Shown here one piece after another: positions 1 to 42,980 of a stretch of 42,980 nt of DNA. The translations under genes were made by a program, and so were the position numbers. The notes under the pieces were generated by a model, which had not been told where the DNA came from, searched no databases, and saw only the letters and a program-made list of their open reading frames with translations. Each line of letters opens with the position of its first letter. Positions within the stretch are counted from its first letter, which is position 1. Source of the stretch: Eubacteriales bacterium (lineage in GTDB: Bacteria; Bacillota; Clostridia; Oscillospirales; CAG-272); NCBI GenBank assembly GCA_045121315.1, contig JBGVFW010000281.1, forward strand, positions 1 to 42,980. The letters are read 5' to 3'.

Positions 1-18
1 CAGGTATCAAGCATTGAG

Positions 19-1230
19 TTGCAGGATATTCTGAGCAATATGGCAAAGGGCGTTGATTTTAATGGTAACGATGCGATCGCGGCAAGCACTTCCGCTTATG
101 ATGATTTTGACGGTTCTGCTCCAACAGAGGAGTTGAGAAACGTACAGCCGAACATTTTTCGTTCAAGAGTGGACAATTTGTCCACTTCGGTGCAGTCAAG
201 TAAAATTAGGCGGTCGCGAAAAAACCAATTCAATCCTGTCATAGTTGCTATTGCGGTCGGTGCTGTTGCTATTATGGCGATTGTAGCAGCATTGATAATC
301 AAAGCAGGAAGAAACAGCGTCGCGGACGCGGCAACGCCGGATGAAGCGGTGGTTGTGGAAACAACCACCGCACCATCGTCGAATTCTCAGGGGCTTTACT
401 CAGCAGCGGAGCAGCTTGTTTCCGCTGCGATTGCAGAGCCGACAACGAGTATTCAGACGACAGCGCAGCCTACAACACATAGACCTACCGTCCAACCAAC
501 TACGGAAGTTGTAACGAAAGCGCCGCCAAAAGCGAGCACTGTGGAACGTCCGGAGAATACAGAACAGCAAACGGAAAACCATGCGCCTGAAAGAAGTGCA
601 GTCAGTCAAGAAAGCAAAAGCGATTCAGTAAATAACGGTAACTCAGGAAACGCTGATAACCGTCAAAAGCAGAATAGTTATATTGGCGGAGATCCGATTG
701 TTTCCTATAATGACGGCGGCGGTTATTACAATGCCGGAAACAATGAGGTCAGCAGCGTAAAGCTGTCCTACAGCTCCAAATCAATGAGTGTAGGCGACAC
801 TTTGCAACTGAGCGCAACTGTCAGTCCTGCAACAGCTAATCAGAGCCTTTCATGGAGCACTTCAAATTCTTCCGTTGTCAGTGTCAGCAATGGCTATCTT
901 GTTGCGCACCGTGCCGGTTCCGCAACGATAACCGCGAGAGCCGCAAACGGAAAATCTGCAACATGCTCCATAAAAGTGTCGGCACATGACAACAGCGCCG
1001 ACGTTCATCTTTCGGCAACGGAATACAACGTGTCAACCGGTCAGACTGTCACGATCACGCTTTATGGCGCGAATAGTGTTACATGGAACATGAGTAATAA
1101 TTTGCCGTACATTGTTTCTCATTCGTGCAATCAGCTGTCCCTCCGGGCGAGATCGTCCGGTCAAACTATCGTAACGGCAAAGGACAATCATACAGGCAAA
1201 ATCTATACCTGTACATATAATGTGAAATGA
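19..1230 (+). CDS. Membrane-anchored surface protein with bacterial Ig-like (Big_2-type) repeats; possibly 5'-truncated by the window edge
   Basis: The frame is open back to nt 1. One TM segment (VIVAIAVGAVAIMAIVAALII), an S/T/P-rich linker, then Big_2-like repeats (VGDTLQLSATVSPATANQSLSWSTSNSSVVSVSNGYLVAHRAGSATITA). Confidence 0.6.
   Translation: MQDILSNMAKGVDFNGNDAIAASTSAYDDFDGSAPTEELRNVQPNIFRSRVDNLSTSVQSSKIRRSRKNQFNPVIVAIAVGAVAIMAIVAALIIKAGRNSVADAATPDEAVVVETTTAPSSNSQGLYSAAEQLVSAAIAEPTTSIQTTAQPTTHRPTVQPTTEVVTKAPPKASTVERPENTEQQTENHAPERSAVSQESKSDSVNNGNSGNADNRQKQNSYIGGDPIVSYNDGGGYYNAGNNEVSSVKLSYSSKSMSVGDTLQLSATVSPATANQSLSWSTSNSSVVSVSNGYLVAHRAGSATITARAANGKSATCSIKVSAHDNSADVHLSATEYNVSTGQTVTITLYGANSVTWNMSNNLPYIVSHSCNQLSLRARSSGQTIVTAKDNHTGKIYTCTYNVK
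169..185. repeat. Palindrome copy 1, GTGGACAATTTGTCCAC (17/17)
   Basis: Perfect copy inside ORF 19..1230, read as VDNLST just before the TM segment. Flanked A...T. Confidence 0.95.
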
Positions 1231-1240
1231 GGAAAAAACA

Positions 1241-3343
1241 ATGGTAGTCATTTACGCAGAGAAAGCTAGTCTGGCAAAAGAGATCGCCGGAGCATTGGGA
1301 GCAGGAAAACGAATTGAAAACCCAAAGGACAAGAGAATCGGTCACTGGGAGTTTTCGTTTAACGGTGAGAGCGCCGTTATTGTTCACGGTCAGGGACATT
1401 TGGTAAAGCCGGAGAATCCGGTTGCTTATGGCGCTCAGTTTCAAAAATGGGATTTGCAGGCATATCCCTGTATTCCCGAAACATTCAGGCTTCAGGTCAA
1501 AGCCGACACGGAAGGCTGTTATCTGTACGCTAAACAGTTTTTTGACAAAGCCGATTGGCTGATTAACGCGACGGACGCGGACAGAGAAGGAGAGTTAATC
1601 TTTGCCTACGTCTTTCAGATGATGGGCTGCGTCAAGCCTTGGAAACGTGTGTGGATTGAGGACTTGACGAATGAGAAAATCCGCTATGCTTTTTCTCACC
1701 TCAGAAGCAGCGAGGAAATGCAGGGCTTACAACTTGCCGGACGTGCTCGATCAGCCGCCGATTGGCTGTTTGGCATGAATATCACTGTTGCAATGACGGA
1801 AAAATTCAGCAATCACAACGGCGTTCTCGCTTGCGGCAGAGTGCAAACGCCGACGCTCGCGTTAGTTGTCAACCGTGAGAATGAAATCAAAAATTTTACA
1901 AAAACACCGTTTTACAAAGTGGTCGGCAATTTCTCCGCAGAAAACGGCGATTATAGCGGAGAATATCAAGGTGGCAACCTTGATACCAAAGAACAGGCTG
2001 ACGACGTTCTCAGCAATGCTAAAGGAGAGGGCGTTATCAAGGAGCTGACCGTTAAAGAAAGCAAAGTCAGTGCTCCCCTGCTCCACAACTCAACACAGCT
2101 GCAAGTTGCCTGCGGGAAAAAACTCGGATGGGAGTTAAAAAAGGCAGAACAGGTTATGCAGCAGCTCTATGAAGCGAAGCTCATGACATATCCGCGTACA
2201 AACTCTGAACATCTGACGGTTGCAATGGAATCGGAAATTGCCCGAACGATTGAGAAAATCATGGAGATTTCAGAGTATGCTGAGTATGCTCTGGATAAAG
2301 ATGCCTGGCAAGAGTTTACTAGCCGCCATTTTGATGACAGCAAGGTCGGCTCTCACCCTGCAATCACACCAACGCTTTATGTTCCGAAGTCGCTCGAAGC
2401 GATCGAGGACAAGGATATGAGAGCGTTATATGACCTGCTCTGCAAATCGTTATTGAGAATTGTTTTCCCACCTGCAAAAGTGGAAAACACCAAAGTCGTC
2501 ACGCGTGTCGGCGGCGTGGATTTTATTTCAAAAGGCAGTGTGATCGCATCTCCGGGGTGGTATCAGGTTGACGCTATGCCGGAAAAGAAAAACGTTCTGC
2601 CGATTCTCCATGAAGGTGAAGCAGTTACCGCCGAAATCAGGATTGAGCAAGGCGAAACGAAACCGCCGAAGCGCTACACGGAAACGGAGCTTATCAGCGC
2701 TATGGAGCTTGCCGGACAGAAGCTAGAGGACGAGGAAGCGCGAACGCTGATGAAACTGCAAAAGAAAGGTCTCGGCACTGACGCGACAAGAGTTCCGACC
2801 GTCAAGGTGCTGTTTGCGAGAGACTATATTGCCAAAAAAGGCAAAACTATCTATCCTACTGAAAAGGGCATGTTCTTGATAAACACTTTGCCTGTATCTG
2901 AAATGAAGTCAGCAGAAATGACCGGAGAATTGGAAAAGGAGCTGAACGATATAGCCGAGGGCAGAGCTGATTATCAGCAGTTCATTGATAAGGTCAAAGA
3001 TATAACGCGAAAGTGGTATAAAGCCGTCTGTGACGCGTCCTCAGACGCTTTTGTGGACAAGTCAATGATTTGTCCTTCATGCGGAAAACGACTCGTAAAA
3101 GGCAAAACAAACATCTTTTGCTCAGGATATAAGGATGGCTGCGCGTTCAGTATTCCGTATACGCTCTGCCAAAAGAAACTGACAGACAACCAGATTCAAA
3201 TGCTGATTCATTCTCAGCGCACGAACGTCATCAAGGGCTTTACCTCAAAGGCAGGAAAAACCTTTGACGCTTCGCTGAAAATAAATGACAAAGGCAAAAT
3301 TGAGTTTGTGTTCCCGAACACCAAAAAAGGAAAAAAGAAATGA
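1241..3343 (+). CDS. topB: DNA topoisomerase III
   Basis: 700 aa. Toprim acidic motif NATDADREGE, active-site Tyr context LMTYPRTNSEHL, C-terminal Cys-rich zinc ribbons (CPSCGKRL, CSGYKDGC). SD GAGGA about 7 nt upstream. Confidence 0.9.
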   Translation: MVVIYAEKASLAKEIAGALGAGKRIENPKDKRIGHWEFSFNGESAVIVHGQGHLVKPENPVAYGAQFQKWDLQAYPCIPETFRLQVKADTEGCYLYAKQFFDKADWLINATDADREGELIFAYVFQMMGCVKPWKRVWIEDLTNEKIRYAFSHLRSSEEMQGLQLAGRARSAADWLFGMNITVAMTEKFSNHNGVLACGRVQTPTLALVVNRENEIKNFTKTPFYKVVGNFSAENGDYSGEYQGGNLDTKEQADDVLSNAKGEGVIKELTVKESKVSAPLLHNSTQLQVACGKKLGWELKKAEQVMQQLYEAKLMTYPRTNSEHLTVAMESEIARTIEKIMEISEYAEYALDKDAWQEFTSRHFDDSKVGSHPAITPTLYVPKSLEAIEDKDMRALYDLLCKSLLRIVFPPAKVENTKVVTRVGGVDFISKGSVIASPGWYQVDAMPEKKNVLPILHEGEAVTAEIRIEQGETKPPKRYTETELISAMELAGQKLEDEEARTLMKLQKKGLGTDATRVPTVKVLFARDYIAKKGKTIYPTEKGMFLINTLPVSEMKSAEMTGELEKELNDIAEGRADYQQFIDKVKDITRKWYKAVCDASSDAFVDKSMICPSCGKRLVKGKTNIFCSGYKDGCAFSIPYTLCQKKLTDNQIQMLIHSQRTNVIKGFTSKAGKTFDASLKINDKGKIEFVFPNTKKGKKK

Positions 3344-3642
3344 CAGTATTTATCTGCGCAATCTTCTACGCCTACATTGTTATCGCGGTTAATGTCTACC
3401 GTCAGGAAATTATCGACCGAGCCAATGAGGGATATATCATACACTATAAAGTGAAAGCACCATTACCAATCAAGGCAATGGTGCTTTTTGTTTTAACAGC
3501 GATAGCTGTCAACACGTTCCTATTTGTTGTCGTCGGCAGTGATAAGACAATTCTGATCAATATCCTTCCGGCAATATTTTTTGTCAATCTTTTGTGGCGC
3601 TACCAAAGAAAAATCAAAAAAATCGACAAGGAGAATCGCTGA
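3340..3642 (+). CDS. Small integral membrane protein, unknown function
   Basis: ATGA overlap with the topB stop. About three hydrophobic helices. TGATG overlap with the next gene. Confidence 0.45.
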   Translation: MTVFICAIFYAYIVIAVNVYRQEIIDRANEGYIIHYKVKAPLPIKAMVLFVLTAIAVNTFLFVVVGSDKTILINILPAIFFVNLLWRYQRKIKKIDKENR

Positions 3643-4616
3643 TGTATTACTACAAGAAAAAACAGATGTGGATTTTTACAAATGAAGAAAAGCAAAATGC
3701 GCACAATATCTCAACGATTGATTATTTACAGCGTAATTACGGACTGACGTTCAAGCCGGACGGAAGGGGTTATCGTTGCCGAGAACACAACAGCCTTGTG
3801 GTGAAAGCTGATGAACGGACGTGGTATTGGAACAGCCGGTGTATGGGCGGCGGTGACGTGATTGAGTTTGTCAGAAAAGTGGAGAATGTAACGTATGCAA
3901 AGGCTTTGGAGATTGTCATTAACCCTACGCAGTCAGAACGGCAATCCTATACATTTGCACCGGTTCAGCCTACCGTCACCGAGAGAAAGCCGCTGAATCT
4001 TCCTGCAAAAACGCAGGGGAAATACAAACGTGCGTTTGCATATCTAACGTTGACGCGGTGTCTTGACCCCAAAATAGTCACAACGCTGATGCACAAAAAA
4101 TTCATTTATGAAGATGTAAACGGCAACTGTGTTTTTGTTGGCTACAATAAAGCAGGAAAAGCTGTATACGGCGCAATACGCTCTACCGTAACGAACCGTG
4201 TTTTTCGTTATGACGCAGAGGGTTCCGACAAGGAAAACAGCTTCTATCTCAAGGGATTTAACAAGCAGAGAATATACGTTTTTGAATCTCCGATTGACGC
4301 ATTATCACATGCGACGTTAGCTAATATCGCCGCAGGCAATCCGCGCGAATGGCTGAACGCTACCAGAATTTCCTGCGGCGGCAACAACGACGTTCCCTTG
4401 GAGCGTTTCATCAGCGACTATCCGGAGGTAGAGGAAATCTGCTTTTGCTATGACAACGACAAAGGCGGTCAAAAGGCAAGAGATTTATATATTCCTAAGT
4501 GGGAAGCAAAGGGATTTAAAGTAAGCACGGAAATCCCTGCACACAAAGATTTTAATGAGGATTTGCAAGCGATAGTTCAAAGCAGGCTTATAGCTTCATC
4601 TGTATCAAAAAAGTAA
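3642..4616 (+). CDS. Toprim-domain primase-like protein (DUF3991/Toprim type common on Firmicutes conjugative elements)
   Basis: Start moved to ATG 3642 (SD AAGGAG 7 nt upstream; track start was 3594). Degenerate CHC2-like finger (YRCREHNS...WNSRCMGGGDVIEFV). Toprim Glu (VFESPIDALSH) and DxD (CFCYDNDKGG). Confidence 0.8.
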   Translation: MYYYKKKQMWIFTNEEKQNAHNISTIDYLQRNYGLTFKPDGRGYRCREHNSLVVKADERTWYWNSRCMGGGDVIEFVRKVENVTYAKALEIVINPTQSERQSYTFAPVQPTVTERKPLNLPAKTQGKYKRAFAYLTLTRCLDPKIVTTLMHKKFIYEDVNGNCVFVGYNKAGKAVYGAIRSTVTNRVFRYDAEGSDKENSFYLKGFNKQRIYVFESPIDALSHATLANIAAGNPREWLNATRISCGGNNDVPLERFISDYPEVEEICFCYDNDKGGQKARDLYIPKWEAKGFKVSTEIPAHKDFNEDLQAIVQSRLIASSVSKK

Positions 4617-4629
4617 AGGAAGTGAAACC

Positions 4630-5538
4630 ATGAAGCGCAGACATAACGACCTGTTCAAAATGCCCAACGATATTTTTTCAGCGCCGCTGAACGCGACGGA
4701 GCTGATGGTCTTAGCAGCCGTTTACAGTCTGCGTAGCCGCTCTGTTTACAAGGGCAGGAAATATGTCAAGGTCAATCAAAAAACCATTGCTTCGCTCTGC
4801 GGGCTTAAAACAACTGCAACCGTGAGCAAGGCAATCAACAAGCTGCTCCTGCTTGGATATATTGAACGTATTGACAGATATTATGATGACTATAAAAAGC
4901 TCGGCTCTTTTGTTTACACGATTCCGGTGATCAGAGGTCGGGCTTATTTCTTTGTGAACAGAAGATTTTTCAAGTATCATCTGACTGCGGCGCAGACAAG
5001 AATGTATCTGTACTGCTGTAAGTGCGCTGACAGCCGTTCTAAGCGTTTTTGGAACAGCTATAATGATATTTGCTCTGCTCTGCATTTGAAGCGTTCTGCG
5101 GTCATACAGACTGTGAAAGAGCTTATTGTGCTGGGGCTGTTAAAGAAATACAGGGTGAGAAAAAAAGACGGCAGCTATTCAGACAATCATTACAAGGTAA
5201 TTGCTCTGAAGCCGCCGAGAATAAGAAGAAAAAGAAAAAGGAGAAGCCGTTTAGCCCTCGACTTCTCCCACGCAAATATTACTTGCGTATATTCATCAAT
5301 CAAGTACATATTAAATCATAAATCAAAAAAAGTCAATACCCTACGTATATATTTTTTTGATTTAAGGGGTAGTCCAAAAATATTCAGCTCATTGTTAGTA
5401 CCCACTTTTAATACCAACAGGGAAAGAAAAAGATTACAGCTATACTTAGAGTATAGATGGTACTTAGGGCAAGGTTTTTTAACGAAACTGAAACAACTGC
5501 GCCTTGCTCGAATCCGGGCAAAACCGCCGCCGAGTTGA
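4630..5538 (+). CDS. Winged-helix DNA-binding protein, putative replication initiator; 3' end uncertain
   Basis: Two tandem wHTH-like repeats (LNATELMVLAAVY...TVSKAINKLLLLGYIERI and LTAAQTRMYLYCC...VIQTVKELIVLGLLKKY). After a KRKRR tract at about 5220 the last roughly 90 codons look non-protein-like. Confidence 0.5.
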   Translation: MKRRHNDLFKMPNDIFSAPLNATELMVLAAVYSLRSRSVYKGRKYVKVNQKTIASLCGLKTTATVSKAINKLLLLGYIERIDRYYDDYKKLGSFVYTIPVIRGRAYFFVNRRFFKYHLTAAQTRMYLYCCKCADSRSKRFWNSYNDICSALHLKRSAVIQTVKELIVLGLLKKYRVRKKDGSYSDNHYKVIALKPPRIRRKRKRRSRLALDFSHANITCVYSSIKYILNHKSKKVNTLRIYFFDLRGSPKIFSSLLVPTFNTNRERKRLQLYLEYRWYLGQGFLTKLKQLRLARIRAKPPPS

Positions 5539-5665
5539 GAAAAACGAATCAAATCAAGTCTCGCGCCGCCGGCAGCGCCGCCGAACAACGCCGCGCCAAA
5601 AGCCGCATATCAACTGACTTTTTTCTTTTCTGTTGGAAATCAAAATTCAGAAAGAAGGTTTACAG

Positions 5666-6049
5666 ATGAACATCAATACAAACATCAATACAAACATCAA
5701 TACAATCACCGCCTACTTGTTGGTAAGCAATACCGACGCGGTAGAATTAAAGCAGCAGCTACGCAGCTTTGACGCTTCGGAGGATATGCGCAAGGTTATT
5801 TCGCTGTTATCAGAGGAATGGTATGTGCATAAGCGGCTAAATAACCTGTTCGATTACGCGCTTTTGGGCGTTTCGCCGGACAAATGCGTTTACCATTTCG
5901 AGAATATCAGGAACAACGAACGCTTTGATATATATCTGAACAATTACAACGGCAACGGACAGGACTGTACGTTCGGCTACGTTGACCGCCGCTTTGTCAC
6001 GCACGACGCGGAGAACAGTGACGAAGCAATCAGGAATTATTCGCTGTAA
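5666..6049 (+). CDS. Hypothetical protein with N-terminal (NINT)x3 repeat
   Basis: ATG 5666 with SD GAAGG 7 nt upstream (the track start 5633 is TTG without an SD). 127 aa. Confidence 0.5.
   Translation: MNINTNINTNINTITAYLLVSNTDAVELKQQLRSFDASEDMRKVISLLSEEWYVHKRLNNLFDYALLGVSPDKCVYHFENIRNNERFDIYLNNYNGNGQDCTFGYVDRRFVTHDAENSDEAIRNYSL
5669..5704 (+). repeat. Perfect 3 x 12-bp tandem repeat AACATCAATACA
   Basis: Read directly. Encodes NINT NINT NINT at codons 2-13 of ORF 5666..6049. Confidence 0.95.
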
Positions 6050-6051
6050 AA

Positions 6052-6068
6052 GTGGACAAATTGTCCGA
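6052..6068. repeat. Palindrome copy 2, GTGGACAAATTGTCCGA (15/17)
   Basis: Lies between the stop of 5666..6049 and ATG 6079, abutting the SD GAAGGAG. The track's GTG start at 6052 is the palindrome itself. Confidence 0.8.
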
Positions 6069-6078
6069 AGGAGAAAAT

Positions 6079-6792
6079 ATGCAGTATAAATTTTTTATCA
6101 TTGATAATTTGGAATATTTGGAAGTATGGAAGGACGGACAGTGTATAAACACTATCACGCAGCCGTTTTGCGAAAACGTGCTCAAACTTGTCAATGATGA
6201 CGGTATGTTATCCCGAAGCGAATTAGGCTTGTATGCTCGCAATATCTTCCTGTATTGGGCAGGCGAACAGAAACTTGATGACCGAGCACTGTACACAGCT
6301 ATCTCCTCCTTCTCGCTGCACGTTGCGATGGAGAATAGACAAGGGGAGCTAATCGAGGTTTTATGTCCTGAGCATTTTAATGAAATACTTTTTTACGAGA
6401 TAATCAAGGCTAATCGAAAAATTGCAGACAAACGATTATGGATAATTAGATGCAAAAGGTGTAACAGAATTTTCGCAAACCATAAACAAGGAAGAAGTGT
6501 TTTTTATTGCAATCACAAGGATAGCAACGGATATTCCTGCCACGACATAGTTTTATGCTCTTTCGAGGGTTGGAGTAAATCTGAAGAAGAAAAGAGAATC
6601 CAAAGAACATTTATAAGATATTACAATTCACAGAGAAGAAAACTGCAAAAGCGAGATATTTCAAAAGATCAACTTTCCACATGGTCAAAGATTGCTCGAA
6701 AAGTCCGCGATACTTGTATTGCAGGCGAAATAACGGAAGAAGATTTTATCAAGTGGTTAGACGAAAACAAAGATAACTATACAGAACCATAA
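6079..6792 (+). CDS. Hypothetical zinc-ribbon protein, paralogue A of a tandem pair
   Basis: Start set at ATG 6079 by SD and by alignment with paralogue B (MQYKFFIIDNLEYLEVW vs MYFKFYIIDNLEYLEVW). Contains RCKRCNRIF...YCNHKD...SCHDIV. Confidence 0.7.
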   Translation: MQYKFFIIDNLEYLEVWKDGQCINTITQPFCENVLKLVNDDGMLSRSELGLYARNIFLYWAGEQKLDDRALYTAISSFSLHVAMENRQGELIEVLCPEHFNEILFYEIIKANRKIADKRLWIIRCKRCNRIFANHKQGRSVFYCNHKDSNGYSCHDIVLCSFEGWSKSEEEKRIQRTFIRYYNSQRRKLQKRDISKDQLSTWSKIARKVRDTCIAGEITEEDFIKWLDENKDNYTEP

Positions 6793-6817
6793 ATCAGAGA
6801 AAGCCGGTAAACTGAAA

Positions 6818-7531
6818 ATGTATTTTAAATTTTATATCATAGATAATTTGGAATATTTGGAGGTATGGGAGGACGGAGAGTGTGTAAACACGCTCACACA
6901 GCCTTTTTGCGAAAACGTGCTCAAACTTGTCAATGATGACGGTATGTTATCCCGAAGTGCATTAGGCTTGTATACTCGCAATATCTTCCTGTATTGGGCA
7001 GGCGAACAGGAGCTTGACGACCGAGCACTATACACAGCTATTCCTACGCTGCGCGTAGCGATGGAGAATAGACAAGGTGATCTGATCGAGGTTTTATATC
7101 CCGAACATTTTAGCGACATTGTGTTTTACGTCATTCTAAAGGCACGCCAAAGAATTGCGTACAAAAAATTGTGGGTGATTCGTTGCAAAAGATGTCACAG
7201 GATTTTTGCAAACTTTAAACATGGTCGCAATGTTGTCTACTGCGATTATAAAGATAGTTTTGGAAAATCCTGTCGTGAGATTGTCGCTGAACGAGTAGAT
7301 GGTTGGATGAAATCAGACTATGACCGTAAAATTCAGAAAATATTTGTTAAATATTATAACGAACAGCAGCGCAAAAGAAAGAGAAAGCAGGTGACAACAG
7401 AACAAGTTGCCATTTGGTCAAAAAAAGCCCGTGCCATTCGTGACCAATGTCAAAAAGGCGAAATAACAGAAGAAGATTTTATAAAGTGGTTAGACGAAAA
7501 CAAAGAAAATTATAACGGACAAATAACATAA
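6818..7531 (+). CDS. Hypothetical zinc-ribbon protein, paralogue B of a tandem pair
   Basis: 237 aa and collinear with 6079..6792. The N-terminal roughly 70 aa and the C-terminal GEITEEDFIKWLDENK are nearly identical even at nucleotide level. Confidence 0.7.
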   Translation: MYFKFYIIDNLEYLEVWEDGECVNTLTQPFCENVLKLVNDDGMLSRSALGLYTRNIFLYWAGEQELDDRALYTAIPTLRVAMENRQGDLIEVLYPEHFSDIVFYVILKARQRIAYKKLWVIRCKRCHRIFANFKHGRNVVYCDYKDSFGKSCREIVAERVDGWMKSDYDRKIQKIFVKYYNEQQRKRKRKQVTTEQVAIWSKKARAIRDQCQKGEITEEDFIKWLDENKENYNGQIT

Positions 7532-7572
7532 GCTGTGAAACGAAATGGAAAAGTTTGTTTCACAGCTTTTTC
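7530..7572 (+). terminator. Rho-independent terminator (AAGCTGTGAAAC / GTTTCACAGCTT stem + T-run)
   Basis: 12-bp stem followed by TTTTT, immediately after stop 7531. Homologous to the hairpin at 9190..9234. Confidence 0.65.
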
Positions 7573-7575
7573 TAT

Positions 7576-7592
7576 GTGGACAAATTGTCCAC
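7576..7592. repeat. Palindrome copy 3, GTGGACAAATTGTCCAC (17/17)
   Basis: 4 nt after the terminator T-run and upstream of ORF 7643..7945. Confidence 0.95.
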
Positions 7593-7642
7593 TTGCAACA
7601 TAGACAAAATATAACCCAAATGATATAATGGAGGAAAATGTA

Positions 7643-7945
7643 ATGAAAGAAAAAGAACTAAAAGAAATATTTTTTAACAGAGCAGAGGTTGAAAATGCCG
7701 AACAGATTGTGTGTGACAACTGTTTTGAGGAAATCGTGTATATGCTGCGTGACAGTCATGGTCAGGAATTTTCATTAGGACTGACAACAGTTTTGGAGTG
7801 CATTGCTTTTGCAATCAGCGAGGGTAATCTTCCCAAACTTCCGATAAGCTGGCTTAGCGATGTGGATCACGCTTACGGAACGGCATTTTCTGAAAATGAA
7901 GAAATCCATTATTCAGATAATAGATTTTTAAGGGAATTACAATGA
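7643..7945 (+). CDS. Hypothetical acidic protein
   Basis: ATG 7643 with SD GGAGGA 6 nt upstream (the track start 7628 has no SD). ATGA overlap with the next ORF. Confidence 0.5.
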   Translation: MKEKELKEIFFNRAEVENAEQIVCDNCFEEIVYMLRDSHGQEFSLGLTTVLECIAFAISEGNLPKLPISWLSDVDHAYGTAFSENEEIHYSDNRFLRELQ

Positions 7946-8874
7946 AATACTTCAAAATAAAATCATCTCGATTGGCTGAAAGATACGAAATCACTCCGAA
8001 AATTTTCAATGAAGAAATCACTCCGAAAATTTTCAATGAAGTCACGGAACATAAATACCCTTTTGAAAAGGTACATTCTGATAAATCTGTTTCGCAGTAC
8101 GCAATATGCCCTTCTTGCTTAAACCCTATTCAAATTATTGGAATAGCCAAAAGAACAACCGTCGCTCCTTATGGTAGGCACACAGGAAAAACTGTAGACG
8201 GACTTGCCGCTTGGAATCAAAACAAATACAATTATTGTCCTTATGCCGTTCATCAGATGCGCAGAGAAATAGATGAAGATGAATTACTGCCTGAAATTAC
8301 CGAGGATATTGTTGAGTTATATGAACTGCTCAAATGTCAATTTGACAGGACGGTGTATATTATTTCTAAAGCATTGGATATTAGATGCTCTACTAATTTC
8401 TGGTCGAATGTTTTAAAACAGTATTTGGTAAATAAATATTACTGTTCACCGAGATTAACCGAAGTGAATTTACCGTATCTTTTTGCGTATTTCGGAATGT
8501 GTCATAACAATCCGTTCGGTCAGTCTGTAAAAAAAGAATCCGAACTATATTTTGTGCTAAAAAGTCATAAAAGCGTCAACCTTAGCATTTCTGATAAAAA
8601 TAATCCGGATTATGCTGTTATTAGGGGAAATAAGTTTTTTAGGTTTGAGTTTAGATTTGCCAAATATGGTTTTCGTGCTGACGATGGTAATGTATTAAAA
8701 GAATCAATGTGGTTTTATATAGATGACCTAATAAACCGTAAAACTATTTATGAGAAGCCGATAGAATTTGATGAAACCTATTTTATGAATCTCATTAACA
8801 GCGACAAAAGTAAGAAATGTAGAAATCAACGCTTGCTTGATATTGCAGAAGATTTAATGCCGCCTTTGCGTTGA
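7942..8874 (+). CDS. Hypothetical protein with Cys motifs (CPSC...YNYCPY), unknown function
   Basis: 310-aa ORF translationally coupled to 7643..7945. Contains an in-frame perfect 27-bp duplication. No family recognised. Confidence 0.6.
   Translation: MKYFKIKSSRLAERYEITPKIFNEEITPKIFNEVTEHKYPFEKVHSDKSVSQYAICPSCLNPIQIIGIAKRTTVAPYGRHTGKTVDGLAAWNQNKYNYCPYAVHQMRREIDEDELLPEITEDIVELYELLKCQFDRTVYIISKALDIRCSTNFWSNVLKQYLVNKYYCSPRLTEVNLPYLFAYFGMCHNNPFGQSVKKESELYFVLKSHKSVNLSISDKNNPDYAVIRGNKFFRFEFRFAKYGFRADDGNVLKESMWFYIDDLINRKTIYEKPIEFDETYFMNLINSDKSKKCRNQRLLDIAEDLMPPLR
7987..8040 (+). repeat. Perfect 2 x 27-bp tandem duplication (GAAATCACTCCGAAAATTTTCAATGAA)
   Basis: Read directly. Duplicates EITPKIFNE in ORF 7942..8874. 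Confidence 0.95.
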
Positions 8875-8885
8875 ATAGAAAATTG

Positions 8886-8913
8886 TTGACAATTGCGTAT
8901 TATTAAGTATAAT
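8886..8913 (+). promoter_or_regulatory. Near-consensus sigma-70/SigA-type promoter
   Basis: TTGACA (8886-8891), 16-nt spacer, TATAAT (8908-8913). The -35 lies in the small palindrome AATTGTTGACAATT. No ORF follows. Confidence 0.6.
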
Positions 8914-8919
8914 AATATA

Positions 8920-9234
8920 TGCGAAACAGTGTAGCATAAAAAAACTGTAGGTTGCATAGTAGGGAACCAACCATAATTGCCCGAATTGGCTTGTCGTACG
9001 GTCTTACGACTTAAAATAAAAACGAGGACAGTTTAAGCGTTATGGGGGACTGTCACCTGTGACGGGAAGTCTATTGGTGGGTTGGCTATAAGTGTGCCAA
9101 TGGCAGAAAACACTTAATTATTTGAGAATCAGAGCTGTTCAATCAAAATTTTTAAGCCTGATTTCAACGCAATAAAACCAATGAAAAGAAAAGCTGTGAA
9201 ACGGAAATAGATTTCGTTTCACAGCTTTTTGTTT
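8920..9234 (+). ncRNA. Candidate structured non-coding RNA (about 315 nt), family unknown
   Basis: Bounded by the consensus promoter and the terminator 9190..9234. Only tiny ORFs. Nested helices are visible (GTCGTA/TACGAC, GACAGT/ACTGTC, CCCG/CGGG, AACCAACC/GGTTGG). Confidence 0.35.
9190..9234. terminator. Bidirectional rho-independent terminator
   Basis: AAAGCTGTGAAACG / CGTTTCACAGCTTT stem with T-runs on both strands. Homologous to 7530..7572. Confidence 0.65.
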
Positions 9235-9237
9235 CAA

Positions 9238-9254
9238 GTGGACAATTTGTCCAC
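9238..9254. repeat. Palindrome copy 4, GTGGACAATTTGTCCAC (17/17)
   Basis: Sits a few nt after the terminator, the same arrangement as copy 3. Confidence 0.95.
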
Positions 9255-9363
9255 TTCATCAAGGAGTTGCATTTGTGCAGCTCCTTTTATTATAATCGGG
9301 AACTGGCTTTTGGACAATTCAGAAATAAAACTGTACATTGTTTTTTCTTTTTCTGTCATAAGT

Positions 9364-9804
9364 TTACGCCCCTACACAATACTCAATTGCCGATGTCTTT
9401 ATATTTTCAAAAGCTGTTTGATTTTCAGGCTTGATAAACAATCCGTCAAAGGTTTCGCCGTTTTCGTAGTAATAATTACAGAGCGCTTCGGTGAGGGCAA
9501 GCTCGTCGGTATGTTCAAAATCGGCAAGCATATCGTTGATGGTCTGAGTAAAGGTTGTACAGAGCGTATTACCCTTTTTGAAATAATCAATATCATCAAA
9601 GCTTTCAACTATCCGATAATTAATATTATCATATTCTCCCTTAACTCTCGCATAAACATCAATTTCCTTTTCGTTGACATAGCCAACAAACATTTGCAGA
9701 AACTCAAGCGCAGAACCGCAGCATAGAATATAATTATCTCCGTTAATAATATCTGATAACCAACCTCTGTTTGTAAGATAATCGCCGCTTGTCTTAGTTA
9801 TCAT
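9364..9804 (-). CDS. Hypothetical protein (146 aa)
   Basis: SD GAGGTGA upstream of the ATG on the minus strand. Composition is protein-like, unlike the overlapping + ORF 9229..9726. No confident family call. Confidence 0.6.
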   Translation of the reverse strand: MITKTSGDYLTNRGWLSDIINGDNYILCCGSALEFLQMFVGYVNEKEIDVYARVKGEYDNINYRIVESFDDIDYFKKGNTLCTTFTQTINDMLADFEHTDELALTEALCNYYYENGETFDGLFIKPENQTAFENIKTSAIEYCVGA

Positions 9805-9842
9805 TGTGTAATCACCTCAATTCAATACTACGTTACCGCAAA

Positions 9843-9859
9843 GTGGACAAATTGTCCAC
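9843..9859. repeat. Palindrome copy 5, GTGGACAAATTGTCCAC (17/17)
   Basis: Lies between the stop of the zeta-like gene (9862) and the start of 9364..9804. Confidence 0.95.
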
Positions 9860-9861
9860 TT

Positions 9862-10848
9862 TTATTTTTTGGGTACATTAGGATTTTGATATAATATTTT
9901 CTCGGCTTTTGATGACTGTGTAGGTGGAATCCTGATAACGCTGATTTCGTTTTTTTCAGTATTCCCCTCAACAGATATTCCTGCTCGGCGAAGCTGATCG
10001 GCTTGCTCGCGGCTTACCTTTATGTAACGATACCGATTACTTTCGGCAAAAGTGATAACTTCCTTTGCGTGTTGCCGATAAGAGGTGAGATCCTCGGCGT
10101 TCCGTGCCGCTTTTAAATCGCTCACGGCAGTGACAATTTCTTTTAACTGCTCTGTTTCGTCAATCGTCCACCAACCGTTGAGAGTTCTGCTCTCAACCTC
10201 GGATGCTGATGAACAGCCAACAGCAGGGTATAAACAATCGCCGTTGCGGTTAAATAGCTTTATCGAATCAAACGCTCCTGCTTTTTCAATGGCGTCTAAA
10301 TTATCGGCAATAGCGTCCGCTACCATGTCGTGATGTGCTTTGGCGGTTGCACGGGGGATTTCACCTTGAGCAATAGCATTTTCATATCTCAAAATCGTAC
10401 TTTCATATGAAATTTGGCTTTTTACAGCCATAATATGAAGCTCAACCCGATAACCTTTTTCTTTTAGCATTTTACAGGAGCTTATTGGAACATTCGCAGT
10501 TCGTAAAGTCCCTTCGATAATTAGATTGTATTTCTCGGCACTTAATTCATCAATAAGCCGTTCTGTAACGCGGTTAATAAAAGGTTGGGTATATTTTGGA
10601 GATTCATTGCCGTACATATATTGAATTTCATCAAAGTACGGATGAAATTCGCGAAATGAGTCGGCGTTTATTATGATAATATTTTTATTATTATTTCTTA
10701 TTTGTTTTTGAAGCACTGTTTTTCCTGCGCCGGGTTGACCGCCCAGGATAAAAGCAGTTGGGTTGACTGTTTTTGAGTGCATTTTTGTAACCCAATGTTT
10801 GATTGCTGAATATTGTTCAAAAAACTGCGCATTAGAATATTCAAACAT
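9862..10848 (-). CDS. Zeta-toxin-family P-loop kinase with C-terminal extension
   Basis: Walker A ILGGQPGAGKTV near the N-terminus and overall zeta/PezT-like layout. An extra roughly 55-aa tail (YRYIKVSREQADQLRRAGISV...). Confidence 0.8.
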   Translation of the reverse strand: MFEYSNAQFFEQYSAIKHWVTKMHSKTVNPTAFILGGQPGAGKTVLQKQIRNNNKNIIIINADSFREFHPYFDEIQYMYGNESPKYTQPFINRVTERLIDELSAEKYNLIIEGTLRTANVPISSCKMLKEKGYRVELHIMAVKSQISYESTILRYENAIAQGEIPRATAKAHHDMVADAIADNLDAIEKAGAFDSIKLFNRNGDCLYPAVGCSSASEVESRTLNGWWTIDETEQLKEIVTAVSDLKAARNAEDLTSYRQHAKEVITFAESNRYRYIKVSREQADQLRRAGISVEGNTEKNEISVIRIPPTQSSKAEKILYQNPNVPKK

Positions 10849-11108
10849 TATGCACCTACTGCAAAAGGAGAATTAACATTCTCAATTATCCTTTTGTATT
10901 CATTTATATTTCTTTCGAGTCGATTAAAAGTCACTTCATCAGAACAATCAACGATTTGCGGAGGATATTCGGCTAATTTTTCAGCCAAAACTCTTATGCA
11001 GTCTAATGGCTCTTTTGTGCTATTCAAGTAGTTAGTGTACTTAGCAAGAATGCCAAACGTCTTTTCGTATAAAACCTCAGTTTTTGCGGTCAATAAATAA
11101 CTACTCAT
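10848..11108 (-). CDS. Putative cognate antitoxin (position-based)
   Basis: Start set at ATG 11108 (SD GGAG 8 nt upstream). ATGA overlap with the zeta-like gene. Small helical protein. No sequence-family recognition. Confidence 0.45.
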   Translation of the reverse strand: MSSYLLTAKTEVLYEKTFGILAKYTNYLNSTKEPLDCIRVLAEKLAEYPPQIVDCSDEVTFNRLERNINEYKRIIENVNSPFAVGA

Positions 11109-11162
11109 AAAATACACTCCTTTTCCATTTCTAGTCAATATTATTATATGCTATATGTTCAG

Positions 11163-11179
11163 GTGGACAAATTGTCCAC
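11163..11179. repeat. Palindrome copy 6, GTGGACAAATTGTCCAC (17/17)
   Basis: Sits 2 nt downstream of the XRE gene stop and upstream of the antitoxin/zeta pair. Confidence 0.95.
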
Positions 11180-11181
11180 TT

Positions 11182-11397
11182 TTATTTTTCCTCGTCGTCA
11201 GGGACGTATTCAAGAATATCCCCGGGCTGACAGTTTAGGAAAGAACAAAGTTTTGCTATAGAACGTGTATCAATGTGTCCGCCCTCTAAGATTTTTCTAT
11301 AGGTTGCTTGACCAATAACGTTGTTAATGCGCATTGTATATGCTGTAATCTGTTTTTCTTCAAATATCTTTAGCATTTTATCATATTTAATCGGCAT
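11182..11397 (-). CDS. XRE/Cro-like helix-turn-helix transcriptional regulator
   Basis: Start at ATG 11397 (SD AGGTGG). 71 aa. HTH-like ITAYTMRINNVIGQATYRKILEG...SIAKLCSFLNCQPGDILEY. Confidence 0.75.
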   Translation of the reverse strand: MPIKYDKMLKIFEEKQITAYTMRINNVIGQATYRKILEGGHIDTRSIAKLCSFLNCQPGDILEYVPDDEEK

Positions 11398-11418
11398 TTG
11401 TTTCACCACCTTTACAAA

Positions 11419-11447
11419 ATTATAGCATAACACTCACACTAATTCAA
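11419..11447 (-). promoter_or_regulatory. Promoter of the XRE gene
   Basis: On the minus strand: TTGAAT, 17 nt, TGC-TATAAT (extended -10). Confidence 0.5.
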
Positions 11448-11531
11448 GTGATAATATATATTTTGCGGAAATCACCAGTAATAGTGTCATTTTGTACAGA
11501 AATTCACACTATAATTTGTGCGAAAAGCGAA

Positions 11532-11560
11532 TTGAAGCGCACTAGTATTAGTGCTATAAT
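11532..11560 (+). promoter_or_regulatory. Divergent promoter with internal operator-like inverted repeat
   Basis: TTGAAG, 17 nt, TGC-TATAAT. The spacer contains GCACTA-gtat-TAGTGC. Confidence 0.5.
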
Positions 11561-11702
11561 ATATACAGAAAGTTAAGGAGGTAAGCGAAATACTTAAAAG
11601 ATTATTTCACTGGCTCAGACCGCACAAGGGTTGCAAAAGATGTTGCTTGTGCTGTCGGTATTATCAATACTGTATAGATGATTTTGGAAGAGAATAAACA
11701 AT

Positions 11703-11736
11703 CGGCTGCGCTATCGGCACGACGGGCAGAAAGGAA
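11703..11736 (+). repeat. Conserved 34-nt leader, copy 1 (CGGCTGCGCTATCGGCACGACGGGCAGAAAGGAA)
   Basis: 32/34 identical to 12418..12451. Ends in the SD of the following ORF. Confidence 0.85.
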
Positions 11737-12075
11737 ATGAATATGGCTGAAAACTGGATAACGTATGATGATAAGAACAACGTCCCTCAGAAAAGCTACG
11801 ACGATCTGTTACATTGCGGCTCCACGCGGGAGCTGACTGACGATGAAGCGGTCGCCCTTGTCTGCGAGGAATTTGGCTTTGATAAAGAAAAAGTCACTGT
11901 CGTTCGGACGGTCGGGAAATACGAAATCGACACAAACAGCCGCCGTTTACGCTTGGTGGGAGAAACAGAGCGCAAACCGCTCTATAACGCGACGGATTTT
12001 AATTACGTTCGGTTTGACTGCGCAGGTTGGTTCTACGAAATGTACGACGGTGAGCTGCGCAAGTATTATTGTTAA
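11737..12075 (+). CDS. Hypothetical protein (start may be ATG 11743)
   Basis: 112-aa ORF behind the conserved leader/SD. No family recognised. Confidence 0.55.
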   Translation: MNMAENWITYDDKNNVPQKSYDDLLHCGSTRELTDDEAVALVCEEFGFDKEKVTVVRTVGKYEIDTNSRRLRLVGETERKPLYNATDFNYVRFDCAGWFYEMYDGELRKYYC

Positions 12076-12097
12076 TCTTTCTTCTGCGGGTATGAAA

Positions 12098-12114
12098 GTG
12101 GACAAATTGTCCAC
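12098..12114. repeat. Palindrome copy 7, GTGGACAAATTGTCCAC (17/17)
   Basis: Intergenic between 11737..12075 and 12151..12411. Confidence 0.95.
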
Positions 12115-12150
12115 TTCTGCCCTCGGCAGGATTCGAAAGGAGCATTTCAC

Positions 12151-12411
12151 ATGATAGAAAGACGTTATTTTCAACCAAAGGCAGGACGGAAATATCTCAA
12201 CCGCAACGGCTCTACCTATTTCTGCTTGGCGAAGGGAAAAAAGGACTGTTCGGCTATGTTTATCAACGTGACAAGCGGCTTTACCCTATTGGCTTACGGT
12301 TGTCACAAGAACGACGACGGTACAATGGAATGGGACTATTCTACAGAGCACGGCTATCATGACATCAAATCATTCCTTGAAGGCTACGGATTCGACGGTG
12401 ATATGATATAA
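12151..12411 (+). CDS. Hypothetical protein (86 aa)
   Basis: SD AAGGAG 7 nt upstream of the ATG. Confidence 0.55.
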   Translation: MIERRYFQPKAGRKYLNRNGSTYFCLAKGKKDCSAMFINVTSGFTLLAYGCHKNDDGTMEWDYSTEHGYHDIKSFLEGYGFDGDMI

Positions 12412-12417
12412 CAAATA

Positions 12418-12451
12418 CCGCTGCGCTATCGGCGTGACGGGCAGAAAGGAA
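12418..12451 (+). repeat. Conserved 34-nt leader, copy 2 (CCGCTGCGCTATCGGCGTGACGGGCAGAAAGGAA)
   Basis: 32/34 identical to 11703..11736. Precedes ORF 12459..13046. Confidence 0.85.
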
Positions 12452-12458
12452 CAATAAA

Positions 12459-13046
12459 ATGACACAAGGAGAAATCTTATACTTTGCTTACCTTTACGCA
12501 AAGTCAAAATTGAAGTCTGAGTATGAAATGCAGAGAGAATACTGCACCAAACGCTTTGCGGAGCTGTCGGAACAGCTTGAACAGCTTGGCATGAAGTCAG
12601 CGCAGACAGAGCCGTTGCCCTGTAAGGTTGGCGATACGCTTTATCTCACTTCCTATGAAGCAGCTGACAAAAGGAAGGTTATCGAAAAGGTAACGGTAAC
12701 TGCTATGCAGCACTACGAGGATAATCATTACACACAAGCCGAAGTCAAATACGAGAATGGGTTTACAGGATTCGTTGACGAAGTGGATTTCTACACAACG
12801 CGCAGGGCGCATTTTACCTTGGAAGAAGCAACAGAAGCAGTCGAGCGGTTTAACCTCAAGGAAAAGGCTGTTGCCGTGATTTGGGATTACATCTATCTCA
12901 ACTTCGAAAACGGAATCGATTCATTGTCAGATTATGATTGGCTGAACGATTACGCATTGAGCGCAACAGCTCCTGACGGCAAAAGAATCGTTATCAGCTA
13001 TGACTGTGATACCAATACGGTTAAAGTGGACAATTTGTCCACTTGA
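12459..13046 (+). CDS. Hypothetical protein (195 aa)
   Basis: ORF behind leader copy 2. Its last six codons plus the stop are the palindrome (VDNLST-TGA). Confidence 0.55.
   Translation: MTQGEILYFAYLYAKSKLKSEYEMQREYCTKRFAELSEQLEQLGMKSAQTEPLPCKVGDTLYLTSYEAADKRKVIEKVTVTAMQHYEDNHYTQAEVKYENGFTGFVDEVDFYTTRRAHFTLEEATEAVERFNLKEKAVAVIWDYIYLNFENGIDSLSDYDWLNDYALSATAPDGKRIVISYDCDTNTVKVDNLST
13026..13042. repeat. Palindrome copy 8, GTGGACAATTTGTCCAC (17/17)
   Basis: Forms the 3' end of ORF 12459..13046. Confidence 0.95.
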
Positions 13047-13064
13047 CCGCAAAAGGAGAACGCT

Positions 13065-13265
13065 ATGGCACAGGTTATTATGAGTATGGAAGAATACAGG
13101 CAAACCGAAAACAGGCTCACGGCGATCGGAGAGCTGAAAGAAAAGGTCAGAAGCTCGGGCGTGTTCGAGGACAGCGCAAGCTGTTGGAACACCGAGAATG
13201 ACATTATCAGACCGTTTACCTTGGAAGAAACAAAGGCTCTGGTAAAGCAGATTTTGGAGCTGTAA
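13065..13265 (+). CDS. Hypothetical small protein (66 aa)
   Basis: SD AAGGAG upstream of the ATG. Helical/charged composition. Confidence 0.5.
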   Translation: MAQVIMSMEEYRQTENRLTAIGELKEKVRSSGVFEDSASCWNTENDIIRPFTLEETKALVKQILEL

Positions 13266-13325
13266 ATCATTTTTTGTTCTTCTGTGGGGGATTTTCAAAG
13301 AAAAAAATAAAGATTGTCAAAACCA

Positions 13326-13354
13326 TTGACAACCTTTTACAAATAATATATAAT
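13326..13354 (+). promoter_or_regulatory. Consensus sigma-70/SigA-type promoter
   Basis: TTGACA (13326-13331), 17 nt, TATAAT (13349-13354). The -35 lies in the inverted repeat TTGTCAA-aacca-TTGACAA. No ORF follows. Confidence 0.6.
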
Positions 13355-13360
13355 AATCTT

Positions 13361-13495
13361 GATGGATTTAAAAGTCTAAGTCCAAAGCAATCAGACCGAC
13401 TCGCAATCAGTCTGATTGCCCGTCAACAAAGCATTGGCACTGCTGAGTGACGTTAAGACTTAATCAGGTATATTATACCCGATTTCAGTTTTTTT
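13361..13495 (+). ncRNA. Candidate small RNA (about 135 nt)
   Basis: Consensus promoter. Outer helix AAGTCT..GTC / GAC..AGACTT. Perfect 10-bp hairpin GCAATCAGAC / GTCTGATTGC. Terminator-like hairpin 13462-13484 followed by T7. Confidence 0.35.
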
Positions 13496-13803
13496 GTCAA
13501 CACACCTGTGTCTGTTTTGCTTGGCGGCTTGCGGACACGGGTTTTCTTTTCATCAGTTACAATTGAATAGTATAGGACAGATGAAAATACAAAAGTCAGA
13601 CCCCGGATACGGTAAAAAGCTTTTGCCGTAAATCTAAGAGTGCGGTACTCCGATTAAATGCGCCACAACCTTTAGCGCGTCAGCAGCTAAAGCGAGCGAG
13701 CCAACACTTCTTCCACAAGTGTTGCTACCTGACCTGTAAGAGCTGCGGTGACGCGGTTCTGCCGAATACGAAGTAAACGCAGGAGAATGCAGTAGTGCGA
13801 TTC

Positions 13804-13820
13804 ACGGAGAAATTGTCCAC
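13804..13820. repeat. Palindrome copy 9, degenerate ACGGAGAAATTGTCCAC (14/17)
   Basis: Right arm intact, left arm decayed. About 125 nt from the tRNA fragment. Confidence 0.6.
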
Positions 13821-13946
13821 TCCTCTTGCTTCAGGAAAAGATATACTCTGTATCACCTATACCCAACTATACACTTACCCATATAATAATTTAAGCCAAG
13901 CGATTTAAGCAACTGACACGCCGCCTAAATCGCTTCACTTAAAACT

Positions 13947-13991
13947 TGGTTGCGGGAGCCGGATTTGAACCAACGACCTTCGGGTTATGAG
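13947..13991 (-). other. 3'-terminal 45 nt of a tRNA-Met(CAT)-like gene; putative att core (attP-like)
   Basis: The minus strand reads CTCATAA-CCCGA-AGGTC-GTTGG-TTCAAAT-CCGGC-TCCCGCA-A-CCA (anticodon loop to CCA). No matching 5' anticodon-stem strand or D-arm follows. The integrase gene is adjacent. Confidence 0.7.
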
Positions 13992-14069
13992 ACTGAGAGT
14001 TATTTGTTGAATTTTTTTGCAAAAAATATTACAATAAGGTTTCGATATTTTTTGCAAAGAGGTACCCAT

Positions 14070-15098
14070 ATGAACAAGAGAATAAAATTCAATGCACTTT
14101 CAGAGCTTTGGTTGCAACAAGCGACGTTGGGTGTCACCTATACATACAAAAGCAATTTAGAAAGCTATGTTAAGCACCTTAATAACGCTTTTGGTAATCA
14201 GCTTGTGGTAAATATTAAACCTTATGATATTGATGTACTGATTCAACAGCTGTATATTTGCAATCCCAATACCAACAAACCTTCTTCAAAAAAACTGCTT
14301 GGCAATATTATCAACTGTGCTGTTAGAATTTTCGATTTCGCAATCGAAAATGAGGTTATGTATAAAAATCCTGCCAAAAATAAAAAACAATCAATACCGA
14401 AGAACGCACCGAAAAAGACAGTTAACGCTATCAATTCAGAGCAACAGCAATTAGTTATAGAAACTGATCACCGCGCAAAAATCGCCGCCGTAATTATGAT
14501 GTTCATGGGTTTGAGAACAGGCGAAATCCTCGCTTTGGAATGGAACGACATAGATTTGGAAAACTACATTGTCTCGGTAAACAAGCGATTGCAGCGGATA
14601 AGCGGTAACAAATATATCGTTTCCGACGGCACAAAGAACGGGGAAACCCGACGCGTTACCATACCCAAAAACTTAGGGGCGTGGCTGAGCAAGCAAAAAT
14701 CCATTGCAACCTCTTATCTTGTGGCTCCCAACCGCTCAGGGACAATTCAGACACCTACTCAATGGAAAACCTTATGGACAAGCTACCAGAATGAAATCAA
14801 CTACAACTGCTACGTAAAAAAATGCGCGGAAAACGGAACCGTACCCGAAAGCAAATACGCGCCTACCAAAACACCGCAGGTTATCGCGGCGTTTACCCCA
14901 CACCAATTACGGCACACATACGCTACCCTATTATATATATCCGGCGTTGACGTGAAAACAGCATCTCAACTGCTGGGACATAGCAACATTACGATTACCT
15001 TAGATATCTACACACATCTCGATAAACAATTTCAGAAACTGAACATTCAAAAATTCGATAATTACATCAAGTCAGACCTTGACATTGAGAAAATATAA
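14070..15098 (+). CDS. int: Tyrosine site-specific recombinase (integrase)
   Basis: Start at ATG 14070 (SD AAAGAGG; the track start 13950 reads through the tRNA fragment). Motifs GLRTGEILAL, HQLRHTYATLL, LGHSNITITLDIYTH. Confidence 0.9.
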   Translation: MNKRIKFNALSELWLQQATLGVTYTYKSNLESYVKHLNNAFGNQLVVNIKPYDIDVLIQQLYICNPNTNKPSSKKLLGNIINCAVRIFDFAIENEVMYKNPAKNKKQSIPKNAPKKTVNAINSEQQQLVIETDHRAKIAAVIMMFMGLRTGEILALEWNDIDLENYIVSVNKRLQRISGNKYIVSDGTKNGETRRVTIPKNLGAWLSKQKSIATSYLVAPNRSGTIQTPTQWKTLWTSYQNEINYNCYVKKCAENGTVPESKYAPTKTPQVIAAFTPHQLRHTYATLLYISGVDVKTASQLLGHSNITITLDIYTHLDKQFQKLNIQKFDNYIKSDLDIEKI

Positions 15099-15225
15099 TA
15101 TACTGGAAATGATTGTACGATTGCTAAAATGTAATCGGCTTTTTTATTTTGCGCTAATTTCTCACAAACTTGTGTTGTTTTTCTATTGGACATCAAACGG
15201 AAAGACTGCACATTCAAATAAACAA

Positions 15226-15242
15226 GTGGACAAATTGTCCAC
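15226..15242. repeat. Palindrome copy 10, GTGGACAAATTGTCCAC (17/17)
   Basis: Lies 24 nt upstream of the parA ATG, within its promoter/leader region. Confidence 0.95.
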
Positions 15243-15266
15243 TCAGTAAAGAAAGGATAAGATTAA

Positions 15267-16058
15267 ATGGACAAGAACAAAAAACCTACTATCATCACCA
15301 TAGCCAATGAAAAAGGCGGCGTGGCGAAAACGACCTCGGCGATCAACATTGCCGCAGGGCTTTCCCTCAGAGGAAAAAAAGTGCTGCTCGTTGATATTGA
15401 CAGCCAAACCCACCTCACCAACTGGCTTGACTTCTGTTTTGACGGCAAACCTACCATCGCGGAGCTGATCTATCAGACGGTTGCTCAGTTTCCTGTCAAT
15501 CACGATGACTTCATCAGACACAACAACAAGCTTAACCTTGACTATATTCCCGCGACGCCGATGCTCGCGGGAGCCGTTACAACACTCAAGGCTGACCAGA
15601 CGGACGAAACAACCGTCTTTTCCCGTATCTTTTCTGATGGGTACTTCACAAAATACGACTATATCATCATCGACTGCTGCCCGTCGCTCGATTTACGAAT
15701 TACCAACGCGGTGATCTGTTCGGATATCCTTCTGATAACCGTGCAGGCTGACCCGATACCTTATCAGGGAACCGATAAAATGCTCAAAACGCTGCTTCGC
15801 ATGAAGCCTACCGCAAATATCGGCGAGGACGTTCTGATTCTCCCGACAATGGCAATGAATATTCAGGTCAGCAAGGCGGTTGTTGAAGCAATCTACGCAA
15901 GCTACGGAAACATGGTGCTTTCCCCTATTCCCTTCCGTGCTTCGGTTAAAAATTCTTCCGCAAATAAGACCGTACTGGTCAGAAGAACGTCCGACGATGT
16001 GGGTAGAGCCTACATGAAAGTCGTTGACACGCTGATTGGAGGTGAACACAATGGCTGA
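15267..16058 (+). CDS. parA: ParA/Soj-family partition ATPase
   Basis: Deviant Walker A NEKGGVAKTTSA. ParA-like length and layout (263 aa). Confidence 0.9.
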   Translation: MDKNKKPTIITIANEKGGVAKTTSAINIAAGLSLRGKKVLLVDIDSQTHLTNWLDFCFDGKPTIAELIYQTVAQFPVNHDDFIRHNNKLNLDYIPATPMLAGAVTTLKADQTDETTVFSRIFSDGYFTKYDYIIIDCCPSLDLRITNAVICSDILLITVQADPIPYQGTDKMLKTLLRMKPTANIGEDVLILPTMAMNIQVSKAVVEAIYASYGNMVLSPIPFRASVKNSSANKTVLVRRTSDDVGRAYMKVVDTLIGGEHNG

Positions 16059-16347
16059 AATCAAAAGGAAATATAACTGTAACTGTAAGGAATTTACAGT
16101 TGATGTACAGGGGAACTCCTACCTTGTCATTTGCGGCAAGCACGTCAATGGAGCCTACTGCGCTTTTCCAAATCTGAATATTGCCGCAGAGCTGTCTGGT
16201 TATGACGGCGACTACAGCTATAACGAAAAGAAGCTGCGTCTTGCCTTTGAAGGTCGCAACGGGGTTGACACGGCAGGCGTTATCCGGGAGCTTGCGAGAG
16301 TGATCACTATCGCCGTACAGAAACTTCCTGACGTATTGCCGTTTTAA
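16051..16347 (+). CDS. Hypothetical small protein between parA and parB
   Basis: ATG 16051 with SD GGAGGTG. Overlaps the parA stop by 8 nt. 98 aa. Confidence 0.5.
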   Translation: MAEIKRKYNCNCKEFTVDVQGNSYLVICGKHVNGAYCAFPNLNIAAELSGYDGDYSYNEKKLRLAFEGRNGVDTAGVIRELARVITIAVQKLPDVLPF

Positions 16348-16361
16348 GGGGGTGTGCGACT

Positions 16362-17753
16362 ATGCCAAAATTTAATATTAAAGCACAATCAATTCCTACC
16401 GTTGCAAGCGCCTATGCCGACATAATCGGTACAACCGACAATCAGATCGTTGAAATCAAAAACGAACTTATTGTCGAGGACAATAACCAACACTTTCAGA
16501 TTCACAACGATACTATTGAGCAGCTTGCCGAACACATTGCAAAAGACGGACAGCTCAGTCCGTGCATTGTTGCTCCCCTACCTGATGGTAAATATGAACT
16601 GATTGACGGTCGGCACCGTCGCAGAGCCGTTATTATGGCAGGACTGCCGACAACCAAATGTATCATCAAGACAGGCTTGAGTGACCAGGCGAAAAAAACG
16701 ATTCGCCTGACTTCAAACCTGATACGTAACAACGATTATTTACCGTCAGAGTTAGCCTTCGCCTACAAGGAACTCGCCGCTTTAGAGAATATGAAAACCA
16801 TTTCCGAAGAAACCAATCTCAGCAAAAAGAAGATTTACCGCTATATTCGTTTGACGTTCCTGATTCAGCCGCTTTTGAACAGAGTGGACAACGGGGCTAT
16901 CCCGATTATTGCGGCGGTCGAACTATCGTATCTCTCCAAAGAGGAACAGAGCGAGGTGTTTCAATTCCTCTTGAATCATTCCGATTGTAAAATCACAACG
17001 GCGATCGCCAAAGATATAAAAGAAAACCCATGTGATCTCGATTCGATTTTTTACGGTGTTGAGGAAATGGACAAATTGTCCACTCAGGACGACCGTTCCT
17101 CTGAACAATCCCAAAAATCAAATGATGAAGATTCTGTTAAAACTTTGGTGGACAAAGCACTGAAACCTTATCAAAAGCCTGAAAGCCAAAGAGTTAAGAT
17201 TGAGAACGACGAAGCTCACGTCGCGGAGATCACCGGTGAAGTGGACAATTTGTCCACTAAGAATGAGGAAATGGACGGTGATTCAGACGACGAGGTATTA
17301 CCCGGTATAAATACGGGCAAGCAGCCGATTGTCAACAGGTCTATAGTTGTTGGTAAAGACACCATGCTTTATCAGGACTGCGAGGGTAATGCGCACACCG
17401 TTGACGAGATTGAGGAGAATGTGCTGAGGATCATCTGCGAATATGTTATCAATACGTCTCACATGGATTACTATATCTTTCGGTATGCGTATGACGCAAG
17501 AGAGATTGTCAGCATGTGGAATCAGAATTTTATTAAATCCTCGCGCAAAACGACTGTTGGTGATAATCTGGTATACTCAAATAATAATCGAATTGTCGGT
17601 ATGGCAGATTGGAACGCCGACAAGCGAATGTTCGATATTGAAATACACGGCGAGCATTATATTTTCCTGCATAAAATTCTTCAAGATGTAGTGCGGCGCT
17701 ATATCAGAGAAAACTACACGGTCGAGCGAATCAAAGAGGTCTTGGGAGAATAA
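16362..17753 (+). CDS. parB: ParB-family protein with long C-terminal extension
   Basis: ParB N-terminal box YELIDGRHRRRAV, HTH-like LSKKKIYRYIRL, then an acidic linker carrying two palindrome copies. 463 aa. Confidence 0.85.
   Translation: MPKFNIKAQSIPTVASAYADIIGTTDNQIVEIKNELIVEDNNQHFQIHNDTIEQLAEHIAKDGQLSPCIVAPLPDGKYELIDGRHRRRAVIMAGLPTTKCIIKTGLSDQAKKTIRLTSNLIRNNDYLPSELAFAYKELAALENMKTISEETNLSKKKIYRYIRLTFLIQPLLNRVDNGAIPIIAAVELSYLSKEEQSEVFQFLLNHSDCKITTAIAKDIKENPCDLDSIFYGVEEMDKLSTQDDRSSEQSQKSNDEDSVKTLVDKALKPYQKPESQRVKIENDEAHVAEITGEVDNLSTKNEEMDGDSDDEVLPGINTGKQPIVNRSIVVGKDTMLYQDCEGNAHTVDEIEENVLRIICEYVINTSHMDYYIFRYAYDAREIVSMWNQNFIKSSRKTTVGDNLVYSNNNRIVGMADWNADKRMFDIEIHGEHYIFLHKILQDVVRRYIRENYTVERIKEVLGE
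17067..17083. repeat. Palindrome copy 11, ATGGACAAATTGTCCAC (16/17)
   Basis: Inside parB, read as MDKLST. Confidence 0.85.
17241..17257. repeat. Palindrome copy 12, GTGGACAATTTGTCCAC (17/17)
   Basis: Inside parB, read as VDNLST. Confidence 0.95.
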
Positions 17754-17776
17754 TACGGAGAAAGGAAAATAAAAAT

Positions 17777-18238
17777 ATGGATTTACAACTTATCGGCAAT
17801 ATTGCAAAGCTGAACCAAACCATTGAGAGCTTTAAAAGCAATTATCGGGTGGAGTTGATTTTAAACAGGAACCGCTTTATCCGTTCTGTTCTTTTGCTAA
17901 CCGTTATAGTGACTGCCGTTTACATCTTCTGCATGGTCTTTTTTCAGGCAAACATAGAAGCTGTTGTTGCCTTTGCAGCCGCCATTATACTGTGCTTCAT
18001 CATTTCCATAGTAGCGCTTAAACCATATAGTCAAACGGACGAAGCAGATAACAGCAGTGAAGAAGTGGACAATTTGTCCACTGACAGCACACCTGAGCCA
18101 AGCACCGAAACAGCTAAGCTGCCGGAGCTTTGGTATCAGGATAAGAATAATACTATTCATTCTTGTGATGAAATCAAGCCAAAGCATTTAAAAACAATCT
18201 GTGAGCGTATTCAATCTGTCATAGTGGAGGGACAATAA
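17777..18238 (+). CDS. Membrane protein with acidic C-terminal tail
   Basis: Two TM helices, then SSEEVDNLSTDSTPEP and a LWYQD...DEI...ICE segment resembling the ParB C-terminus. Confidence 0.55.
   Translation: MDLQLIGNIAKLNQTIESFKSNYRVELILNRNRFIRSVLLLTVIVTAVYIFCMVFFQANIEAVVAFAAAIILCFIISIVALKPYSQTDEADNSSEEVDNLSTDSTPEPSTETAKLPELWYQDKNNTIHSCDEIKPKHLKTICERIQSVIVEGQ
18065..18081. repeat. Palindrome copy 13, GTGGACAATTTGTCCAC (17/17)
   Basis: Inside ORF 17777..18238 (VDNLST). The shared flanks give GAAGAA-[palindrome]-TGRCAGC. Confidence 0.95.
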
Positions 18239-18469
18239 ATGTTATCTATAATTATAATACCTACAATGTTACTATTTGCATTATTTTACTTCTTAGGAGA
18301 TACATTGTTAGATGATGTAGTTGACGGAGAAATATCTAAAGCTACTAAAACCGATGATGAAGATTTGGAGAATGTTCAGTGCGAAGAAGTGGACAATTTG
18401 TCCACTGGCAGCGAAAGTGCTCCCGAACCAACAGATGATGAAGTATGGAGAGGTTTTCAGGATAAATGA
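18239..18469 (+). CDS. Small membrane protein with acidic tail
   Basis: One N-terminal TM helix, then CEEVDNLSTGSESAPEP. Abuts the previous stop and overlaps the next start. Confidence 0.45.
   Translation: MLSIIIIPTMLLFALFYFLGDTLLDDVVDGEISKATKTDDEDLENVQCEEVDNLSTGSESAPEPTDDEVWRGFQDK
18389..18405. repeat. Palindrome copy 14, GTGGACAATTTGTCCAC (17/17)
   Basis: Inside ORF 18239..18469 (VDNLST). Confidence 0.95.
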
Positions 18470-18714
18470 AAGTAACAAAAACAAGAGTTAGACTTCTCGG
18501 CGGTGACGGAATCTATGCGATAGCTTCCGTCACCATTGACGGCAAGCTGACTATTAACGATATTAAGGTTGAGCGTAAGGGAAAGGAATTAATCTTAAAG
18601 TTTCCGAGCACCGAAAACGCCAAAAGAAACAACCAACATTCAATTATTCCCGATGAAAGCCTTTTCAAAGAAATCAAGGCAAAAATCATTCAGAAAATTG
18701 CGGAATCTTCCTAA
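18466..18714 (+). CDS. SpoVG-family protein
   Basis: MKVTKTRVRLLGGDGIYAIASVTIDGKLTINDIKVERKGKELILKFPS matches the SpoVG N-terminal pattern (V.VRL....G..KA.ASVT.D....I.DI.V......L...PS). Confidence 0.7.
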   Translation: MKVTKTRVRLLGGDGIYAIASVTIDGKLTINDIKVERKGKELILKFPSTENAKRNNQHSIIPDESLFKEIKAKIIQKIAESS

Positions 18715-18846
18715 ACTTGCATTTACTTTTTCATTTTTCAATTTACTTTTACAAATCAACCGTGAGCAAAGGGCGGTTTATGGGACACCTCTTGATTTAT
18801 AATTAGAGTGTCAGCAGAAATCTCGATGTCAGAGAAAGGAGTTTTT

Positions 18847-19113
18847 ATGAGAGTTACATCAGTCGAGTTTGACGACAGATTGGCGACAAGACGTTTCTTA
18901 GGATACGCACATGTTACACTGGATAACCAGTATACCATTCGCAACATCAGCGTCAACTACCATCTGGTATTTTCTTTGCAAATGCCAAAGTCGGAGTATC
19001 ACAGGCTTGCGGCATACACGCCGCTTCCTGATAAAGCTCTGTATGACGAGATCGCGGAAGCGGTCATCAAAAGAGCATGTCAGAATCGCTTGTTGGACGT
19101 AAGTTTTTGTTAG
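18847..19113 (+). CDS. Second, divergent SpoVG-like protein
   Basis: ATG 18847 with SD AAAGGAG 7 nt upstream. MRVTSVEFDD...LGYAHVTLDNQYTIRNISV...LQMPK follows the same pattern. Confidence 0.55.
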   Translation: MRVTSVEFDDRLATRRFLGYAHVTLDNQYTIRNISVNYHLVFSLQMPKSEYHRLAAYTPLPDKALYDEIAEAVIKRACQNRLLDVSFC

Positions 19114-19125
19114 GAGGTTTTTATT

Positions 19126-19611
19126 ATGATTGAATACTATATTGATGATAAGACCGGTGAGAAAAAACCGAGACAACTTGTCGAAAACCAGATGTATCAA
19201 TTCTGGCTTGACCATCACAGCAATCGAATCACCGAGGAAGAAAAGGCAAAAGGCGTTGTTGCCAAACTGACCGCTGATTACTCCGGCGTTATTCTTGAGA
19301 ACGACAAAAAGGTGGTTCGGTTTGAATTTATCTACTTTGTCTTGTCTCCGGAAAACCCGCGTCAGACTTTTACCGACTTTATGGACGTAAAGGTTATCCT
19401 GCCGGAAAACGCTGTAAAACAGATTGACCCCGGTCAGCTGTGGAAGGTGGAATCCGACGCGAAAATTCTTTACAAGTGGAATCCTATGCGCGACCCGGTT
19501 TTCCTGTCAAAAATCCCTGTAAAGACGGCTCAAATGATCAAAATCATACGGCAATACAACAAACTCTACGGAGAAAATTTACCATATAAAACAAGGAGAA
19601 TTTCACAATGA
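19126..19611 (+). CDS. Hypothetical protein (161 aa)
   Basis: SD AGGAGG upstream. ATGA-type overlap with the next gene. No family recognised. Confidence 0.55.
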   Translation: MIEYYIDDKTGEKKPRQLVENQMYQFWLDHHSNRITEEEKAKGVVAKLTADYSGVILENDKKVVRFEFIYFVLSPENPRQTFTDFMDVKVILPENAVKQIDPGQLWKVESDAKILYKWNPMRDPVFLSKIPVKTAQMIKIIRQYNKLYGENLPYKTRRISQ

Positions 19612-19970
19612 AAAAAATAATCGCAGCAGCAACCATTATTATCACTCTTGCAGCAGCGCTTACCGGCTGCGGTAACAAAGAGAACAGTTCTTCCGCTGTG
19701 GAAACGACACAGGCGTCAACTACGCAAGAGGTGACGACACAGGAACCAACGACACAGGAGCCGTCAACCACCGCTCCGCAAACCTCTGAGGAGAGCGAGG
19801 TTCCGACTACTGTTCACATGGAATACTATACGCGGCAAAATGCGGATGGCGAGATTGAAACCGTGCCAATCAAAGCTCCCGAAGAATATGGCAACGGATG
19901 GCTCCAACATTCCGACTCGTATGTCTCAACCGGCGAGGACGGTAAGCCGGTGATTGTTCATTCCCGCTAA
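19608..19970 (+). CDS. Lipoprotein
   Basis: Signal peptide with lipobox LTGC (MKKIIAAATIIITLAAALTGCGN), then a T/Q/E-rich linker. Confidence 0.65.
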   Translation: MKKIIAAATIIITLAAALTGCGNKENSSSAVETTQASTTQEVTTQEPTTQEPSTTAPQTSEESEVPTTVHMEYYTRQNADGEIETVPIKAPEEYGNGWLQHSDSYVSTGEDGKPVIVHSR

Positions 19971-19984
19971 TTCAATATGATAAG

Positions 19985-20017
19985 AAAAGCAGAGCAACAA
20001 AGCTCTGCTTTTCTGTT
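19985..20017 (+). terminator. Rho-independent terminator
   Basis: AAAAGCAGAGC-aacaaa-GCTCTGCTTTT followed by a T-rich tail. Confidence 0.6.
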
Positions 20018-20033
20018 CATTCGGAGGAATGTA

Positions 20034-20810
20034 ATGAAGCGTAAAATATTAGTTTGTATCGCGGTTTTCTTTCTTCTGTTGGGCGCAGCTCTGTTGATTG
20101 TTCCGCGTGTATCAAATTATGTCGGCGTTCAGATAGCCCATCATACCGTAGACGAATTTATCAACCTGAAAGATAATATCGTTGAAGGAACTCGACCAAC
20201 AGAGCAGGAAAAAGAATCTGACGGCGAAAATAGCCGTTCTGAAACAAAAACAAAAACTGTGCTCTACAGAGTTGATATTGACCGGTTGTATCAAGACAGC
20301 GTTGCATACAATGAAATGCTGAAAACAAATCAGAATCATCTGCTGATTGATGAAACATCTTATCTGAATCCTGCGTTGAATCTGTCAGAATACGGAGTTC
20401 CAAATGGTGTATACGGATATGTTGCAGCTCCGTCAATCAATATGGAATTGCCCATCTATTTGGGCGGCAATGATTATAACATGGCGCTCGGCGCAGCACA
20501 CTTGACGTATACTTCGCTGCCGATCGGCGGTAAAAATACTAATAGCGTCTTGTCCGGTCATACCGGATATATCGGGCGAATCTTTTTTGACTATATCAGA
20601 AATCTTAACGTAGGCGACGAGGTAGTTATTGAAAACTACTGGAGTAAGCTGACCTATCAGGTGATAGATAAAAAGATTTATAAAAACTATCAATCTTCTG
20701 CTTGTTATTTGACGGAGGGCAAAGACTTACTGACAATGCTCACTTGTGTTTCGGACGGACAGGGAGGATTTGACAGATACTATGTGATATGTGAAGGAGT
20801 GAAAAAATGA
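20034..20810 (+). CDS. Sortase (class C-like)
   Basis: ATG 20034 with SD GGAGGA. N-terminal TM. INMELPIYLGG, SVLSGHTGY (His), LLTMLTC (Cys), DRYYV (Arg). Confidence 0.8.
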   Translation: MKRKILVCIAVFFLLLGAALLIVPRVSNYVGVQIAHHTVDEFINLKDNIVEGTRPTEQEKESDGENSRSETKTKTVLYRVDIDRLYQDSVAYNEMLKTNQNHLLIDETSYLNPALNLSEYGVPNGVYGYVAAPSINMELPIYLGGNDYNMALGAAHLTYTSLPIGGKNTNSVLSGHTGYIGRIFFDYIRNLNVGDEVVIENYWSKLTYQVIDKKIYKNYQSSACYLTEGKDLLTMLTCVSDGQGGFDRYYVICEGVKK

Positions 20811-21613
20811 ACGCGATACTTCATTGGCATGACGACAGCTTTACTTACCGTAACGCCGTTGTCTTAGACACCGGCTATATTCTCCTTAACGGAGAAAACG
20901 AAGGACTCCAAAGCGGAATATATCGTATCATCAACAATGAAAGGGCTTGTTTCGGAGAATACACCGATCAGATAGAAATCCCCGAACAGCACAAAGCATA
21001 CGATGTGTTCTTTATCAGCGATTACATATTTAAAAAGGGATTTGATTCCGCAGGAATGGAGCAACTCAATTCTTTTGTTCGCGATATAACCTCTCGCGGA
21101 TTTGTTGACCTCAATTATACCCGCGATCGAACCTTATACGTAAGAAACGTTGGACATTCTTATTACAATAAGCTACTGTTTGTTTCAAAAGCTATCCATA
21201 CGCATATAAAGTACATGAGCGACGAAGAAGCAACTGCGCTTATCCATGATTTGTTTGGATTTGAGAAGAAGTTTATTAAGATCATTCACGAAATCGAACA
21301 GGCTGAGATCAATGTCAACACCGGCGAAATCAGAGTCACGGGAGCCATCAATCGCCGTCCGATATTTATTTCCGAAAAATGCTTTTATGTTCGGTTTGAC
21401 ATCAAATGCGGCAACCTTGCTCACAATCAATATGAAGCATATTATTACGACGAGGATTATGTTGATGATGATTACCTTAATGACTTTATCTTTGAATCCT
21501 ATCCTATCTTTACCCCGTTTTGTGATTTGCGCGAAATTCGTTCCTTGCTTGCATATTATGGGTGGGAAGAAATGAAACACAACTTTATAAATGAAAAACA
21601 ACTATTTACATAA
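20807..21613 (+). CDS. Hypothetical protein (268 aa)
   Basis: ATGA overlap with the sortase gene. No family recognised. Confidence 0.55.
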   Translation: MNAILHWHDDSFTYRNAVVLDTGYILLNGENEGLQSGIYRIINNERACFGEYTDQIEIPEQHKAYDVFFISDYIFKKGFDSAGMEQLNSFVRDITSRGFVDLNYTRDRTLYVRNVGHSYYNKLLFVSKAIHTHIKYMSDEEATALIHDLFGFEKKFIKIIHEIEQAEINVNTGEIRVTGAINRRPIFISEKCFYVRFDIKCGNLAHNQYEAYYYDEDYVDDDYLNDFIFESYPIFTPFCDLREIRSLLAYYGWEEMKHNFINEKQLFT

Positions 21614-21715
21614 AACACAGGTTTTAGTGAGTTTCGCCTGTGTACAGCTCACGGAGCTGATTCTCTCCTTGAAACGTGGGCGCGTAGAAAAACGCGCCCA
21701 TACACCAAATACACA

Positions 21716-21732
21716 ATGGGCAAATTGTCCAT
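21716..21732. repeat. Palindrome copy 15, variant ATGGGCAAATTGTCCAT (14/17)
   Basis: Has its own extended arms ACACAATGG / CCATTGTGT (21711..21737). Upstream of ORF 21808..22659. Confidence 0.6.
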
Positions 21733-21807
21733 TGTGTATTGAAAAAGAATCTCAACGGTGCTAGAGTAAAAGAATATTGAAATGTTTATCAAGAAAGGGT
21801 TTTTGCT

Positions 21808-22659
21808 ATGAAAAAATGGTTATTCATTTTTGCTCTTGCGGCGGTTATTTCAATGTCAGTCGTTTCATTGGTTGGCTGCGGAAAGAATGAAGTCAATCAT
21901 GCCAATGCCGCAGTGTCCGCGTCAGCGACACCATCAGAAGCAAAAAAGACGGAAGAAAGCACTGTCAACACAACGGCTCCTGCACAGACGCAGACCACAA
22001 CGTCTGTTGCTACCGATACCAAAACAGAAAACAAGAGCGCTGATAACAAATCGGCAACCAAAGGAACCGAAGCGACAGCGCCTGCCAATAACGCTTCAAA
22101 AACGGAGAACAATTCTAAGACAAGCGGCTCCTCGCAGACTCAGAGCAGCAATAAAAGCACTCAGTGCGGCAGTCAGACCAATGGTCAGACTAACAGCCAA
22201 ACCAATAATCAGAGCAGCAAAAGCACGAATAAAAACACAAGCAATAGTACCAATACCAACAATGGCTCGTCCTCAAAGAGTTCGTCGGCTGACCAACACG
22301 CCGGTAAAACTTGGCACGAAGCGGTATATAAAACCGTCAATCACCCTGCTGAAACAAAGCAGGTTAAGGTGGTAGACCAAGAAGCATACAGCTATGAGGA
22401 ACCTGTTTATGAAACGAGAAGAATTGCGAAATGCAAGGATTGTGGTATTGATTTGGCACAGTTAAGTGAAGATGAAGCATATAATCACTCAGAAACCCAT
22501 GTTCTCGCAGGCGGCGATGGTGGTTGGTACACTGCCACCGAACAGGTTCAGGTCGGTACAAAAACCGTCAACGTTCCGGAGCAATCGCATTACGAAACAA
22601 AAGTAATTAAAGAAGCGTGGACAGAAAAAGTGCTTGTCAAAGAAGCCGGTTGGTATTGA
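21808..22659 (+). CDS. Lipoprotein with S/T/N/Q-rich low-complexity region
   Basis: Signal peptide with lipobox LVGC. A roughly 140-aa low-complexity linker. Structured C-terminal roughly 110 aa. Confidence 0.65.
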   Translation: MKKWLFIFALAAVISMSVVSLVGCGKNEVNHANAAVSASATPSEAKKTEESTVNTTAPAQTQTTTSVATDTKTENKSADNKSATKGTEATAPANNASKTENNSKTSGSSQTQSSNKSTQCGSQTNGQTNSQTNNQSSKSTNKNTSNSTNTNNGSSSKSSSADQHAGKTWHEAVYKTVNHPAETKQVKVVDQEAYSYEEPVYETRRIAKCKDCGIDLAQLSEDEAYNHSETHVLAGGDGGWYTATEQVQVGTKTVNVPEQSHYETKVIKEAWTEKVLVKEAGWY

Positions 22660-22833
22660 TTCCCTGACAATCATCATCTTACAATCGAATATACACAAAC
22701 GATGGCACAGCTGAAACGCTGTGCCTTTTTTGCTTTTAAGGAGGAATGTAAAATGAAAGCCTTTGCCAACAGCAGGGACAGTCCGATTCTTATGGAAGTA
22801 AAACAACTACAATTTACGAGAGGAGGAAAAAGC

Positions 22834-25800
22834 ATGAATATTCTGAAAAAATCCATATCTGTGTTTATCTGCGTCTGGCTGATTGTCAGTTCATTTTTGC
22901 TGGTCATGCCGATCGGTGTTGTAGCTGCCGAGGCAAACAGTGCGAATTCGTTCAAGGGAAACGTGACCGTTGACTTGACCGCATGGTATAAGAATACACC
23001 GCGATTCTTCAGCACCTTGTCGTCGGGATACAAAACGGACGCATTTTGCATTGAGCCTGCAAAAGCACCTCCCTTTACTGATTCAATGACCTTTGGTGGG
23101 AAGTACGTCAGTCCGGTAACAAACGAAATCGTCCTAAATGTTTTGTACTACGGATATAACGCTCCCGGATTTAATCTGCAAAGTTCAGCTTTTAACACCG
23201 GCAATAATTCCTTTGCCAAAACATCAAAGGGTGCGATGCTCTTTTTCCGAAATCGTGACAATCTCGCCGCAGGATTGGACGAGGACGCTTTTCTCTATAC
23301 CTTTACACATTACGCGCTCTCTTACGCCATGTATGGTGCGGACACGGCGTTTGGTGTGAATCCGGGCTTTGACGAATACACCTACAAAAACGCTGTGACA
23401 AGCTATGTTGCGGCGATAACAAACGGAGTTAAGGCAGGAACCTTGCCAAACAGAAAACCGTTTCTTCGCGCATACATGATTAACTACGGTTCCGGAAGTC
23501 AGAACATCATCTTCCCTGTTTACAGAATGCGCTTAGAGTTTGACAAAGCAAGCACCAATCCTGTCTTTACAAATAACAATAATTTGTATTCGTTTGACGG
23601 TGCGCAGTTTGTCGTTTTTAAGAACAACAAGGACGCGGCTGATACGGCGAGAACAAAAGAGCAGAATACCAATGAACGAAAAGCAGGAGCGATTACAAAG
23701 GGCGGCGCTGTTTCGTATATCTATACCGACAGCACCGGCAAGGGCTTTTTCAAAAACTTTGGTTATGGCGCTGACAACACCGACTATGCAATCGTAGATA
23801 TTGACAATTACTATGTTATAGAATATCGCTCGCCGAACGGCTATGCCCTGAACAATGACTATTACGGTTTCACTGATTCGGGCGAGGTTGACGATAACGG
23901 ATTGCCGATATACCGTATCAGCAGCCCTCTGAAAGCTGCGAACGGCAAACCTGCTTTTCCGAACGAGCCGCGACTGGAGCTGAGAATTCAAAAGCGTTCG
24001 GCTAATACCTCTATCACGGACGGCAACAAGTGTTACAGTCTGAAGAACGCAGAATATGGGATTTATGATTCCAAAGCAGACGCGGAGAACAATACCAATC
24101 TGCGCGGCGTGATTGTGACCGACGAGAACGGTAAAGGTACCTATTCCAATTCACAAGGCAGCTCTATACCCGCAAAGGATTTTTGGGGAAAGGAGCTGAA
24201 AGCGTCCAACGCTTATGCGCTCGATACAGAACCGCACCATTTCCTGTATGCCGGTCTCTACAACGGCGAGGGCTTCCCTGTCTATTCCTTTGACAGCGAG
24301 GAGCCGCCTTTGTCTGACCCGATTACAGTCTTACTGCAAAAGTATGACAAAACAACGGGTAAAGGCAGTAATCAGGAAAAACTTGCCAATGCAGAGTTCA
24401 CGATCAATTTCTATCCCGACTATTACAGCTCTGTTGATGAAATCGGTGATACTCAGCCGTTGAGAAGTTGGGTTTTTAAAACAAATAAGAATGGTATTCT
24501 ACAATTCTACGAGAAAGATAAAGTATCTGGAGATGATTTTTGGTATGATGATTTTTATGGTACTTTACGCCCAACCATTCCCTACGGCACAATCACTGTG
24601 CAGGAAACCAAAGCGCCCGACGGCTATCTGATTAACCCGGAGGTTTTTCTGGCTAACATTGACGACAGCGGTGGAAATATTTCATGGCGTACAACCAATG
24701 AGAACGTTGACGAATCTGTCTTGCTGTTCCCCGAAACGCCTGTGCCTAGCAAAACGTATATTTCCAAAACGGATATTACCGGTACAAAAGAGATTGCCGG
24801 AGCGAAGCTGCAAGTTAGCGACGCACAGGGAAACAAGGTTGACGAATGGACTTCCACCAATGAACCGCACTATATTGAAGGTCTTGAAAGAGGTATGACC
24901 TATACGCTCACGGAAAAGATTCCTGCTGACGGTTATGCAACCGCCAACAAAATCACCTTTACGGTCAATGAGGACGGTTCTCCGACGTATGTTACCATGA
25001 AGGACGATACGATTAAGTATGAGTTCGTCAAGGTGGACGACACAGGAAAGCGCATTGCCAACGCGCAGCTGTCTGTGCGTGATTCCAATCGGAAGATTGT
25101 GGAGCAATGGGTTACGGACGGCAAAACCAATCATCAGATTATCGGAAAGCTGATCGTCGGTCAGAAGTATTTTCTGACGGAGGACAGAGCGCCCGACGGT
25201 TATCTGAAAGCAGAGGACGTTGAATTTACCGTTAAGGACACGCCGGAGTTGCAGACGATTACCATGACGGACATGCCGACAACAACGCGTATCTTAAAGG
25301 TTGACGAGAACGGCGCGCCTGTGGTCGGTGCTAAACTGGAACTTTACGAATCAAAAGGTCAGTTGGTACTGGCATGGACGACCGACGGTACAGCTAAAGA
25401 AATCAAATGGCTTTCTGCTGATAAGGAATATGTTCTGCGTGAAGCGCAGGCACCGGACGGATACGCTACTGCAAGCGAAATCCGATTCAAGGTGAAAGCT
25501 GACGGCAGCGTAACGACTGTCAGAATGGTGGATCCGAAAATCGAAATGAGATTTTCCAAAGTGAATGAAAAAGGACAGCGCATTGCCGGTGCGCAGTTGC
25601 AGATTCTCAATGCCAACAACAGTGCGGTCGTCGTACCCACATGGACTTCAAGCGCTGTTTCCGACTATGTTGTCAAGGGTAAACTTGTCGCCGGACAGGA
25701 ATACCGTCTGCATGAAGTGAAAGCTCCGGACGGCTATTCGCTTGCGGAAGATATCACATTCCGCGTCGAGGATACCGCAAAACCGGTAACTATCAAAATG

Positions 25801-27342
25801 ACAGACCTTCCAACCGGCGTATTTATTGATAAGGTGTCCAACGGTCAGCCGGTTATCGGTGCAAAGCTGCGGCTTACCGACACAACAGGCAATACCATTC
25901 TGGAATGGACTTCCGACGGCAATCCGAAGGAGGTCAAAGGTCTGACGGTCAACGCTGAATATGTGCTGACGGAGATTGCACCGCCGGACGGATATGTGAC
26001 AGCCAGTCCGGTGAAATTCAAAGTAAAATCCGGAGTGACTTACGTTCGCATGAACGACCCGAAAACAGTTGCTTTTTTTGGAAAGCGAGAGCCGGGTTCA
26101 AACGTATTTGTCTCCGGCGCGCGTCTCCAGATTTTGGATATTCAGACAAACGAAGTGATTGACGATTGGATTACCGAGAGCTCCTATCATAAAGTGTCAG
26201 GACTGTTGAAGATCAACCATAAGTATCGCTTGCATGAGGTTGAAACACCGAAGGGCTATGCGTTTGCCGAAGATTTGGAATTTACGATGGAGGATAATAC
26301 CAGAGTTGATTTCTACGATATGTACGAACCGACAACCACTACTTACGTATCCAAAAAGGCGCTGACCGGTAATGATGAAATTCCCGGCGCGCTTTTAACT
26401 ATCACGGATAGTGAAGGCAGAGTGGTTGCAGAGTGGACTTCTACTACCAGAAGTAAAATCATTCGCGGTTTGGCAATCGGAGAAACCTACACACTGACGG
26501 AGCGTATTCCTGCAAACGGATATACAACCGCTGAATCCATCACGTTCCGGATTCACGAGAGAGGATATGCAACCGAGATAACGATGCGCGACGCACCGAC
26601 CTCTATTCGTATCTTGAAGGTTGACGAAAAAAACAACCCATTGAGCGGTGTGCAGCTGCAAGTCCTTGACGATTCCGGAAATGTTTTTGTTCCGACGTGG
26701 ACAACCGACGGTACTCCCTATGATATTACAGGCAAACTTATCGTCAATCAGACGTACTACCTGCATGAAGTCAAAACCATCAAGGGCTATGATTTAGCGC
26801 CTGACGTAAAGTTTACCGTCAAGGACACACCTGATGTTCAGACGGTTACTATGGTAAACAAGGCTACGCTCGGCTCTCTTACCATTCACAAAACAGATGG
26901 ATATGGCAGAGCGCTGACCGGTGCGGAATGGAAGATAACCGACGAAAACGGCAAACGGCTTCGTTTTGTCGCAAATCCTGATGGCAGTTATTCTTATGAC
27001 AGCGCCGGAAGTGTTCGGGTAATCAAGTCAAACACATCTTCTGTAACGGTTGATAAGCTGCCGATAGGTCTGTATTATGTCACCGAAACCAAAGCACCGA
27101 ACGGAAAAACACCCTATGGTGAAAAGATTCCGGTTAGAATTTCCGCAGATAACACTTCTACCCTTAACGCAGACATTACAGTTAAGGATAATAATATCGT
27201 TATGTACAACACCGGTTCCTCCGGCGTAGTACCCCTGTATTGCGCAGGAGCAATCTCGCTTGTTGCTGCAATAGCAATAGCATTTGTTTATAAAAGAAAA
27301 CGCAGTAAGAAAAACGCCGGTAATGGCGTTTTTAATTTTTAG
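22834..27342 (+). CDS. Large cell-surface adhesin: N-terminal thioester-like domain + about 9 CnaB/SpaA-type repeats + wall-anchor-like C-terminus
   Basis: ATG 22834 with SD AGGAGG and a signal peptide. DAFCIEP and GSGSQNIIF motifs. Recurring Y.L.E..AP.GY boxes. C-terminal YNTGS + TM + KRKRSKK. Confidence 0.85.
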   Translation: MNILKKSISVFICVWLIVSSFLLVMPIGVVAAEANSANSFKGNVTVDLTAWYKNTPRFFSTLSSGYKTDAFCIEPAKAPPFTDSMTFGGKYVSPVTNEIVLNVLYYGYNAPGFNLQSSAFNTGNNSFAKTSKGAMLFFRNRDNLAAGLDEDAFLYTFTHYALSYAMYGADTAFGVNPGFDEYTYKNAVTSYVAAITNGVKAGTLPNRKPFLRAYMINYGSGSQNIIFPVYRMRLEFDKASTNPVFTNNNNLYSFDGAQFVVFKNNKDAADTARTKEQNTNERKAGAITKGGAVSYIYTDSTGKGFFKNFGYGADNTDYAIVDIDNYYVIEYRSPNGYALNNDYYGFTDSGEVDDNGLPIYRISSPLKAANGKPAFPNEPRLELRIQKRSANTSITDGNKCYSLKNAEYGIYDSKADAENNTNLRGVIVTDENGKGTYSNSQGSSIPAKDFWGKELKASNAYALDTEPHHFLYAGLYNGEGFPVYSFDSEEPPLSDPITVLLQKYDKTTGKGSNQEKLANAEFTINFYPDYYSSVDEIGDTQPLRSWVFKTNKNGILQFYEKDKVSGDDFWYDDFYGTLRPTIPYGTITVQETKAPDGYLINPEVFLANIDDSGGNISWRTTNENVDESVLLFPETPVPSKTYISKTDITGTKEIAGAKLQVSDAQGNKVDEWTSTNEPHYIEGLERGMTYTLTEKIPADGYATANKITFTVNEDGSPTYVTMKDDTIKYEFVKVDDTGKRIANAQLSVRDSNRKIVEQWVTDGKTNHQIIGKLIVGQKYFLTEDRAPDGYLKAEDVEFTVKDTPELQTITMTDMPTTTRILKVDENGAPVVGAKLELYESKGQLVLAWTTDGTAKEIKWLSADKEYVLREAQAPDGYATASEIRFKVKADGSVTTVRMVDPKIEMRFSKVNEKGQRIAGAQLQILNANNSAVVVPTWTSSAVSDYVVKGKLVAGQEYRLHEVKAPDGYSLAEDITFRVEDTAKPVTIKMTDLPTGVFIDKVSNGQPVIGAKLRLTDTTGNTILEWTSDGNPKEVKGLTVNAEYVLTEIAPPDGYVTASPVKFKVKSGVTYVRMNDPKTVAFFGKREPGSNVFVSGARLQILDIQTNEVIDDWITESSYHKVSGLLKINHKYRLHEVETPKGYAFAEDLEFTMEDNTRVDFYDMYEPTTTTYVSKKALTGNDEIPGALLTITDSEGRVVAEWTSTTRSKIIRGLAIGETYTLTERIPANGYTTAESITFRIHERGYATEITMRDAPTSIRILKVDEKNNPLSGVQLQVLDDSGNVFVPTWTTDGTPYDITGKLIVNQTYYLHEVKTIKGYDLAPDVKFTVKDTPDVQTVTMVNKATLGSLTIHKTDGYGRALTGAEWKITDENGKRLRFVANPDGSYSYDSAGSVRVIKSNTSSVTVDKLPIGLYYVTETKAPNGKTPYGEKIPVRISADNTSTLNADITVKDNNIVMYNTGSSGVVPLYCAGAISLVAAIAIAFVYKRKRSKKNAGNGVFNF

Positions 27343-27351
27343 GAGGTAAAC

Positions 27352-28860
27352 ATGATGAAAAAATACTTCACAAAATCAATCACAATTATTTTGGCGGCTG
27401 TGCTGTTGATTATGATGGCAGTTCCGTTCGCTTCGGCGGCAACCTTACTTAACGAGGATTTGAAGGTTTCCGTTACACTCAACTGCGATAAAGGAGGCTA
27501 CACCTTTGAACTTTTCGAGGTCGCCGCGCTCAAGACCAAAACAGACAGCCCTTACGAAACGTACTATGAGCCGCTTTTTGACGGCATTGCGGACGAAGTA
27601 AAGTCCGGCAAGACCAAAGACATTCTTGCCAAGCTCGATGAAATCTCTCCGGTCAACACCGATATGCCTTCAACTGCAATTTCCTATGGTTATTTTACTT
27701 CTTCTGAGAGCAGCAAAACAAAGACGTTCTCTGATCTCGAGCAGGGCATTTACTACGTCAAGTGCGTTAAGTTTCCTGCGGGCGTAAAGGCTGTTGAAAA
27801 CTCTGTATTTGCTCTGCCTTATTACGAAAACAATTCTTGGGTTTATACGCTCGACCCCATCAATCTTGCAACTAAAGTTGCGGACGATACGCCTACTACA
27901 GTAAAGGAAATTACCAATTCCACAAAGAACAATGTCAATTATACCGACGTTTCCATTGGCGACACCGTAGACTATGCGTTATATAATACTACCGCAGGCT
28001 CTATCGCGTATAAGCTCGAACAGTATACCGTTAAGGACAAAATGAGCAAAGGACTTACCTTTGACAGCAGTTCGGTTAAGGTCTATCTTGCAGACAGCAA
28101 CAAGACAAAGATCGCTGACCTCACAAAAGACACTGATTATAAGCTGAATATTACTTCTCAGGGCGATGGTAAGGACACTGAATTTAACATTGCGCTGACT
28201 AAAACCTATCTCGCAGAGAACGACTTCTACGCAGAAAATGTTGCATATGTGATCGCAACCTATTCAGCTGTTCTCAATAAACACAGCGTTATCGGCGCGG
28301 CAGGAAACCCTAATGACGATATTGAACTTGTCTATGGCAATCAGTCCTCCGTTGACAGTGTTCCCGGAAACCGCGTTTATACTTATACCTACGGTGTTGG
28401 CGTAATGAAGCTCAACGAGAGCGGTACTGCTTTAAGCGGAGCAAAATTTAGTATCTTCAAGACAAACGCTGATGCAGAAGCAAAGCAGAACGCGCTTGGT
28501 ACAGGCGTATCCGGCGCAGATGGTAAAGTTGTTTTCCTTAACGACAAAGAGGAAGAAGTCAAAGTTGCAAGCGGCGATTACTTTATTGCAGAGGTGGAAG
28601 CTCCGGAGGGCTATAACATCTACGGCAAGGTAATTCCTGTCAAGATTGAAGCAACCTACCATGAAGCAATTACCAATGAAACTTGGGTTAAAAACTGCCC
28701 TGCCGACGGTGCGGCGGTTGTAACGGTAACTGACACCAAGCTGATTGTACCGCAGACCGGCGGCTATGTGATGTACCTTTATATCGCAGGCGCTGTTTCC
28801 CTGATTCTCGGCGGCGTTCTTTTCGCTCTGTCCCGCAGAACCAAAAAGACAACTAAATAA
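27352..28860 (+). CDS. Sortase-assembled pilin/fimbrial shaft subunit
   Basis: Signal peptide. E-box-like YFIAEVEAPEGY. Sorting signal VPQTG + TM + RRTKK. Confidence 0.8.
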   Translation: MMKKYFTKSITIILAAVLLIMMAVPFASAATLLNEDLKVSVTLNCDKGGYTFELFEVAALKTKTDSPYETYYEPLFDGIADEVKSGKTKDILAKLDEISPVNTDMPSTAISYGYFTSSESSKTKTFSDLEQGIYYVKCVKFPAGVKAVENSVFALPYYENNSWVYTLDPINLATKVADDTPTTVKEITNSTKNNVNYTDVSIGDTVDYALYNTTAGSIAYKLEQYTVKDKMSKGLTFDSSSVKVYLADSNKTKIADLTKDTDYKLNITSQGDGKDTEFNIALTKTYLAENDFYAENVAYVIATYSAVLNKHSVIGAAGNPNDDIELVYGNQSSVDSVPGNRVYTYTYGVGVMKLNESGTALSGAKFSIFKTNADAEAKQNALGTGVSGADGKVVFLNDKEEEVKVASGDYFIAEVEAPEGYNIYGKVIPVKIEATYHEAITNETWVKNCPADGAAVVTVTDTKLIVPQTGGYVMYLYIAGAVSLILGGVLFALSRRTKKTTK

Positions 28861-28875
28861 TTAAACGATACAACA

Positions 28876-28899
28876 AGGGGCGGCCTTACGGCTGCCCCT
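28876..28899 (+). terminator. GC-rich hairpin (possible attenuator; no T-run)
   Basis: AGGGGCGGCC-ttac-GGCTGCCCCT between the pilin and sortase genes. Confidence 0.35.
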
Positions 28900-28912
28900 G
28901 AAACTTAATACT

Positions 28913-29773
28913 ATGAAAAAAATAATTATTCTTTCTTTGACACTCATTTTGGCAGGTTTCAGCCTTTTTTGTTTTTGCTATCCGTTTATCAGCAATCTGA
29001 TCAACGAGCATTACAACGAAAGTAAAATCAATGCGTATAACGATAATATAGACACTATTGAACAAAACGAGATCAACTCTTATTTCCATCAAGCAGAAGA
29101 TTACAATCGGCTGCTCGCAACCGATTTTTATGATAAAGCTGCTGAATCCGACGAAAGCTATCGCCGGATCATCAACAGCTATTTTGATATTTTGAATATC
29201 GACAACGGTATAATGGGATATATAGAAATCCCTGCCATTAACGTAAATCTGCCAATTTATCACGGTGAGAGCGAGGAAATACTGACCAAGGGCGCTGCCC
29301 ATCTGGAACGCACTTCCTTTCCAATCGGCGGCAACAGCACTCACGCTTGCATATCGGCACACAGCGGATTCCCGACACAAAAGTTTTTCGACGACATAGA
29401 TGAATTGGAAACAGGCGACACGATAACGATTAAAGTTCTGGATAGAACATTGTTGTACACGGTTTATGCAAACGAAGTGGTTGAGCCGGACGACGCCAGT
29501 AAGCTGCAAGTGATTAGTGGTGAGGATATTTTAACATTAGTGACTTGCTACCCGTATGGAATAAACAGTCACAGATTGCTTGTTCACGCACGGAGAACAC
29601 CGGTTGAAGTCAACAAAGAAGCTACGCATGACAGCACAACTCAGATAGCTGCAAAGCCGGAAAGAAACACCAATCATAAAGCCGTTCTATTTGGCTCTGT
29701 AATCGCCGTTACAGGGACTTTAGCGGTTTTGGGTATAGTTTTATTAAAACGAAAGAAAAACGCAAGGAGATGA
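28913..29773 (+). CDS. Class C (pilus-polymerising) sortase
   Basis: IPAINVNLPIYHGESEEILTKGAAHL, ACISAHSGF (His), LTLVTCYPYGINSHRLLVHARR (Cys/Arg), C-terminal TM + KRKKNARR. Confidence 0.9.
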   Translation: MKKIIILSLTLILAGFSLFCFCYPFISNLINEHYNESKINAYNDNIDTIEQNEINSYFHQAEDYNRLLATDFYDKAAESDESYRRIINSYFDILNIDNGIMGYIEIPAINVNLPIYHGESEEILTKGAAHLERTSFPIGGNSTHACISAHSGFPTQKFFDDIDELETGDTITIKVLDRTLLYTVYANEVVEPDDASKLQVISGEDILTLVTCYPYGINSHRLLVHARRTPVEVNKEATHDSTTQIAAKPERNTNHKAVLFGSVIAVTGTLAVLGIVLLKRKKNARR

Positions 29774-29777
29774 AAAT

Positions 29778-30629
29778 ATGGAGAGTTTGGATAGTTCGGG
29801 CAGGCGGATGTATTCGGTGCTTTTCATAAAGAGCGTCAATCAAACAACCGTTCTGGAAGAATATCAATACGGAGATATGATAGTCAGACTTCCACTTGGA
29901 GCATTGTTGTTTACTGTCGTGGAAGCTGAATTGCAACATACAGAGATCACGCCACCGCATGTTTTGTATGACCTCTATTATCTCTCGGAAGCGGAGAAAA
30001 AGCAGATTGCACGGCTGACAGAATATGTCGTAAAAATCAGTCAGGGAGACGAAGCGTTTGACCGTAGTTCTCTTAAAAACCTTTATTACACTATTCTTCC
30101 TCGCGGTCATGACTTCTGTTATTTGTTTGACAACTCTGAACGATACCGGTTCCGACGGCTGCGTTCAAAGCTGACATTACCATTTGGAAATACCACTGAA
30201 TTCGTTTTCAAAAAGCTCGCCGAAAAGTACGCGAGTTTTTCTTTCTCGGCGCAGACAGAATTTCATACACTGACAGAGTTGTGTGCTCTTTCGCTTTTTG
30301 AAATACTTGAAAGTGGACAAATTGTCCATCGCTGTGAATGTGGCAGATGGTATGTTGCTGAACCTTTGACGAAGGAATGCGATAGCTGTAAAAGGCAAAA
30401 AACAACTGACTATAACAGAAGTTACAGTAAGAGAAAAACCGTGCAGGAGTTCAAAAGAGTCTACAACAAGTTATTCATGCGAACAACACGAAATACGCAA
30501 TCGATCTCTGATACACAACTCTTTGAAGCGTTCAAAAATGAGTGGGCATTGTTAAAGATAAAATATCACAACTCGCCGGATTTTGAACAAAAGAAAATAG
30601 AATTTTTACAATCTGAAAGGTGGAAATAA
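29778..30629 (+). CDS. Hypothetical zinc-ribbon protein, distant relative of 6079..6792 / 6818..7531
   Basis: LSLFEILESGQIVHRCECGRWYV...CDSCKRQ aligns with ILFYEIIKANRK...IIRCKRCNRIFA...YC...C. A helical basic C-terminal half follows, as in the pair. Confidence 0.6.
   Translation: MESLDSSGRRMYSVLFIKSVNQTTVLEEYQYGDMIVRLPLGALLFTVVEAELQHTEITPPHVLYDLYYLSEAEKKQIARLTEYVVKISQGDEAFDRSSLKNLYYTILPRGHDFCYLFDNSERYRFRRLRSKLTLPFGNTTEFVFKKLAEKYASFSFSAQTEFHTLTELCALSLFEILESGQIVHRCECGRWYVAEPLTKECDSCKRQKTTDYNRSYSKRKTVQEFKRVYNKLFMRTTRNTQSISDTQLFEAFKNEWALLKIKYHNSPDFEQKKIEFLQSERWK
30313..30329. repeat. Palindrome copy 16, GTGGACAAATTGTCCAT (16/17)
   Basis: Inside ORF 29778..30629, read as SGQIVH immediately before the zinc ribbon. 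Confidence 0.85.
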
Positions 30630-30630
30630 A

Positions 30631-31014
30631 GTGATTAACGCGATTGTTTTTGTTGGCAGAGTTTCAACGGAAATCAAAACAAGCAAAACAAAAAACAATA
30701 AAGACTGTTGCAGCTTTCAAATTGCTGTCCAGAGAAATTATCGTGATGATGCAGACTTCCCTCCAATAGCAGCGTATGGTCGTTTTGCTGAGATCATCAG
30801 CGCTTATGTTCAGAAGGGCGATATGATTGGTGTTCGCGCTCATTACCGTTCACACATAAAAAACGAAAAGAAATATCATGAGTTTGTGGTAGAAGAAATC
30901 CAGCTTTTACAACGGAGAGATTCAGAAGGTGAATATAATGATGTTAAAATACCGGTGTCGTCAGATACTGATTTTGACAGTGATGATTTCGATGGCATGG
31001 ATTTGCCTTTCTGA
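30631..31014 (+). CDS. ssb: Single-stranded DNA-binding protein
   Basis: GTG start. OB-fold pattern (INAIVFVGRVSTE...), acidic tail ending DDFDGMDLPF. Confidence 0.85.
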   Translation: MINAIVFVGRVSTEIKTSKTKNNKDCCSFQIAVQRNYRDDADFPPIAAYGRFAEIISAYVQKGDMIGVRAHYRSHIKNEKKYHEFVVEEIQLLQRRDSEGEYNDVKIPVSSDTDFDSDDFDGMDLPF

Positions 31015-31972
31015 TCAGCCAGTCCATGCAAAACCTCGATCGGAACAATACGAAATATCCGAACAAGCTAATATACCGGAGAAGCATTATCAAACTGAGT
31101 TTTGGGTAAAGCCGTTGATTAGCGTAAACATCAACTATCATGACAACGAAAAGACGTATCAGGTGCCGTATGATTCCATTGCTCATACATTACAGAGATT
31201 GAATATTACGCATGATGAAACGGACGTGCTGCCATTTGATGCTGATGAATTCATATATCCGTCTCAGACAATTTCAATTCCAAAAATCGAAGAAAAGCTC
31301 TTTGAGAAAAACGAAATCATTCACTATCAAACGAAGATTATTCCTTCTGATGATTTGCTCGACGGAGAAAGCGTCGTCGTGCAAAAAGGAAGTGACGGCA
31401 AGAAAGCCGTCACCTATAAAGAAGAATACTTCAATGATAAGCTGTGGCACAGATTTCAGATGAAAGAAACAATTCTTGTTCCGGCGCAGAATGAAATTAT
31501 CAAAACCGGAACACAGAATATTATTGAAATCAAAAACGCGGATTTGAAAAATGAAAAATCTGTTTTGGTGAAAACTAAAAATGATGATAAGGATTTTTCG
31601 CTCCCAAAAGTAAAGTTGTCGGAAAAAGACAGAGACTTACTTGAACGATTATTAACCGGTGAATTCGGAAGCAGCTTTACCGGCGCTGCGCTTGTCGCTC
31701 AGGCTATCAAGTGTGCGATCGTTTATGACAAATATACATCAATGGAAAGTCTGATTAGCGGAATGGGATATGTCGGAAGTACAGATATTGGAAAAACGCA
31801 AAGTGCAGTTGACGCGGCAAAATATATTTTTGACGAAAACGGACTGGCTATCAAACACAGATTATTCTACATGTGTACCGAGGACTACTTCAATTCCGAA
31901 CCGGGCAATTTTCATTCTACGCAAAACTTTATTTTACAATACGAAAACGTCAAATTTTTTGACCGTTGGTAG
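30938..31972 (+). CDS. Secreted G5-domain protein with C-terminal cell-wall-hydrolase-like (SleB-type) domain
   Basis: Signal peptide MMLKYRCRQILILTVMISMAWICLSDQPVHA. G5-like DGESVVVQKGSDGKKAVTYKE...IIKTGT. The C-terminal domain call is tentative. Overlaps the ssb 3' end. Confidence 0.6.
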   Translation: MMLKYRCRQILILTVMISMAWICLSDQPVHAKPRSEQYEISEQANIPEKHYQTEFWVKPLISVNINYHDNEKTYQVPYDSIAHTLQRLNITHDETDVLPFDADEFIYPSQTISIPKIEEKLFEKNEIIHYQTKIIPSDDLLDGESVVVQKGSDGKKAVTYKEEYFNDKLWHRFQMKETILVPAQNEIIKTGTQNIIEIKNADLKNEKSVLVKTKNDDKDFSLPKVKLSEKDRDLLERLLTGEFGSSFTGAALVAQAIKCAIVYDKYTSMESLISGMGYVGSTDIGKTQSAVDAAKYIFDENGLAIKHRLFYMCTEDYFNSEPGNFHSTQNFILQYENVKFFDRW

Positions 31973-31984
31973 GAGGACTTCAAA

Positions 31985-32248
31985 ATGGAAAACCAGAAAA
32001 CCGATAAGCTGAAAAAGCTCCTTGAAAAAACCGAAAAAGTCAATGAGCAAATCAAGAAAGAAACGACAACAATATCACAGGCAAAGCAGAAACTAAAAAT
32101 GCTGAACGCACAGAAGAAAAAACTTCAAAAGCAAATTCAAATTGAACAATTTGCGCAGCTCCGCGACGTTCTTGCGGATTACGGAATCAGGAATATCGAA
32201 GATTTTGAAAATTTCATTGACAAATCCGAAAATTCGCAGGCGCAATAA
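31985..32248 (+). CDS. Small coiled-coil protein
   Basis: 87 aa, K/E/Q-rich heptad-like sequence. Located just upstream of the oriT-like region. Confidence 0.5.
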   Translation: MENQKTDKLKKLLEKTEKVNEQIKKETTTISQAKQKLKMLNAQKKKLQKQIQIEQFAQLRDVLADYGIRNIEDFENFIDKSENSQAQ

Positions 32249-32365
32249 AAACGCCGCAACCAACAGAGAAAAGAAAAATACAAATTTGAGGATTTTGCAA
32301 AATGAAAACAGCAAAATCGATTTTGTAAAACTCGCTTTTACGGCTGAGCGCAGTGATTATTTTTT

Positions 32366-32493
32366 GATTTCGGTTTTGCCGAAATCGGGGTTTTAGGGTT
32401 TCTCCCTAACGAGCGAATTTGTATATCACTTTGATATACAAATTCTATGCTCGCAACCCCCAAATCGCAAGCGATTTTTAGGGGGTTAACCCC
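32366..32493. other. Candidate oriT region (cluster of inverted repeats upstream of mobC-relaxase)
   Basis: GATTTCGG-ttttg-CCGAAATC (32366-32386). Perfect 13-bp inverted repeat GAATTTGTATATC-acttt-GATATACAAATTC (32415-32445). CCCCCAAATCGC / GCGATTTTTAGGGGG (32457-32485). No nic site identified. Confidence 0.5.
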
Positions 32494-32537
32494 TTACAGA
32501 AAAAAGAGAAAAAAATCACTCCTTCACGGAGGTCAAA

Positions 32538-32978
32538 ATGGAACGAGAGAGAAAAACCGAAAAATTATTATTAAGACTCACACCGACGGAAAAAAGAAAT
32601 ATCGATTATCACGCCCAACTGATGAATGTGTCGGTCAACCAATATATCTCATTGTTAATTCGCAGAAAGAGAATTGTGATTTGCGAGAATATTCCCGAAT
32701 TGATTTACCAAATTCAAAAAATCGGAAATAACATCAATCAAATCGCGGCTGTCGCGAACACAAATCAATATATTTCAATCAACAATGTTTCAGAGGTCGA
32801 GCGGTTAATGAAAGAATGCTACAATCTGCTGAACGGTTTTATAGATTTCATTTCCGAACCCGAAAAAAACTATTTACAAAACGATACGTCAAAAATATCC
32901 GATCAGCTTGAAAGTATATTTTCCTCCATTCAAATGATAAATAAGCAAATTGCAGAAATCAGAGAACAAAACGGATAG
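32538..32978 (+). CDS. mobC: MobC-family relaxosome accessory protein
   Basis: RHH-like LRLTPTEKRNIDYHAQLMNVSVNQYI and IGNNINQIAAVAN motif. SD GGAGG. Confidence 0.85.
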   Translation: MERERKTEKLLLRLTPTEKRNIDYHAQLMNVSVNQYISLLIRRKRIVICENIPELIYQIQKIGNNINQIAAVANTNQYISINNVSEVERLMKECYNLLNGFIDFISEPEKNYLQNDTSKISDQLESIFSSIQMINKQIAEIREQNG

Positions 32979-32987
32979 CGTGATACT

Positions 32988-34793
32988 ATGGCAATCGTAA
33001 AAACCATTTCACCGAAAATCAAAACACAGGCGCATTTATGCGAAGCGCTCGCCTATATTACCCAAGAGAAAAAAGCAAGCTCCGTCTATTATTACCGGTG
33101 CCGGAATTATGACGGTATTGAACAGGTTGCGCGGGATTTTCAATCCACAAGGATTGCCTGTAACCAAAACAAAGGTATTCTTGCTTCTCACATTTGTCAA
33201 TCATTTTCTCCAGAGGATAAAGTCACACCTGAGCTTGCTCATAAAATGGGTATTGCAATGATAAAACGCTGTTTCCCTGATTATCAAGTAGTCTTAGCAA
33301 CTCACGCAGACAGAGAACATATTCACAATCATTTTATTCTTAATTCCGTAAGCGTCTTAGATGGCAAAAAATTTTATGAAAACAAATCCACACTTCGACA
33401 AATCCGAAAAGTCTCAGACGAACTTTGTTACAAAAATGATTTAAGCGTTATCGAAAGTGATAACGTGACAAAGTACGCTCCGCTTGACCAAGCGACGTTA
33501 AATGCCGCCAAGCGAGGGCATAGTTGGAAACTGCGATTAGTGAAAGATTTGGATAAGGCGCTTGAAGATTGTCAAAGCAAAAATGAATTCATCAATTATT
33601 TTCAAACGCACGGTTATGAAATCAAATTTACAAATAAAAACATTACGTTCAGAAAAAACGGAGAGAAAAAAGGAATCCGCGCCGATACGTTAGCCAAACA
33701 ATTCGGTCAAAAGTATTCTAAGGCAAGCATTGAAAAAAGACTGAACATTTCAAATTCAGAAAACATAAATCCGAAAGCGCACAATTCAGAATCAAGCGGC
33801 AGAAAATTTCAAATACCAAGTTACGATTACTACAATCAGCTCGCTGCGATTAATTGGAAACGGTATGAAAAGAAATATGCTGATAAAATCCGCGTAACTG
33901 ACAAACGGCTCGGCAGTCCCAACCTTTTCACAAAAAATCCTTTCCTGTTTTCGCTTCGGCTGATTAGATTCATTCTTAATCAAAAAAACAAAAACCGCTA
34001 TAACCAAAAGAGAAGAATTAAATCTTATTCGACCACTTATCAGGCTCGGTCTTTTGTTGATTACAAGCGCGGCAAAAAGATTTTGGAAAATGTTCCGTAC
34101 AAAGAAATCGTCAATACCTTTGGCGAAAGCGTTCAGATCAAATTGTACGCGTGGCAGATCACACACTTGATAAATAATAATATTCTTCTTTCAAGTCGTA
34201 TTGATTTGAAAACGGGTACGGCGGTTGTCACATTGAAACAATCAGACCTTCCGAGAGTGTCTGCAATTCTCGGTGTTCCTTGTGAAAACTTTATGGCACA
34301 AGCGGAACAAATGAAAAACAGAAGAATAACCGCCGAACTAAAAAAGAAGAATCTGAAACTGAGCTATCTTTTAATTTCTCCGGAACAGGCAGCAGCACTG
34401 CGAGAGCATTGTATTACATTTGCAAGTTATCCAAAAGGCGACAAGCTCAATGTCGCTTTTGCACCGGAGGATAAAGAAAAAGTCCTGAATGTCCTTTATC
34501 CCAACAGAGAAGAAAAGAAAGTGAACAAGGAAACATTCTTCAAGCGTAACGCGATAATTAACCAAAAGCTCAAACGGATTTCTTCTGAAACAGGCGAAAA
34601 GCTCTGTTACAAAATTGTATTGTCAAATCAATATAAATTGCTTAGAACAACCACATTGGAATTTGCTGTGTTCCGAACGGACGACGGTAAGTACAATGTG
34701 GTTTTTTTAGAATCACAAAAAGCTGCTATTGAAAAAGCGTTAGGAGCCTTTACTCCAAAAGCACCTAACGCCAATCAAAATATGAAATTGTAA
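32988..34793 (+). CDS. Relaxase (MobA/VirD2-type relaxase/mobilisation nuclease domain)
   Basis: His triad ATHADREHIHNHFILNSV. 601 aa. The C-terminal third contains three roughly 45-aa repeats. Confidence 0.9.
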   Translation: MAIVKTISPKIKTQAHLCEALAYITQEKKASSVYYYRCRNYDGIEQVARDFQSTRIACNQNKGILASHICQSFSPEDKVTPELAHKMGIAMIKRCFPDYQVVLATHADREHIHNHFILNSVSVLDGKKFYENKSTLRQIRKVSDELCYKNDLSVIESDNVTKYAPLDQATLNAAKRGHSWKLRLVKDLDKALEDCQSKNEFINYFQTHGYEIKFTNKNITFRKNGEKKGIRADTLAKQFGQKYSKASIEKRLNISNSENINPKAHNSESSGRKFQIPSYDYYNQLAAINWKRYEKKYADKIRVTDKRLGSPNLFTKNPFLFSLRLIRFILNQKNKNRYNQKRRIKSYSTTYQARSFVDYKRGKKILENVPYKEIVNTFGESVQIKLYAWQITHLINNNILLSSRIDLKTGTAVVTLKQSDLPRVSAILGVPCENFMAQAEQMKNRRITAELKKKNLKLSYLLISPEQAAALREHCITFASYPKGDKLNVAFAPEDKEKVLNVLYPNREEKKVNKETFFKRNAIINQKLKRISSETGEKLCYKIVLSNQYKLLRTTTLEFAVFRTDDGKYNVVFLESQKAAIEKALGAFTPKAPNANQNMKL

Positions 34794-34805
34794 GGTGGTG
34801 AAAAT

Positions 34806-34922
34806 ATGAACGAGAAGTCTTTTGAAAAAGAAATGGGTGTAACGTTTTCGGACAGCCTTCCGAACGGACAGCCGGAAGAAGAAATAATCTTTGATTGGAA
34901 CGGAGAGGAACTGAGTGAGTAA
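34806..34922 (+). CDS. Possible small acidic ORF (38 aa), below the track cutoff
   Basis: ATG 34806 with SD AAGGTGG 7-8 nt upstream. Encodes MNEKSFEKEMGVTFSDSLPNGQPEEEIIFDWNGEELSE. Overlaps the ArdC-like start. Confidence 0.3.
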   Translation: MNEKSFEKEMGVTFSDSLPNGQPEEEIIFDWNGEELSE

Positions 34923-36069
34923 GCTGAATAAAATGCGCGAGCAGATAGCCAATCAATTTATCGCTGCGCTGCAACAAGAAAGAATCCCGTGGCACCAAGA
35001 TTGGCAGGATACTTCCATGCCGCGCAATGCTGTAACCGGTAGAAGTTACAGAGGACTCAACTATTTTTGGTTAGCCATCATTTCACTGGACAGAGGGTAT
35101 CACGATCCGCGTTGGTGCACCTTTAATCAGGCTAAAGACAAAGGATGGAAAATTCGCAAAGGTGAGAAGGGTACGCGCGTTGAGTTTTGGACAATGTATG
35201 ATGTCAAAACCAAGAAGAAGCTCACGCCTTCTCAGGTACAGAAGCTGAGAGATACACTTGATCCGGTTGATTTTCACGACCGGATAAAGCCGATCTCCAA
35301 TGTGTTTACCGTTTTTAACGCGGCGCAGATCGACGGTATTACCGAACTTAAAGAGCAGCCACGCCAGAGGTTCAGCACAGCAGAGCTTATTGAAGCGCGT
35401 GACACGTTGTTAAAAAACATGGAGTTGGGCTTTCAAGAAGGTGGAAACAGTGCCTGTTACCGTCCGTCCGGCGATTACATTCGTATGCCACAGATAGAAA
35501 TGTTTGACGGTGCGTATAGCTATATGTCAACCTTCCTGCATGAAGCCGGACACGCTACGGGCGCAGCGAAACGTCTGAACCGTAATCTGTCTGGCGGTTT
35601 TGGAAGCGAGAGCTATGCCAAAGAAGAACTCAGAGCAGAAATCGCGTCAGCGTTCACAGCATGTGCGACCGGCATAAACTATGAGCAGTCACCTACAATG
35701 GAAAACCATGCTGCTTACATTCAGAACTGGATAAAGGTGTTGCAGGACAATCCCAACGAGCTTTTCGCGGCGATTAAAGACGCGGAGAAAATTTCCGATT
35801 ATCTCTTGGAAAAGGGCGAGTTTATCGTCAATGAACCGCCGGAACTTGACAACTCAGAGATTGATGCCGTGGAGCCAACAGAAGAAGGGTTTCACTACCG
35901 TGAAATATCTTTTGAGGATTTTAACAAACTGCGTGATGCAGGCTTTGATGTTGCAAGTAACTGCCGTCAGAGTACAAATCAGCCGGATATAGTTATTCTC
36001 CGATACACCGAACAGCAGTCAGCAGAGATAAATGCTGTTCTGCAACCGGTTAATGCTATGAAACGATAG
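34915..36069 (+). CDS. ardC: ArdC-like protein (ssDNA-binding N-domain + zincin metalloprotease domain)
   Basis: N-terminus QFIAALQQERIPWHQDW...RGLNYFWL and HExxH FLHEAGHATG. The start may be ATG 34933 rather than GTG 34915. Confidence 0.85.
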   Translation: MSKLNKMREQIANQFIAALQQERIPWHQDWQDTSMPRNAVTGRSYRGLNYFWLAIISLDRGYHDPRWCTFNQAKDKGWKIRKGEKGTRVEFWTMYDVKTKKKLTPSQVQKLRDTLDPVDFHDRIKPISNVFTVFNAAQIDGITELKEQPRQRFSTAELIEARDTLLKNMELGFQEGGNSACYRPSGDYIRMPQIEMFDGAYSYMSTFLHEAGHATGAAKRLNRNLSGGFGSESYAKEELRAEIASAFTACATGINYEQSPTMENHAAYIQNWIKVLQDNPNELFAAIKDAEKISDYLLEKGEFIVNEPPELDNSEIDAVEPTEEGFHYREISFEDFNKLRDAGFDVASNCRQSTNQPDIVILRYTEQQSAEINAVLQPVNAMKR

Positions 36070-36079
36070 GAGAAAAAAC

Positions 36080-36313
36080 ATGGAACTGATTCAAATACAA
36101 AGAGAGCCTACGGTGTGTTTACATTGTCAAAATTTATCTGGCAACGACGAGTATGAGTTTGGTGCTGACTTCACGTATGTAGAGCATAATGACTTGTTCT
36201 ATATCAGAAAGGACAAAGCAACTAACTCTTTTGACCTTGTGGTAGAAAAAGATAAAACAGACACTTCCTGCCGCATTTACTTCTGCCCGATTTGTGGCAG
36301 AAAACTTGTGTAA
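36080..36313 (+). CDS. Small zinc-ribbon protein, unknown function
   Basis: CLHC...CPICGRKL. SD TAGGAGA upstream. Confidence 0.5.
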   Translation: MELIQIQREPTVCLHCQNLSGNDEYEFGADFTYVEHNDLFYIRKDKATNSFDLVVEKDKTDTSCRIYFCPICGRKLV

Positions 36314-36326
36314 TGTGAAATTGATA

Positions 36327-36360
36327 AAACGTCCTTTGTTGTATTGAACAAAGGACGTTT
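36327..36360. terminator. Bidirectional terminator between convergent genes
   Basis: Perfect 14-bp stem AAACGTCCTTTGTT-gtattg-AACAAAGGACGTTT. Confidence 0.7.
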
Positions 36361-36363
36361 ATA

Positions 36364-36639
36364 TCAAAAATCAAGGTCGGAATGTGTACCGGTACGGATA
36401 AGGAGTAAAATCAGCTCGTCTTTTTGAATCTCATACACTAACAACCAATCCGGCTCAATGTGACATTCGCGGCAACCAACATAGTTGCCCGTCAGAGCGT
36501 GATCACGGTTTTTTGGCGGTAAGGCAATTCCGTTGGCGAGCTGTTCGACAACTGACCATAGCTTTTCCTCGTCATAACCGCGTTTGGAGATTTGCTTCAA
36601 ATCCTTTTTGAATCTATTATGAACTCTAATTTTCAGCAT
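36364..36639 (-). CDS. yafQ: YafQ-family (RelE/ParE superfamily) type II toxin
   Basis: KNRDHALTGNYVGCRECHIEPDWLLVYEI...RTGTHSDL closely follows the YafQ pattern. Confidence 0.9.
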   Translation of the reverse strand: MLKIRVHNRFKKDLKQISKRGYDEEKLWSVVEQLANGIALPPKNRDHALTGNYVGCRECHIEPDWLLVYEIQKDELILLLIRTGTHSDLDF

Positions 36640-36892
36640 GAAGCGCCTCTCTCAACTCAGCCACGGAATTGTAGGGTTCACTTAAATTGATTCCGTTATG
36701 TGCTTCAAAAATAGCTTGTTCGGTTTCCGCATTATATCTTGACTGACGAACCATAAACGGAATACCTCCAAATGCAATAGCCTGACGCAAAAATATATTC
36801 ATTGCCGTACTCATGTCCAATCCGAGAGAAGCAAAAAGCTCCTGTGCCTGTGTTTTGACTTCATCGTCTACTCGAATATTTATATTCGCCAT
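36626..36892 (-). CDS. dinJ: DinJ/RelB-family antitoxin
   Basis: Start at ATG 36892 (SD AAAGGAG). MANINIRVDDEVKTQAQELFASLGLDMSTAMNIFLRQ. Overlaps the toxin start. Confidence 0.85.
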   Translation of the reverse strand: MANINIRVDDEVKTQAQELFASLGLDMSTAMNIFLRQAIAFGGIPFMVRQSRYNAETEQAIFEAHNGINLSEPYNSVAELREALHAEN

Positions 36893-36914
36893 ATTAGCAT
36901 CTCCTTTCATCATT

Positions 36915-36943
36915 ATTATATCACGATATGTGCACAATGTCAA
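36915..36943 (-). promoter_or_regulatory. Consensus promoter of dinJ-yafQ
   Basis: On the minus strand: TTGACA, 17 nt, TATAAT. Confidence 0.6.
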
Positions 36944-36972
36944 CACAATAAACATATTGATATTCTGTTTCA

Positions 36973-36989
36973 GTGGACAAATTGTCCGC
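36973..36989. repeat. Palindrome copy 17, GTGGACAAATTGTCCGC (16/17)
   Basis: Lies 29 nt upstream of the -35 of the dinJ-yafQ promoter, in the divergent region before the giant ORF. Confidence 0.85.
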
Positions 36990-37076
36990 TTTTTCTTTTT
37001 TCAGAGGTGAGTCCAATGTAGAGAAAAAACAATCATTTGGAAACAATTATTCATGAATTTAAGGAGAACTGTACCT

Positions 37077-40000
37077 ATGAATGAAAAATACCTTAAATTA
37101 ACAAAACAATTCAACGATACCGTTTCTCAGCTCTCTCAATCGCCTGCTGAGTTTAACCGGTTCTTGAGGGTAGCTGCTTTTAATTATCGCTTGACCTTTC
37201 AAAATGCTGTCTTGGCATACGCGCAAGACACCGGTTCTGATTTGCTGCTGACTTATGAACAGTGGCAATCGTACAGACGGGTTCCAAAAAGGCATACAAA
37301 AGCGACTTTACTTTTTGATGTCAACCACCGTGGAAGATATGTTGTGACGTTTCCAATGTCGCGAACGGTTGTGGACAAACGCATCCACCGTTACAGAGAG
37401 CTGCGTCTCTTTGATTACAGAAATGATGCTGCGGTTGTGGAAGCTCTGAAAGCTGTCTTTCAGACGGACGCGGATAATCTGGCTGAGATCCTCTATGCCG
37501 AAAATCTCAAGAGATTTGAGAGTAATTTTGACGAAGCATATCCGGCGTTTGAGAATGAGACTGATTTTTTGGCTAAAGCAGTTACCAATATGCTTATGTG
37601 CCGTTTCGGAGAAGAAATGCCTTATAAGACCTTTTCTTTCTCTGATGGTATCAACAGGGATAATATCGAGCACATCTATCAAATGGTGATTGATGTTTTT
37701 CGCGCAGAGTATGCCGAAATTGTGACCGCTCTCCCTGCCGAGTTGGAAAAAGCGCGTGAGCAAAAGGAAGATAATGACCTGTCTTTTGATGTCACAGGCA
37801 AACAGGACGTTATCAGTCTTTTCAAAGAAAAAACCAACGAGCTTTTTCACAGCATAGACGGTCTATCCCCTTCTGAAATTGAGCAGATAGTCAGAGAGTA
37901 TGCCGAAAGCATATTTGCCGAAAACGAGATTTCAGCAGAGATTGTCGGAATAGCTGTCAGCGGTTCCCGTTGCCGCGCTTTAGAACACAACGGCTCCGAT
38001 TTGGACGTTGTGATTGAGGTGCAGTCGGATACAAAGGAAACAGCTCTTTTCAATCTGCTTAATGAGCACGCTTTTGAAATCGGCGGCGTTCGGGTTGATA
38101 TTAACCCGATTAAGGCTGATGAAACAGGAACGCTCAGCGAGTATTTGCCTACAGTGGAAAAATATTTGAATCAAATAGAAATCCTTGATTATGGCAAATA
38201 TATCATTGACAGCAGCTCGGTGTTTCATGCAAAAAGAGGAAGTATCTACACCATACCGATTGATACTTCTCCTAATCTTCGGCGCAGGCTTGAAAAAGTC
38301 GGGCTTGTACCAAGAGACGAAATGACAGACGTTGTGTTTGAAAGCGATAACGGTTCTTGGAATAAACTGATTATCCCCGACCGCTACGGCAACAAAACCA
38401 ACAGCATTGATATTTCCGACGTTTTATCACAAGGAGAAATGTCTGTTGCACAAAAGATACTGAACGATGTTATCGAGCGCGAACAGTCGATTGAAAAAGC
38501 GAAACAAAACATAAACAAAGATGATATTGAAATACTTCAAACATTAGAGCCGAGAAAAAGCGTCTTGAATTTCTCTCAGGACGAGCTTGCGCGGACTTCT
38601 GTCTGGAGTGAACGGTTTGCGGCTGACATAGGCAAAAAATCGCCGTTTTACAGATCAGAAAACGGCGAGTGGCGTGACCGCGATGAAAGTAAGAGCCAAA
38701 TCATAACAGTCGAAGCTGTTGAGACGGATTTTCAGAGTGTCCGTAATGACATTAAGGCTCAGAAAATCAAGAGAGGAATAACCGTAAATAAAGATACGCT
38801 TTGGAGTATTCAGATAAGTCGCAAGGGGCTTGAAGATAGTGTAAAATATGGCTTTAATCATAAAAACGGAAACATTTACAGTCTATTGTATGCTATTCAA
38901 AATATTGTTGCCAATAGCGTTCTTTTGGATAGTAATATTTCTGAAAATAACAATAACAATAAAGCCTATAACACGGCGTTCATGCACAAGCTCTACGCTA
39001 TTTGCAGAATCGGCGACCAACCTGTTTTGGCAAAGCTGACCGTAGAAGAATTTCTTGACGGCAAAGGCTCTACGCTAAAGAGAATGTACAATCTGCAAGA
39101 CATAAAAACGGAACCGCTCAGGCACATAGAGTTCACTGATAATCAGTTAGCTCGCTCAGTCCTGAACGGTTCTGAAATAAGTGTAGCAGATTTATTCAGG
39201 GTTGTCAAGGCGTTAGATAAAGACTTTTATCTAAACAAACAGCCGCATGAACAAGCAAAGGTGTTTCAGGTTATCACCAATGCAGGCGATGACGGCGGCT
39301 ACGATGAAAAACCGGAACACGGCACTCTTGATGAAGCGATTCAGGCAGGAAATCAGTATATAGCCGACGGTTATATTGGTTTTAGTGTTTACAATGAGGA
39401 GACGAAGCGGATTGAGTATGTTTCCGGTCAATTTGACGTAGAGAGCGCTTATTCCGCTGAAATCCTCGAAATCAATCAAATACCGGTTCCGTCTGATTTG
39501 AATAATCAGTATGTGCAAGGTGATACCAATTTTAATATTTTTGATGAAGAAGCTGAAAGAAAAAAATATCCGTTTTTTGGACACAGCGAAATAGTCAATG
39601 AAATGTTATCGGCTACACCTTATCTCAAAGCTAATCTTGACGAGATTCGTGCGTACTTTGAATCGGAAACAGATGCGGTTGTCAGACAACAGTATATCCG
39701 TGGTGTTTTCAACGATGATTTTTCCGAAGTAATTCTATCTGATGGAACACGCGTAGGATATAAAACCTATGAAAACGGATTGCTGATTTGGAAAGGTCGC
39801 TATCCAAATCGTGAAGGACAGCGTTTTTTGCATTGGGACAACGTTGTGGGACATTTTGATGCTATGCGTATGCTCGGAATGTTACACAATGGTGCTTTTG
39901 CAAATGATATGCATAATGGGCAGCTGACGTTGGTGCAAGGCATAAACGACGAACCTGAGAAAGCGTTTACTTTTTCTCAGGAAGTAATCGACAAGGCTCT

Positions 40001-42980
40001 GATACGCGGCAGCGGTATAGAAAGCGGAAAATTCAGAATCTATGAGCAATTTCAAAAAGGTTTGTCAGCAAAAGAAAATATCACTTTTCTGAAAAATGAG
40101 TATGGCATTGGCGGTTGTTCAGAAATCATTCCCTATACCGGTATCGCAGAAGATCATAACGGTCAGGGAATCCTTCTGCGGCTTGGTTATCAAGAAAACT
40201 CACCGCGTCAGCAATTGACTTGGAAGCAAGTTGAAAAACGAATTGGTGAGCTGATACAAAACGCTCTTTATCTTAATCAATCGGAAAAAGAACACTATCC
40301 TGATTGGCTGAAACAACAGGAACAGCGCAGAGCTGAACTGAAATCAGAGCGTGAATTAAGAGATGCTGTATATCAGCCGTCTGAGCCAACAAAAGCTGCT
40401 TACAGTCCGACAATGCAGGAATATTTCAAGGTAAAGGGCGAAAACCCTGACAGTATTATTCTGTTCCAGATTGGCGCGTTTTATGAAGCAATGGGAGACG
40501 ACGCAAAAGTAGTGTCCGAAGCGCTCGAATTGATTGTTACTAGCCGCCGTTTGTTAGGCGACGAAGGCATAGAAATGTGCGGCTTTCCTGAAAACCGACT
40601 GGAAACAAACCTGAATATGCTCCTTGACAGAGGTTATTCAGTTGGTGTTTCAAGTGTTGATGAAAACGGCAACCGTTCTTTTATCCTGATGGTATCAGAT
40701 AGGGCGCATGAGCCGATAAATTCAGAGCCGGTAGGCAGGATTGATTATCTGACTGCGGAAGGTGAGCTTGATCGCTCAATCGAGTACACCAATCCCACAA
40801 TGCTTGAAAAGGATATAAAGGAAGAAAGTACCTATGATGTAAAAATGGCAGTCTATCTCTATCGTGATAAAGACGGTAGGGTTATGCAGCATGATTTTAT
40901 TGATAGGTTGCCAAATCCCTTGCAGCACTTTGAGATTATCGACAAACCTGCTTCACAGTCTGAGCATGACGTTCTTTTGAATCGGGCGCAGGAGCTGATA
41001 AGTGAGTACATGGACGCAGAATTTGGCAGTGATAATGACGAACCGTATGAACTCCCGGAAGATATTTCTGACGTTAATCTGGCGTATACAACTACCGAAG
41101 ATGAACAGCATGAAATTACTGCTGACGCAAACCTCGTCGATTTCCGTATCGAAACGAAAATTGACGGCAAGGTCGTCCGAACAGAGCAGTATGACTCTTT
41201 ACTGGATATGGTGGAAAACGGTCTGGACGGATTGAGGTTTGACGACCTTGTGTATGTCAGCGATGAAGAACTGGCACCGTTCTATGATGAACCAACAGAG
41301 GAAAAAAACGACGTGCTTCCTGCTGAAAAGCCTTCATTGAAGCTGACGCAGGAAGATATTGACAGTCTGATCATTCAGCGCGCAACCACTGCCAACGCAA
41401 AGCTGCGTGCTTTTCATGCGGTACACGGCGGTGAGAGCGACGACACAATTATTAGCATTCTCAGAGAGGGATACAGTCAAAACGGCAAGACAATAAGATC
41501 GGACAGCGGAATGCCATTGTATATCAGCTGTGACTTTAGAGGAATCTTTGTAGGAGACTTTGAGAATCGTTTTACACCTGTGCTTCTGACCTATCATCAA
41601 CTGTTACAGCGTATCAAGGAACTTACGCTTACCAATCGCTATCTTTCAGATTCGGAGTATTTGGCGTATGCGGAGGAATATCGTCTCTTTGATAAAGCCG
41701 AAAGACTGAGAGAAGTGAATTTTCAATATAGTGCCGGAGATACCATCTATCTCAGCGGACAGCCGTATATCATTTCTGATTTGAGCGGTGACACTGTAAC
41801 GGTTTACCAACCGGATGCGCCGTTGTTTGTTCATAACTATGACCGTGCGGAGTTTGAAGCGCTGCTGCTGCAAAATATTGACGACAATATGCAGCTTGTT
41901 GTCAAGCCGCAAACGCATTATGAGATCTATCAGCTTGTCGATTCAGAAAGAACGGATAAATACATGTTTTTATCCTTAAAAGCGCTTGAAGATTCTCATC
42001 TTACTATTGAGCGTTCCAACTATACCTTAGTGTATACAGGAACTCTTGGGGAGAGCGAAAACATTGATTCTCTGTATGAGCGTTTTAACATTCATGCTCC
42101 ATCTGACTTCTATGGTTATTCAATGTCGGTTTCTGATGTTGTAGTGCTCACAAGAAATGATGTGAGCGTGGCTTACTATTGTGACGACGTAGGCTTCACC
42201 GAAATTCCGGGATTTATGACTTACGAGCGCATAAGGGACTATGTGTTGTTTCATCCGCAGGAGCGCACCGTTTCATGGATTTATTTCAATCCTGATGGCA
42301 ATCTTGGGAATGGACAAATTGTCCACGAATTTATTTCCGTAGACGAACTGGCAAGCCGTATTGATTCGTTGACGAGAGACGAGTTGCCGGATTATTTTTC
42401 AGATTTCGGAACGCAGCAAGTGTATGACATTGAGAATCCTGAATGGTATACAACCGAGTATGACCAATACGCCAATGAACAGCCTGCCGGTTTGAGAATG
42501 GTTTGGAATTCACACATGTCAGATGAAAACTACGAAGCCTTTAAGGATATTGTCAAGGAATTTCAGCAGGCTTCAAAAGTTTATCAAGCGCCGCAAGTTG
42601 TTATCAATTTTTCGGAGCACCCTGCACTGTATCAAATTTCTCATGAAAAAACAAGACTCAGTTTTACCTATGCGAACGAGCTGCTTGGCAGACTGGATAT
42701 GTTGGAGAATGCCAAACGCGAAAATCCTGCGGCTGGTTTCTACTACAAAACCGATTACACCGTTTATGGTTCTGAAGACGGAATAAATCTTGTTCGTCTG
42801 AACGGACGATATGACCTTGCCGATGGTGAAACAAATCTGGTCGGTCATATTGAACGTGTCAGAAAAGCAGAAAGCGGCGAAAACGCAGAGACGTTAAGCG
42901 CTTGGCTGTCTATGTTGCAGGACAGCATTGAGAGCAATCCTTTGACAGAAGCGGAAAAGAATGAGATTGACCAGATAGTG
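37077..42980 (+). CDS. Giant multidomain 'polyvalent' protein, 3'-partial (at least 1968 codons, runs off the window)
   Basis: Not in the supplied ORF track because no stop is reached. The frame is open from the stop at 37008-37010 to nt 42980. ATG 37077 follows SD AAGGAG (alternative ATG 37053). Domains recognised by eye are an ArdC-N-like domain (about 37150-37320), a Pol-beta-type nucleotidyltransferase VSGSRCRALEHNGSDLDVVIEV (about 37860-38170), a MutS domain-I-like segment MQEYFKVKGENPDSIILFQIGAFYEAMGDDA...MCGFPE (about 40409-40700), and a YodL-like domain (about 41915-42215). Confidence 0.85.
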   Translation, partial: MNEKYLKLTKQFNDTVSQLSQSPAEFNRFLRVAAFNYRLTFQNAVLAYAQDTGSDLLLTYEQWQSYRRVPKRHTKATLLFDVNHRGRYVVTFPMSRTVVDKRIHRYRELRLFDYRNDAAVVEALKAVFQTDADNLAEILYAENLKRFESNFDEAYPAFENETDFLAKAVTNMLMCRFGEEMPYKTFSFSDGINRDNIEHIYQMVIDVFRAEYAEIVTALPAELEKAREQKEDNDLSFDVTGKQDVISLFKEKTNELFHSIDGLSPSEIEQIVREYAESIFAENEISAEIVGIAVSGSRCRALEHNGSDLDVVIEVQSDTKETALFNLLNEHAFEIGGVRVDINPIKADETGTLSEYLPTVEKYLNQIEILDYGKYIIDSSSVFHAKRGSIYTIPIDTSPNLRRRLEKVGLVPRDEMTDVVFESDNGSWNKLIIPDRYGNKTNSIDISDVLSQGEMSVAQKILNDVIEREQSIEKAKQNINKDDIEILQTLEPRKSVLNFSQDELARTSVWSERFAADIGKKSPFYRSENGEWRDRDESKSQIITVEAVETDFQSVRNDIKAQKIKRGITVNKDTLWSIQISRKGLEDSVKYGFNHKNGNIYSLLYAIQNIVANSVLLDSNISENNNNNKAYNTAFMHKLYAICRIGDQPVLAKLTVEEFLDGKGSTLKRMYNLQDIKTEPLRHIEFTDNQLARSVLNGSEISVADLFRVVKALDKDFYLNKQPHEQAKVFQVITNAGDDGGYDEKPEHGTLDEAIQAGNQYIADGYIGFSVYNEETKRIEYVSGQFDVESAYSAEILEINQIPVPSDLNNQYVQGDTNFNIFDEEAERKKYPFFGHSEIVNEMLSATPYLKANLDEIRAYFESETDAVVRQQYIRGVFNDDFSEVILSDGTRVGYKTYENGLLIWKGRYPNREGQRFLHWDNVVGHFDAMRMLGMLHNGAFANDMHNGQLTLVQGINDEPEKAFTFSQEVIDKALIRGSGIESGKFRIYEQFQKGLSAKENITFLKNEYGIGGCSEIIPYTGIAEDHNGQGILLRLGYQENSPRQQLTWKQVEKRIGELIQNALYLNQSEKEHYPDWLKQQEQRRAELKSERELRDAVYQPSEPTKAAYSPTMQEYFKVKGENPDSIILFQIGAFYEAMGDDAKVVSEALELIVTSRRLLGDEGIEMCGFPENRLETNLNMLLDRGYSVGVSSVDENGNRSFILMVSDRAHEPINSEPVGRIDYLTAEGELDRSIEYTNPTMLEKDIKEESTYDVKMAVYLYRDKDGRVMQHDFIDRLPNPLQHFEIIDKPASQSEHDVLLNRAQELISEYMDAEFGSDNDEPYELPEDISDVNLAYTTTEDEQHEITADANLVDFRIETKIDGKVVRTEQYDSLLDMVENGLDGLRFDDLVYVSDEELAPFYDEPTEEKNDVLPAEKPSLKLTQEDIDSLIIQRATTANAKLRAFHAVHGGESDDTIISILREGYSQNGKTIRSDSGMPLYISCDFRGIFVGDFENRFTPVLLTYHQLLQRIKELTLTNRYLSDSEYLAYAEEYRLFDKAERLREVNFQYSAGDTIYLSGQPYIISDLSGDTVTVYQPDAPLFVHNYDRAEFEALLLQNIDDNMQLVVKPQTHYEIYQLVDSERTDKYMFLSLKALEDSHLTIERSNYTLVYTGTLGESENIDSLYERFNIHAPSDFYGYSMSVSDVVVLTRNDVSVAYYCDDVGFTEIPGFMTYERIRDYVLFHPQERTVSWIYFNPDGNLGNGQIVHEFISVDELASRIDSLTRDELPDYFSDFGTQQVYDIENPEWYTTEYDQYANEQPAGLRMVWNSHMSDENYEAFKDIVKEFQQASKVYQAPQVVINFSEHPALYQISHEKTRLSFTYANELLGRLDMLENAKRENPAAGFYYKTDYTVYGSEDGINLVRLNGRYDLADGETNLVGHIERVRKAESGENAETLSAWLSMLQDSIESNPLTEAEKNEIDQIV
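42310..42326. repeat. Palindrome copy 18, ATGGACAAATTGTCCAC (16/17)
   Basis: Inside the giant ORF, read as NGQIVH. Confidence 0.85.

Follow-up and report, generated by a model that had tools for sequence, protein, structure and literature searches.

A short palindrome repeated many times along a mobile genetic element raises two questions: which protein reads it, and what the sites do. The window analysed here, that is the whole stretch of 42,980 nucleotides, belongs to a conjugative element of Ruminococcus/Clostridia type, with genes for topoisomerase III, a primase, toxin-antitoxin pairs, an integrase-ParA-ParB set, a sortase pilus, a relaxase and ArdC. A sequence-only reading had counted 11 perfect and seven near copies of the 17-mer GTGGACAAWTTGTCCAC, had considered their recurrence by chance negligible, and had ascribed them to an operator/centromere network of an element-encoded dimeric DNA-binding protein. 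Our motif search returned the identical 11 start positions (Table 1), and none of 100 dinucleotide-preserving shuffles contained a perfect match; when up to three mismatches were allowed, exactly the same seven near copies appeared, giving 18 sites in the window, whereas the shuffles averaged 0.09 and never exceeded 2. Four near copies have one mismatch, one has two and two have three. The A...T flank, said to be carried by most copies, is complete (both sides) for 12 of the 18 sites.

The palindrome is enriched in intergenic and promoter-proximal positions. Non-coding DNA makes up 7.5% of the window yet holds 9 of the 18 sites (binomial P = 2e-6); 9-10 sites are in coding sequence, 9 of them wholly inside ORFs. 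Many sites lie within 0-45 nt of a stop or start codon, many coincide with promoters or precede a start codon by 20-40 nt, and three (7576, 11163 and 36973) abut sigma-70-like promoters, all of which were assigned by consensus scans only. The locations given earlier for the copies near parA, inside parB and upstream of dinJ-yafQ also hold. Four sites away from the par genes (6052, 7576, 9843 and 36973) keep the same positions in the closest relative.

Table 1. Palindrome sites, associated promoters and the genes discussed in the text; L107 and L029 are relatives.
Feature	Coordinates	Strand	Context	Conservation or basis
Perfect site	169..185		in frame (VDNLST) within Big_2 surface-protein ORF 19-1230	
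Site, 2 mismatches	6052..6068		intergenic, 2 nt past stop of ORF 5633-6049; about 10 nt before ATG of DUF6076a, after RBS-like AGGAG	conserved in L107
Perfect site	7576..7592		intergenic, 8 nt upstream of promoter-like TAGACA-17-TATAAT	conserved in L107
Promoter-like TAGACA-17-TATAAT	7601-7629	+	beside site 7576	consensus scan
Perfect site	9238..9254		intergenic; upstream flank GTTTCACAGCTTTTT common with site 7576	
Perfect site	9843..9859		intergenic, between zeta-toxin stop (9862, minus) and start of ORF 9364-9804 (minus)	conserved in L107
Perfect site	11163..11179		2 nt past XRE stop codon; overlaps epsilon-zeta -35	
Epsilon-zeta promoter TTGTCC-16-TATAAT	11170-11143	minus		consensus scan
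XRE/HTH_26 regulator gene	11182-11433	minus		
Perfect site	12098..12114		between ORF 11737-12075 and ORF 12151-12411	
Perfect site	13026..13042		codes last six residues (VDNLST, then stop) of ORF 12459-13046; next ATG 22 nt on	
Weak site, 3 mismatches	13804..13820		intergenic, upstream of integrase gene	
Perfect site	15226..15242		24 nt upstream of parA ATG	position conserved in all relatives examined
parA	15267..16058	+	Walker-type ParA/MinD ATPase, 263 aa	
parB	16362..17753	+	proposed palindrome binder	
Site, 1 mismatch	17067..17083		in frame (MDKLST, aa 236-241), parB linker	
Perfect site	17241..17257		in frame (VDNLST, aa 294-299), parB linker	
Perfect site	18065..18081		in frame (VDNLST), within ORF 17777-18238	
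Perfect site	18389..18405		in frame (VDNLST), within ORF 18239-18469; SpoVG-like gene 61 nt on	
Weak site, 3 mismatches	21716..21732		small ORF 21591-21764, outside VDNLST frame	
Site, 1 mismatch	30313..30329		within DUF6076c (29778-30629), outside VDNLST frame	
Site, 1 mismatch	36973..36989		29 nt upstream of dinJ-yafQ -35	conserved in L029
dinJ-yafQ promoter TTGACA-17-TATAAT	TTGACA 36943-36938, TATAAT 36920-36915	minus		consensus scan
Site, 1 mismatch	42310..42326		large polyvalent-protein ORF (about 38.3 kb to window end), outside VDNLST frame	

By comparative evidence, the likely reader of the palindrome is ParB. Its N-terminal part (aa 27-198), composed of a ParB domain and a helix-turn-helix (HTH) with the recognition helix SKKKIYRYIRL, scores 69.7 bits against TIGR00180 (cut-off 58.45); the protein matches PF02195 and, over aa 11-222, PDB entry 4umk (E = 2e-13), and the N domain and HTH match ParB and Noc structures from H. 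pylori, Thermus and Bacillus. These matches mark it as a genuine ParB. Between this part and a folded C-terminal domain (aa 335-463) is a linker (aa 233-329), disordered and acidic, in which both in-gene sites are located. Box II reads DGRHRRRA where the consensus is GERRxRA, the glutamate and first arginine of GERR being replaced by Arg and His while the arginines are kept, and a box III-like SNLIRNNDYLPSELA is present; with such a box II, CTP-dependent clamp behaviour should not be assumed. The ORF upstream matches AAA_31 and CbiA, with NCBIfam ParA models below their cut-offs, and the parA-parB order is kept in all relatives.

Megablast of the 14-22 kb region against plasmid and phage collections gave no match, nor did Rfam and tRNA scans of the window. 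A ParB search returned 3622 homologues, and 40 comparison loci were picked by ParB peptide patterns alone, independently of the palindrome. In groups 1 (about 82% ParB identity) and 2 (about 52%, 15 loci), the motif of the window is found upstream of parA, about 22 nt before the ATG (about 21 nt in locus L136), and one to three times inside parB. Group 3 (about 42%, 16 loci), in which the ParB helix is NRKAVHRHIRL instead of SKKKIYRYIRL, has no copy of this motif in any of its 16 loci, and TGTCCCACSGTGGGACA occupies the same two places, upstream of parA and inside parB. A further locus, L033, with the helix SKATIHRYLRL, has two copies of GGTCTCA-N3-TGAGACC upstream of parA and a third where parB ends. 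The comparison indicates that the palindrome covaries with the ParB recognition helix and, as judged from the position of the copies, that in all relatives examined it is a component of the par locus. Group 3 also has a different integrase beside parA from that of groups 1-2, so ParB is not the sole gene covarying with the site. Moreover, group 3 relatives have only two sites, both in the par locus, and the regulatory network may thus be lineage-specific.

The copies inside parB allow selection on the DNA to be separated from selection on the protein. The peptide [VMIL]D[NK]LS[TSA], nearly always VD[NK]LST, occurs one to three times in the variable linker of 106 of the 120 best homologues (88%). 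In the parB genes, D[NK]LS is written exactly as GAC AAW TTG TCC in 45 of 60 occurrences, against background codon frequencies of 0.46 for GAC, 0.23 for TTG and 0.19 for TCC, and the wobble base just beyond the 17-mer varies freely. Fixed codons followed by a free wobble base point to selection on the DNA, and by this codon evidence the palindrome is under DNA-level selection. Selection on the peptide VDNLST was rejected because the codons are fixed and the 17-mer also occurs in non-coding DNA, at 8-9 sites of the window and in the Bacteroidota plasmids L015 and L164.

The site extends to Bacteroidota plasmids that encode Rep3, ParA and a ParB-like protein distantly homologous to that of the window (hhalign 94.9%, E = 5e-8, HTH included). 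BLASTP connects our ParB with the ParB-like protein of L015 (E = 4e-8); directly against that of L056 it aligns the motif peptide only, the homology being reached via L015 and profiles. The same 17-mer is present inside the parB-like gene of some of these plasmids; L015 has GTGGAC.../GTAGAC... sites and L164 two copies of GTCGACAAATTGTCGAC, in both cases in non-coding DNA upstream of parA, so that Bacteroidota par loci use the site of the window or symmetric variants of it. The recognition helices of the two site-sharing families differ at several residues (SKKKIYRY versus SxKTIQRD), and identical specificity is thus not obvious from sequence.

The sequence-only reading had listed ParB, the XRE protein and the SpoVG-like proteins as candidate binders, and of these ParB is the one that the comparative data favour. 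The small XRE/HTH_26 regulator could bind the palindrome as its own operator, in the manner of the N-terminal HTH of M.SsoII on AGGACAAATTGTCCT: in eight of eight elements, the window among them, the motif comes a few nt past the stop of an XRE homologue (28-66% identity), two of these genes end in frame with it, and the motif likewise follows P0244 and, in L165, a second HTH_26 gene. We consider this very unlikely, because two XRE homologues with 64-68% identity, P0275 and P0293, whose loci are prophage-like and a small integrative element, have no motif copy (up to two mismatches) within 9-16 kb, although the recognition helix of P0293, IGQATYKKILEGG, is nearly identical to IGQATYRKILEGG in the XRE of the window; a near-identical helix in loci devoid of the motif argues against XRE as the binder. 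Moreover, the 15 group-2 loci and the Bacteroidota plasmids have the motif at par although an XRE homologue is absent from the vicinity. The SpoVG-like gene is always downstream of parB in groups 1-2; SpoVG was discarded as binder since tblastn finds none in group-3 loci, which retain the two-site par arrangement.

The analogy with M.SsoII deserves a comment. Searching the literature for the 17-mer turned up nothing but the M.SsoII/Ecl18kI regulatory site AGGACAAATTGTCCT, which is bound by a small HTH domain dimer that represses a promoter (PMC6100179, PMC2760811). Its 13-bp core, GGACAAATTGTCC, is identical to that of our palindrome, and its function as an operator read by a small HTH dimer is proven (PMC6100179). 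In that system, found on small enterobacterial plasmids with one site each, a cytosine methyltransferase binds the site with its N-terminal domain, and similarity of this domain to the ParB or XRE of the window is undetectable: BLASTP of M.SsoII aa 1-70 (verified sequence) gives no match to XRE and only short, non-significant ones (E >= 0.29) to ParB and the family-2 ParB-like proteins. An M.SsoII-type reader acting through XRE was dropped, given this lack of homology and the XRE homologues lacking the motif, and the resemblance of the two sites is most likely coincidence or convergence. As a separate observation, the XRE gene always adjoins a site, which is a lead only for a partner of the KorA/TrbA type.

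Given the many sites that are close to stop or start codons, the palindrome could instead work mainly as an RNA hairpin or terminator, ending or stabilising transcripts at gene junctions as REP-like elements do. The predicted RNA hairpins are moderately stable (-8.4 to -12.4 kcal/mol), and a scan marks 3 of the 18 sites as terminator-like (9840-9862, plus strand; 11161-11181; 15245-15223, minus strand). However, a T-run is present at these three sites only, at least one of them (15245-15223) lacks an upstream gene on its strand, and the copies in coding sequence speak against terminators. An RNA hairpin would also tolerate compensatory changes, whereas elements with ParB proteins only 38-52% identical have this sequence unchanged, and a change of ParB lineage brings an entirely different site. 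Nor, among the matches listed, is the motif spread over host chromosomal contigs. In a scan of species-representative genomes (596 Gb, in 8-kb blocks) it occurs as clusters, with at least 30 blocks carrying homologues of element genes; instead of the host-wide, REP-like density that had been considered earlier, the matches listed in long contigs place the motif only in blocks with element genes, and contigs of 125-226 kb have, among these matches, one motif block each. The isolated matches in unrelated phyla are in line with the number that we estimated by hand to arise by chance in 596 Gb, roughly 70. A mainly RNA-level function is accordingly very unlikely, and an added role at the RNA level may exist.

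A third possibility is that the sites are recombination targets or module junctions, serving the tyrosine recombinase beside parA or providing microhomology between elements. Several of them coincide with, or are no more than about 30 nt from, points where homology to relatives ends (7594, 9870, 15224 and 36972), a 1.7-kb segment that is missing from L107 is enclosed by sites 7576 and 9238, which have a flank in common, and the integrase-parA-parB order is kept, with an integrase that changes in group 3. However, the two 8-bp arms are one base apart and leave no 6-8-bp crossover region of the kind that tyrosine recombinases use, and Bacteroidota par loci with the site have no tyrosine-recombinase gene beside them among the ORFs listed. 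The in-frame parB copies kept in 88% of homologues are better explained by a ParB site, and we regard recombination as very unlikely to be the function of the palindrome.

Taken together, the comparative data support the core of the earlier proposal, and the palindrome is probably a parS-type site recognised by the ParB that the element itself encodes, which would form a combined centromere and operator network. ParB dimers would dock on the palindrome through their HTH domains, and the ten perfect sites between 7.5 and 18.4 kb, around parAB, would nucleate a partition complex on which ParA could act, providing the centromere function. Bound at promoter-near sites, or loaded there and sliding outward, ParB would repress parAB along with maintenance modules nearby, namely XRE-epsilon-zeta, dinJ-yafQ and small ORFs, in the manner of KorB on RK2. 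From sequence comparison we infer that ParB physically binds the sites, loads or slides as a clamp, represses and acts in partition.

If so, the system is a new example of a known, RK2-like kind, with a few unusual features. RK2 carries 12 OB sites. As there, a ParB-family protein and a ParA-type ATPase are encoded on a conjugative element, a short palindrome is dispersed beside promoters and inside genes, and a dual role as centromere and global repressor is likely. KorB of the IncP plasmid RK2 belongs to the ParB family and has KorA and TrbA as clamp-locking partners (PMC11790492, PMC13584720). The two systems differ in that OB, TTTAGCSGCTAAA, is unrelated to our palindrome, the host of the window is Gram-positive (Clostridia), and in its element the translated codons of parB itself contain sites. 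No KorB chain is among the PDB matches of the window's ParB at E <= 0.01, and chromosomal ParB and Noc are at least as close to it as KorB is.

The closest relatives in sequence and structure are the chromosomal ParB/Spo0J proteins (TIGR00180; 4umk, 1vz0, 6sdk), which likewise have several 16-17 bp palindromes clustered around parAB, and in B. subtilis a parS site inside spo0J is a precedent for a site within the parB gene. The chromosomal parS consensus TGTTNCACGTGAAACA, however, differs from our palindrome, and the system described here is on a mobile element, is far denser (18 sites in 43 kb) and has one to three in-gene copies in a disordered linker, read as VD(N/K)LST. In the linear plasmid-prophage N15 the SopB centromere is made of dispersed IR1-4 (PMC7205306 and references cited there), that is, as here, inverted repeats that occur singly along a mobile element with no tandem array; N15 has only four sites, GTGCGACC..GGTCGCAC, and SopB belongs to the type Ia ParB proteins of Proteobacteria. 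The RNA structure described in Caulobacter parB (PMC13371061) is at the 5' end of the gene and is not relevant here.

A broader reading is that one 17-bp parS (core GACAAWTTGTC) is common to two widely separated ParB lineages, of Bacillota and Bacteroidota mobile elements, and repeatedly written into parB as translated VD(N/K)LST codons, and that the Clostridia ParB is a KorB-like sliding silencer whose sites, at almost every module junction, double as exchange breakpoints. As a whole this is rather doubtful; were such a parS shared, site and reader would be physically inseparable, the site being inside parB itself.

If the palindrome is indeed the parS of this ParB, a centromere and an operator would be defined for a large family of conjugative elements of rumen and gut Clostridia, which would be a Gram-positive counterpart of the RK2 KorB network and would let the general use of ParB clamps as long-range silencers on mobile elements be tested. 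The in-gene, in-frame parS copies would be a case of a DNA site constraining protein sequence. Finally, the three natural pairs of recognition helix and palindrome would offer material for studies of ParB specificity and possible orthogonal ParB/parS labels.

The 17-bp palindrome GTGGACAAWTTGTCCAC very probably serves the element's own ParB as its parS, judging from its copies in the window and in related loci. The window holds 11 perfect copies, whose coordinates in the sequence-only reading were all reproduced by our motif scan, and each of 100 dinucleotide-preserving shuffles holds none; allowing up to three mismatches gives 18 sites (shuffle mean 0.09), in mismatch classes identical to those first assigned. 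The repeat extends to A-17mer-T at 12 of the 18 sites and to the longer AAGTGGACAAWTTGTCCACTT at many, and all but one of the 11 perfect copies fall in the stretch from 7.5 to 18.4 kb. Every perfect coding copy in the window (169, 13026, 17241, 18065, 18389) uses the frame VDNLST; the other two frames of the 17-mer give WT(N/I)CP or GQ(I/F)VH.

Pfam and NCBIfam scans identified the window genes listed in the table, and a Gram-positive conjugative element is the setting to which the window belongs. By its domains, the large ORF running off the window end belongs with the 'large polyvalent proteins' that conjugative elements typically encode; site 42310 lies inside it. Relatives are rumen and gut Ruminococcus/Clostridia assemblies, and megablast against plasmid and phage collections gave no match. 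Two DUF6076 paralogues stand in tandem (6052-7531) with sites 6052 and 7576 on either side, and the third (29778-30629) contains site 30313. Three perfect 12/12 sigma-70 consensus promoters are present, at 8886-8913 (+), 13326-13354 (+) and 13500-13472 (-), the last two in the 13.3-13.5 kb stretch leading from small ORFs to the integrase gene.

Sites, genes and modules in the window and in related loci (L-numbers); window genes are from Pfam and NCBIfam scans
Feature	Location	Strand	Remark
Site	6052		~10 nt ahead of an ATG, after RBS-like AGGAG
Site	7576		8 nt upstream of a -35
Sites	9843, 12098, 13026		22-39 nt ahead of a start codon
Site	11163		overlaps the -35 of the epsilon-zeta promoter
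Site	15226		24 nt before the parA ATG
Site	36973		29 nt upstream of the -35, consensus dinJ-yafQ promoter
Big_2 surface protein; topoisomerase III	window		
DUF3991-Toprim primase; HTH_36/Rep-like protein	window		
DUF6076 paralogues	window		three
Zeta toxin and presumed antitoxin	window		small XRE/HTH_26 gene ahead
Tyrosine integrase, ParA, DUF6618, ParB	window		
SpoVG-like genes	window		two
Sortases, SpaA/thioester adhesin, pilin	window		two sortases
SSB, MobC, relaxase	window		
ArdC, YafQ/DinJ	window		
Large 'polyvalent' ORF	~38300-42980	+	>1560 aa, off the window end; LPD3, MutS_I, YodL, LPD25 domains
HTH_26-palindrome-toxin module	11182-11433	-	window
HTH_26-palindrome-toxin module	L165:4657-4896, 8001-8236		
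In-gene palindromes	L056:763-911; L051:3307-3368; L016:933-994; L089:3533-3594; L112:2736		Cytophagales/Raineyaceae plasmids

ParB had been one of several candidate binders, and it is favoured by the position of the site in par loci and by the covariation of its recognition helix with the palindrome. In six relatives selected by the motif (ParB 38-85% identical), a site lies about 22 nt (77 nt in two) upstream of the parA ATG, with one to three further sites inside parB. Against ascertainment bias, 40 loci were retrieved by ParB peptide patterns alone. Group 1 of these (~82% identity over the N-terminal half) has a site upstream of parA (in two loci at offset -1130 relative to the parB start) plus one or two sites within parB. 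In group 2 (~52% identity) all 15 loci have a site at offset -838, which in locus L136 is 21 nt before the parA ATG, and their parB genes contain one or two internal sites (two in 14 of 15). Moreover, 106 of the 120 best ParB homologues (44-98% identity) carry one to three copies of [VMIL]D[NK]LS[TSA], nearly all VD[NK]LST and variable in number and in place within the linker; most full-length exceptions have the near-variants ADNLST, TDNLST or VDKLSN.

The recognition helix of the window ParB is SKKKIYRYIRL; that of group 3 (16 human-gut loci, L143-L158, ~42% identity) is NRKAVHRHIRL. The window motif is absent from these 16 loci at up to two mismatches, and a different 17-bp palindrome, TGTCCCACSGTGGGACA, occupies both par places (e.g. 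L143:9152-9168 and 10874-10890), one copy 39 nt upstream of parA and the other in the parB linker, translated KCPTVGHL. A third helix, SKATIHRYLRL in locus L033, goes with GGTCTCA-N3-TGAGACC, two copies of which precede parA, with a third at the parB end (5108, 5142, 3333). Three recognition helices thus accompany three palindromes, each found ahead of parA and again in parB or at its end, and this covariation is the strongest argument for ParB as the reader of the site. AAGTG...CACTT flanks are common to the window and group-3 sites.

At the in-gene parB sites, selection is on the DNA and not on the peptide. Of 60 D[NK]LS occurrences in parB genes, 45 are encoded exactly by GAC AAW TTG TCC (background codon frequencies GAC 0.46, TTG 0.23, TCC 0.19), and the wobble base of the next codon, just beyond the 17-mer, varies (ACT, ACG, ACA, ACC). 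An AlphaFold2 model of ParB shows a folded N-terminal half and a folded C-terminal domain (aa 335-463), with pLDDT below 50 at aa 233-260 and 269-329; the two in-gene copies, at aa 236-241 and 294-299, fall within these segments and would therefore be placed where coding constraint is weakest. Box II, a CTP-binding motif (aa 82-89), reads DGRHRRRA versus the canonical GERRxRA and is invariant in 41 aligned homologues. Two small ORFs after parB (17777-18469; 153 and 76 aa) have one perfect in-frame site each; in L123 such ORFs align with the acidic ParB linker, as if linker plus site had been duplicated downstream.

The small XRE/HTH_26 regulator, also proposed as a binder, is very unlikely to be one. 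In this element family its gene always has a site within a few nt of its stop, and in L104 and L013 the protein ends ...EKVDNLSTLS, in frame through the site. The 13-bp core GGACAAATTGTCC (e.g. 11163-11179) is moreover the regulatory site of the M.SsoII and M.Ecl18kI methyltransferases of small enterobacterial plasmids, a target of a small HTH dimer (PMC6100179), but M.SsoII has no similarity to XRE or ParB, and no protein homology was found to explain the common core. Two XRE homologues (P0275 and P0293, 64-68% identity) lie in loci without the motif, one prophage-like and the other a small integrative element, although the P0293 recognition helix IGQATYKKILEGG nearly equals the IGQATYRKILEGG of the window protein; and group-2 loci have their par sites but no XRE within 10 kb. 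Since three observations count against XRE, the adjacent site is read as a putative ParB target located at the promoter inside the XRE-epsilon-zeta module. The window has TTGTCC-16-TATAAT as this promoter; L104 and L013 have TTGAAA-17-TATAAT, with the site 6 nt upstream of it. An HTH_26 gene with the palindrome right after its stop is a recurrent arrangement, followed by a toxin-type cassette, either epsilon-zeta or an AbiEii-containing pair.

Scanning species-representative genomes (596 Gb) for the motif gave at least 119 blocks of 8 kb; by a hand estimate about 70 single matches are expected by chance in 596 Gb, with which the isolated matches in unrelated phyla are consistent. Among the matches listed, two to six sites per block occur in only two settings, Ruminococcus/Clostridia contigs, which also encode homologues of window genes, and a few Bacteroidota plasmid-like contigs. 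A host-wide REP-like element, considered beforehand, was not borne out: contigs of 125-226 kb have one block each among the matches listed, which argues against it.

Alongside Rep3 and ParA, the Bacteroidota contigs encode a ~290-aa ParB-like protein (motif VDGHNRY; HTH VSxKTIQRDEKFA). By sequence these proteins are distant homologues of the window ParB (BLASTP with L015, E = 4e-8 over the N domain; hhalign probability 94.9%, E = 5e-8, with the HTH aligned). In one subclade the stretch from box III to the HTH contains one to five in-frame copies (VDNLST, VDKLST and close variants); the repeat in the Cytophagales/Raineyaceae genes is translated (T/K)EVDNLST, and L056 has four exact palindromes in its parB-like gene. 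Non-coding variants precede parA in L015 (GTAGACAAATTGTCTAC and GTGGACAAATTGTCCAC) and L164 (two copies of GTCGACAAATTGTCGAC); they differ symmetrically at position 3, which is what a site read by a dimer should show. The Bacteroidota par loci yielded no homologue of the window XRE; L089 (5.9 kb) has an unrelated 67-aa HTH-like ORF. The same site appears to be used by a second, distant ParB family.

Non-coding DNA, 7.5% of the window, contains nine of the 18 sites (P = 2e-6). At dinJ the longest ORF already begins ahead of the gene's consensus promoter (TTGACA 36943-36938, TATAAT 36920-36915, minus strand), so the real start must be below 36900; a RelB Pfam match that starts at residue 22 is consistent with this. 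Gene junctions are likewise 'punctuated' in L165 and L166 (7-8 sites in 16 kb), and group 3 has the two par-locus sites only, which makes the network a trait of the window's lineage. On RK2, KorB is a CTP-dependent clamp that is loaded at OB and reaches promoters by sliding (PMC11790492, PMC13584720); the window layout matches its promoter-proximal, distal and intragenic OB classes and is reminiscent of the dispersed SopB sites of N15 (PMC7205306). By this analogy the locus would resemble the KorB network in its working, yet is no KorB orthologue, and we give a KorB-like regulatory role of the sites about an even chance. That the palindrome acts as a terminator or RNA hairpin is improbable: only three of 18 sites are flagged terminator-like, at least one of them without an upstream gene on its strand, and the hairpin energy is modest (-8 to -12 kcal/mol).

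Comparison with relatives suggests that the sites mark module junctions. BLASTN blocks against L107, L019, L118 and L029 end or start at sites or within ~30 nt of them (7594, 9279-9870, 15224, 36972); L107 has other DNA in place of 7594-9279, and L029 has 1.7 kb of other DNA in place of the dinJ-yafQ cassette (36429-36972). Sites 7576 and 9238 share an upstream flank, GTTTCACAGCTTTTT (7557-7592, 9217-9254), and the 1.7-kb segment between them (ORFs 7628-7945 and 7942-8874) is missing from the closest relative; this resembles an insertion framed by a duplicated site and flank. Homology breaks at or beside sites 7576, 9843, 15226 and 36973, and the insert bracketed by 7576 and 9238, would also suit recombination sites, but the 1-bp palindrome centre fits a tyrosine-recombinase core poorly and we consider this role very unlikely.

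By the tests that could be run, these sequence comparisons qualify the locus as a ParABS system, and its ParB sites would form a multi-site centromere of the element. The literature searched contained no description of the site sequence or of this ParB family. The system would be unusual in its in-gene, in-frame candidate ParB sites, in the apparent use of one site by distant ParB families across phyla, and in the placement of sites at putative module junctions.

Follow-up and report, generated by a model that had tools for sequence, protein, structure and literature searches.

A recurrent 17-bp palindrome at apparent module-exchange joints of a Ruminococcus-type conjugative element, a candidate loading site for its ParB-family protein

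In the window analyzed here, a stretch of 42,980 nucleotides, part of an integrative conjugative element of the Ruminococcus type is seen in its extrachromosomal (attP) form. A tRNA-Met 3′ fragment (13942–13991, reverse strand), with no full tRNA alongside it in the window, constitutes an attP-like site and lies beside a tyrosine integrase gene (14070–15098, forward strand). To its left are a tandem DUF6076 pair (module 1; 6079–7531, forward); genes of 100 and 310 aa with a candidate RNA (module 2; 7643–9236, forward); a 146-aa gene (module 3; 9364–9804, reverse), which is the AbiEii partner in the related locus L019; an epsilon-like/zeta toxin-antitoxin cassette (module 4; 9862–11138, reverse) flanked by a 27-nt direct repeat; and the gene for an XRE (HTH_26) regulator (11182–11400, reverse), the HTH of which is divergent among relatives. 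To its right are the genes for a ParA-type ATPase (15267–16058, forward), a DUF6618 protein (16036–16347, forward), and a 463-aa protein of the ParB/Spo0J/Noc/KorB fold (16362–17753, forward). The element also encodes its own primase.

Allowing up to three mismatches, the 17-base perfect palindrome GTGGACAAWTTGTCCAC matches the window 18 times, compared with an expectation of 0.09 per window and a maximum of 2 in 100 shuffles. The logo derived from 95 unique copies is strictly two-fold symmetric, with no asymmetry in the flanks, and the family-wide form is (A)GTGGACAAWTTGTCCAC(T). The 17-bp site is centered on a single base that flips between orthologous copies; the palindrome thus has no polarity. 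Within the 12.4 kb around attP are 14 of the 18 copies.

The first-pass annotation of this DNA had listed nine copies between 6052 and 15242, all of which are present and located at gene junctions. The leftmost (6052–6068; 2 mismatches) lies between the stop at 6049 of the 5633–6049 gene and the DUF6076a start at 6079. Perfect 17-mers are found at 7576–7592, after the DUF6076b terminator hairpin and 9 nt upstream of the −35 element of the 7643 gene promoter; at 9238–9254, in the gap separating the candidate RNA terminator from the convergent 146-aa gene; at 9843–9859, 2 nt past the zeta stop, and 11163–11179, 2 nt past the XRE stop, which belong to the left and right repeats of the epsilon/zeta cassette, the latter overlapping the −35 (TTGTCC) of the epsilon/zeta promoter; at 12098–12114, between the 11737–12075 and 12151–12411 genes; at 13026–13042, as the last codons (VDNLST and stop) of the 12459–13046 gene; and at 15226–15242, 24 nt upstream of parA, a position kept in all relatives. 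The remaining copy (13804–13820; 3 mismatches, one good half-site), in non-coding DNA near attP, is effectively a half-site. Because ~76% of 6052–15242 is coding, chance would hardly put 8/8 strong copies at junctions (~1e-5). The annotation's stronger claim, that the palindrome marks every module boundary, was partly circular, since the modules had been defined by the palindromes, and 6 of the 14 gene junctions in this region have none, among them the region of the divergent XRE/11737 promoters. Of the accessory copies, half occupy gaps of 2–40 nt between co-directional genes, into which a promoter cannot fit.

The motif is confined neither to the accessory half nor to intergenic DNA; the cluster at parA-parB, the in-gene copies and the link to a ParB-family protein had escaped the first-pass annotation. 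Five copies cluster around parA-parB, two of them inside parB (17067–17083, read as MDKLST, and 17241–17257, read as VDNLST), both in a predicted disordered linker; homologues are chimeric at the site equivalent to the second. The copies at 18065–18081 (inside ORF 17777–18238) and 18389–18405 (inside ORF 18239–18469) are each surrounded by a fossil of a parB linker, the former of another linker variant. A copy at 169–185, read as VDNLST, lies inside a 5′-truncated Big_2 gene and has an orthologous copy kept in relatives. Single mismatches distinguish the copies at 30313–30329, inside a third DUF6076 paralogue; at 36973–36989, between relB/yafQ and a large polyvalent protein gene; and at 42310–42326, between domains of the polyvalent protein. 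The first and last of these read in frame as GQIVH. A weak copy (3 mismatches) is located at 21716–21732. Most in-gene copies translate as VD(N/K)LST and fall within linkers.

In Ruminococcus of the rumen and gut, the same 17-mer occurs unchanged throughout a large family of conjugative elements that integrate at tRNA genes, always just upstream of parA and inside parB. Among 12 genome loci, 11 have a copy ~0.8–1.2 kb before the parB start, just upstream of parA, and most have 1–3 further copies inside parB. In integrated relatives, the integrases of which target different tRNAs, the copies end at the flanking tRNA gene. Relatives with the invariant site are 27–67% identical in integrase, 40–99.6% in ParA and 50–88% in the ParB N-domain, and the XRE proteins encoded by the window, L019, L050, and L051 differ over the entire HTH region. 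Persisting while integrase, ParA, and XRE diverge, the palindrome goes with the conserved N-terminal and HTH region of ParB. At the most distant ParB locus, L010 (38% identity), the corresponding position carries the variant CGGACAATTTGTCCG; the ParB recognition helix there is unchanged, yet the site differs by one base per half, and co-variation of ParB and site is therefore weak.

The first-pass annotation had raised the possibility that the palindromes are module-exchange sites, and the test it had proposed, alignment of homologous elements, supports this: gene content breaks at palindromes, with two clean empty sites, and some breaks fall elsewhere. In L023, which lacks the DUF6076 pair (L019 and L024 have a single DUF6076), one palindrome joins the left flank of 6052 to the right flank of 7576. 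In L019, which like L020 lacks the epsilon/zeta cassette, a single palindrome lies between what flanks 9843 on the left and what flanks 11163 on the right. Copy 6052 is a homology junction in L023, L047, and L050; near 7576, blocks end at 7594 in L019–L022 and L050 and start at 7576 in L023; the L019 and L020 blocks stop at 12117, near 12098; and near 15226, blocks start at 15219–15251 in L004, L005, L007, L008, and L011. Blocks shared with L019, L040, L047, L050, and L051 end 0–3 nt from palindromes in both partners. Overall, 49/346 block ends lie ≤5 nt from a palindrome (47 of the 49 in both partners), and ~86% lie away from palindromes; for intergenic ends the share within 5 nt is 20%, compared with 4% of intergenic bases so placed. 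Breaks off palindromes occur at 8013|8866, at 11232–11555, at 12410, and at 13571. Twelve left-flank families are joined via the palindrome to 2–4 right-flank families, and a second clade behaves likewise. The ParB proteins P0002, P0007, and P0009 share 99.3% identity as far as the second VDNLST and 40–48% beyond it; as judged from such alignments, parB genes are chimeric at the palindrome. The same comparisons show that the palindrome is a preferred mosaic junction at whose copies related elements swapped modules.

The 463-aa ParB comprises an N-terminal CTPase-type domain bearing the GxxRxxA motif (G83, R86, A89), an HTH, a disordered linker (residues 233–332), and a folded C-domain. It passes NCBIfam parB_part (69.7 bits; cut-off 58.45) and Pfam ParB_N; its profile matches the H. 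pylori Spo0J-parS complex (4umk, E 2e-15) and Noc, and in Foldseek its predicted model retrieves Noc, ParB-CDP, and KorB structures at E values of 1e-9 to 1e-11. The GxxRxxA motif and HTH are invariant across homologues. VD(N/K)LST is encoded 1–4 times in 109/112 full-length homologues, always within residues 226–352, a hypervariable region of the alignment that AlphaFold2 models as disordered; its retention there points to constraint at the DNA level. ParB was chosen as the candidate binder for its position and conservation and because other candidates were eliminated; further conserved small proteins that may instead be binders are DUF6618, the product of the 127-aa gene after Rep, and DUF6076.

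We lean slightly towards the palindrome being the family-wide loading site, similar to parS or the KorB operator, of the element's own ParB-family clamp. By analogy with ParB, Noc, KorB, and BisD, every copy would admit dimers of this protein, which would then spread as clamps gated by nucleotide. The 12.4 kb around attP, which would represent both ends of the element once integrated, would make up a single ParB-coated domain that serves partition together with ParA, and coating would probably dampen expression within it; one copy lies on the epsilon/zeta −35 and one before parA. As the only sequence identical in all relatives amid unrelated DNA, the palindrome would be where crossovers fall during recombination of co-resident elements, and since every exchange brings a copy along, a palindrome-module-palindrome layout would arise. 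We infer that exchange proceeds by short homology and not by a dedicated enzyme. Identity of 17–21 bp is short for RecA-type exchange, and the many independent exchanges despite it could point to an active mechanism. Were the palindrome instead the core of an integron- or pdif-like site-specific system moving cassettes, with partition binding secondary or absent, the clean presence/absence pairs with exactly one copy left, the repeat bounding the epsilon/zeta cassette, the crossovers even within parB, and the numerous independent flank reassortments would all be accommodated. We nevertheless regard this as rather unlikely: the site has no co-conserved recombinase, the sole one present being the divergent tyrosine integrase with its different tRNA targets, which scores far below the integron-integrase cut-off; the one-base center leaves no 6–8 bp overlap region for a tyrosine recombinase, and the flipping base deprives the site of polarity; orthologous copies in Big_2 and parB are kept, yet are not boundaries; and several indels lie away from palindromes.

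An operator for a small HTH repressor (XRE/434 type or an uncharacterized protein), in place of a ParB site, is an unlikely alternative to which the 13-bp core GGACAAWTTGTCC lends some appeal. This core is identical to the SsoII/Ecl18kI operator AGGACAAATTGTCCT, likewise an odd-centered palindrome, which occurs singly in its restriction-modification locus and is recognized by a methyltransferase through a fused N-terminal HTH resembling that of the 434 repressor (PMC2760811, PMC6100179); no such fusion was found in the window, and the identity is probably convergence. Copies 11163 (on a −35 and abutting the XRE gene) and 7576 also suit an operator. The XRE HTH differs among elements with an invariant site, though, no copy lies in the divergent promoter region of the XRE gene itself, in-gene copies are conserved, and no other Pfam HTH protein is conserved beside the sites. 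With no promoter near half of the accessory copies, the per-operon operators suggested by the first-pass annotation are also weakly supported. Its other suggestion was a hairpin signal on transferred single-stranded DNA; a single-strand hairpin, whether a priming/processing signal on that strand or a terminator/insulator in RNA, seems very improbable. The 21-nt RNA form has a free energy of −10.9 kcal/mol, copies 9843, 11163, and 15226 score as terminator-like, and a primase is encoded; but those three are wrongly oriented for the adjacent genes, a T-run follows on either side in only 19/112 unique copies, the 1-nt center would be a strained loop, many copies lie within long ORFs needing transcription through them, and none is near the relaxase/oriT region. 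A protein dimer bound to duplex DNA would better account for the conserved in-gene copies and the strict two-fold symmetry.

For the favored ParB loading site, precedents on conjugative elements are KorB-OB (PMC11790492) and BisD-bisS (PMC12409273). KorB of the IncP plasmid RK2 is a ParB-fold protein whose gene adjoins a ParA-type gene, and OB is a 13-bp odd-centered palindrome with dispersed copies, some at promoters and some far from them (PMC11790492, PMC13584720). The present element likewise has a ParB fold, matching KorB structures 8qa8 and 8qa9, beside a ParA-type gene and many short odd-centered palindromes; it differs in its Gram-positive host, its unrelated 17-bp site, and its copies inside coding sequences and at module-exchange joints, and no KorA or TrbA homologue was recognized in it. 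To our knowledge, coincidence with such joints is undescribed for OB. BisD of ICEclc is a ParB-like clamp and activator with a BisC partner, and two functional bisS lie inside genes (PMC12409273); the ParB-like clamp on an ICE, the palindromic odd-centered in-gene sites, and the upstream parA-like gene are shared, whereas 18 copies of unrelated sequence are found here. pdif sites of Acinetobacter plasmids are 28-bp XerC-6-XerD sites that have polarity, alternate in orientation, and are processed by host Xer (PMC6449649, PMC13141974); they too bound accessory modules, often toxin-antitoxin, shuffled among related replicons, but our symmetric 17-bp palindrome with its 1-bp center has no Xer-type arrangement. 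PeSL motifs of T4-type phages are composite promoter-terminator stem-loops flanking small modules in plastic regions (PMC2839356, PMC4122927) and resemble the palindrome as repeated crossover points for module insertion, deletion, and replacement, although most copies here have no promoter or T-run. With ParB/Spo0J-parS and Noc-NBS, the system shares the N-terminal domain and HTH fold and clustered sites in or beside parB. The 16-bp chromosomal parS consensus TGTTNCACGTGAAACA is absent, and the palindrome, 17 bp with a single central base, has no sequence relation to it. Compared with chromosomal ParB, the 463-aa protein differs in its C-terminal domain and in having a long disordered linker. 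In a profile alignment, the Glu of the ENLQR motif is replaced by Ser or Thr in this family, given which its nucleotide hydrolysis may differ.

The palindrome has the motif GTGGACAAWTTGTCCAC, in which two 8-bp arms flank a single central A/T base; it is frequently longer, reaching 19-21 bp as (A)A...T(T), and its 21-mer form is AAGTGGACAAATTGTCCACTT. Allowing up to 3 mismatches, 18 copies were located in the 42,980-base window, compared with 0.09 expected and a maximum of 2 in 100 shuffles, and a repeat finder recovered the same family. The copies reported between 6052 and 15242 by the first-pass annotation (copies are named here by their start positions) are all present, with seven perfect, copy 6052 carrying 2 mismatches, and copy 13804 carrying 3 and amounting to a single good half-site; 9 further copies lie outside this interval. 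The ORF map bore out the assignment of these copies to gene junctions: every strong copy in 6052-15242, which is ~76% coding, lies in an intergenic gap or overlaps the final codons of a gene. The broader claim that every module boundary is marked held only in part, as 6 of the 14 gene junctions in the interval are free of copies, the divergent promoter region between XRE and the ORF at 11737 among them, and the modules in that layout had been delimited by the palindromes themselves. The logo of 95 unique copies is strictly symmetric and lacks an asymmetric conserved flank. The central A/T base flips among orthologous copies and was rejected as a polarity mark; the site is thus without polarity.

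The exact 17-mer also occurs in elements whose Rep is merely 47-49% identical, and 68 of 117 unique contexts are intergenic, despite a coding share of 89% in the DNA. No description of the motif or of the element family was found in the literature searched. Near-identity DNA searches of plasmid and phage collections matched the tRNA fragment of the window only, with no annotated record of similar DNA. A Rep search of viral contigs found no relative, and the 3 exact 19-mer matches in such contigs, which we estimate to be about chance level, showed no similarity to the window or to the loci compared with it. Look-up of the window Rep protein returned a single 1.6-kb contig as its only match.

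Genome loci of relatives (L-numbers), anchored on Rep homologues and covering the accessory stretch of several of them, were aligned to the window, the check proposed in the first-pass annotation for module exchange at palindromes. Gene content did break at palindromes, in L023, L019, L020 and others, in support of the module-exchange inference. In L023, which lacks the DUF6076 pair, a single palindrome has the left flank of 6052 on one side and the right flank of 7576 on the other; in L019 and L020, which lack epsilon/zeta, a single palindrome likewise stands between the left flank of 9843 and the right flank of 11163. The slot following 6052 contains two DUF6076 genes in the window, one in L019 and L024 and none in L023, and is occupied by ToxN in L050 and L051 and by an fn3 protein in L047, with homology stopping 0-2 nt from the palindrome in both partners. 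Further homology blocks have their ends at 7594, 9256 and 12117 or their starts at 9842-9844, 11163 and 15219-15251. Exchange at palindromes nevertheless accounts for only some of the breaks, since others lie elsewhere, at 8013/8866 (L024), within 11232-11555 (XRE), at 12410 (where L050 has an additional 67-aa gene) and at 13571 (the edge of an att arm). The epsilon/zeta cassette is bounded by a 27-nt direct repeat, GTGGACAAATTGTCCACTTTTATTTTT (9836-9869 and 11156-11189), that takes in the stop and final two codons of two unrelated genes, zeta and XRE.

An all-against-all comparison of 39 loci, restricted to blocks of at least 150 bp and 80% identity, yielded 346 unique block ends, of which 49 fell within 5 nt of a copy; in 47 of these 49 the partner's end likewise lay at a copy. 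Among 172 intergenic block ends, 35 (20%) were this close to a copy, versus 4% of intergenic bases. These counts are inflated by the common ancestry of the loci. An independent count of flanks identified 12 left-flank families that are each joined via the palindrome to 2-4 right-flank families and, in the reverse direction, 11 right-flank families with several left-flank partners. Flank reassortment was also seen in the distant clade L032-L045.

Judged by Pfam and NCBIfam scans of its gene content, the window is a Gram-positive conjugative element. It encodes a 5'-truncated Big_2 surface protein, topoisomerase III, a DUF3991-Toprim primase and a winged-helix Rep-like protein; the accessory stretch, then a tyrosine integrase, ParA, DUF6618 and a 463-aa ParB-family protein; SpoVG-like proteins, sortases and Cna-B/pilin-type adhesins; SSB, a NikA/MobC protein, a MobA/VirD2-like relaxase, ArdC and RelB/YafQ; and a large polyvalent protein of >1,968 aa (37077-42980, +) that runs off the contig and contains LPD3, MutS_I (MutS domain I), YodL-like and LPD25 domains. 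The window is the complete contig (P0121). It contains a 50-nt 3' fragment of tRNA-Met (13942-13991) just before the integrase gene and no full tRNA, and integrated relatives terminate at complete tRNA-Tyr or tRNA-Arg genes (L019, L050, L051, L034-L045), so the window spans attP and represents the excised or plasmid-like form of the element. On integration, the accessory half comes to form one end of the element and the int-parAB region the other; in integrated relatives, all palindrome copies are on the element side of the tRNA. Because integrases among the relatives are only 27-67% identical and have different tRNA targets, the int-att module must itself have been swapped. Its right boundary is at 15115 or at palindrome 15226.

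The 463-aa protein (16362-17753, +) is a true member of the ParB family. It scored 39.7 bits against Pfam ParB_N (cut-off 26.3) and 69.7 bits against NCBIfam parB_part (cut-off 58.45), matched the PDB profiles of Spo0J-parS (4umk, E 2e-15) and Noc, and has a predicted fold resembling those of Noc, ParB-CDP and KorB (Foldseek E 1e-9 to 1e-11). It has an N-terminal CTPase-type domain (GxxRxxA; G83, R86 and A89 are invariant across homologues) and an HTH. ParA (15267-16058, +) matches AAA_31, CbiA and ParA, the best NCBIfam model, ParA_partition, falling under its cut-off. The window thus has the protein, its ParA partner and a multi-copy site, those hallmarks of a ParB/parS system that sequence analysis can test. 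At ParB residues 117-123, the nucleotide-hydrolysis motif ENLQR reads SNLIR, with N119 and R122 invariant and Glu replaced by Ser or Thr in the family, a substitution suggesting that CTP turnover may be altered.

Relatives of ParB number more than 3,600 in metagenomes and Ruminococcus genomes. In the alignment, the N-terminal 220 residues, including GxxRxxA and the HTH, are nearly invariant and are followed by a hypervariable linker in which the sole recurring element is the hexapeptide VDNLST, VDKLST or MDKLST. This hexapeptide is the palindrome in translation (GTG GAC AAW TTG TCC ACN) and occurs in 109 of 112 full-length homologues, 1-4 times each and always within residues 226-352; the AlphaFold2 model shows residues 233-332 as a disordered linker separating two confident domains. 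Copies 15226, 17067, 17241, 18065 and 18389 are in or near the par operon of the window. In 11 of 12 genome loci, a copy like 15226 lies ~0.8-1.2 kb upstream of the parB start and just before parA, and most of the 12 also have 1-3 copies inside parB. The site tracks the ParB N-domain across differing integrase and ParA types, being retained where the ParA type switches (L009-L011, 40% identity). The most distant ParB locus, L010 (38% identity), has CGGACAATTTGTCCG upstream of parA, with one base changed per half-site, and the recognition helix KKIYRYIRL is the same there despite that change.

Other candidate binders fared less well. A literature search showed the 13-bp core of the palindrome, GGACAAWTTGTCC, to be identical to the SsoII/Ecl18kI operator. 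The SsoII methyltransferase binds this operator through its 434-like N-terminal HTH domain, and a 434-like HTH protein is accordingly a lead for a rival binder. It is weakened by the sole XRE-type protein, for which only the C-terminal tail is conserved among the window, L019, L050 and L051; its HTH region differs throughout while the site is invariant, and XRE was rejected as the binder. The integrase, with its variable sequence and tRNA targets, was rejected as an enzyme acting on the palindrome. ParA also fails as a candidate binder, since its type switches while the site stays. Position, co-conservation and the elimination of these candidates are the reasons for choosing ParB, and they point to it as the likely, predicted binder. 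The primary role of the palindrome would then likely be that of a putative ParB site, a role beyond those considered in the first-pass annotation.

The promoter and terminator scan of the window placed the copies in mixed contexts. Only two positions are promoter-like: copy 11163 provides the -35 (TTGTCC) of the epsilon/zeta promoter TTGTCC-16-TATAAT, and the 7643 gene has a good promoter, with copy 7576 situated 9 nt upstream of its -35. Copy 15226 is flanked by a weak promoter region and the ribosome-binding site of parA. Four copies (6052, 9843, 12098 and 13026) occupy 2-40-nt gaps separating co-directional genes, which does not fit a classical operator and argues against the earlier suggestion that the palindromes are per-operon operators. 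An intrinsic terminator, which needs a stem-loop with a U-run after it on the transcribed strand, was also rejected: the 3 terminator-like copies in the window all face away from the adjoining genes and, family-wide, a T-run accompanies just 19 of 112 unique copies. The terminator preceding copies 7576 and 9238 is common to close relatives only and is therefore not part of the motif. The overall context is compatible with putative sliding-clamp loading sites, which would tolerate such a mixture because exact promoter geometry matters less to them.

Copies within genes are constrained in reading frame: of 49 in-gene contexts, 37 read VD(N/K)LST, 10 GQ(I/F)VH and 2 the third frame. Those in the window are located in acidic, low-complexity or inter-domain protein stretches, and the copy in the Big_2 gene is orthologous and retained throughout the relatives. 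Palindrome 42310 separates the final two domains of the polyvalent protein. Within parB itself, the alignment indicates that the genes of P0002, P0007 and P0009 (homologue records; alignment A1) are chimeric at the palindrome: the proteins share 99.3% identity over 300 residues, as far as the second VDNLST, but no more than 40-48% beyond it, where their C-terminal parts match other lineages. Among the loci, int, parA, DUF6618, parB-N and parB-C are reassorted. Two small ORFs 3' of parB (17777-18469) contain fossil stretches from other parB linker/C-domain variants, with copies 18065 and 18389 at their centres; one has 66% identity over 64 aa to P0076 (E 1e-27).

From the motif, its positions and conservation, the protein fold and the junctions, all directly observed, we favour, with about even confidence, a reading in which the palindrome is a putative ParB loading site, concentrated by attP/parAB, that doubles as a crossover place between elements. 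ParB of this element family would bind and load at the palindrome and spread from it; copies crowding both sides of attP and the surroundings of parAB would generate a ParB-coated domain for partition, which would probably also dampen expression by silencing. As the only invariant sequence within unrelated DNA, the palindrome would offer related elements a place to cross over, and modules would thereby accumulate as palindrome-bounded cassettes. The main rival is a dedicated site-specific recombination system acting at the palindrome, for which the clean empty sites and the very short shared sequence speak. A conserved recombinase is absent, though, the site has a one-base centre and lacks polarity, and the orthologous in-gene copies are never boundaries. 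Reading the copies as operators or as hairpins is weaker still. We consider it improbable that the palindromes form an active cassette platform, in which ParB or a recruited, unrecognised enzyme pairs copies and catalyses or strongly stimulates exchange; were it so, a partition site would double as the crossover site of integron-like module shuffling in Gram-positive conjugative elements, and the shuffling system would remodel the parB gene too.

Among known systems, the palindrome is closest to KorB-OB and BisD-bisS in its probable mode of binding, and its layout and effect on evolution are like those of pdif modules, integron cassettes and T4 PeSL motifs. The inverted repeat of an attC site is imperfect, 57-141 bp long and has extrahelical bases, whereas the window site is a perfect 17-21 bp palindrome with no conserved flanks. 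The pdif/Xer site is 28 bp, with 11-bp XerC and XerD arms, a 6-bp spacer and alternating orientation, unlike 8-bp arms around one base without polarity. The attC, pdif and terminator identities were rejected because their defining features failed. Cassette present/absent pairs that leave one site (L023, L019) are an integron-like feature; an integron, however, has IntI, attI and a common promoter serving promoterless one-direction cassettes, whereas modules in the window are on both strands with their own promoters, and the window integrase, located at a tRNA attP, scored 50.7 bits against the integron-integrase model (cut-off 265). KorB-type repressors have sites at, or acting on, promoters and a clamp-locking partner such as KorA or TrbA; in the window only copies 11163 and 7576 are at promoter-like positions, and DUF6618 has no recognisable relative. 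KorB is a precedent for clamp-type loading sites (PMC11790492), and BisD for sites that lie within genes (PMC12409273).

The gain and loss of accessory genes, including toxin-antitoxin and abortive-infection genes, in conjugative elements of gut and rumen Firmicutes is poorly understood. Here, one short invariant site, probably ParB-bound, organises an element and marks module exchange among its relatives, and thus provides a concrete, testable handle on modular evolution and a simple sequence tag for finding the family and its cassettes in metagenomes. If the predicted binding holds, the ParB-clamp field gains a new many-site example in which sites are written into coding sequence, always in one frame. 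The proposed dual role of the site, this fixed in-gene frame and the chimeric parB genes are likely to surprise specialists, and all are directly testable.

Several further features of the window were observed. A 98.6%-identical block shared with L019 (9279-9363; L019 6949-7029) begins inside the 5' end of the L019 AbiEii gene, so the window retains a mere stub of the AbiEii toxin gene beside its 146-aa partner. There are 3 DUF6076 paralogues, a tandem pair at 6079-7531 (74-91% DNA identity) and a third at 29778-30629, in the conjugation region before SSB; searches returned no solved or named relatives for DUF6076 or DUF6618. Adjoining attP, perfect sigma-70-type promoters at 13326-13354 (+) and 13500-13472 (-) face each other ~120 nt apart, which suggests an antisense RNA pair, and conservation across 13182-13571 is 83-98% in L019, L050 and L051. 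Rfam has no family for the window or its candidate RNAs. One of these, of ~320 nt (8886-9236, +), combines a perfect TTGACA-16-TATAAT promoter with a strong terminator, folds with a z-score of -3.84 and is 97% identical in L024 (12592-13014), where the neighbouring 310-aa gene is absent.

Follow-up and report, generated by a model that had tools for sequence, protein, structure and literature searches.

The question raised by this locus is why one palindrome recurs in frame within a parB gene and the two open reading frames (ORFs) downstream of it. The window (the whole 42,980-nt stretch of DNA that was analyzed) contained 16-18 occurrences of the 17-mer GTGGACAAWTTGTCCAC, 16 with no more than two mismatches and two weaker, where 0.1 was expected. 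Counted as strand-matches there were 34 compared to 0.11 expected from shuffles, and 0 of 100 shuffles scored as high. An earlier note on this DNA had listed four copies between 17067 and 18405 and offered two alternatives, either a DNA site maintained in disordered linkers under dual (protein and DNA) constraint or a coding module carrying the site and copied between genes. All four copies were found there, each read as x-D-[N/K]-L-S-T.

The palindrome and its distribution

Relatives were loci fetched through ParB (L001-L068 among them), mostly covered over 10 kb on either side of parB. Across 88 non-redundant contexts information content was confined to positions -10 to +10 and conservation around the sites generally ended at ±10 nt. 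The conserved unit is really the 21-bp AAGTGGACAAWTTGTCCACTT, the duplex of which is AAGTGGACAATTTGTCCACTT. The central base was A or T in 174 of 176 cases (A 87, T 87), making the two orientations equally frequent. In variants of the palindrome both arms changed symmetrically. GGACAA-N-TTGTCC was the top 6-1-6 palindrome in the related loci (202 compared to 21 for the runner-up). The element side held 94 sites in 295 kb while the host flank upstream of int held one in 186 kb.

Forty percent of the non-redundant sites (35/88) were intergenic or in short ORFs, and intergenic copies were identical to coding copies. Direct reading of the 17-mer gave no stop in any of its frames, as had been noted. 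In genes other than parB the frames were VDNLST (15), GQIVH (7), and WTICP (3). The readings described before for the window also held, with V/M-D-N/K-L-S-T at 169, 13026, 17067, 17241, 18065, and 18389 and G-Q-I-V-H at 30313 and 42310. The palindromes of the window outside the 17067-18405 cluster, given without strand, were:

169-185: V-D-N-L-S-T in a Big_2 membrane protein, within its cytoplasmic juxtamembrane tail; position kept in related locus L072
6052-6068: 10 nt ahead of a DUF6076 gene start (RBS-led ATG)
7576-7592: intergenic, with a terminator hairpin on one side and a promoter-like TAGACA-17-TATAAT on the other
9238-9254: intergenic, immediately after the same terminator hairpin as at the 7576 copy
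9843-9859: 2 nt past the zeta-toxin stop codon and followed by TTTTATTTTT; homologous site in L072
11163-11179: between the HTH_26 gene and the antitoxin/zeta operon
12098-12114: between ORFs 11743-12075 and 12151-12411
13026-13042: final six codons (VDNLST-stop) of ORF 12459-13046
15226-15242: 24 nt upstream of the parA start codon, the site starting 41 nt before the ATG
30313-30329: G-Q-I-V-H within the third DUF6076 gene
36973-36989: divergent region between relB/yafQ and a polyvalent-protein gene
42310-42326: G-Q-I-V-H within a polyvalent-protein gene of >1968 aa, the ORF running past the window end

The copies at 6052 and 9238 are probably non-coding, though they lie in mechanically called ORFs. 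The copy at 13026 was kept in orthologues at 61-77% identity, with an identical 17-mer in L072. Sites 6052, 15226, and 36973 are placed either a short way before a start codon or between divergent genes. A promoter scan placed promoter-like elements overlapping or abutting sites 7576 and 11163, such overlap being clear for few sites only; the copy at 11163 provides a -35-like TTGTCC 16 nt from TATAAT.

The palindrome could act as a hairpin in RNA or DNA, as an intrinsic terminator, an mRNA stabilizer or processing site, or a single-strand transfer signal. The 24-nt RNA would pair into a stem of 8 bp around a 3-nt loop (-11 kcal/mol, z = -4.6). In a scan of 5500-16500, which holds eight clear copies and one weak copy, those at 9843, 11163, and 15226 were followed by T-runs and scored as terminator-like. 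These were however the only three T-runs in the 11 kb scanned; most copies lack one and lie inside ORFs or upstream of genes. Copies in long ORFs that share one operon could not terminate transcription efficiently. The sequence is conserved rather than pairing alone, other hairpin sequences were not enriched, and both orientations are equally frequent. A hairpin function was accordingly considered very improbable.

Constraint on the site within parB

The par operon and the parB copies of the palindrome (the latter without strand) were as follows:

15267-16058, plus strand: parA, Walker-type partition ATPase (Pfam AAA_31 E=3e-38; CbiA and MipZ matches); in 63 related loci
16051-16347, plus strand: small DUF6618 protein between parA and parB (Pfam PF20323 E=1.6e-6); in 15 related loci
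16362-17753, plus strand: parB (PF02195 E=5e-10, aa 28-120; PDB profile, Foldseek, and AlphaFold2)
17058-17351, plus strand: DNA for the predicted disordered ParB linker, with two palindromes (pLDDT <50 for aa 233-257 and 267-330)
17067-17083: palindrome copy 1, ATGGACAAATTGTCCAC; M-D-K-L-S-T, aa 236-241
17241-17257: palindrome copy 2, GTGGACAATTTGTCCAC; V-D-N-L-S-T, aa 294-299

The earlier label of ORF 16362-17753 as ParB was borne out by its ParB_N domain. Its ParB-CTPase-fold domain and helix-turn-helix (HTH) occupy aa 28-230, aa 233-330 form a disordered linker, and the C-terminal domain at aa 335-463 is folded. Both ParB copies of the motif fall where the AlphaFold2 model gave pLDDT <50, in agreement with the disorder that had been supposed for the linker.

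All copies inside parB use one and the same frame, and the motif was present in 112 of 112 full-length close ParB homologues. Both facts would suit a short linear peptide, V-D-N/K-L-S-T, with a function in the protein such as contact with ParA or a membrane partner, DNA conservation being secondary. The codons argue otherwise. Across 24-25 non-redundant parB genes, with identity down to 37%, the motif stayed GAC-AAW-TTG-TCC. Among 48 peptide-defined instances from 25 non-redundant parB genes GAC was used in 43 (background 37%), TTG in 36 (15%), TCC in 36 (11%), and GTG in 26 of 26 (12%). Strictly invariant Leu and Ser columns elsewhere in those genes used 5.2 and 5.5 different codons, respectively. 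Synonymous sites are thus frozen in the motif, while invariant residues elsewhere vary freely against a saturated synonymous background. Before D the residues V, M, A, T, L, and E occurred but I did not, which fixes G as the third base. The linker is hypervariable among homologues except for the motif. In related locus L013 the peptide was altered to SEDNLSS and the palindrome was retained.

The D-N-L-S peptide was kept with changed codons, and the canonical site lost, in two clades. The L012 clade has ENEDNLST encoded by GAGGACAACTTATCTAC and a human-gut clade has TETDNLSA encoded by CAGATAATTTATCTG, although the latter variant is itself a perfect palindrome. These two clades leave room for some peptide-level constraint. 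L051 also has a DKLST with different codons, but near-identical relatives read EKSSNTS/EKLSNTS at the aligned position, so it is a chance variant and was rejected as support for a peptide motif. With 40% of sites intergenic and 7-10 coding copies in other frames, a peptide function as the primary cause was judged highly unlikely.

The palindrome is a DNA motif and not a peptide motif. The earlier note had named a kept peptide with freely varying codons as the sign of a protein motif; about 36 of the 48 instances go against this, and it was seen only in the two clades with decayed or changed sites. The first of its alternatives, a DNA site kept within disordered linkers, agrees with the frozen codons, the identical intergenic copies, and the low pLDDT. 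Of the dual constraint proposed, the DNA part stood; the protein part appears to be tolerance, through a benign frame and a disordered location, rather than peptide function. The suggestion that homologues without the palindrome might also lack the acidic linker did not hold, as acidic linkers persist in the gut and L061 clades in the absence of a canonical site.

Selection on the site at the DNA level therefore freezes codons wherever the site falls in a gene. Most other coding copies were in protein tails or termini or in juxtamembrane tails. The in-gene site is tolerated almost only in the hydrophilic V-D-N/K-L-S-T frame, mostly in disordered or position-tolerant segments; the disorder of the ParB linker is a model prediction, and the tails and termini look tolerant from their position.

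Chimeric ORFs and recombination at the sites

The remaining two copies of the cluster lie in two ORFs downstream of parB (palindromes again without strand):

17777-18238, plus strand: chimeric ORF TM1; its N-terminal 79 aa belong to a family of 196-aa two-TM proteins and its C-terminal 74 aa are fragments of the parB linker and the start of the C-terminal domain (CTD)
18015-18082, plus strand: 68-nt patch shared at 100% identity with the linker of a parB from another element (L068 3268-3335)
18065-18081: palindrome copy 3, GTGGACAATTTGTCCAC; V-D-N-L-S-T in TM1
18095-18205, plus strand: linker-end/CTD-start fragment with 81% DNA identity to L017 parB 1055-1165, its CTD part comprising the initial strands and helix of that domain
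18239-18469, plus strand: small chimeric ORF TM2, with a hydrophobic N-terminus, a parB-linker fragment, and the tail of the gene preceding SpoVG in relatives
18351-18438, plus strand: 88-nt piece of parB linker matching L017 parB 933-1020, site included, at 91% identity
18389-18405: palindrome copy 4, GTGGACAATTTGTCCAC; V-D-N-L-S-T in TM2

Similarity beyond the motif, as described before, is real. ParB matched ORF 17777 at E=3e-7 with ALKPY in common, ORF 17777 matched ORF 18239 at E=8e-6, and copies 3 and 4 share GAAGAA-[17-mer]-TGRCAGC. The C-terminal part of TM1 matched ParB allele P0076 at E=1.5e-26, and the TM1 homologues P0122-P0126 diverge past aa 79 and have no site. Identity of the 68-nt patch stops exactly at the 3' edge of the palindrome. 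The product of 18095-18205 is a truncated, non-foldable piece. The C-terminal parts of both ORFs are parB-linker DNA from other alleles, in line with the second alternative of the note, a copied coding piece carrying the site. Its larger acidic module is real as similarity; as a conserved shared module it dissolves into a lineage-specific patchwork. The two ORFs had also been called membrane proteins; they do have hydrophobic N-termini, but both are lineage-specific chimeras with parB-linker fragments. The FQDK-stop of ORF 18239 does not come from YQDK of ParB, its source being the end of the gene preceding SpoVG in an L017-like relative. No site was found between parB and SpoVG in any of the other 67 related loci examined (L001-L067). 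Labels such as membrane protein for 17777-18238 and 18239-18469 call for caution in annotation.

Flank clusters of the sites recombine freely, with 79 left and 74 right clusters giving 111 combinations and one right flank occurring with five different left flanks. Identical copies of 17-29 nt are junctions for unequal or inter-allelic recombination. This recombination accounts for the one to four copies per linker with reshuffled flanks, and for the two downstream chimeric ORFs with leftover parB-linker fragments and intact sites. Short identical sites of predicted protein binding thus drive linker-length variation and create chimeric small ORFs. The palindromes as general breakpoints between elements were not supported. 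Relative to L003 and to L008, the window has its breakpoints at roughly aa 190-207 of ParB, and only the linker-internal and TM1/TM2 junctions fall at sites.

The palindrome could instead be a mobile repeat, selfish and inserted in frame, or a place where the element's integrase or a resolvase carries out crossover. Rickettsia palindromic elements are palindromic repeats in frame within coding DNA, and the palindrome here resembles them and the PARCELs (PMC2996958) in lying in frame in unrelated genes and encoding a tolerated peptide. It also stands at mosaic junctions, and two direct copies bracket the toxin cassette, one on each side. Those mobile repeats however measure about 100 bp or longer and are conserved along their entire length, whereas the unit here is 21 bp only, with no conserved flanks and no target duplications, and its positions are orthologous between elements and not scattered. 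Staggered cleavage uses spacers of 6-8 bp in tyrosine recombinases and 2 bp in serine recombinases, to which the odd 1-bp central spacer is unfit. A mobile repeat or crossover site was thus thought extremely unlikely.

The predicted binder and comparison with known systems

Several features of ParABS systems were found together, namely a PF02195 domain, an HTH, an adjacent Walker ParA, and replicon-specific palindromic sites at the par operon. ParB was matched by PDB profiles of Spo0J, Noc, and ParB, the 4umk alignment spanning query residues 12-222. Foldseek gave a probability of 1.00 against Noc, ParB, Spo0J, and KorB over 195-206 columns including the DNA-binding domain. In the AlphaFold2 model the HTH follows directly after the ParB N-terminal domain (helices 144-151 and 155-172). 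The arginine-rich GxxRxxA patch is present, DGRHRRRA aligning with GERRLRA of 4umk, and by alignment the CTP-box residues R86, R88, N119, and R122 are retained. Box II reads GRHRRRA compared to GERRxRA (Glu to Arg) and box III SNLIR compared to ENLQR (catalytic Glu to Ser). A canonical CTP-driven clamp cycle is uncertain for this ParB because these residues deviate. The C-terminal domain could be assigned to no known family and had no match to solved ParB, Spo0J, or KorB chains, which are mostly C-terminally truncated constructs.

Nearly all relatives have sites both before parA and inside parB. In practically all of them (L001, L002, L003, L006, L007, and others) the parA-upstream site is found 36-41 nt ahead of parA. 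Only int, parA, parB, and SpoVG co-occurred with the sites in the related loci. L013 has A at -7 in all six half-sites, a change seen nowhere else (duplex GAGGACAATTTGTCCTC), and its ParB recognition helix reads TTKEVQRY compared to SKKKIYRY.

The palindrome is probably the parS or operator site of the element's own Spo0J/KorB-like ParB (16362-17753). ParB as the binder is the most likely case given its co-occurrence with the sites, its fold, and a co-variation limited to about four clades. The site AAGTGGACAA-W-TTGTCCACTT would be a double-stranded binding site for a dimeric HTH protein of a Ruminococcus/Clostridia-type conjugative element, most likely its ParB-family protein, and would serve as centromere (parS), operator, or both. 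ParB dimers would load at the site before parA, at the cluster of four (17067-18405), and at about a dozen others across the element, and from there would organize partition with ParA. At promoter-abutting sites ParB probably represses transcription, like KorB on plasmid RK2. The regulatory role is put forward as an inference because promoter overlap is clear at few sites only.

The palindrome might be bound by another protein, either the conserved SpoVG-like protein or a regulator encoded elsewhere, with ParB using another centromere. SpoVG occurred together with the sites in 56 loci, and most relatives were seen over ±10 kb around parB only. To our knowledge, however, the DNA targets reported so far for SpoVG are not 8-1-8 palindromes, which counts against SpoVG as the binder. 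The HTH_26 protein (11182-11433), which adjoins site 11163, was rejected as a binder, since it is absent from the related parB loci L001-L068; all other upstream genes of the window are likewise absent from relatives. The 13-bp core GGACAAATTGTCC is identical to a proven operator bound by two HTH domains in the M.SsoII/M.Ecl18kI regulatory site AGGACAAATTGTCCT (PMC3978073, PMC2760811), so sequence alone does not point to ParB. A literature search for the core returned this operator only. There the binder is the unrelated N-terminal HTH domain of a C5-methyltransferase, acting at a single site in a restriction-modification intergenic region. No methyltransferase domain was found in the annotated ORFs of the window, and the likeness was therefore judged to be convergence. 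All clades with sites have this ParB, though the loci were fetched through it. The fixed site before the parA-parB operon and the cluster in parB form the typical ParB/KorB arrangement, and in L013 site and recognition helix changed in concert. A different binder is unlikely.

A further reading extends the ParB proposal and is offered tentatively, as possible but doubtful. The disordered linker of ParB may have been co-opted as the element's centromere/operator array, with 18 nt serving as a loading site and six tolerated codons. Copy number (one to four, plus spill-over copies in the downstream chimeric ORFs) would be tuned by unequal crossing-over between sites. ParB bound in its own frame and just downstream would act as a roadblock, restraining parB by its own product and controlling entry into the long operon that follows (SpoVG, sortases, pilus). 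If true, this would couple ParB dosage to the expression of conjugation genes.

Natural dual coding is seldom as clean as at this locus, where a predicted protein-binding site stays letter-perfect in genes across relatives despite saturated synonymous sites. It is accommodated by one benign frame and by disordered or tolerant regions (linker, tails, and termini). AAGTGGACAAWTTGTCCACTT is the likely centromere or operator of a large uncharacterized family of conjugative elements of Ruminococcus/Clostridia, found in the rumen and the human gut. No close relative of this family was found in PLSDB; blastn of 15200-19200 gave no match and tblastn of ParB gave N-terminal-domain matches only, at ≤40% identity. 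A scan of IMG/VR for the 19-mer gave three single matches without homology to the window. The palindrome is a simple sequence tag to delimit such elements in metagenomes, and synonymous recoding can separate peptide from site, which gives an experimental handle.

KorB of the IncP plasmid RK2, with its OB operator, is a ParB-CTPase-family regulator on a conjugative element (PMC11790492). As with OB, a palindromic operator recurs across the element in roughly a dozen or more copies, of which one lies before the parA (incC)-parB (korB) operon and some abut promoters, and a dual role in partition and regulation is likely, here by inference. RK2 carries 12 OB sites; here 16-18 are spread over 43 kb and no KorA- or TrbA-like partner was identified. 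Foldseek matched the ParB to KorB structures 8qa8 and 8qa9, but at about 22% identity only and over the N-terminal 200 residues. In contrast to KorB-OB, more than half of the sites here are inside genes and the host is Gram-positive.

The chromosomal Spo0J-parS system shares the ParB CTPase-fold domain followed by an HTH, the adjacent Walker ParA, and the clustering of palindromes at the par operon with at least one in the parB ORF, coding DNA tolerating the sites. Lin and Grossman reportedly described in 1998 one parS site inside the coding sequence of B. subtilis spo0J (parB). Unlike in that system, the odd palindrome here (8-1-8, 17/21 bp) has no sequence relation to TGTTNCACGTGAAACA, the parB copies number one to four, all within the region coding for the disordered linker and in a single frame throughout, Ser replaces the box III Glu, the C-terminal domain lacks a match to solved chains, and an integrase-bearing conjugative element carries the system. 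The locus is a clear case of DNA with two purposes, yet not an unprecedented one.

Gene content and palindrome copies

The window, with a GC content of 42%, belongs to a conjugative element of the Firmicutes type. The following features were predicted.

1241-3343, topoisomerase III
3642-4616, DUF3991-Toprim primase
4630-5538, Rep-like HTH_36 protein
9862-10848, minus strand, zeta toxin
13950-15098, tyrosine integrase (int)
15267-16058, ParA
16036 or 16051 (start) to 16347, DUF6618 protein
16362-17753, ParB_N protein (ParB)
17777-18238 and 18239-18469, two small hydrophobic ORFs (TM1 and TM2)
18466-18714, SpoVG
19977-29773, sortases and SpaA-type pilins
30631-31014, SSB
32988-34793, relaxase
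34915-36069, ArdC
36364-36955, minus strand, RelB/YafQ
37077 to window end, polyvalent protein of more than 1968 aa

The polyvalent protein (37077-42980) contains LPD3, MutS_I, YodL and LPD25 domains, and its reading frame continues past the window end. A tandem pair of SpoVG-like genes follows parB (18466-18714 and 18847-19113). Three DUF6076 paralogues were present (6079-6792, 6818-7531 and 29778-30629). A palindrome precedes the start of one of them by 10 nt, and a second of these genes has a palindrome inside.

Four copies of the 17-mer palindrome were located at 17067-18405, ATGGACAAATTGTCCAC at 17067 and GTGGACAATTTGTCCAC at 17241, 18065 and 18389. All four are read as x-D-N/K-L-S-T. The copies at 30313 and 42310, the latter inside the polyvalent-protein gene, are read as G-Q-I-V-H. 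No frame of the 17-mer contains a stop codon. With up to three mismatches, 34 matches over both strands were found in the 42,980-bp window, representing 18 places, 16 of them with two mismatches or fewer. Shuffling gave an expectation of 0.11 and the observed count was reached in 0 of 100 shuffles. In pairwise BLASTP ParB aligned to ORF 17777-18238 (E=3e-7, with ALKPY in common) and ORF 17777 to ORF 18239 (E=8e-6). Direct scan, translation and alignment thus bore out the earlier note, which had reported in-frame copies in these genes and a likeness extending past the motif.

Genomes supplied 14 loci, metagenomes 53 and other look-ups 6, giving 73 related or matching loci in total (L001-L073). 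Among the last group L068, L072 and L073 were akin to the window and L069-L071 were IMG/VR matches of the 19-mer without homology to it. Sources were Ruminococcus, Ruminococcaceae and other Clostridia, from rumen and human gut. The relatives share the order int-parA-(DUF6618)-parB-(variable small ORFs)-SpoVG-...-sortase. SpoVG was as conserved as ParA and ParB in these elements (56 loci). Nothing that precedes int in the window (1-13950, with the genes for topoisomerase III, primase, the Rep-like protein, two DUF6076 proteins, zeta and HTH_26) was upstream of int in relatives, and in L072 the counterpart of this block comes after a TraG-like gene. This arrangement makes the window resemble a circular or excised form, or a plasmid. 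Perfect TTGACA-17-TATAAT promoters stand on both strands of the low-coding stretch at 13.3-13.95 kb, which could contain the attachment site.

DNA motif and peptide motif

Of the best 120 ParB homologues, 112 were full-length, and each of these had one to four copies of x-D-[NK]-L-S-x in a linker that is otherwise hypervariable. When representatives of 50%-identity clusters were compared, the motif was restricted to approximately the 13 best clusters (E <= 1e-60) and none was found in more distant ParBs. Down to 37% ParB identity, every canonical copy in the parB DNA of relatives was GTGGACAAWTTGTCCAC or differed from it by one outer base, always in frame 0. Codon use was determined for 48 instances chosen by peptide alone in 25 non-redundant parB genes.

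Codon use in the motif and in the background
Codon, motif, background
GAC (Asp), 43/48, 37%
TTG (Leu), 36/48, 15%
TCC (Ser), 36/48, 11%
GTG (Val), 26/26, 12%

At strictly invariant columns elsewhere in the same genes synonymous positions were free, with a mean of 5.2 Leu codons and 5.5 Ser codons and an overall major-codon fraction of 0.56. The residue preceding Asp was V (167), M (13), A (5), T (4), L (4) or E (1) in the ParB proteins and never Ile, so the codon there always ends in G. Information content across 88 non-redundant site contexts was limited to -10 to +10. The centre was A or T in 174 of 176 cases and 35 of the 88 sites were intergenic or in short ORFs. All three sites of L013 were GAGGACAATTTGTCCTC, in which the palindrome is intact and the peptide becomes S-E-D-N-L-S-S.

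By these seven lines of evidence, the object under selection is the DNA palindrome. Of the earlier note's two alternatives, a DNA site under dual constraint in disordered linkers or a copied coding module, the former was supported, among other results by frozen codons against free synonymous sites elsewhere in parB. A conserved VDNLST peptide with freely varying codons, which would have marked a protein motif, was not what most instances showed; only variants of two clades were of this kind. In the L012 clade a decayed duplicate, GAGGACAACTTATCTAC, still reads EDNLST. In the human-gut clade CAGATAATTTATCTG stands in place of the first linker site and keeps the DNLS reading; it is a perfect 7-1-7 palindrome differing by symmetric synonymous changes. 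These exceptions leave a small possibility of some peptide-level constraint. CAGATAATTTATCTG was carried at parB codons ~244-249 by L010, L023-L041, L057 and L059, and canonical sites persist elsewhere in these elements. DKLST in L051 was considered as a third exception and rejected as a chance variant of EKSSNTS.

Neither a mobile in-frame repeat nor a recombinase crossover site fits, as conservation spans 21 bp only, site positions are orthologous and the palindrome centre is 1 bp. Three copies are accompanied by T-runs and may act as an RNA hairpin or terminator, but such a role leaves the sequence conservation itself and the intragenic copies unexplained. A composite of a terminator-like hairpin (AGCTGTGAAAC...GTTTCACAGCTTTTT) followed at once by the palindrome is repeated at 7532-7592 and 9192-9254.

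Candidate binding protein

The element side of int carried 94 sites in 295 kb and the flank 1 in 186 kb. No other 6-1-6 palindrome in the loci came near GGACAA-N-TTGTCC in number (202 compared to 21 for the next). In practically all relatives parA is preceded by a copy 36-41 nt upstream of its start codon, and the only genes common to the loci were int, parA, parB and SpoVG. The HTH_26 protein adjoining site 11163 was rejected as binder as its gene is not common to the loci. A PDB profile search matched ParB to H. pylori Spo0J (4umk, E=4e-16), Noc and ParB, and Foldseek to Noc, ParB, Spo0J and KorB over ~200 aligned columns. Its box II is GRHRRRA and its box III SNLIR, a substitution of two canonical acidic residues. 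Half-site position -7 was A in L013 alone, whose ParB recognition helix reads TTKEVQRY compared to SKKKIYRY. Differences in this part of ParB were seen in the clades with C at -7 too. This suggests a limited co-variation of site and recognition helix.

Site 11163 supplies a -35-like TTGTCC 16 nt from the TATAAT of the antitoxin/zeta operon. A TAGACA-17-TATAAT begins 8 nt after the end of site 7576, site 6052 is 10 nt ahead of an RBS-led ATG and site 36973 is within a divergent intergenic region. Most likely, ParB loads at the palindromes, which would serve as both centromere and operator. Another protein is a possible binder; the M.SsoII HTH has a proven operator with the same 13-bp core (PMC3978073), but no M.SsoII-like methyltransferase was present in the window.

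The epsilon/zeta cassette is flanked by two direct copies of the palindrome plus TTTTATTTTT (9843-9869 and 11163-11189). The same bracketing occurs in L072 (8570 and 8953), where zeta is a 32-aa remnant. This suggests that the cassette was inserted or exchanged at the sites. The viral contig L070 (IMG/VR, without homology to the window) has GCGGACAAATTGCCCGT, GTGGACAAATTGTCCAC and GCGGTCAAATTGTCCGT within 330 nt (6186-6515), which may be an independent operator cluster with the same core.

Site placement and linker reshuffling

ParB was modelled using AlphaFold2 with a 41-sequence alignment. The N-terminal region (aa 28-230) and C-terminal domain (aa 335-463) were folded. The linker (aa 233-330) had pLDDT <50 except at 258-270, where a weak helix was predicted. 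This disordered linker holds both ParB sites (aa 236-241 and 294-299). Acidic linkers without the canonical site were retained in the gut and L061 clades, contrary to the idea that site and linker are lost together, so hosting sites is not the linker's sole reason. Outside parB the frames were VDNLST (15), GQIVH (7) and WTICP (3), an unequal use (chi-square against equal use, p ~0.01). Coding copies prefer protein tails and termini. The site forms the last six codons of ORF 12459-13046, a tail kept in orthologues at 61-77% identity, with an identical 17-mer in L072. It is at the sortase C-terminus in L004 and L015 and in the cytoplasmic juxtamembrane tail of a Big_2 protein.

TM1 and TM2 were chimeric. 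The first 79 aa of TM1 match a 196-aa family (P0122-P0126) whose C-terminus is unlike that of TM1 and lacks the site. From nt 18015, 68 nt are 100% identical to the L068 parB linker (3268-3335), ending exactly at the palindrome's 3' edge. To the right, 18095-18205 has 81% identity to a different parB allele (L017 1055-1165). It encodes the linker end and, of the ParB C-terminal domain, no more than the first strands and half-helix. In TM2, 18351-18438 is a parB-linker fragment of 88 nt with 91% identity to L017 933-1020. At 18438 it is joined to the last codons of the L017 gene preceding SpoVG, which accounts for the ending FQDK-stop. This parB-linker DNA from other alleles supports the copied coding module. 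The module is not general, as no site lay between parB and SpoVG in the 67 other related loci (L001-L067), and the chimera was seen again only in near-identical contigs (P0121).

Flanks of the ParB-linker motif formed 79 left and 74 right clusters in 111 combinations, indicating extensive reassortment; one right flank was paired with five different left flanks. Unequal crossing-over between identical 17-29-nt copies would be expected to produce this pattern, and would account for the 1-4 copies per linker. Larger inter-element breakpoints (window compared to L003 and L008) were at ParB aa ~190-207, away from any palindrome. ParA of L003 was 99.6% identical to that of the window and its ParB only 60%. 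ParB of L008 had 85% identity over aa 1-200 and 40% beyond. By these alignments the par operon is strongly mosaic, with the ParB C-terminal half exchanged as a module. A stop breaks the L008 parB (10001-11313) after aa 206, with the downstream part and two palindromes still recognisable; the cause could be an assembly error, or the gene could be a pseudogene.

The earlier observation was confirmed, with frozen codons supporting one of its alternatives and copied parB-linker DNA the other. ParB sites in coding DNA, even within parB, are known from B. subtilis spo0J. Literature and plasmid database searches found no description of a frozen 1-4-copy array in a disordered ParB linker. Not described in anything found are a linker array kept throughout a large, uncharacterised family of conjugative elements from gut and rumen, its one tolerated frame and the proposed site-mediated linker reshuffling. 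Spo0J and Noc are the closest structural relatives of the element's ParB, and KorB-OB of RK2 is the closest functional analogue of the proposed ParB-palindrome system (PMC11790492).

Follow-up and report, generated by a model that had tools for sequence, protein, structure and literature searches.

A C-terminal domain shared by the relaxase, ArdC-like protein, and zeta toxin of a Clostridia element is a candidate recruitment signal for a conjugative T4SS

The window (the whole stretch of DNA analyzed, 42,980 nt of Eubacteriales contig JBGVFW010000281.1) carries a relaxase and associated genes (table 1). The relaxase consists of an N-terminal nuclease domain, a helical middle, and three tandem copies of a small module parted by long helices. 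NCBIfam SAG1250/MobP relaxase models cover its N-terminal part only. Across 51 homologues, H106, H113, and Y23 do not vary and H85 hardly does. With an HUH domain that has a His triad and Tyr, and an adjacent MobC/NikA gene, the protein belongs to the MobA/VirD2 (MOBP/MOBQ-type) relaxases. The ArdC-like protein joins an ArdC-N ssDNA-binding domain and a zincin metallopeptidase with the motif HEAGH to one C-terminal module. ArdC-N with a C-terminal zincin HExxH is the composition of the ArdC family, and anti-restriction activity is predicted. A contig scan with this protein found only two close relatives, both in one Ruminococcus MAG. The zeta toxin has the Walker A motif GGQPGAGKT and one C-terminal module, and the same tail is present on 77 of 114 zeta homologues of at least 250 aa. 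The overlapping epsilon ORF shares 42% and 41% identity (E 1.6e-22 and 4e-20) with its counterparts upstream of zeta in two related loci (L016 and L017). Those counterparts match PF08998 Epsilon_antitox; the window ORF itself has no Pfam match at E ≤ 1e-3. By these features, the locus is a canonical epsilon/zeta (PezAT) pair that also acquired the module.

Table 1. Genes and module features of the window.
Feature	Coordinates	Strand	Remarks
Zeta/PezT-type toxin kinase, 328 aa	9862..10848	-	Pfam Zeta_toxin E 3.1e-45; NCBIfam PezT E 5.3e-57
Tail YQNPNVPKK after copy Z	9865-9891	-	end of zeta toxin
Module copy Z	9892..10032	-	zeta toxin aa 273-319
Epsilon-type antitoxin gene, 96 aa	10848..11138	-	upstream of zeta, overlaps its start codon
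MobC/NikA-like relaxosome accessory protein	32538..32978	+	directly upstream of relaxase; Pfam NikA-like E 2.3e-10, MobC E 1.4e-7
MobA/VirD2-type (MOBP-like) relaxase, 601 aa	32988..34793	+	Pfam Relaxase aa 23-152, E 9.8e-32
Module copy R1	34131..34271	+	relaxase aa 382-428; most divergent copy
Module copy R2	34359..34496	+	relaxase aa 458-503
Module copy R3	34602..34742	+	relaxase aa 539-585; terminal copy
Relaxase C-terminal tail GAFTPKAPNANQNMKL	34743..34790	+	polar, predicted disordered, basic/hydrophobic end
ArdC-like anti-restriction protein, 384 aa	34915..36069	+	Pfam ArdcN E 5.6e-32, MPTase-PolyVal E 1.6e-38
Module copy A	35890..36042	+	ArdC-like protein aa 326-376
Tail QPVNAMKR after copy A	36043-36066	+	end of ArdC-like protein
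Giant polyvalent protein, 5' part, ≥1990 aa	37011..42980	+	open stop-to-stop frame, runs off window end

Genes for the T4CP and the T4SS core lie outside the window, and T4CP genes were seen only in related loci. There, the gene order is relaxase (three modules), polyvalent protein, 108-aa module protein, SpoVG-module protein, and T4CP gene; in locus L016, VirB4 and TrbL are located just upstream of a gene order matching the start of the window. Relatives have a conserved 77-aa gene directly after the relaxase and no ArdC gene at that position. Module carriers in loci L008–L013 are the relaxase, the 108-aa protein, SpoVG, YodL, and a polyvalent protein. In a 98.9% identical contig (L019), which also ends inside the gene, the polyvalent protein extends to 3648 aa with LPD3/MutS_I/YodL/LPD25/SNF2 matches. 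A relative (L012) has a module copy at the end of its polyvalent protein, but those of L008 and L010 have no detectable module, though expected to be cargo. An Rfam scan of the window returned nothing.

The module is a domain of ∼50 residues. A sequence-only reading of this DNA had described a C-terminal module of about 45 aa, present three times on the relaxase and once each on the ArdC-like and zeta-like proteins, and all five segments were found where it had placed them, with five of five peptide strings matching exactly and ends within 3 nt of the refined coordinates. The three proteins end in MKL (relaxase), MKR (ArdC-like), and PKK (zeta), and relaxase homologues end in NLKL, NIKI, PKI, or KKR.

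Judged from the window alone, similarity among the copies is marginal. The best BLASTP pair is Z and A (29% over 51 aa, E about 5e-5), Z matches R2 at E 0.002–0.006, and A has no match in the relaxase. Leave-one-out HMMs made from the five copies gave E-values of 0.09–3.8, weakly recovering R2 (E 0.09) and Z (E 0.16) and failing to recover R1 and R3. Such values would fit a likeness that is compositional or due to chance, among unrelated Lys/Glu-rich tails of an AT-rich genome with no common function. Comparisons between families, however, argue against this. A profile from zeta-family tails alone, which scores 77.9 bits on Z, matches the window relaxase at E 2.4e-13 (R2 iE 1.5e-7) and 113 of 113 relaxase homologues tested. 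In hhalign comparisons of family slices, zeta tails match R2 (E 1.5e-13), R3 (E 2e-7), and, in register, R1 (E 3.5e-5), and R2 matches R3 (E 8.7e-15), versus E 0.03–0.6 for control segments of the same relaxases. The ArdC-type tail family matches zeta tails (E 3.7e-13) and the broad profile (E 2.2e-14), and a profile made without ArdC-type tails matches A in register (full E 8.2e-6, iE 3.8e-4, HMM 1–48). R3 matches profile it1 at iE 3.9e-16. R1, the weakest copy by sequence, is not recovered in plain HMM searches, and its family matches the broad profile at E 2e-6. In the search of the whole library, E-values reached 2.4e-51 for the top-scoring relaxase and ranged from 1e-5 to 3e-23 for nonrelaxase proteins. 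Chance likeness, against which the single AF2 fold of the three relaxase copies also speaks, is thus extremely improbable and, for Z, R2, R3, and A, whose families match at E ∼1e-13 to 1e-15, effectively refuted. The relationship that had been read from the translations is significant by profile–profile comparison, and the five segments are homologous copies of one domain.

In the AlphaFold model of the relaxase (pLDDT 78), R1 (E381-387/H388-396/E402-406/E411-417/H418-428, pLDDT about 90), R2 (aa 459-503), and R3 (aa 539-586) share a beta-alpha-beta-beta-alpha topology, whereas pLDDT falls below 50 over aa 589-601. Comparison of predicted structures, a check put forward in the sequence-only reading, thus gives the relaxase copies a like order of elements. 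For Z (alignment A2), AF2 predicts a beta-alpha-(beta)-beta-alpha fold at pLDDT 75. Known families do not account for the module. Pfam places no domain over any tail of the three window proteins (E ≤ 1), no Pfam family recurs over the module in 100 module proteins scanned, and no NCBIfam model covers it. The best E-value of a sequence-profile search of PDB is 0.11. Foldseek of the module model against PDB and BFVD returned nothing at E ≤ 0.001; the best, nonsignificant matches are to common small alpha/beta folds, among them the EscJ ring-building motif, PstA/PII, ACT, and KH. No earlier description was found in the literature searched, which was not exhaustive. By sequence and model, the module appears to be an undescribed domain with a beta-alpha-beta-beta-alpha fold.

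The family is narrow. An exhaustive search of 1.84 billion (1.84e9) proteins identified 177 clusters (50% identity) with the module, whereas a word-indexed database search with the five-copy alignment, which yielded six candidates and one match, was uninformative. With few exceptions, no folded element follows the module in its protein, and 2–25 residues separate it from the C-terminus; among 150 listed representatives, 143 have a last copy that stops a median of 6 aa short of the C-terminus (range 2–34). A short polar tail comes next, with Lys/Arg as its usual end and in some cases a final hydrophobic residue. Frequencies of Lys/Arg are 0.53 at position −1 and 0.50 at −2, compared to 0.28 and 0.22 in local background ORFs, a modest enrichment of only about 2-fold, and close zeta homologues without the module likewise have Lys-rich ends.

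A relaxase domain is N-terminal to the module in 42 of 100 scanned proteins. Other Pfam partners are PBECR4, Zeta, ParA/AAA_31, ToxN, SpoVG, LPD1/LPD5, HepT, ArdcN with DUF6782, NikA, Fic, DUF6036, HTH_3, a DnaG zinc ribbon (primase), and LRR_5, and YodL and polyvalent proteins of relatives also bear the module. The FIC part of the Fic-module protein (P0364) is VbhT-like (E 8.1e-51); genomic context for the ToxN-module and Fic-module proteins is limited to short contigs. Copy number differs, with two to five in tandem on relaxases (up to four to five on P0233) and one or two on many unrelated proteins of the same transfer regions. The sequence-only reading had suggested a portable docking or translocation module. 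Portability is strongly supported and is broader than that reading saw, spanning relaxases and at least 15 other Pfam families N-terminal to the module, on proteins of related conjugative elements; a docking or translocation role is one that we infer. In PLSDB plasmids, tblastn searches with the C-terminal region of the relaxase and with the zeta tail found no match, nor did megablast of the region, and thus no characterized system carries the module. The full-length relaxase matches plasmid relaxases over the N-terminal nuclease domain only. The module is likewise missing from a cultured Vescimonas element whose relaxase is related.

The arrangement resembles that of BID (Bep intracellular delivery) and its positively charged tail in Bartonella Beps, VbhT, and alpha-proteobacterial relaxases, where a folded C-terminal domain with a basic tail is found on relaxases and unrelated proteins alike. 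The BID domain is helical, measures about 100 aa, and comes from Gram-negative alpha-proteobacteria. The module differs in its size of about 50 aa, its beta-alpha-beta-beta-alpha fold, its occurrence in Gram-positive Clostridia, its three- to five-copy arrays on relaxases, and a role in transfer that is here a prediction. Homology to BID was not detected: no Pfam family falls on the tails, the AF2 fold is not a helical bundle, and Foldseek against PDB gave nothing at E ≤ 0.001. BID domains occur on relaxases and also on toxins, namely VbhT (a FicT) and a PezT; transfer of VbhT by a conjugative T4SS has been shown (PMC5675462). They have been fused repeatedly and independently to TA toxins beside DNA-transfer genes, as in FicT (VbhT) and the PezT/zeta of Chelativorans plasmid 1 (PMC5675462). 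The zeta/epsilon pair with its module resembles VbhT/VbhA and the PezT-BID fusion of alpha-proteobacteria, and a PezT-like zeta toxin and the VbhT-like Fic protein bear the new module instead of BID.

Three other systems are similar in part. The XVIPCD (Xanthomonas VirD4-interacting protein conserved domain) of X-T4SS antibacterial effectors, about 120 aa in size, is likewise a conserved C-terminal domain on diverse toxins. Through it, the VirD4 coupling protein recognizes toxic effectors of various kinds, each of which has its own immunity protein (PMC8740702). Unlike the module, it occurs in Xanthomonadales, serves a dedicated killing T4SS, and is not on conjugative relaxases, and homology was undetected. 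Translocation signals TSA/TSB are internal to TraI of F/R1 and belong to the dedicated elements, of which a relaxase can have more than one, that the coupling protein recognizes, but they are helicase-associated subdomains of TraI-type relaxases and not portable. Positive charge at the C-terminal end is a requirement of many T4SS substrates, and VirE2/VirF-type substrates of Agrobacterium have C-terminal Arg-rich signals that, unlike the module, are unstructured tails with no folded domain. Lastly, polyvalent proteins of Firmicutes elements share the repertoire of ArdC-N with zincin peptidase, zeta-like kinase, YodL, PBECR nucleases, LPD, and SNF2/methylase, and the paper describing them proposes that effector domains of this kind, including Zeta, ArdC-N, and YodL, are transferred together with the DNA (Iyer, Burroughs, Anand, de Souza, Aravind 2017; PMC5512222). 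Polyvalent proteins chain such domains in one giant polypeptide, whereas here solo versions each have their own C-terminal module, which goes unmentioned in the searched passages of that paper.

Like a T4SS substrate-recognition domain, the module is on relaxase and nonrelaxase proteins, is C-terminal with a basic tail, and is portable. We consider it reasonably likely that it is a modular C-terminal recruitment signal for the conjugative T4SS of a lineage of gut/rumen Clostridia elements. A mark of T4SS substrates or relaxosome partners fits best because of the strict C-terminal location, the basic tail, the presence on relaxases, and the classes of partners. A relaxase is the one obligatory T4SS substrate, and transfer is known or has been proposed for the classes from which the partners come, consistent with such a mark. 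Passages of the literature describe ParA and SSB as translocated by an F-type T4SS (PMC8406263) and ArdC as transmitted together with DNA (bioRxiv 10.1101/361121). A T7SS signal or degradation tag was dropped by reasoning, as the relaxase link and T4SS gene context point elsewhere.

Partners such as NikA, HTH_3, ParA, SpoVG, and primase are DNA-associated and would fit a relaxosome or DNA-docking role just as well. The module could be a protein–protein interaction domain, for example homotypic, that tethers partners to the relaxase array or to another relaxosome component, with partners assembling at oriT or riding on the relaxase and no direct recognition by the coupling protein. The tandem copies on relaxases are spaced by long helices as in a scaffold, partners have one or two, several partners (NikA, ParA, primase, and ArdC) are relaxosome or DNA-processing proteins, and the conserved positions lie mostly in the hydrophobic core, without an evident catalytic or ligand motif. 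However, a pure docking domain needs neither a near-C-terminal site nor a basic end, and ToxN, HepT, Fic, and Zeta toxins have no known relaxosome role. Furthermore, T4SS translocation requires unfolding of substrates, as stated in a passage of PMC5826034, making noncovalent piggy-backing hard. We regard docking as unlikely. Even less probable is a small nucleic-acid-binding domain (for ssDNA, oriT, or RNA) that places proteins on the transferred strand or plasmid DNA. Many partners do act on DNA or RNA (relaxase, ArdC, primase, ParA, SpoVG, HTH, and RNase toxins), and the weak fold likenesses, none significant and none reaching the Foldseek threshold, extend to KH-like folds, further small alpha/beta folds that bind nucleic acids, and one phage "DNA-binding protein." But the module core has a net charge that is close to neutral and widely variable (median about +1, range −12 to +9; −3 to +3 in window copies), which argues against generic binding of nucleic acids, and its surface revealed no basic positions that are conserved. 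There is no reason for Zeta (a UDP-GlcNAc kinase), Fic, or the LRR protein to bind DNA, and the strict C-terminal site is left unexplained.

If the module is a recruitment signal, a VirD4-type coupling protein of the element would recognize it together with the basic tail, and the relaxase–DNA complex, ArdC-like protein, and zeta toxin would be delivered into the recipient. In relatives, the same delivery is predicted for ToxN, HepT, Fic, and PBECR4 toxins, ParA, primase, SpoVG, YodL, and polyvalent proteins. After delivery, ArdC would shield the incoming DNA, and neutralization of the toxin would require that the element establish itself and express epsilon, which would penalize recipients that destroy incoming DNA. 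The sequence-only reading had proposed zeta as a transferred effector rather than a simple addiction toxin. That either/or is not borne out; because the adjacent epsilon gene has been retained, zeta is probably both.

Parts of a 2025 review note that experimental evidence on recruitment of Gram-positive relaxosomes to the coupling protein is limited and name only one candidate effector-translocating system in a Gram-positive species (PMC12857230). We tentatively suggest that the module may be the first sequence-recognizable substrate signal of a Gram-positive conjugative T4SS. It offers a concrete, testable handle on substrate recognition, a means to predict the transferred proteome of gut/rumen Clostridia elements, and a possible tag for delivery of engineered proteins between Gram-positive bacteria. 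If the suggestion is true, genome sequences would directly reveal the complete repertoire of proteins injected into recipients, with TA toxins from at least five families (Zeta, ToxN, HepT, Fic, and PBECR4) as well as anti-restriction proteins, ParA, and primase among them. Injection of toxins for which the incoming DNA encodes the antidote would then be routine for these elements and would punish recipients that restrict the element or fail to establish it. This would extend to Firmicutes the repeated recruitment of TA toxins as conjugation-delivered proteins, which has so far been demonstrated for BID-bearing plasmids of alpha-proteobacteria alone.

The three window proteins that a sequence-only reading had described as sharing a tail are encoded by real ORFs, and their identities and all five quoted tail peptides were located exactly (table). 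At E ≤ 1, no Pfam family covers the C-terminal tails of these proteins. We call the shared ~50-aa C-terminal domain the module and its copies R1, R2 and R3 (relaxase), A (ArdC-like protein) and Z (zeta toxin, which also matches the NCBIfam PezT model at E 5.3e-57).

Proteins, module copies and predicted structural elements in the window
Feature	Position	Strand	Evidence or remark
MobA/VirD2-type relaxase, 601 aa	32988-34793	+	Pfam Relaxase aa 23-152, E 9.8e-32
ArdC-like protein, 384 aa	34915-36069	+	Pfam ArdcN aa 6-112; zincin MPTase-PolyVal aa 162-287
Zeta toxin, 328 aa	9862-10848	-	Pfam Zeta_toxin aa 23-208, E 3.1e-45
Polyvalent protein, N-terminal part (MutS_I, YodL, LPD25, SNF2-like), at least 1990 aa	37011-42980, runs off window end	+	single open frame
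Module copies in relaxase	R1 aa 382-428, R2 aa 458-503, R3 aa 539-585	+	exact peptide match
Module copy in ArdC-like protein	aa 326-376	+	exact peptide match
Module copy in zeta toxin	aa 273-319	-	exact peptide match
R1 elements	E381-387, H388-396, E402-406, E411-417, H418-428		pLDDT about 90
R2 elements	E459-463, H465-473, E478-483, E486-491, H493-503		
R3 elements	E539-544, H546-553, E560-563, E569-574, H575-586		

Judged inside the window alone, similarity among the copies is only marginal. BLASTP aligned the zeta tail to the ArdC tail (29% over 51 aa, E about 5e-5) and to R2 (E 0.002-0.006) and gave no match between the ArdC-like protein and the relaxase. Leave-one-out HMMs of the five copies gave weak recovery of R2 (E 0.09) and of Z (E 0.16), poor recovery of A (E 3.8) and none of R1 or R3. 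Families were therefore needed to assess homology. The same tail is present in 77 of 114 zeta homologues of at least 250 aa, and a profile built solely from zeta-homologue tails (zeta-only profile) matches the window relaxase with a full-sequence E of 2.4e-13, hitting R2 at an iE of 1.5e-7 and R1 and R3 weakly, yet in register. It also matches all 113 of 113 relaxase homologues. In hhalign comparisons of family slices, R2-R3 (98.4%, E 8.7e-15), Z-R2 (98% probability, E 1.5e-13), Z-R3 (93.6%, E 2e-7) and Z-R1 (71.6%, E 3.5e-5, in register) were aligned, compared with E 0.03-0.6 for two control slices (aa 200-252 and 290-342) taken from the middle region of these relaxases. Two inter-copy linker slices scored E 0.04-0.19 against a broad profile of many module instances. 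Hence the proposed relationship among the five segments, too weak to establish from the window copies, is recovered with family profiles that relate Z, R2, R3 and A at E 1e-6 to 8.7e-15.

R1 and A required separate treatment. In sequence, R1 diverges more than any other copy; its hhalign comparisons with R2 and R3 did no better than controls, and the E of 2e-6 that it reaches against the broad profile is partly circular, as the profile includes some R1-position copies of other relaxases. The independent evidence placing R1 in the family comes from the zeta-only comparison and from structure prediction. The ArdC tail is not recovered by the zeta-only profile, and three other lines of sequence evidence support its membership. 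Against a broad profile of 203 instances from which this tail and its relatives were left out, it matches in register (full E 8.2e-6, iE 3.8e-4). A small family of ArdC-type tails (window, L001, P0353, P0328, P0343 and P0374) matches the same profile at E 2.2e-14, zeta tails at E 3.7e-13, R2 at E 1e-6 and R3 at E 9e-8. Lastly, the module is also at the end of two further ArdC-N/metallopeptidase proteins, P0325 and P0327, which belong to different 50%-identity clusters.

AlphaFold2 predicts a beta-alpha-(beta)-beta-alpha unit for the module (37-sequence module alignment, pLDDT 75). In a model of the full relaxase (51 homologues, pLDDT 78), R1, R2 and R3 form three successive units with an identical order of elements, spaced by long helices at aa 432-454 and 517-535, and the final 13 residues are predicted to be disordered. 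No Foldseek hit in the PDB or among viral models reached E ≤ 0.001, the resemblances being only to generic small alpha/beta folds, and a profile search of PDB sequences gave no match to the module.

The module family is narrow and was seen only in metagenomic Clostridia. When 1.84 billion representative proteins were searched exhaustively by HMMER with the module profile, 177 clusters matched at E ≤ 1e-3; the long, highly repetitive proteins P0244, P0278 and P0284 look like false positives. The suggestion that the module is portable was borne out by many unrelated N-terminal domains preceding it. Among 100 module proteins scanned with Pfam, 42 have a relaxase domain, and other N-terminal domains are PBECR4 nuclease, Zeta toxin, ParA/AAA_31, ToxN, SpoVG, LPD1/LPD5, HepT, ArdcN+DUF6782, NikA, Fic, DUF6036 nucleotidyltransferase, HTH_3, DnaG zinc ribbon and LRR_5. 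Neither Pfam nor NCBIfam has a model that covers the module. A 733-aa relaxase homologue (P0233), in which the zeta-only profile hits five stretches, has four to five tandem module copies, not three, so copy number differs among the relaxases of these elements. Two fragments, P0351 (113 aa) and P0001 (80 aa), join an ArdC tail or a zeta tail straight to unrelated N-terminal pieces, one ABC-ATPase-like and the other the zeta Walker-A region; as new architectures they were rejected as probable assembly or gene-calling chimeras.

Position within proteins is strongly constrained. In 143 of 150 listed proteins, the last module copy ends 2-34 residues (median 6) from the C-terminus, and the residues beyond it are polar, usually with a Lys/Arg end. 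Relative to background ORFs of the same loci, Lys/Arg frequency in module proteins is 0.53 versus 0.28 at position -1 and 0.50 versus 0.22 at position -2. The window proteins end in ...NQNMKL (relaxase), ...VNAMKR (ArdC-like) and ...NPNVPKK (zeta). Basic C-terminal ends are common in substrates of type IV secretion systems (T4SSs). Close zeta homologues that lack the module (P0084-P0121) have Lys/Arg-rich, low-complexity ends (Lys/Arg fraction of 0.30 over the last 10 residues), which may be another, unstructured signal or a mere effect of composition.

Gene content of the window is that of a Gram-positive conjugative element, with genes for a Big_2 surface protein, topoisomerase III, DUF3991/Toprim primase, integrase, ParA/ParB, two sortases with SpaA-type pilins, SSB, a G5 protein, MobC/NikA, the relaxase and a YafQ/RelB pair. 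Close relatives come from rumen and gut Ruminococcus/Ruminococcaceae assemblies. In the related contig L016, VirB4- and TrbL/VirB6-like genes are directly upstream of the same Big_2, TopoIII and primase order, which places the T4SS core just beyond the start of the window. Within the conjugation region is a complete sortase-dependent pilus cluster (19977-29773). It encodes two sortases, a backbone pilin of 502 aa and a SpaA-repeat protein of 1546 aa that has a thioester domain. L008 and L012 keep this arrangement, and the pilus may serve these elements as their mating adhesin. The element also has three DUF6076 paralogues (6052-6792, 6818-7531 and 29778-30629), two of them adjacent, and relatives have a DUF6076 gene upstream of SSB (L008) or of the G5 gene (L010).

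In relatives, too, several module proteins are encoded in the transfer region. In loci L008-L013, the relaxase gene is followed by genes for a 2300-2700-aa polyvalent protein, a ~108-aa module protein, a SpoVG-module protein and a VirD4-type coupling protein (T4CP). L012 additionally encodes a YodL protein with the module, and its polyvalent protein has a terminal copy (19.3 bits versus the broad profile). The modules of these two adjacent genes (11873-18937 and 18955-19416) are 60% identical (E 3e-18), far closer than is usual between copies on different proteins, which suggests that they were recently duplicated, or homogenized by gene conversion, within a single element. In the window, no further module copies were found at E ≤ 0.01, and the C-terminus of the polyvalent protein lies past the window end; in a 98.9% identical contig (L019) this protein has 3648 aa and exceeds its counterparts in L008, L010 and L012 by about 1000 aa. 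In relatives, the gene directly after the relaxase encodes a conserved Cys-rich protein of 77 aa (59% identity to window 36080-36313), and the polyvalent gene comes next (e.g., L008 11818-12226). Relative to L008, the window has in region 34915-36955 the ArdC-like gene between the relaxase and 77-aa genes, and the YafQ/RelB pair (36364-36955, minus strand) after the latter; both look as if they had been inserted into the transfer operon.

The module is most economically explained as a modular signal that recruits proteins to the conjugative T4SS: it is on the relaxase, is confined to the C-terminus with a basic end, is portable, and has partners of classes known or proposed to be transferred during conjugation. 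The relaxase is the one protein that the T4CP must recognize; in this explanation, the T4CP would recognize the module, and module-bearing proteins would pass into the recipient. ParA and SSB are reported to be transferred by an F-type system (PMC8406263), ArdC to be 'transmitted along with the DNA' (bioRxiv 10.1101/361121), and Zeta kinase, ArdC-N and YodL to be domains of polyvalent proteins (PMC5512222). In the main rival explanation, the module would instead mediate docking to the relaxosome or a piggy-back interaction. Binding of nucleic acids is a less likely role, as the net charge of the module core is near-neutral and highly variable and the module is also on enzymes unrelated to DNA.

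For a T4SS recruitment signal, the closest precedent is the BID domain, which is common to alpha-proteobacterial relaxases, the FicT toxin VbhT and a PezT toxin of a Chelativorans plasmid; VbhT was experimentally transferred by a conjugative T4SS (PMC5675462). Here, a PezT-like zeta toxin and a VbhT-like Fic protein bear the new module in place of BID. For the FIC part of the latter, P0364 (280 aa; L015 455-1297), the NCBIfam model for VbhT is the best match (E 8.1e-51), and the protein has the module at its end, a striking parallel fusion in a Gram-positive setting to the BID-bearing Bartonella toxin. The concept of a folded C-terminal signal common to relaxase and toxins is already known from BID and XVIPCD. 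New here are the domain and its fold, the tandem array on the relaxase and the Gram-positive setting. Neither a curated family nor a solved structure nor a paper on the module turned up in the databases and the part of the literature covered. A December 2025 review describes the evidence on relaxosome recruitment to the T4CP in Gram-positive systems as limited (PMC12857230).

The sequence-only reading had also proposed that the zeta kinase is a transferred effector rather than an addiction toxin. Its acquisition of the module stands, but the "rather than" does not, since the epsilon/zeta pair is kept. An ORF (10848-11138, minus strand) overlaps the start of zeta and is 42% and 41% identical to the zeta-upstream ORFs of L016 and L017, which have Epsilon_antitox hits; the zeta gene is therefore still part of a canonical epsilon/zeta pair. 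Zeta is better stated as an addiction-type toxin that acquired a transfer module in addition. A plausible consequence is that only those recipients in which the element becomes established and expresses epsilon would survive.

Follow-up and report, generated by a model that had tools for sequence, protein, structure and literature searches.

What does the long open frame at the 3' end of this contig encode, is it a single gene, and what might its product do for the element that carries it? The window, by which we mean the whole analysed stretch of 42,980 nucleotides, ends inside this frame. The nearest stop upstream of ATG 37077 lies at 37008–37010 and is followed by 1,968 stop-free codons counted from the ATG, the final one ending at base 42980, in agreement with an earlier sequence-only reading that had reported an uninterrupted frame from this ATG to the window end. 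That reading had also described the five other frames as broken, and stop counts from 36000 on bear this out (125 and 212 in the remaining plus frames; 65, 118, and 117 in the minus frames). The start at ATG 37077 is sound, given the AAGGAG located 10 nt upstream and the opening residues MNEKYLKL, which also begin eight relatives (P0001–P0008). For the giant gene, a promoter scan of the plus strand revealed no sigma-70-like site, counts being not above those of shuffled sequence. Circular continuation of the ORF at window position 1 was rejected: frame 1 is open there, but its product is an unrelated membrane-anchored Big_2 protein, which shows no BLAST similarity to the C-termini of the relatives.

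Coding evidence came from a Ruminococcus MAG contig (L003) that is about 95% identical, aligning to the window ORF in three blocks at 94–97% nucleotide identity. The 139 differences counted over 2,596 nt fall at codon positions 1, 2, and 3 in the proportions 32/14/93, and the codon changes comprise 76 synonymous and 51 nonsynonymous ones. Moreover, four of the minus-strand ORFs were compared with L003, where stop codons interrupt two of them. Because of the third-position bias and of these stops, the plus frame is the coding one and the minus-strand ORFs are shadows, as had been proposed. We conclude from these comparisons that the giant ORF is a real gene under purifying selection. Its modules and neighbors are listed in table 1.

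Table 1. Features of the giant gene and its upstream neighbors (positions in the window; aa, residues of the giant protein)
Feature	Residues	Position	Strand	Basis
MobC/NikA, 5' of relaxase		32538–32978		
MobA/VirD2-type relaxase		32988..34793	+	
Genuine ArdC gene (ArdcN + MPTase-PolyVal), directly upstream; syntenic in relatives		34915..36069	+	
YafQ/RelB toxin–antitoxin pair, between ArdC and giant gene		36364..36955	−	
Giant gene (putative polyvalent protein), 5' 5.9 kb, 1,968 codons		37077..42980	+	open at window end
Divergent ArdC-N-like ssDNA-binding "header" (predicted)	aa 1–112	37077..37412	+	profile homology, fold model
Helical bundle conserved jointly with head	aa 113–240	37413..37796	+	relatives, fold model
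Minimal Pol-beta-fold nucleotidyltransferase (G296-S297, D308-x-D310, D341)	aa 245–375	37809..38201	+	family profile, residues
Module common to 5 relatives	aa 376–560	38202..38756	+	relatives alignment
LPD3 (PF18798)	aa 562–663	38760..39065	+	Pfam 46.0 bits vs cutoff 27
Small module common to 8 relatives	aa 725–805	39249..39491	+	relatives alignment
888 nt (296 codons) missing in L003; two-sub-domain dyad	aa ~826–930, ~963–1075	39497..40384	+	alignment to L003
Repeat module copy 1 (PHROG 38613)	aa 963–1075	39963..40301	+	repeat comparison, no Pfam model
MutS domain I (PF01624), F1135-Y-E1137	aa 1108–1193	40398..40655	+	Pfam, PDB, E. coli alignment
Module common to 29 relatives	aa 1215–1415	40719..41321	+	relatives alignment
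Repeat module copy 2 (degenerate subtype)	aa 1420–1530	41334..41666	+	repeat comparison
YodL-like (PF14191)	aa 1615–1713	41919..42215	+	Pfam E 1.9e-26, 93.4 bits vs cutoff 24
LPD25 (PF18840)	aa 1838–1930	42588..42866	+	Pfam 57.1 bits vs cutoff 27

The sequence-only reading had recognized four modules by eye, and the four motif strings are indeed found in the translation, at residues 36–71, 296–315, 1113–1171, and 1615–1707. The first, called ArdC N-domain-like, holds at the superfamily level. The head of the protein has no direct Pfam hit, ArdcN (PF08401, gathering cutoff 22.6 bits) being absent at E ≤ 1, and ArdcN is found below threshold in three of 16 head-family members (best E 0.008). An HMM of the head family nevertheless matches 77 of the 77 Pfam-certified PF08401 proteins, inside their ArdcN envelopes (domain E-values of 1e-8 to 1e-15 in a database of 332 sequences). 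The AF2 model of the head (pLDDT 88) has the strand order expected for helices plus a nested beta-hairpin, and Foldseek against the PDB ranks the R388 ArdC structures 6i89 and 6sna first and second (probabilities 0.93 and 0.85), with a best E of only 6.6e-3 and a TM of 0.30; the Rad4 BHD comes next (probability 0.60). The head search returned 7,468 clusters, and almost all of the top matches align from residue 1, which corresponds to the "header" position that Iyer et al. describe for ArdC-N. On the other hand, BLASTP detected no similarity between the head and the genuine ArdC next door, a profile built from the window's own ArdC-N recovered only its two orthologs, and the head profile gave no relevant match among PDB sequences. 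On the profile and fold comparisons we regard the head as a divergent ArdC-N, despite its failing Pfam's own threshold. The layout is not that of an ArdC protein, since Pfam finds no MPTase-PolyVal in the 1,968 residues. The helical bundle that follows matches nothing in Pfam or PDB sequences.

For the nucleotidyltransferase, PF01909 scores 16.0 bits in the window copy (E 0.016), under the Pfam cutoff of 21, whereas the same module passes it in P0002 (22.4), P0035 (22.5), and P0017 (27.7). It is carried by 111 of the 126 retrieved relatives, and the five residues given in table 1 are invariant among 19 sequences. Against the PDB, seven of the eight matches of the family profile at E ≤ 1 are nucleotidyltransferases (best E 8e-4), namely minimal nucleotidyltransferases, MNT/MntA, and cGAS-like CdnE. 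The family profile and the invariant residues thus uphold the Pol-beta-fold call and support the view that the module is real, with its predicted catalytic residues intact.

The MutS domain I and YodL-like assignments are confirmed above the Pfam gathering cutoffs. MutS_I reaches 71.5 bits (E 8e-20; cutoff 20.6), with MutS itself matched in the PDB at E 1e-10, and aligns without gaps to residues 9–92 of Escherichia coli MutS at 36% identity. F1135 and E1137 correspond to F36 and E38 of the E. coli protein, and this Phe-x-Glu is invariant across 20 copies. MutS beyond domain I is absent: the NCBIfam MutS model, whose equivalog cutoff is 480 bits, scores 71 and matches only over profile positions 2–84 of 793. 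LPD3, LPD25, and an internal repeat module had not been noticed in the sequence-only reading, nor had the genuine ArdC gene just upstream or the predicted DarB-like methylase–helicase beyond the window end. Altogether, domain assignments with a function cover about half of the visible 1,968 residues.

The remainder of the protein can be approached through L003, which extends it by about 1,680 residues carrying N6_Mtase, ResIII, SNF2, and Helicase_C domains, that is, an N6-adenine methylase and an SNF2 helicase. Some 90% of this continuation aligns with phage "DarB-like antirestriction" proteins (34–38% identity, 760–1,440 bits), and darB of P7 is 26% identical to it. A gamma-class N6-adenine methyltransferase and an SNF2/DEAH helicase in one polypeptide also occur in P0001 and P0002. 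Intact relatives of 2,480–3,437 residues are found on independent contigs, some clusters on dozens of them. By analogy with L003, the methylase–helicase of the giant protein would lie beyond the window end, and the full protein is predicted to have about 3,600–3,650 residues, of which the window would encode the N-terminal 54%.

The surroundings are those of a conjugative element. The order SSB-G5-MobC-relaxase-ArdC-TA-giant gene-T4CP/VirB6/PrgI/VirB4 is kept in two related loci (L001 and L002), the T4CP, VirB6-like, PrgI, and VirB4 genes being located 3' of the giant gene in the syntenic L002, and YoeB/YefM fills the slot of YafQ/RelB in relatives. An inverted-repeat cluster at 32290–32520 lies upstream of mobC. 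When searched against plasmids, the giant ORF gave no match by megablast and only fragmentary ones by tblastn (coverage ≤ 18%). The DNA at the best tblastn matches bears no annotation other than "TnpV protein" labels, which reach just its edge and were set aside as uninformative.

Polyvalent proteins of conjugative elements were described by Iyer et al. (2017, J Bacteriol 199:e00245-17; PMC5512222), who reported MutS-I, YodL, Pol-beta nucleotidyltransferase, LPD25, and the LPD36-MTase-SF2 dyad in those of Firmicutes elements; in about 80% of cases, MutS-I was accompanied by ArdC-N. Members of the class combine two to fifteen distinct effector-type domains in one polypeptide and are encoded beside conjugative transfer genes. 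We count at least seven different modules in the visible 1,968 residues; relaxase, MobC, and ArdC are found upstream of the giant gene and T4SS genes downstream of it in L002. The domain set and these surroundings support its identification as a probable polyvalent protein of a conjugative element in the sense of Iyer et al. (2017), as the sequence-only reading had suggested. It shares with that class the ArdC-N header, the NTase, MutS-I, YodL, LPD25, and LPD3 modules, the T4SS/relaxase vicinity, extensive module shuffling among orthologs and, as seen in L003, the C-terminal MTase-SF2 helicase dyad. It departs from the class in that its head is too divergent for PF08401, the MPTase resides on the separate upstream ArdC gene, and a two- to three-copy module without Pfam model is added along with several other segments lacking a domain assignment. 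The class and the domain combinations were already published in 2017 (PMC5512222), and the giant protein adds a further member.

Likenesses to better-known systems are partial. The N-terminal ~110 residues resemble ArdC of pSa/R388 (PDB 6I89, 6SNA) in modeled fold and profile homology, but no zincin metallopeptidase follows the head and the protein is not an ArdC ortholog. Domain I with its Phe-x-Glu is shared with the mismatch-repair ATPase MutS, whereas the connector, clamp, and ATPase domains are lacking. In the L003 continuation, N6-adenine methylase and SNF2 helicase are combined as in DarB of phages P1 and P7. DarB is packaged in the phage head; the giant gene, in contrast, adjoins conjugation genes, and its product bears ~2,000 additional residues of other modules at the N-terminus, the dyad itself falling outside the window. 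Finally, M.EcoGIX and M.BceJIII are plasmid-borne, single-strand-specific orphan m6A methylases, which, according to Fomenkov et al. (2020; PMC7736820), block restriction and so aid pESBL in becoming established in new hosts. They come from Gram-negative plasmids, differ in architecture, and serve as a functional precedent by analogy only.

We favor, with a probability of roughly 0.75, a reading in which the window encodes the N-terminal 54% of a polyvalent protein of ~3,650 residues that belongs to a sortase-pilus/T4SS conjugative element, carried by a rumen or gut Ruminococcus, and protects incoming DNA. On the model of Iyer et al. (2017), and with P1 DarB, ArdC, and M.EcoGIX as precedents, the protein would act when the element enters a new cell, being either passed through the T4SS together with the DNA or made early in the recipient. 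Its ArdC-N and MutS-I modules may keep it attached to the DNA as this arrives in single-stranded or partly duplex form; the helicase-driven methylase would then modify that DNA in cis and so shield it from the restriction enzymes of the recipient, while the NTase, YodL, and LPD modules would act on other recipient targets. Anti-defence islands combining darB, MTase, TA, and SSB genes have been described (PMC11541004). Pfam detects within the 1,968 residues no metallopeptidase able to cut the protein into pieces; a candidate idea is that the metallopeptidase of the neighboring ArdC does so in trans, releasing working parts. In canonical MOBP/MOBQ layouts, the region downstream of the relaxase and in the same orientation enters the recipient late. 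The giant gene is so placed, and its presumed late entry does not fit early leading-region expression.

A helper role in establishment or replication is a less probable alternative that deserves some weight. With its ssDNA-binding head, its MutS-I module, and its SNF2 translocase, the protein would then aid complementary-strand synthesis, the handling of hairpins and mismatches, and T-strand recircularisation, and methylation would mark the DNA of the element for its own replication control. Such a role would suit an element that encodes its own SSB, Topo III, and DUF3991/Toprim primase, the more so as, in the related polyvalent proteins P0011, P0015, and P0018, this set of NTase, YodL, and LPD25 is joined to Toprim/DUF3991 primase modules and as M.EcoGIX activity is coupled to the replication mode (PMC7736820). 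However, the methylase–helicase dyad is homologous over its full length to phage DarB-like antirestriction proteins, and, in the manner of anti-defence islands, the giant gene has a TA pair and a genuine ArdC gene as neighbors. The kinship with DarB also bears on whether the protein might instead be part of a host-protective defence or exclusion system, in which a methylase and an SNF2 helicase, as in DISARM, BREX, or type I/III R-M, would act against phages or rival plasmids; we consider this improbable. The C-terminal part in L003 does give partial PADLOC matches to mad2, DrmD, BrxH, ZorD, and MTase_I, but these involve generic motifs only (20–54 bits; for example, 155 of 1,040 DrmD profile positions) and are far shorter than the DarB-like matches, and the part in the window matches just two weak NTase-like PDC-S09 models. 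No nuclease or partner genes lie nearby in the window, L001, or L002, and membership in DISARM, BREX, or Zorya was rejected for want of full-length matches and partner genes.

An artefactual origin, be it through pseudogene decay, chimeric assembly, or mere in-frame read-through across several genes, appears highly improbable. The truncation of the ORF by the window end and the whole-module insertions and deletions among relatives could be seen in this light, but the absence of stops over 1,968 codons, the third-position location of 93 of the 139 substitutions, the intact relatives on independent contigs, and a module indel of 888 nt exactly in frame all argue against it.

Giant polyvalent proteins are encoded by some of the largest genes of Gram-positive conjugative elements, and to our knowledge none from Clostridia has yet been studied by experiment. 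The present locus leaves the current picture of their build and presumed role unchanged. It does offer a well-delimited example, with a domain map, a full-length surrogate, conserved neighbors, and a near-identical relative from which a module is naturally deleted in frame, and may as such guide domain-deletion mating work.

This deletion concerns the repeat module, a ~110-residue alpha/beta unit without Pfam model, of which there are two clear copies (aa 963–1075 and 1420–1530) and one distant copy (aa ~826–930). Copy 1 displays the motifs GK-x-RI, FLK-x-EYG-x-GG, and W-x-x-V-x-x-RI-x-x-LI. The distant copy and copy 1 make up the dyad lacking in L003, a block bordered by an 8-bp direct repeat, CCGTCTGA, whose absence keeps the reading frame exactly. 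No Pfam match to the dyad region (aa 806–1100) was obtained in any of 19 members. A likeness to DegV (E 0.014 in PDB sequences) was treated as chance, and one to sliding clamps (Foldseek vs PDB; TM ~0.1, probability ≤ 0.25) as noise caused by the repetition of the alpha/beta layout. The module also stands alone as small proteins in phages and bacterial genomes, and a homolog search with its profile retrieved short unannotated proteins only. Tentatively, it might represent a novel domain, with an effector or DNA-binding role, that is peculiar to mobile elements; being recurrent, it deserves a family definition. Relatives of the giant protein differ by gain and loss of whole modules, and the in-frame loss of this one between ~95%-identical elements would, if the proposed role is correct, represent module-by-module turnover driven by the defence repertoire of recipients. 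Elsewhere in the alignment with L003, nucleotides 38673–38936, in the LPD3 area, form a divergent patch.

The frame of the giant ORF, last interrupted by a stop codon at 37008-37010 in a six-frame stop scan, runs from ATG 37077 through 1,968 codons without a stop, the window's final base (42980) completing a codon. The same stretch contains 125 and 212 stops in the other two plus frames and 65 to 118 in the minus frames. The sequence-only reading of one open frame among five broken ones thus stands, as does its remark that this ORF is missing from the ORF track, which is only because the frame runs off the window end. An AAGGAG motif lies 10 nt upstream of the ATG, and ATG 37077 is the right start because eight independent relatives also begin with MNEKYLKL. 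Between the giant ORF and its ~95% identical relative, locus L003, we counted 139 substitutions over 2,596 nt (32, 14, and 93 at codon positions 1, 2, and 3), with 76 synonymous and 51 nonsynonymous codon changes, and two of the four overlapping minus-strand ORFs tested have internal stops in L003. This codon-position bias and these stops indicate that the plus frame is coding and under purifying selection and that the minus-strand ORFs are, as had been proposed, shadows. We also considered that the frame might continue at window position 1, as in a closed circle. Frame 1 is open and in phase there but belongs to a different gene, because the product of ORF 1-1230, which runs in from the left window edge, is a Big_2 surface protein with a membrane anchor that resembles none of the giant protein's relatives.

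By using Pfam gathering cutoffs as the criterion, four domains were certified in the giant protein: LPD3 (aa 562-663, E 7e-12), MutS_I (aa 1111-1193, E 8.4e-20), YodL (aa 1615-1713, E 1.9e-26), and LPD25 (aa 1838-1930, E 2.9e-15). YodL and MutS-I had been read by eye, and LPD3 and LPD25 are additions. The MutS-I domain matches solved MutS structures (E 1e-10) and aligns without gaps to residues 9-92 of Escherichia coli MutS (36% identity), so that F1135-Y-E1137 falls on the mismatch-contacting motif F36-x-E38; the Phe and Glu are invariant in 20/20 aligned polyvalent copies. The likeness is confined to domain I, as the protein reaches 71 of the 480 bits required by the NCBIfam MutS model and is not a MutS proper. 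The proposed Pol-beta-fold nucleotidyltransferase (NTase) is below the Pfam cutoff in this copy (16.0 vs. 21 bits) and is upheld by its family: the 130-aa module occurs in 111 of 126 retrieved relatives and exceeds the cutoff in P0002, P0035, and P0017, and G296-S297, D308-x-D310, and D341 are invariant. Nucleotidyltransferases account for seven of the eight PDB matches of a 19-sequence profile at E <= 1 (9xbd best, E 8e-4, then 2rff, MNT, CdnE, MntA, and 1wot).

The N-terminal head (aa 1-112), read as ArdC-N, was the weakest of the four original domain calls. It has no Pfam match in the giant protein, no BLAST similarity to the neighboring ArdC, and, as a sequence profile, no match in the PDB. 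Nevertheless, an HMM of the head matches 77/77 Pfam-certified ArdcN proteins in the set (domain E 1e-8 to 1e-15), within their ArdcN envelopes, and ArdcN is the only Pfam family recurring, below threshold, among head-family members (3/16). In an AlphaFold2 model of aa 1-240 (pLDDT 88, pTM 0.84), helices precede a small beta-hairpin unit; of the 350,542 PDB chains compared with it, the R388 ArdC crystal structures rank first and second (probabilities 0.93 and 0.85), and the Rad4 BHD, a known remote relative of ArdC-N, is also matched (0.60), all with marginal E-values (best 6.6e-3). The head is thus a divergent ArdC-N. In an exhaustive library, 7,468 clusters belong to its family at E <= 1e-3, and nearly all of the best 150 align from residue 1 onward. 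The giant protein itself cannot be called an ArdC, because Pfam finds no metallopeptidase domain in its 1,968 residues; the metallopeptidase is encoded by the separate ArdC gene next to it.

A ~110-aa module is present twice, at aa 963-1075 (PHROG 38613) and aa 1420-1530 (29% identity, pairwise E 8e-6), and phmmer gives cross-copy matches for it in the protein relatives P0001, P0002, and P0005, with common motifs in the alignment. Both hhalign (72% probability, E 3.4e-5) and a model of aa 806-1100 (pLDDT 82), in which two subdomains have one layout of helices, a four-strand meander, and a helix, suggest a third, distant copy at aa ~826-930. The module has neither a Pfam model nor a credible relative among solved structures. 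It resembles small stand-alone phage proteins (BFVD A0A8S5SC87, probability 1.00, TMt 0.75; Bacillus phage BCD7 J9PUE2, probability 0.99), and long bacterial contigs encode short proteins consisting of it alone. The unassigned segments 113-240, 376-560, 725-805, 1215-1415, 1535-1612, and 1715-1838 also recur in relatives.

L003 aligns with the window in three blocks of 94-97% nucleotide identity, and its frame runs 1,680 aa beyond the point matching the window end. This continuation contains N6_Mtase, ResIII, SNF2-related, and Helicase_C domains and resembles phage "DarB-like antirestriction" proteins over ~90% of its length (34-38% identity) and phage P7 darB (26%). P0001 (2,908 aa) and P0002 (3,437 aa), both ~64% identical to the window protein, have C-termini like that of L003; because all three continue into this methylase-helicase end, a full length of ~3,650 aa is predicted. 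Relatives have a common head and differing downstream modules: the NTase is missing from P0001 and LPD25 from P0002, and MutS-I occurs twice in both P0005 and P0006. Absent from L003 is an in-frame stretch of exactly 296 codons (888 nt), window nt 39497-40384, bordered by an 8-bp direct repeat (CCGTCTGA). Because this module is present at the same site in P0001 and P0002, which are more distant, the difference is most simply explained by a microhomology-mediated in-frame deletion of a two-module unit in the L003 lineage. Within LPD3, a stretch of 264 nt (38673-38936) gives no blastn alignment with L003, whereas its flanks are 95-97% identical, which points to a short replacement by recombination.

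The window belongs to a Gram-positive conjugative element, with genes for Topo III, a DUF3991/Toprim primase, a Rep-like HTH protein, a zeta toxin, a tyrosine integrase, ParA/ParB, SSB, a G5 protein, MobC/NikA, and a MobA/VirD2 relaxase, in addition to those in the table. The order SSB, G5, MobC, relaxase, ArdC, small ORF, toxin-antitoxin (TA) pair, giant gene is the same in the two closest full-length relatives. These have YoeB/YefM in exactly the slot of YafQ/RelB, indicating that the TA cassette was swapped. In locus L002, genes for T4CP, a VirB6-like protein, PrgI, VirB4, and Big_2 come after the giant gene; because a Big_2 ORF also lies at the window's left edge, the window may be a circular element from which ~5 kb of giant gene and ~10 kb of T4SS genes are missing where its two ends would meet.

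Coordinates of selected genes of the element
Feature	Position	Strand	Remark
ArdC	34915-36069		genuine (ArdcN + MPTase-PolyVal)
YafQ-type toxin/RelB antitoxin pair	36364-36955	minus	between ArdC and giant gene
DUF6076 proteins	6052-6792, 6818-7531, 29778-30629		three paralogues, two in tandem
Adhesin, 1,546 aa	22702-27342		ten SpaA repeats and thioester domain
Backbone pilin and two sortases	27352-28860, 28913-29773, 19977-20810		beside the adhesin

ArdC is an ssDNA-binding protein that shields transferred DNA, and DarB of P1 protects DNA in cis from type I restriction. Every named domain of the giant protein, their co-occurrence, and the conjugative context have already been described (Iyer et al. 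2017; PMC5512222), and in the class tests run the protein qualified as a polyvalent protein of a conjugative element, as first read. Modestly new are the very divergent ArdC-N head, whose large family is often subthreshold for Pfam ArdcN, the multicopy module, the placement of the metallopeptidase beside rather than within the giant gene, and the recent in-frame module loss in L003. The same authors proposed that polyvalent proteins are linked to the transferred strand by ArdC-N as a header, and that distinct ssDNA features are recognized by MutS-I (PMC5512222); orphan methylases of plasmids, such as M.EcoGIX, are reported to help plasmid establishment by blocking restriction (PMC7736820).

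Beyond the observed domain content, conserved catalytic and contact residues, neighborhood, and selection on the frame, the most likely model, by analogy, is that of a DNA-tethered, helicase-driven adenine methylase protecting the incoming element. The protein would be tethered to the element's DNA and its methylase would shield it, while the accessory modules (NTase, YodL, LPDs, and the repeat module) would have other targets in the recipient. The position of the gene, downstream of the relaxase and in the same orientation, argues against early expression from the leading region, a problem that T4SS delivery of the protein itself would sidestep. A role in replication or establishment is possible and compatible with this protection model. 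A defense-system role is unlikely, since the PADLOC matches are partial and at motif level only, and the protein did not qualify as a member of a known defense system. The selection signal in the frame and the many intact relatives rule out that the ORF is an artefact.

Other features of the element were recorded. A candidate oriT is the inverted-repeat cluster at 32290-32520, directly upstream of mobC/relaxase, in which one pair of 14 nt (32415-32445) is perfect. G+C is 0.46-0.49 in the ArdC gene (34800-35800) and 0.36-0.40 in the adjoining relaxase; given this difference, the ArdC gene may have been acquired separately. The YafQ/RelB pair has a perfect TTGACA-17-TATAAT promoter (TG-extended; 36943-36915), and between this divergent operon and the giant gene, ~90 nt upstream of the latter's start, an 8-bp-stem hairpin followed by a T-run (36972-36990) could be a terminator or an operator. 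In locus L001, a TnpX-like large serine recombinase and TnpV (18902-21324) follow the giant gene instead of T4SS genes, which suggests a transposon insertion or rearrangement at this junction. The closest DNA relative comes from a Ruminococcus sp. MAG from roe-deer rumen. The sortase-assembled pilus or adhesin carried by the element presumably serves mating-pair formation.
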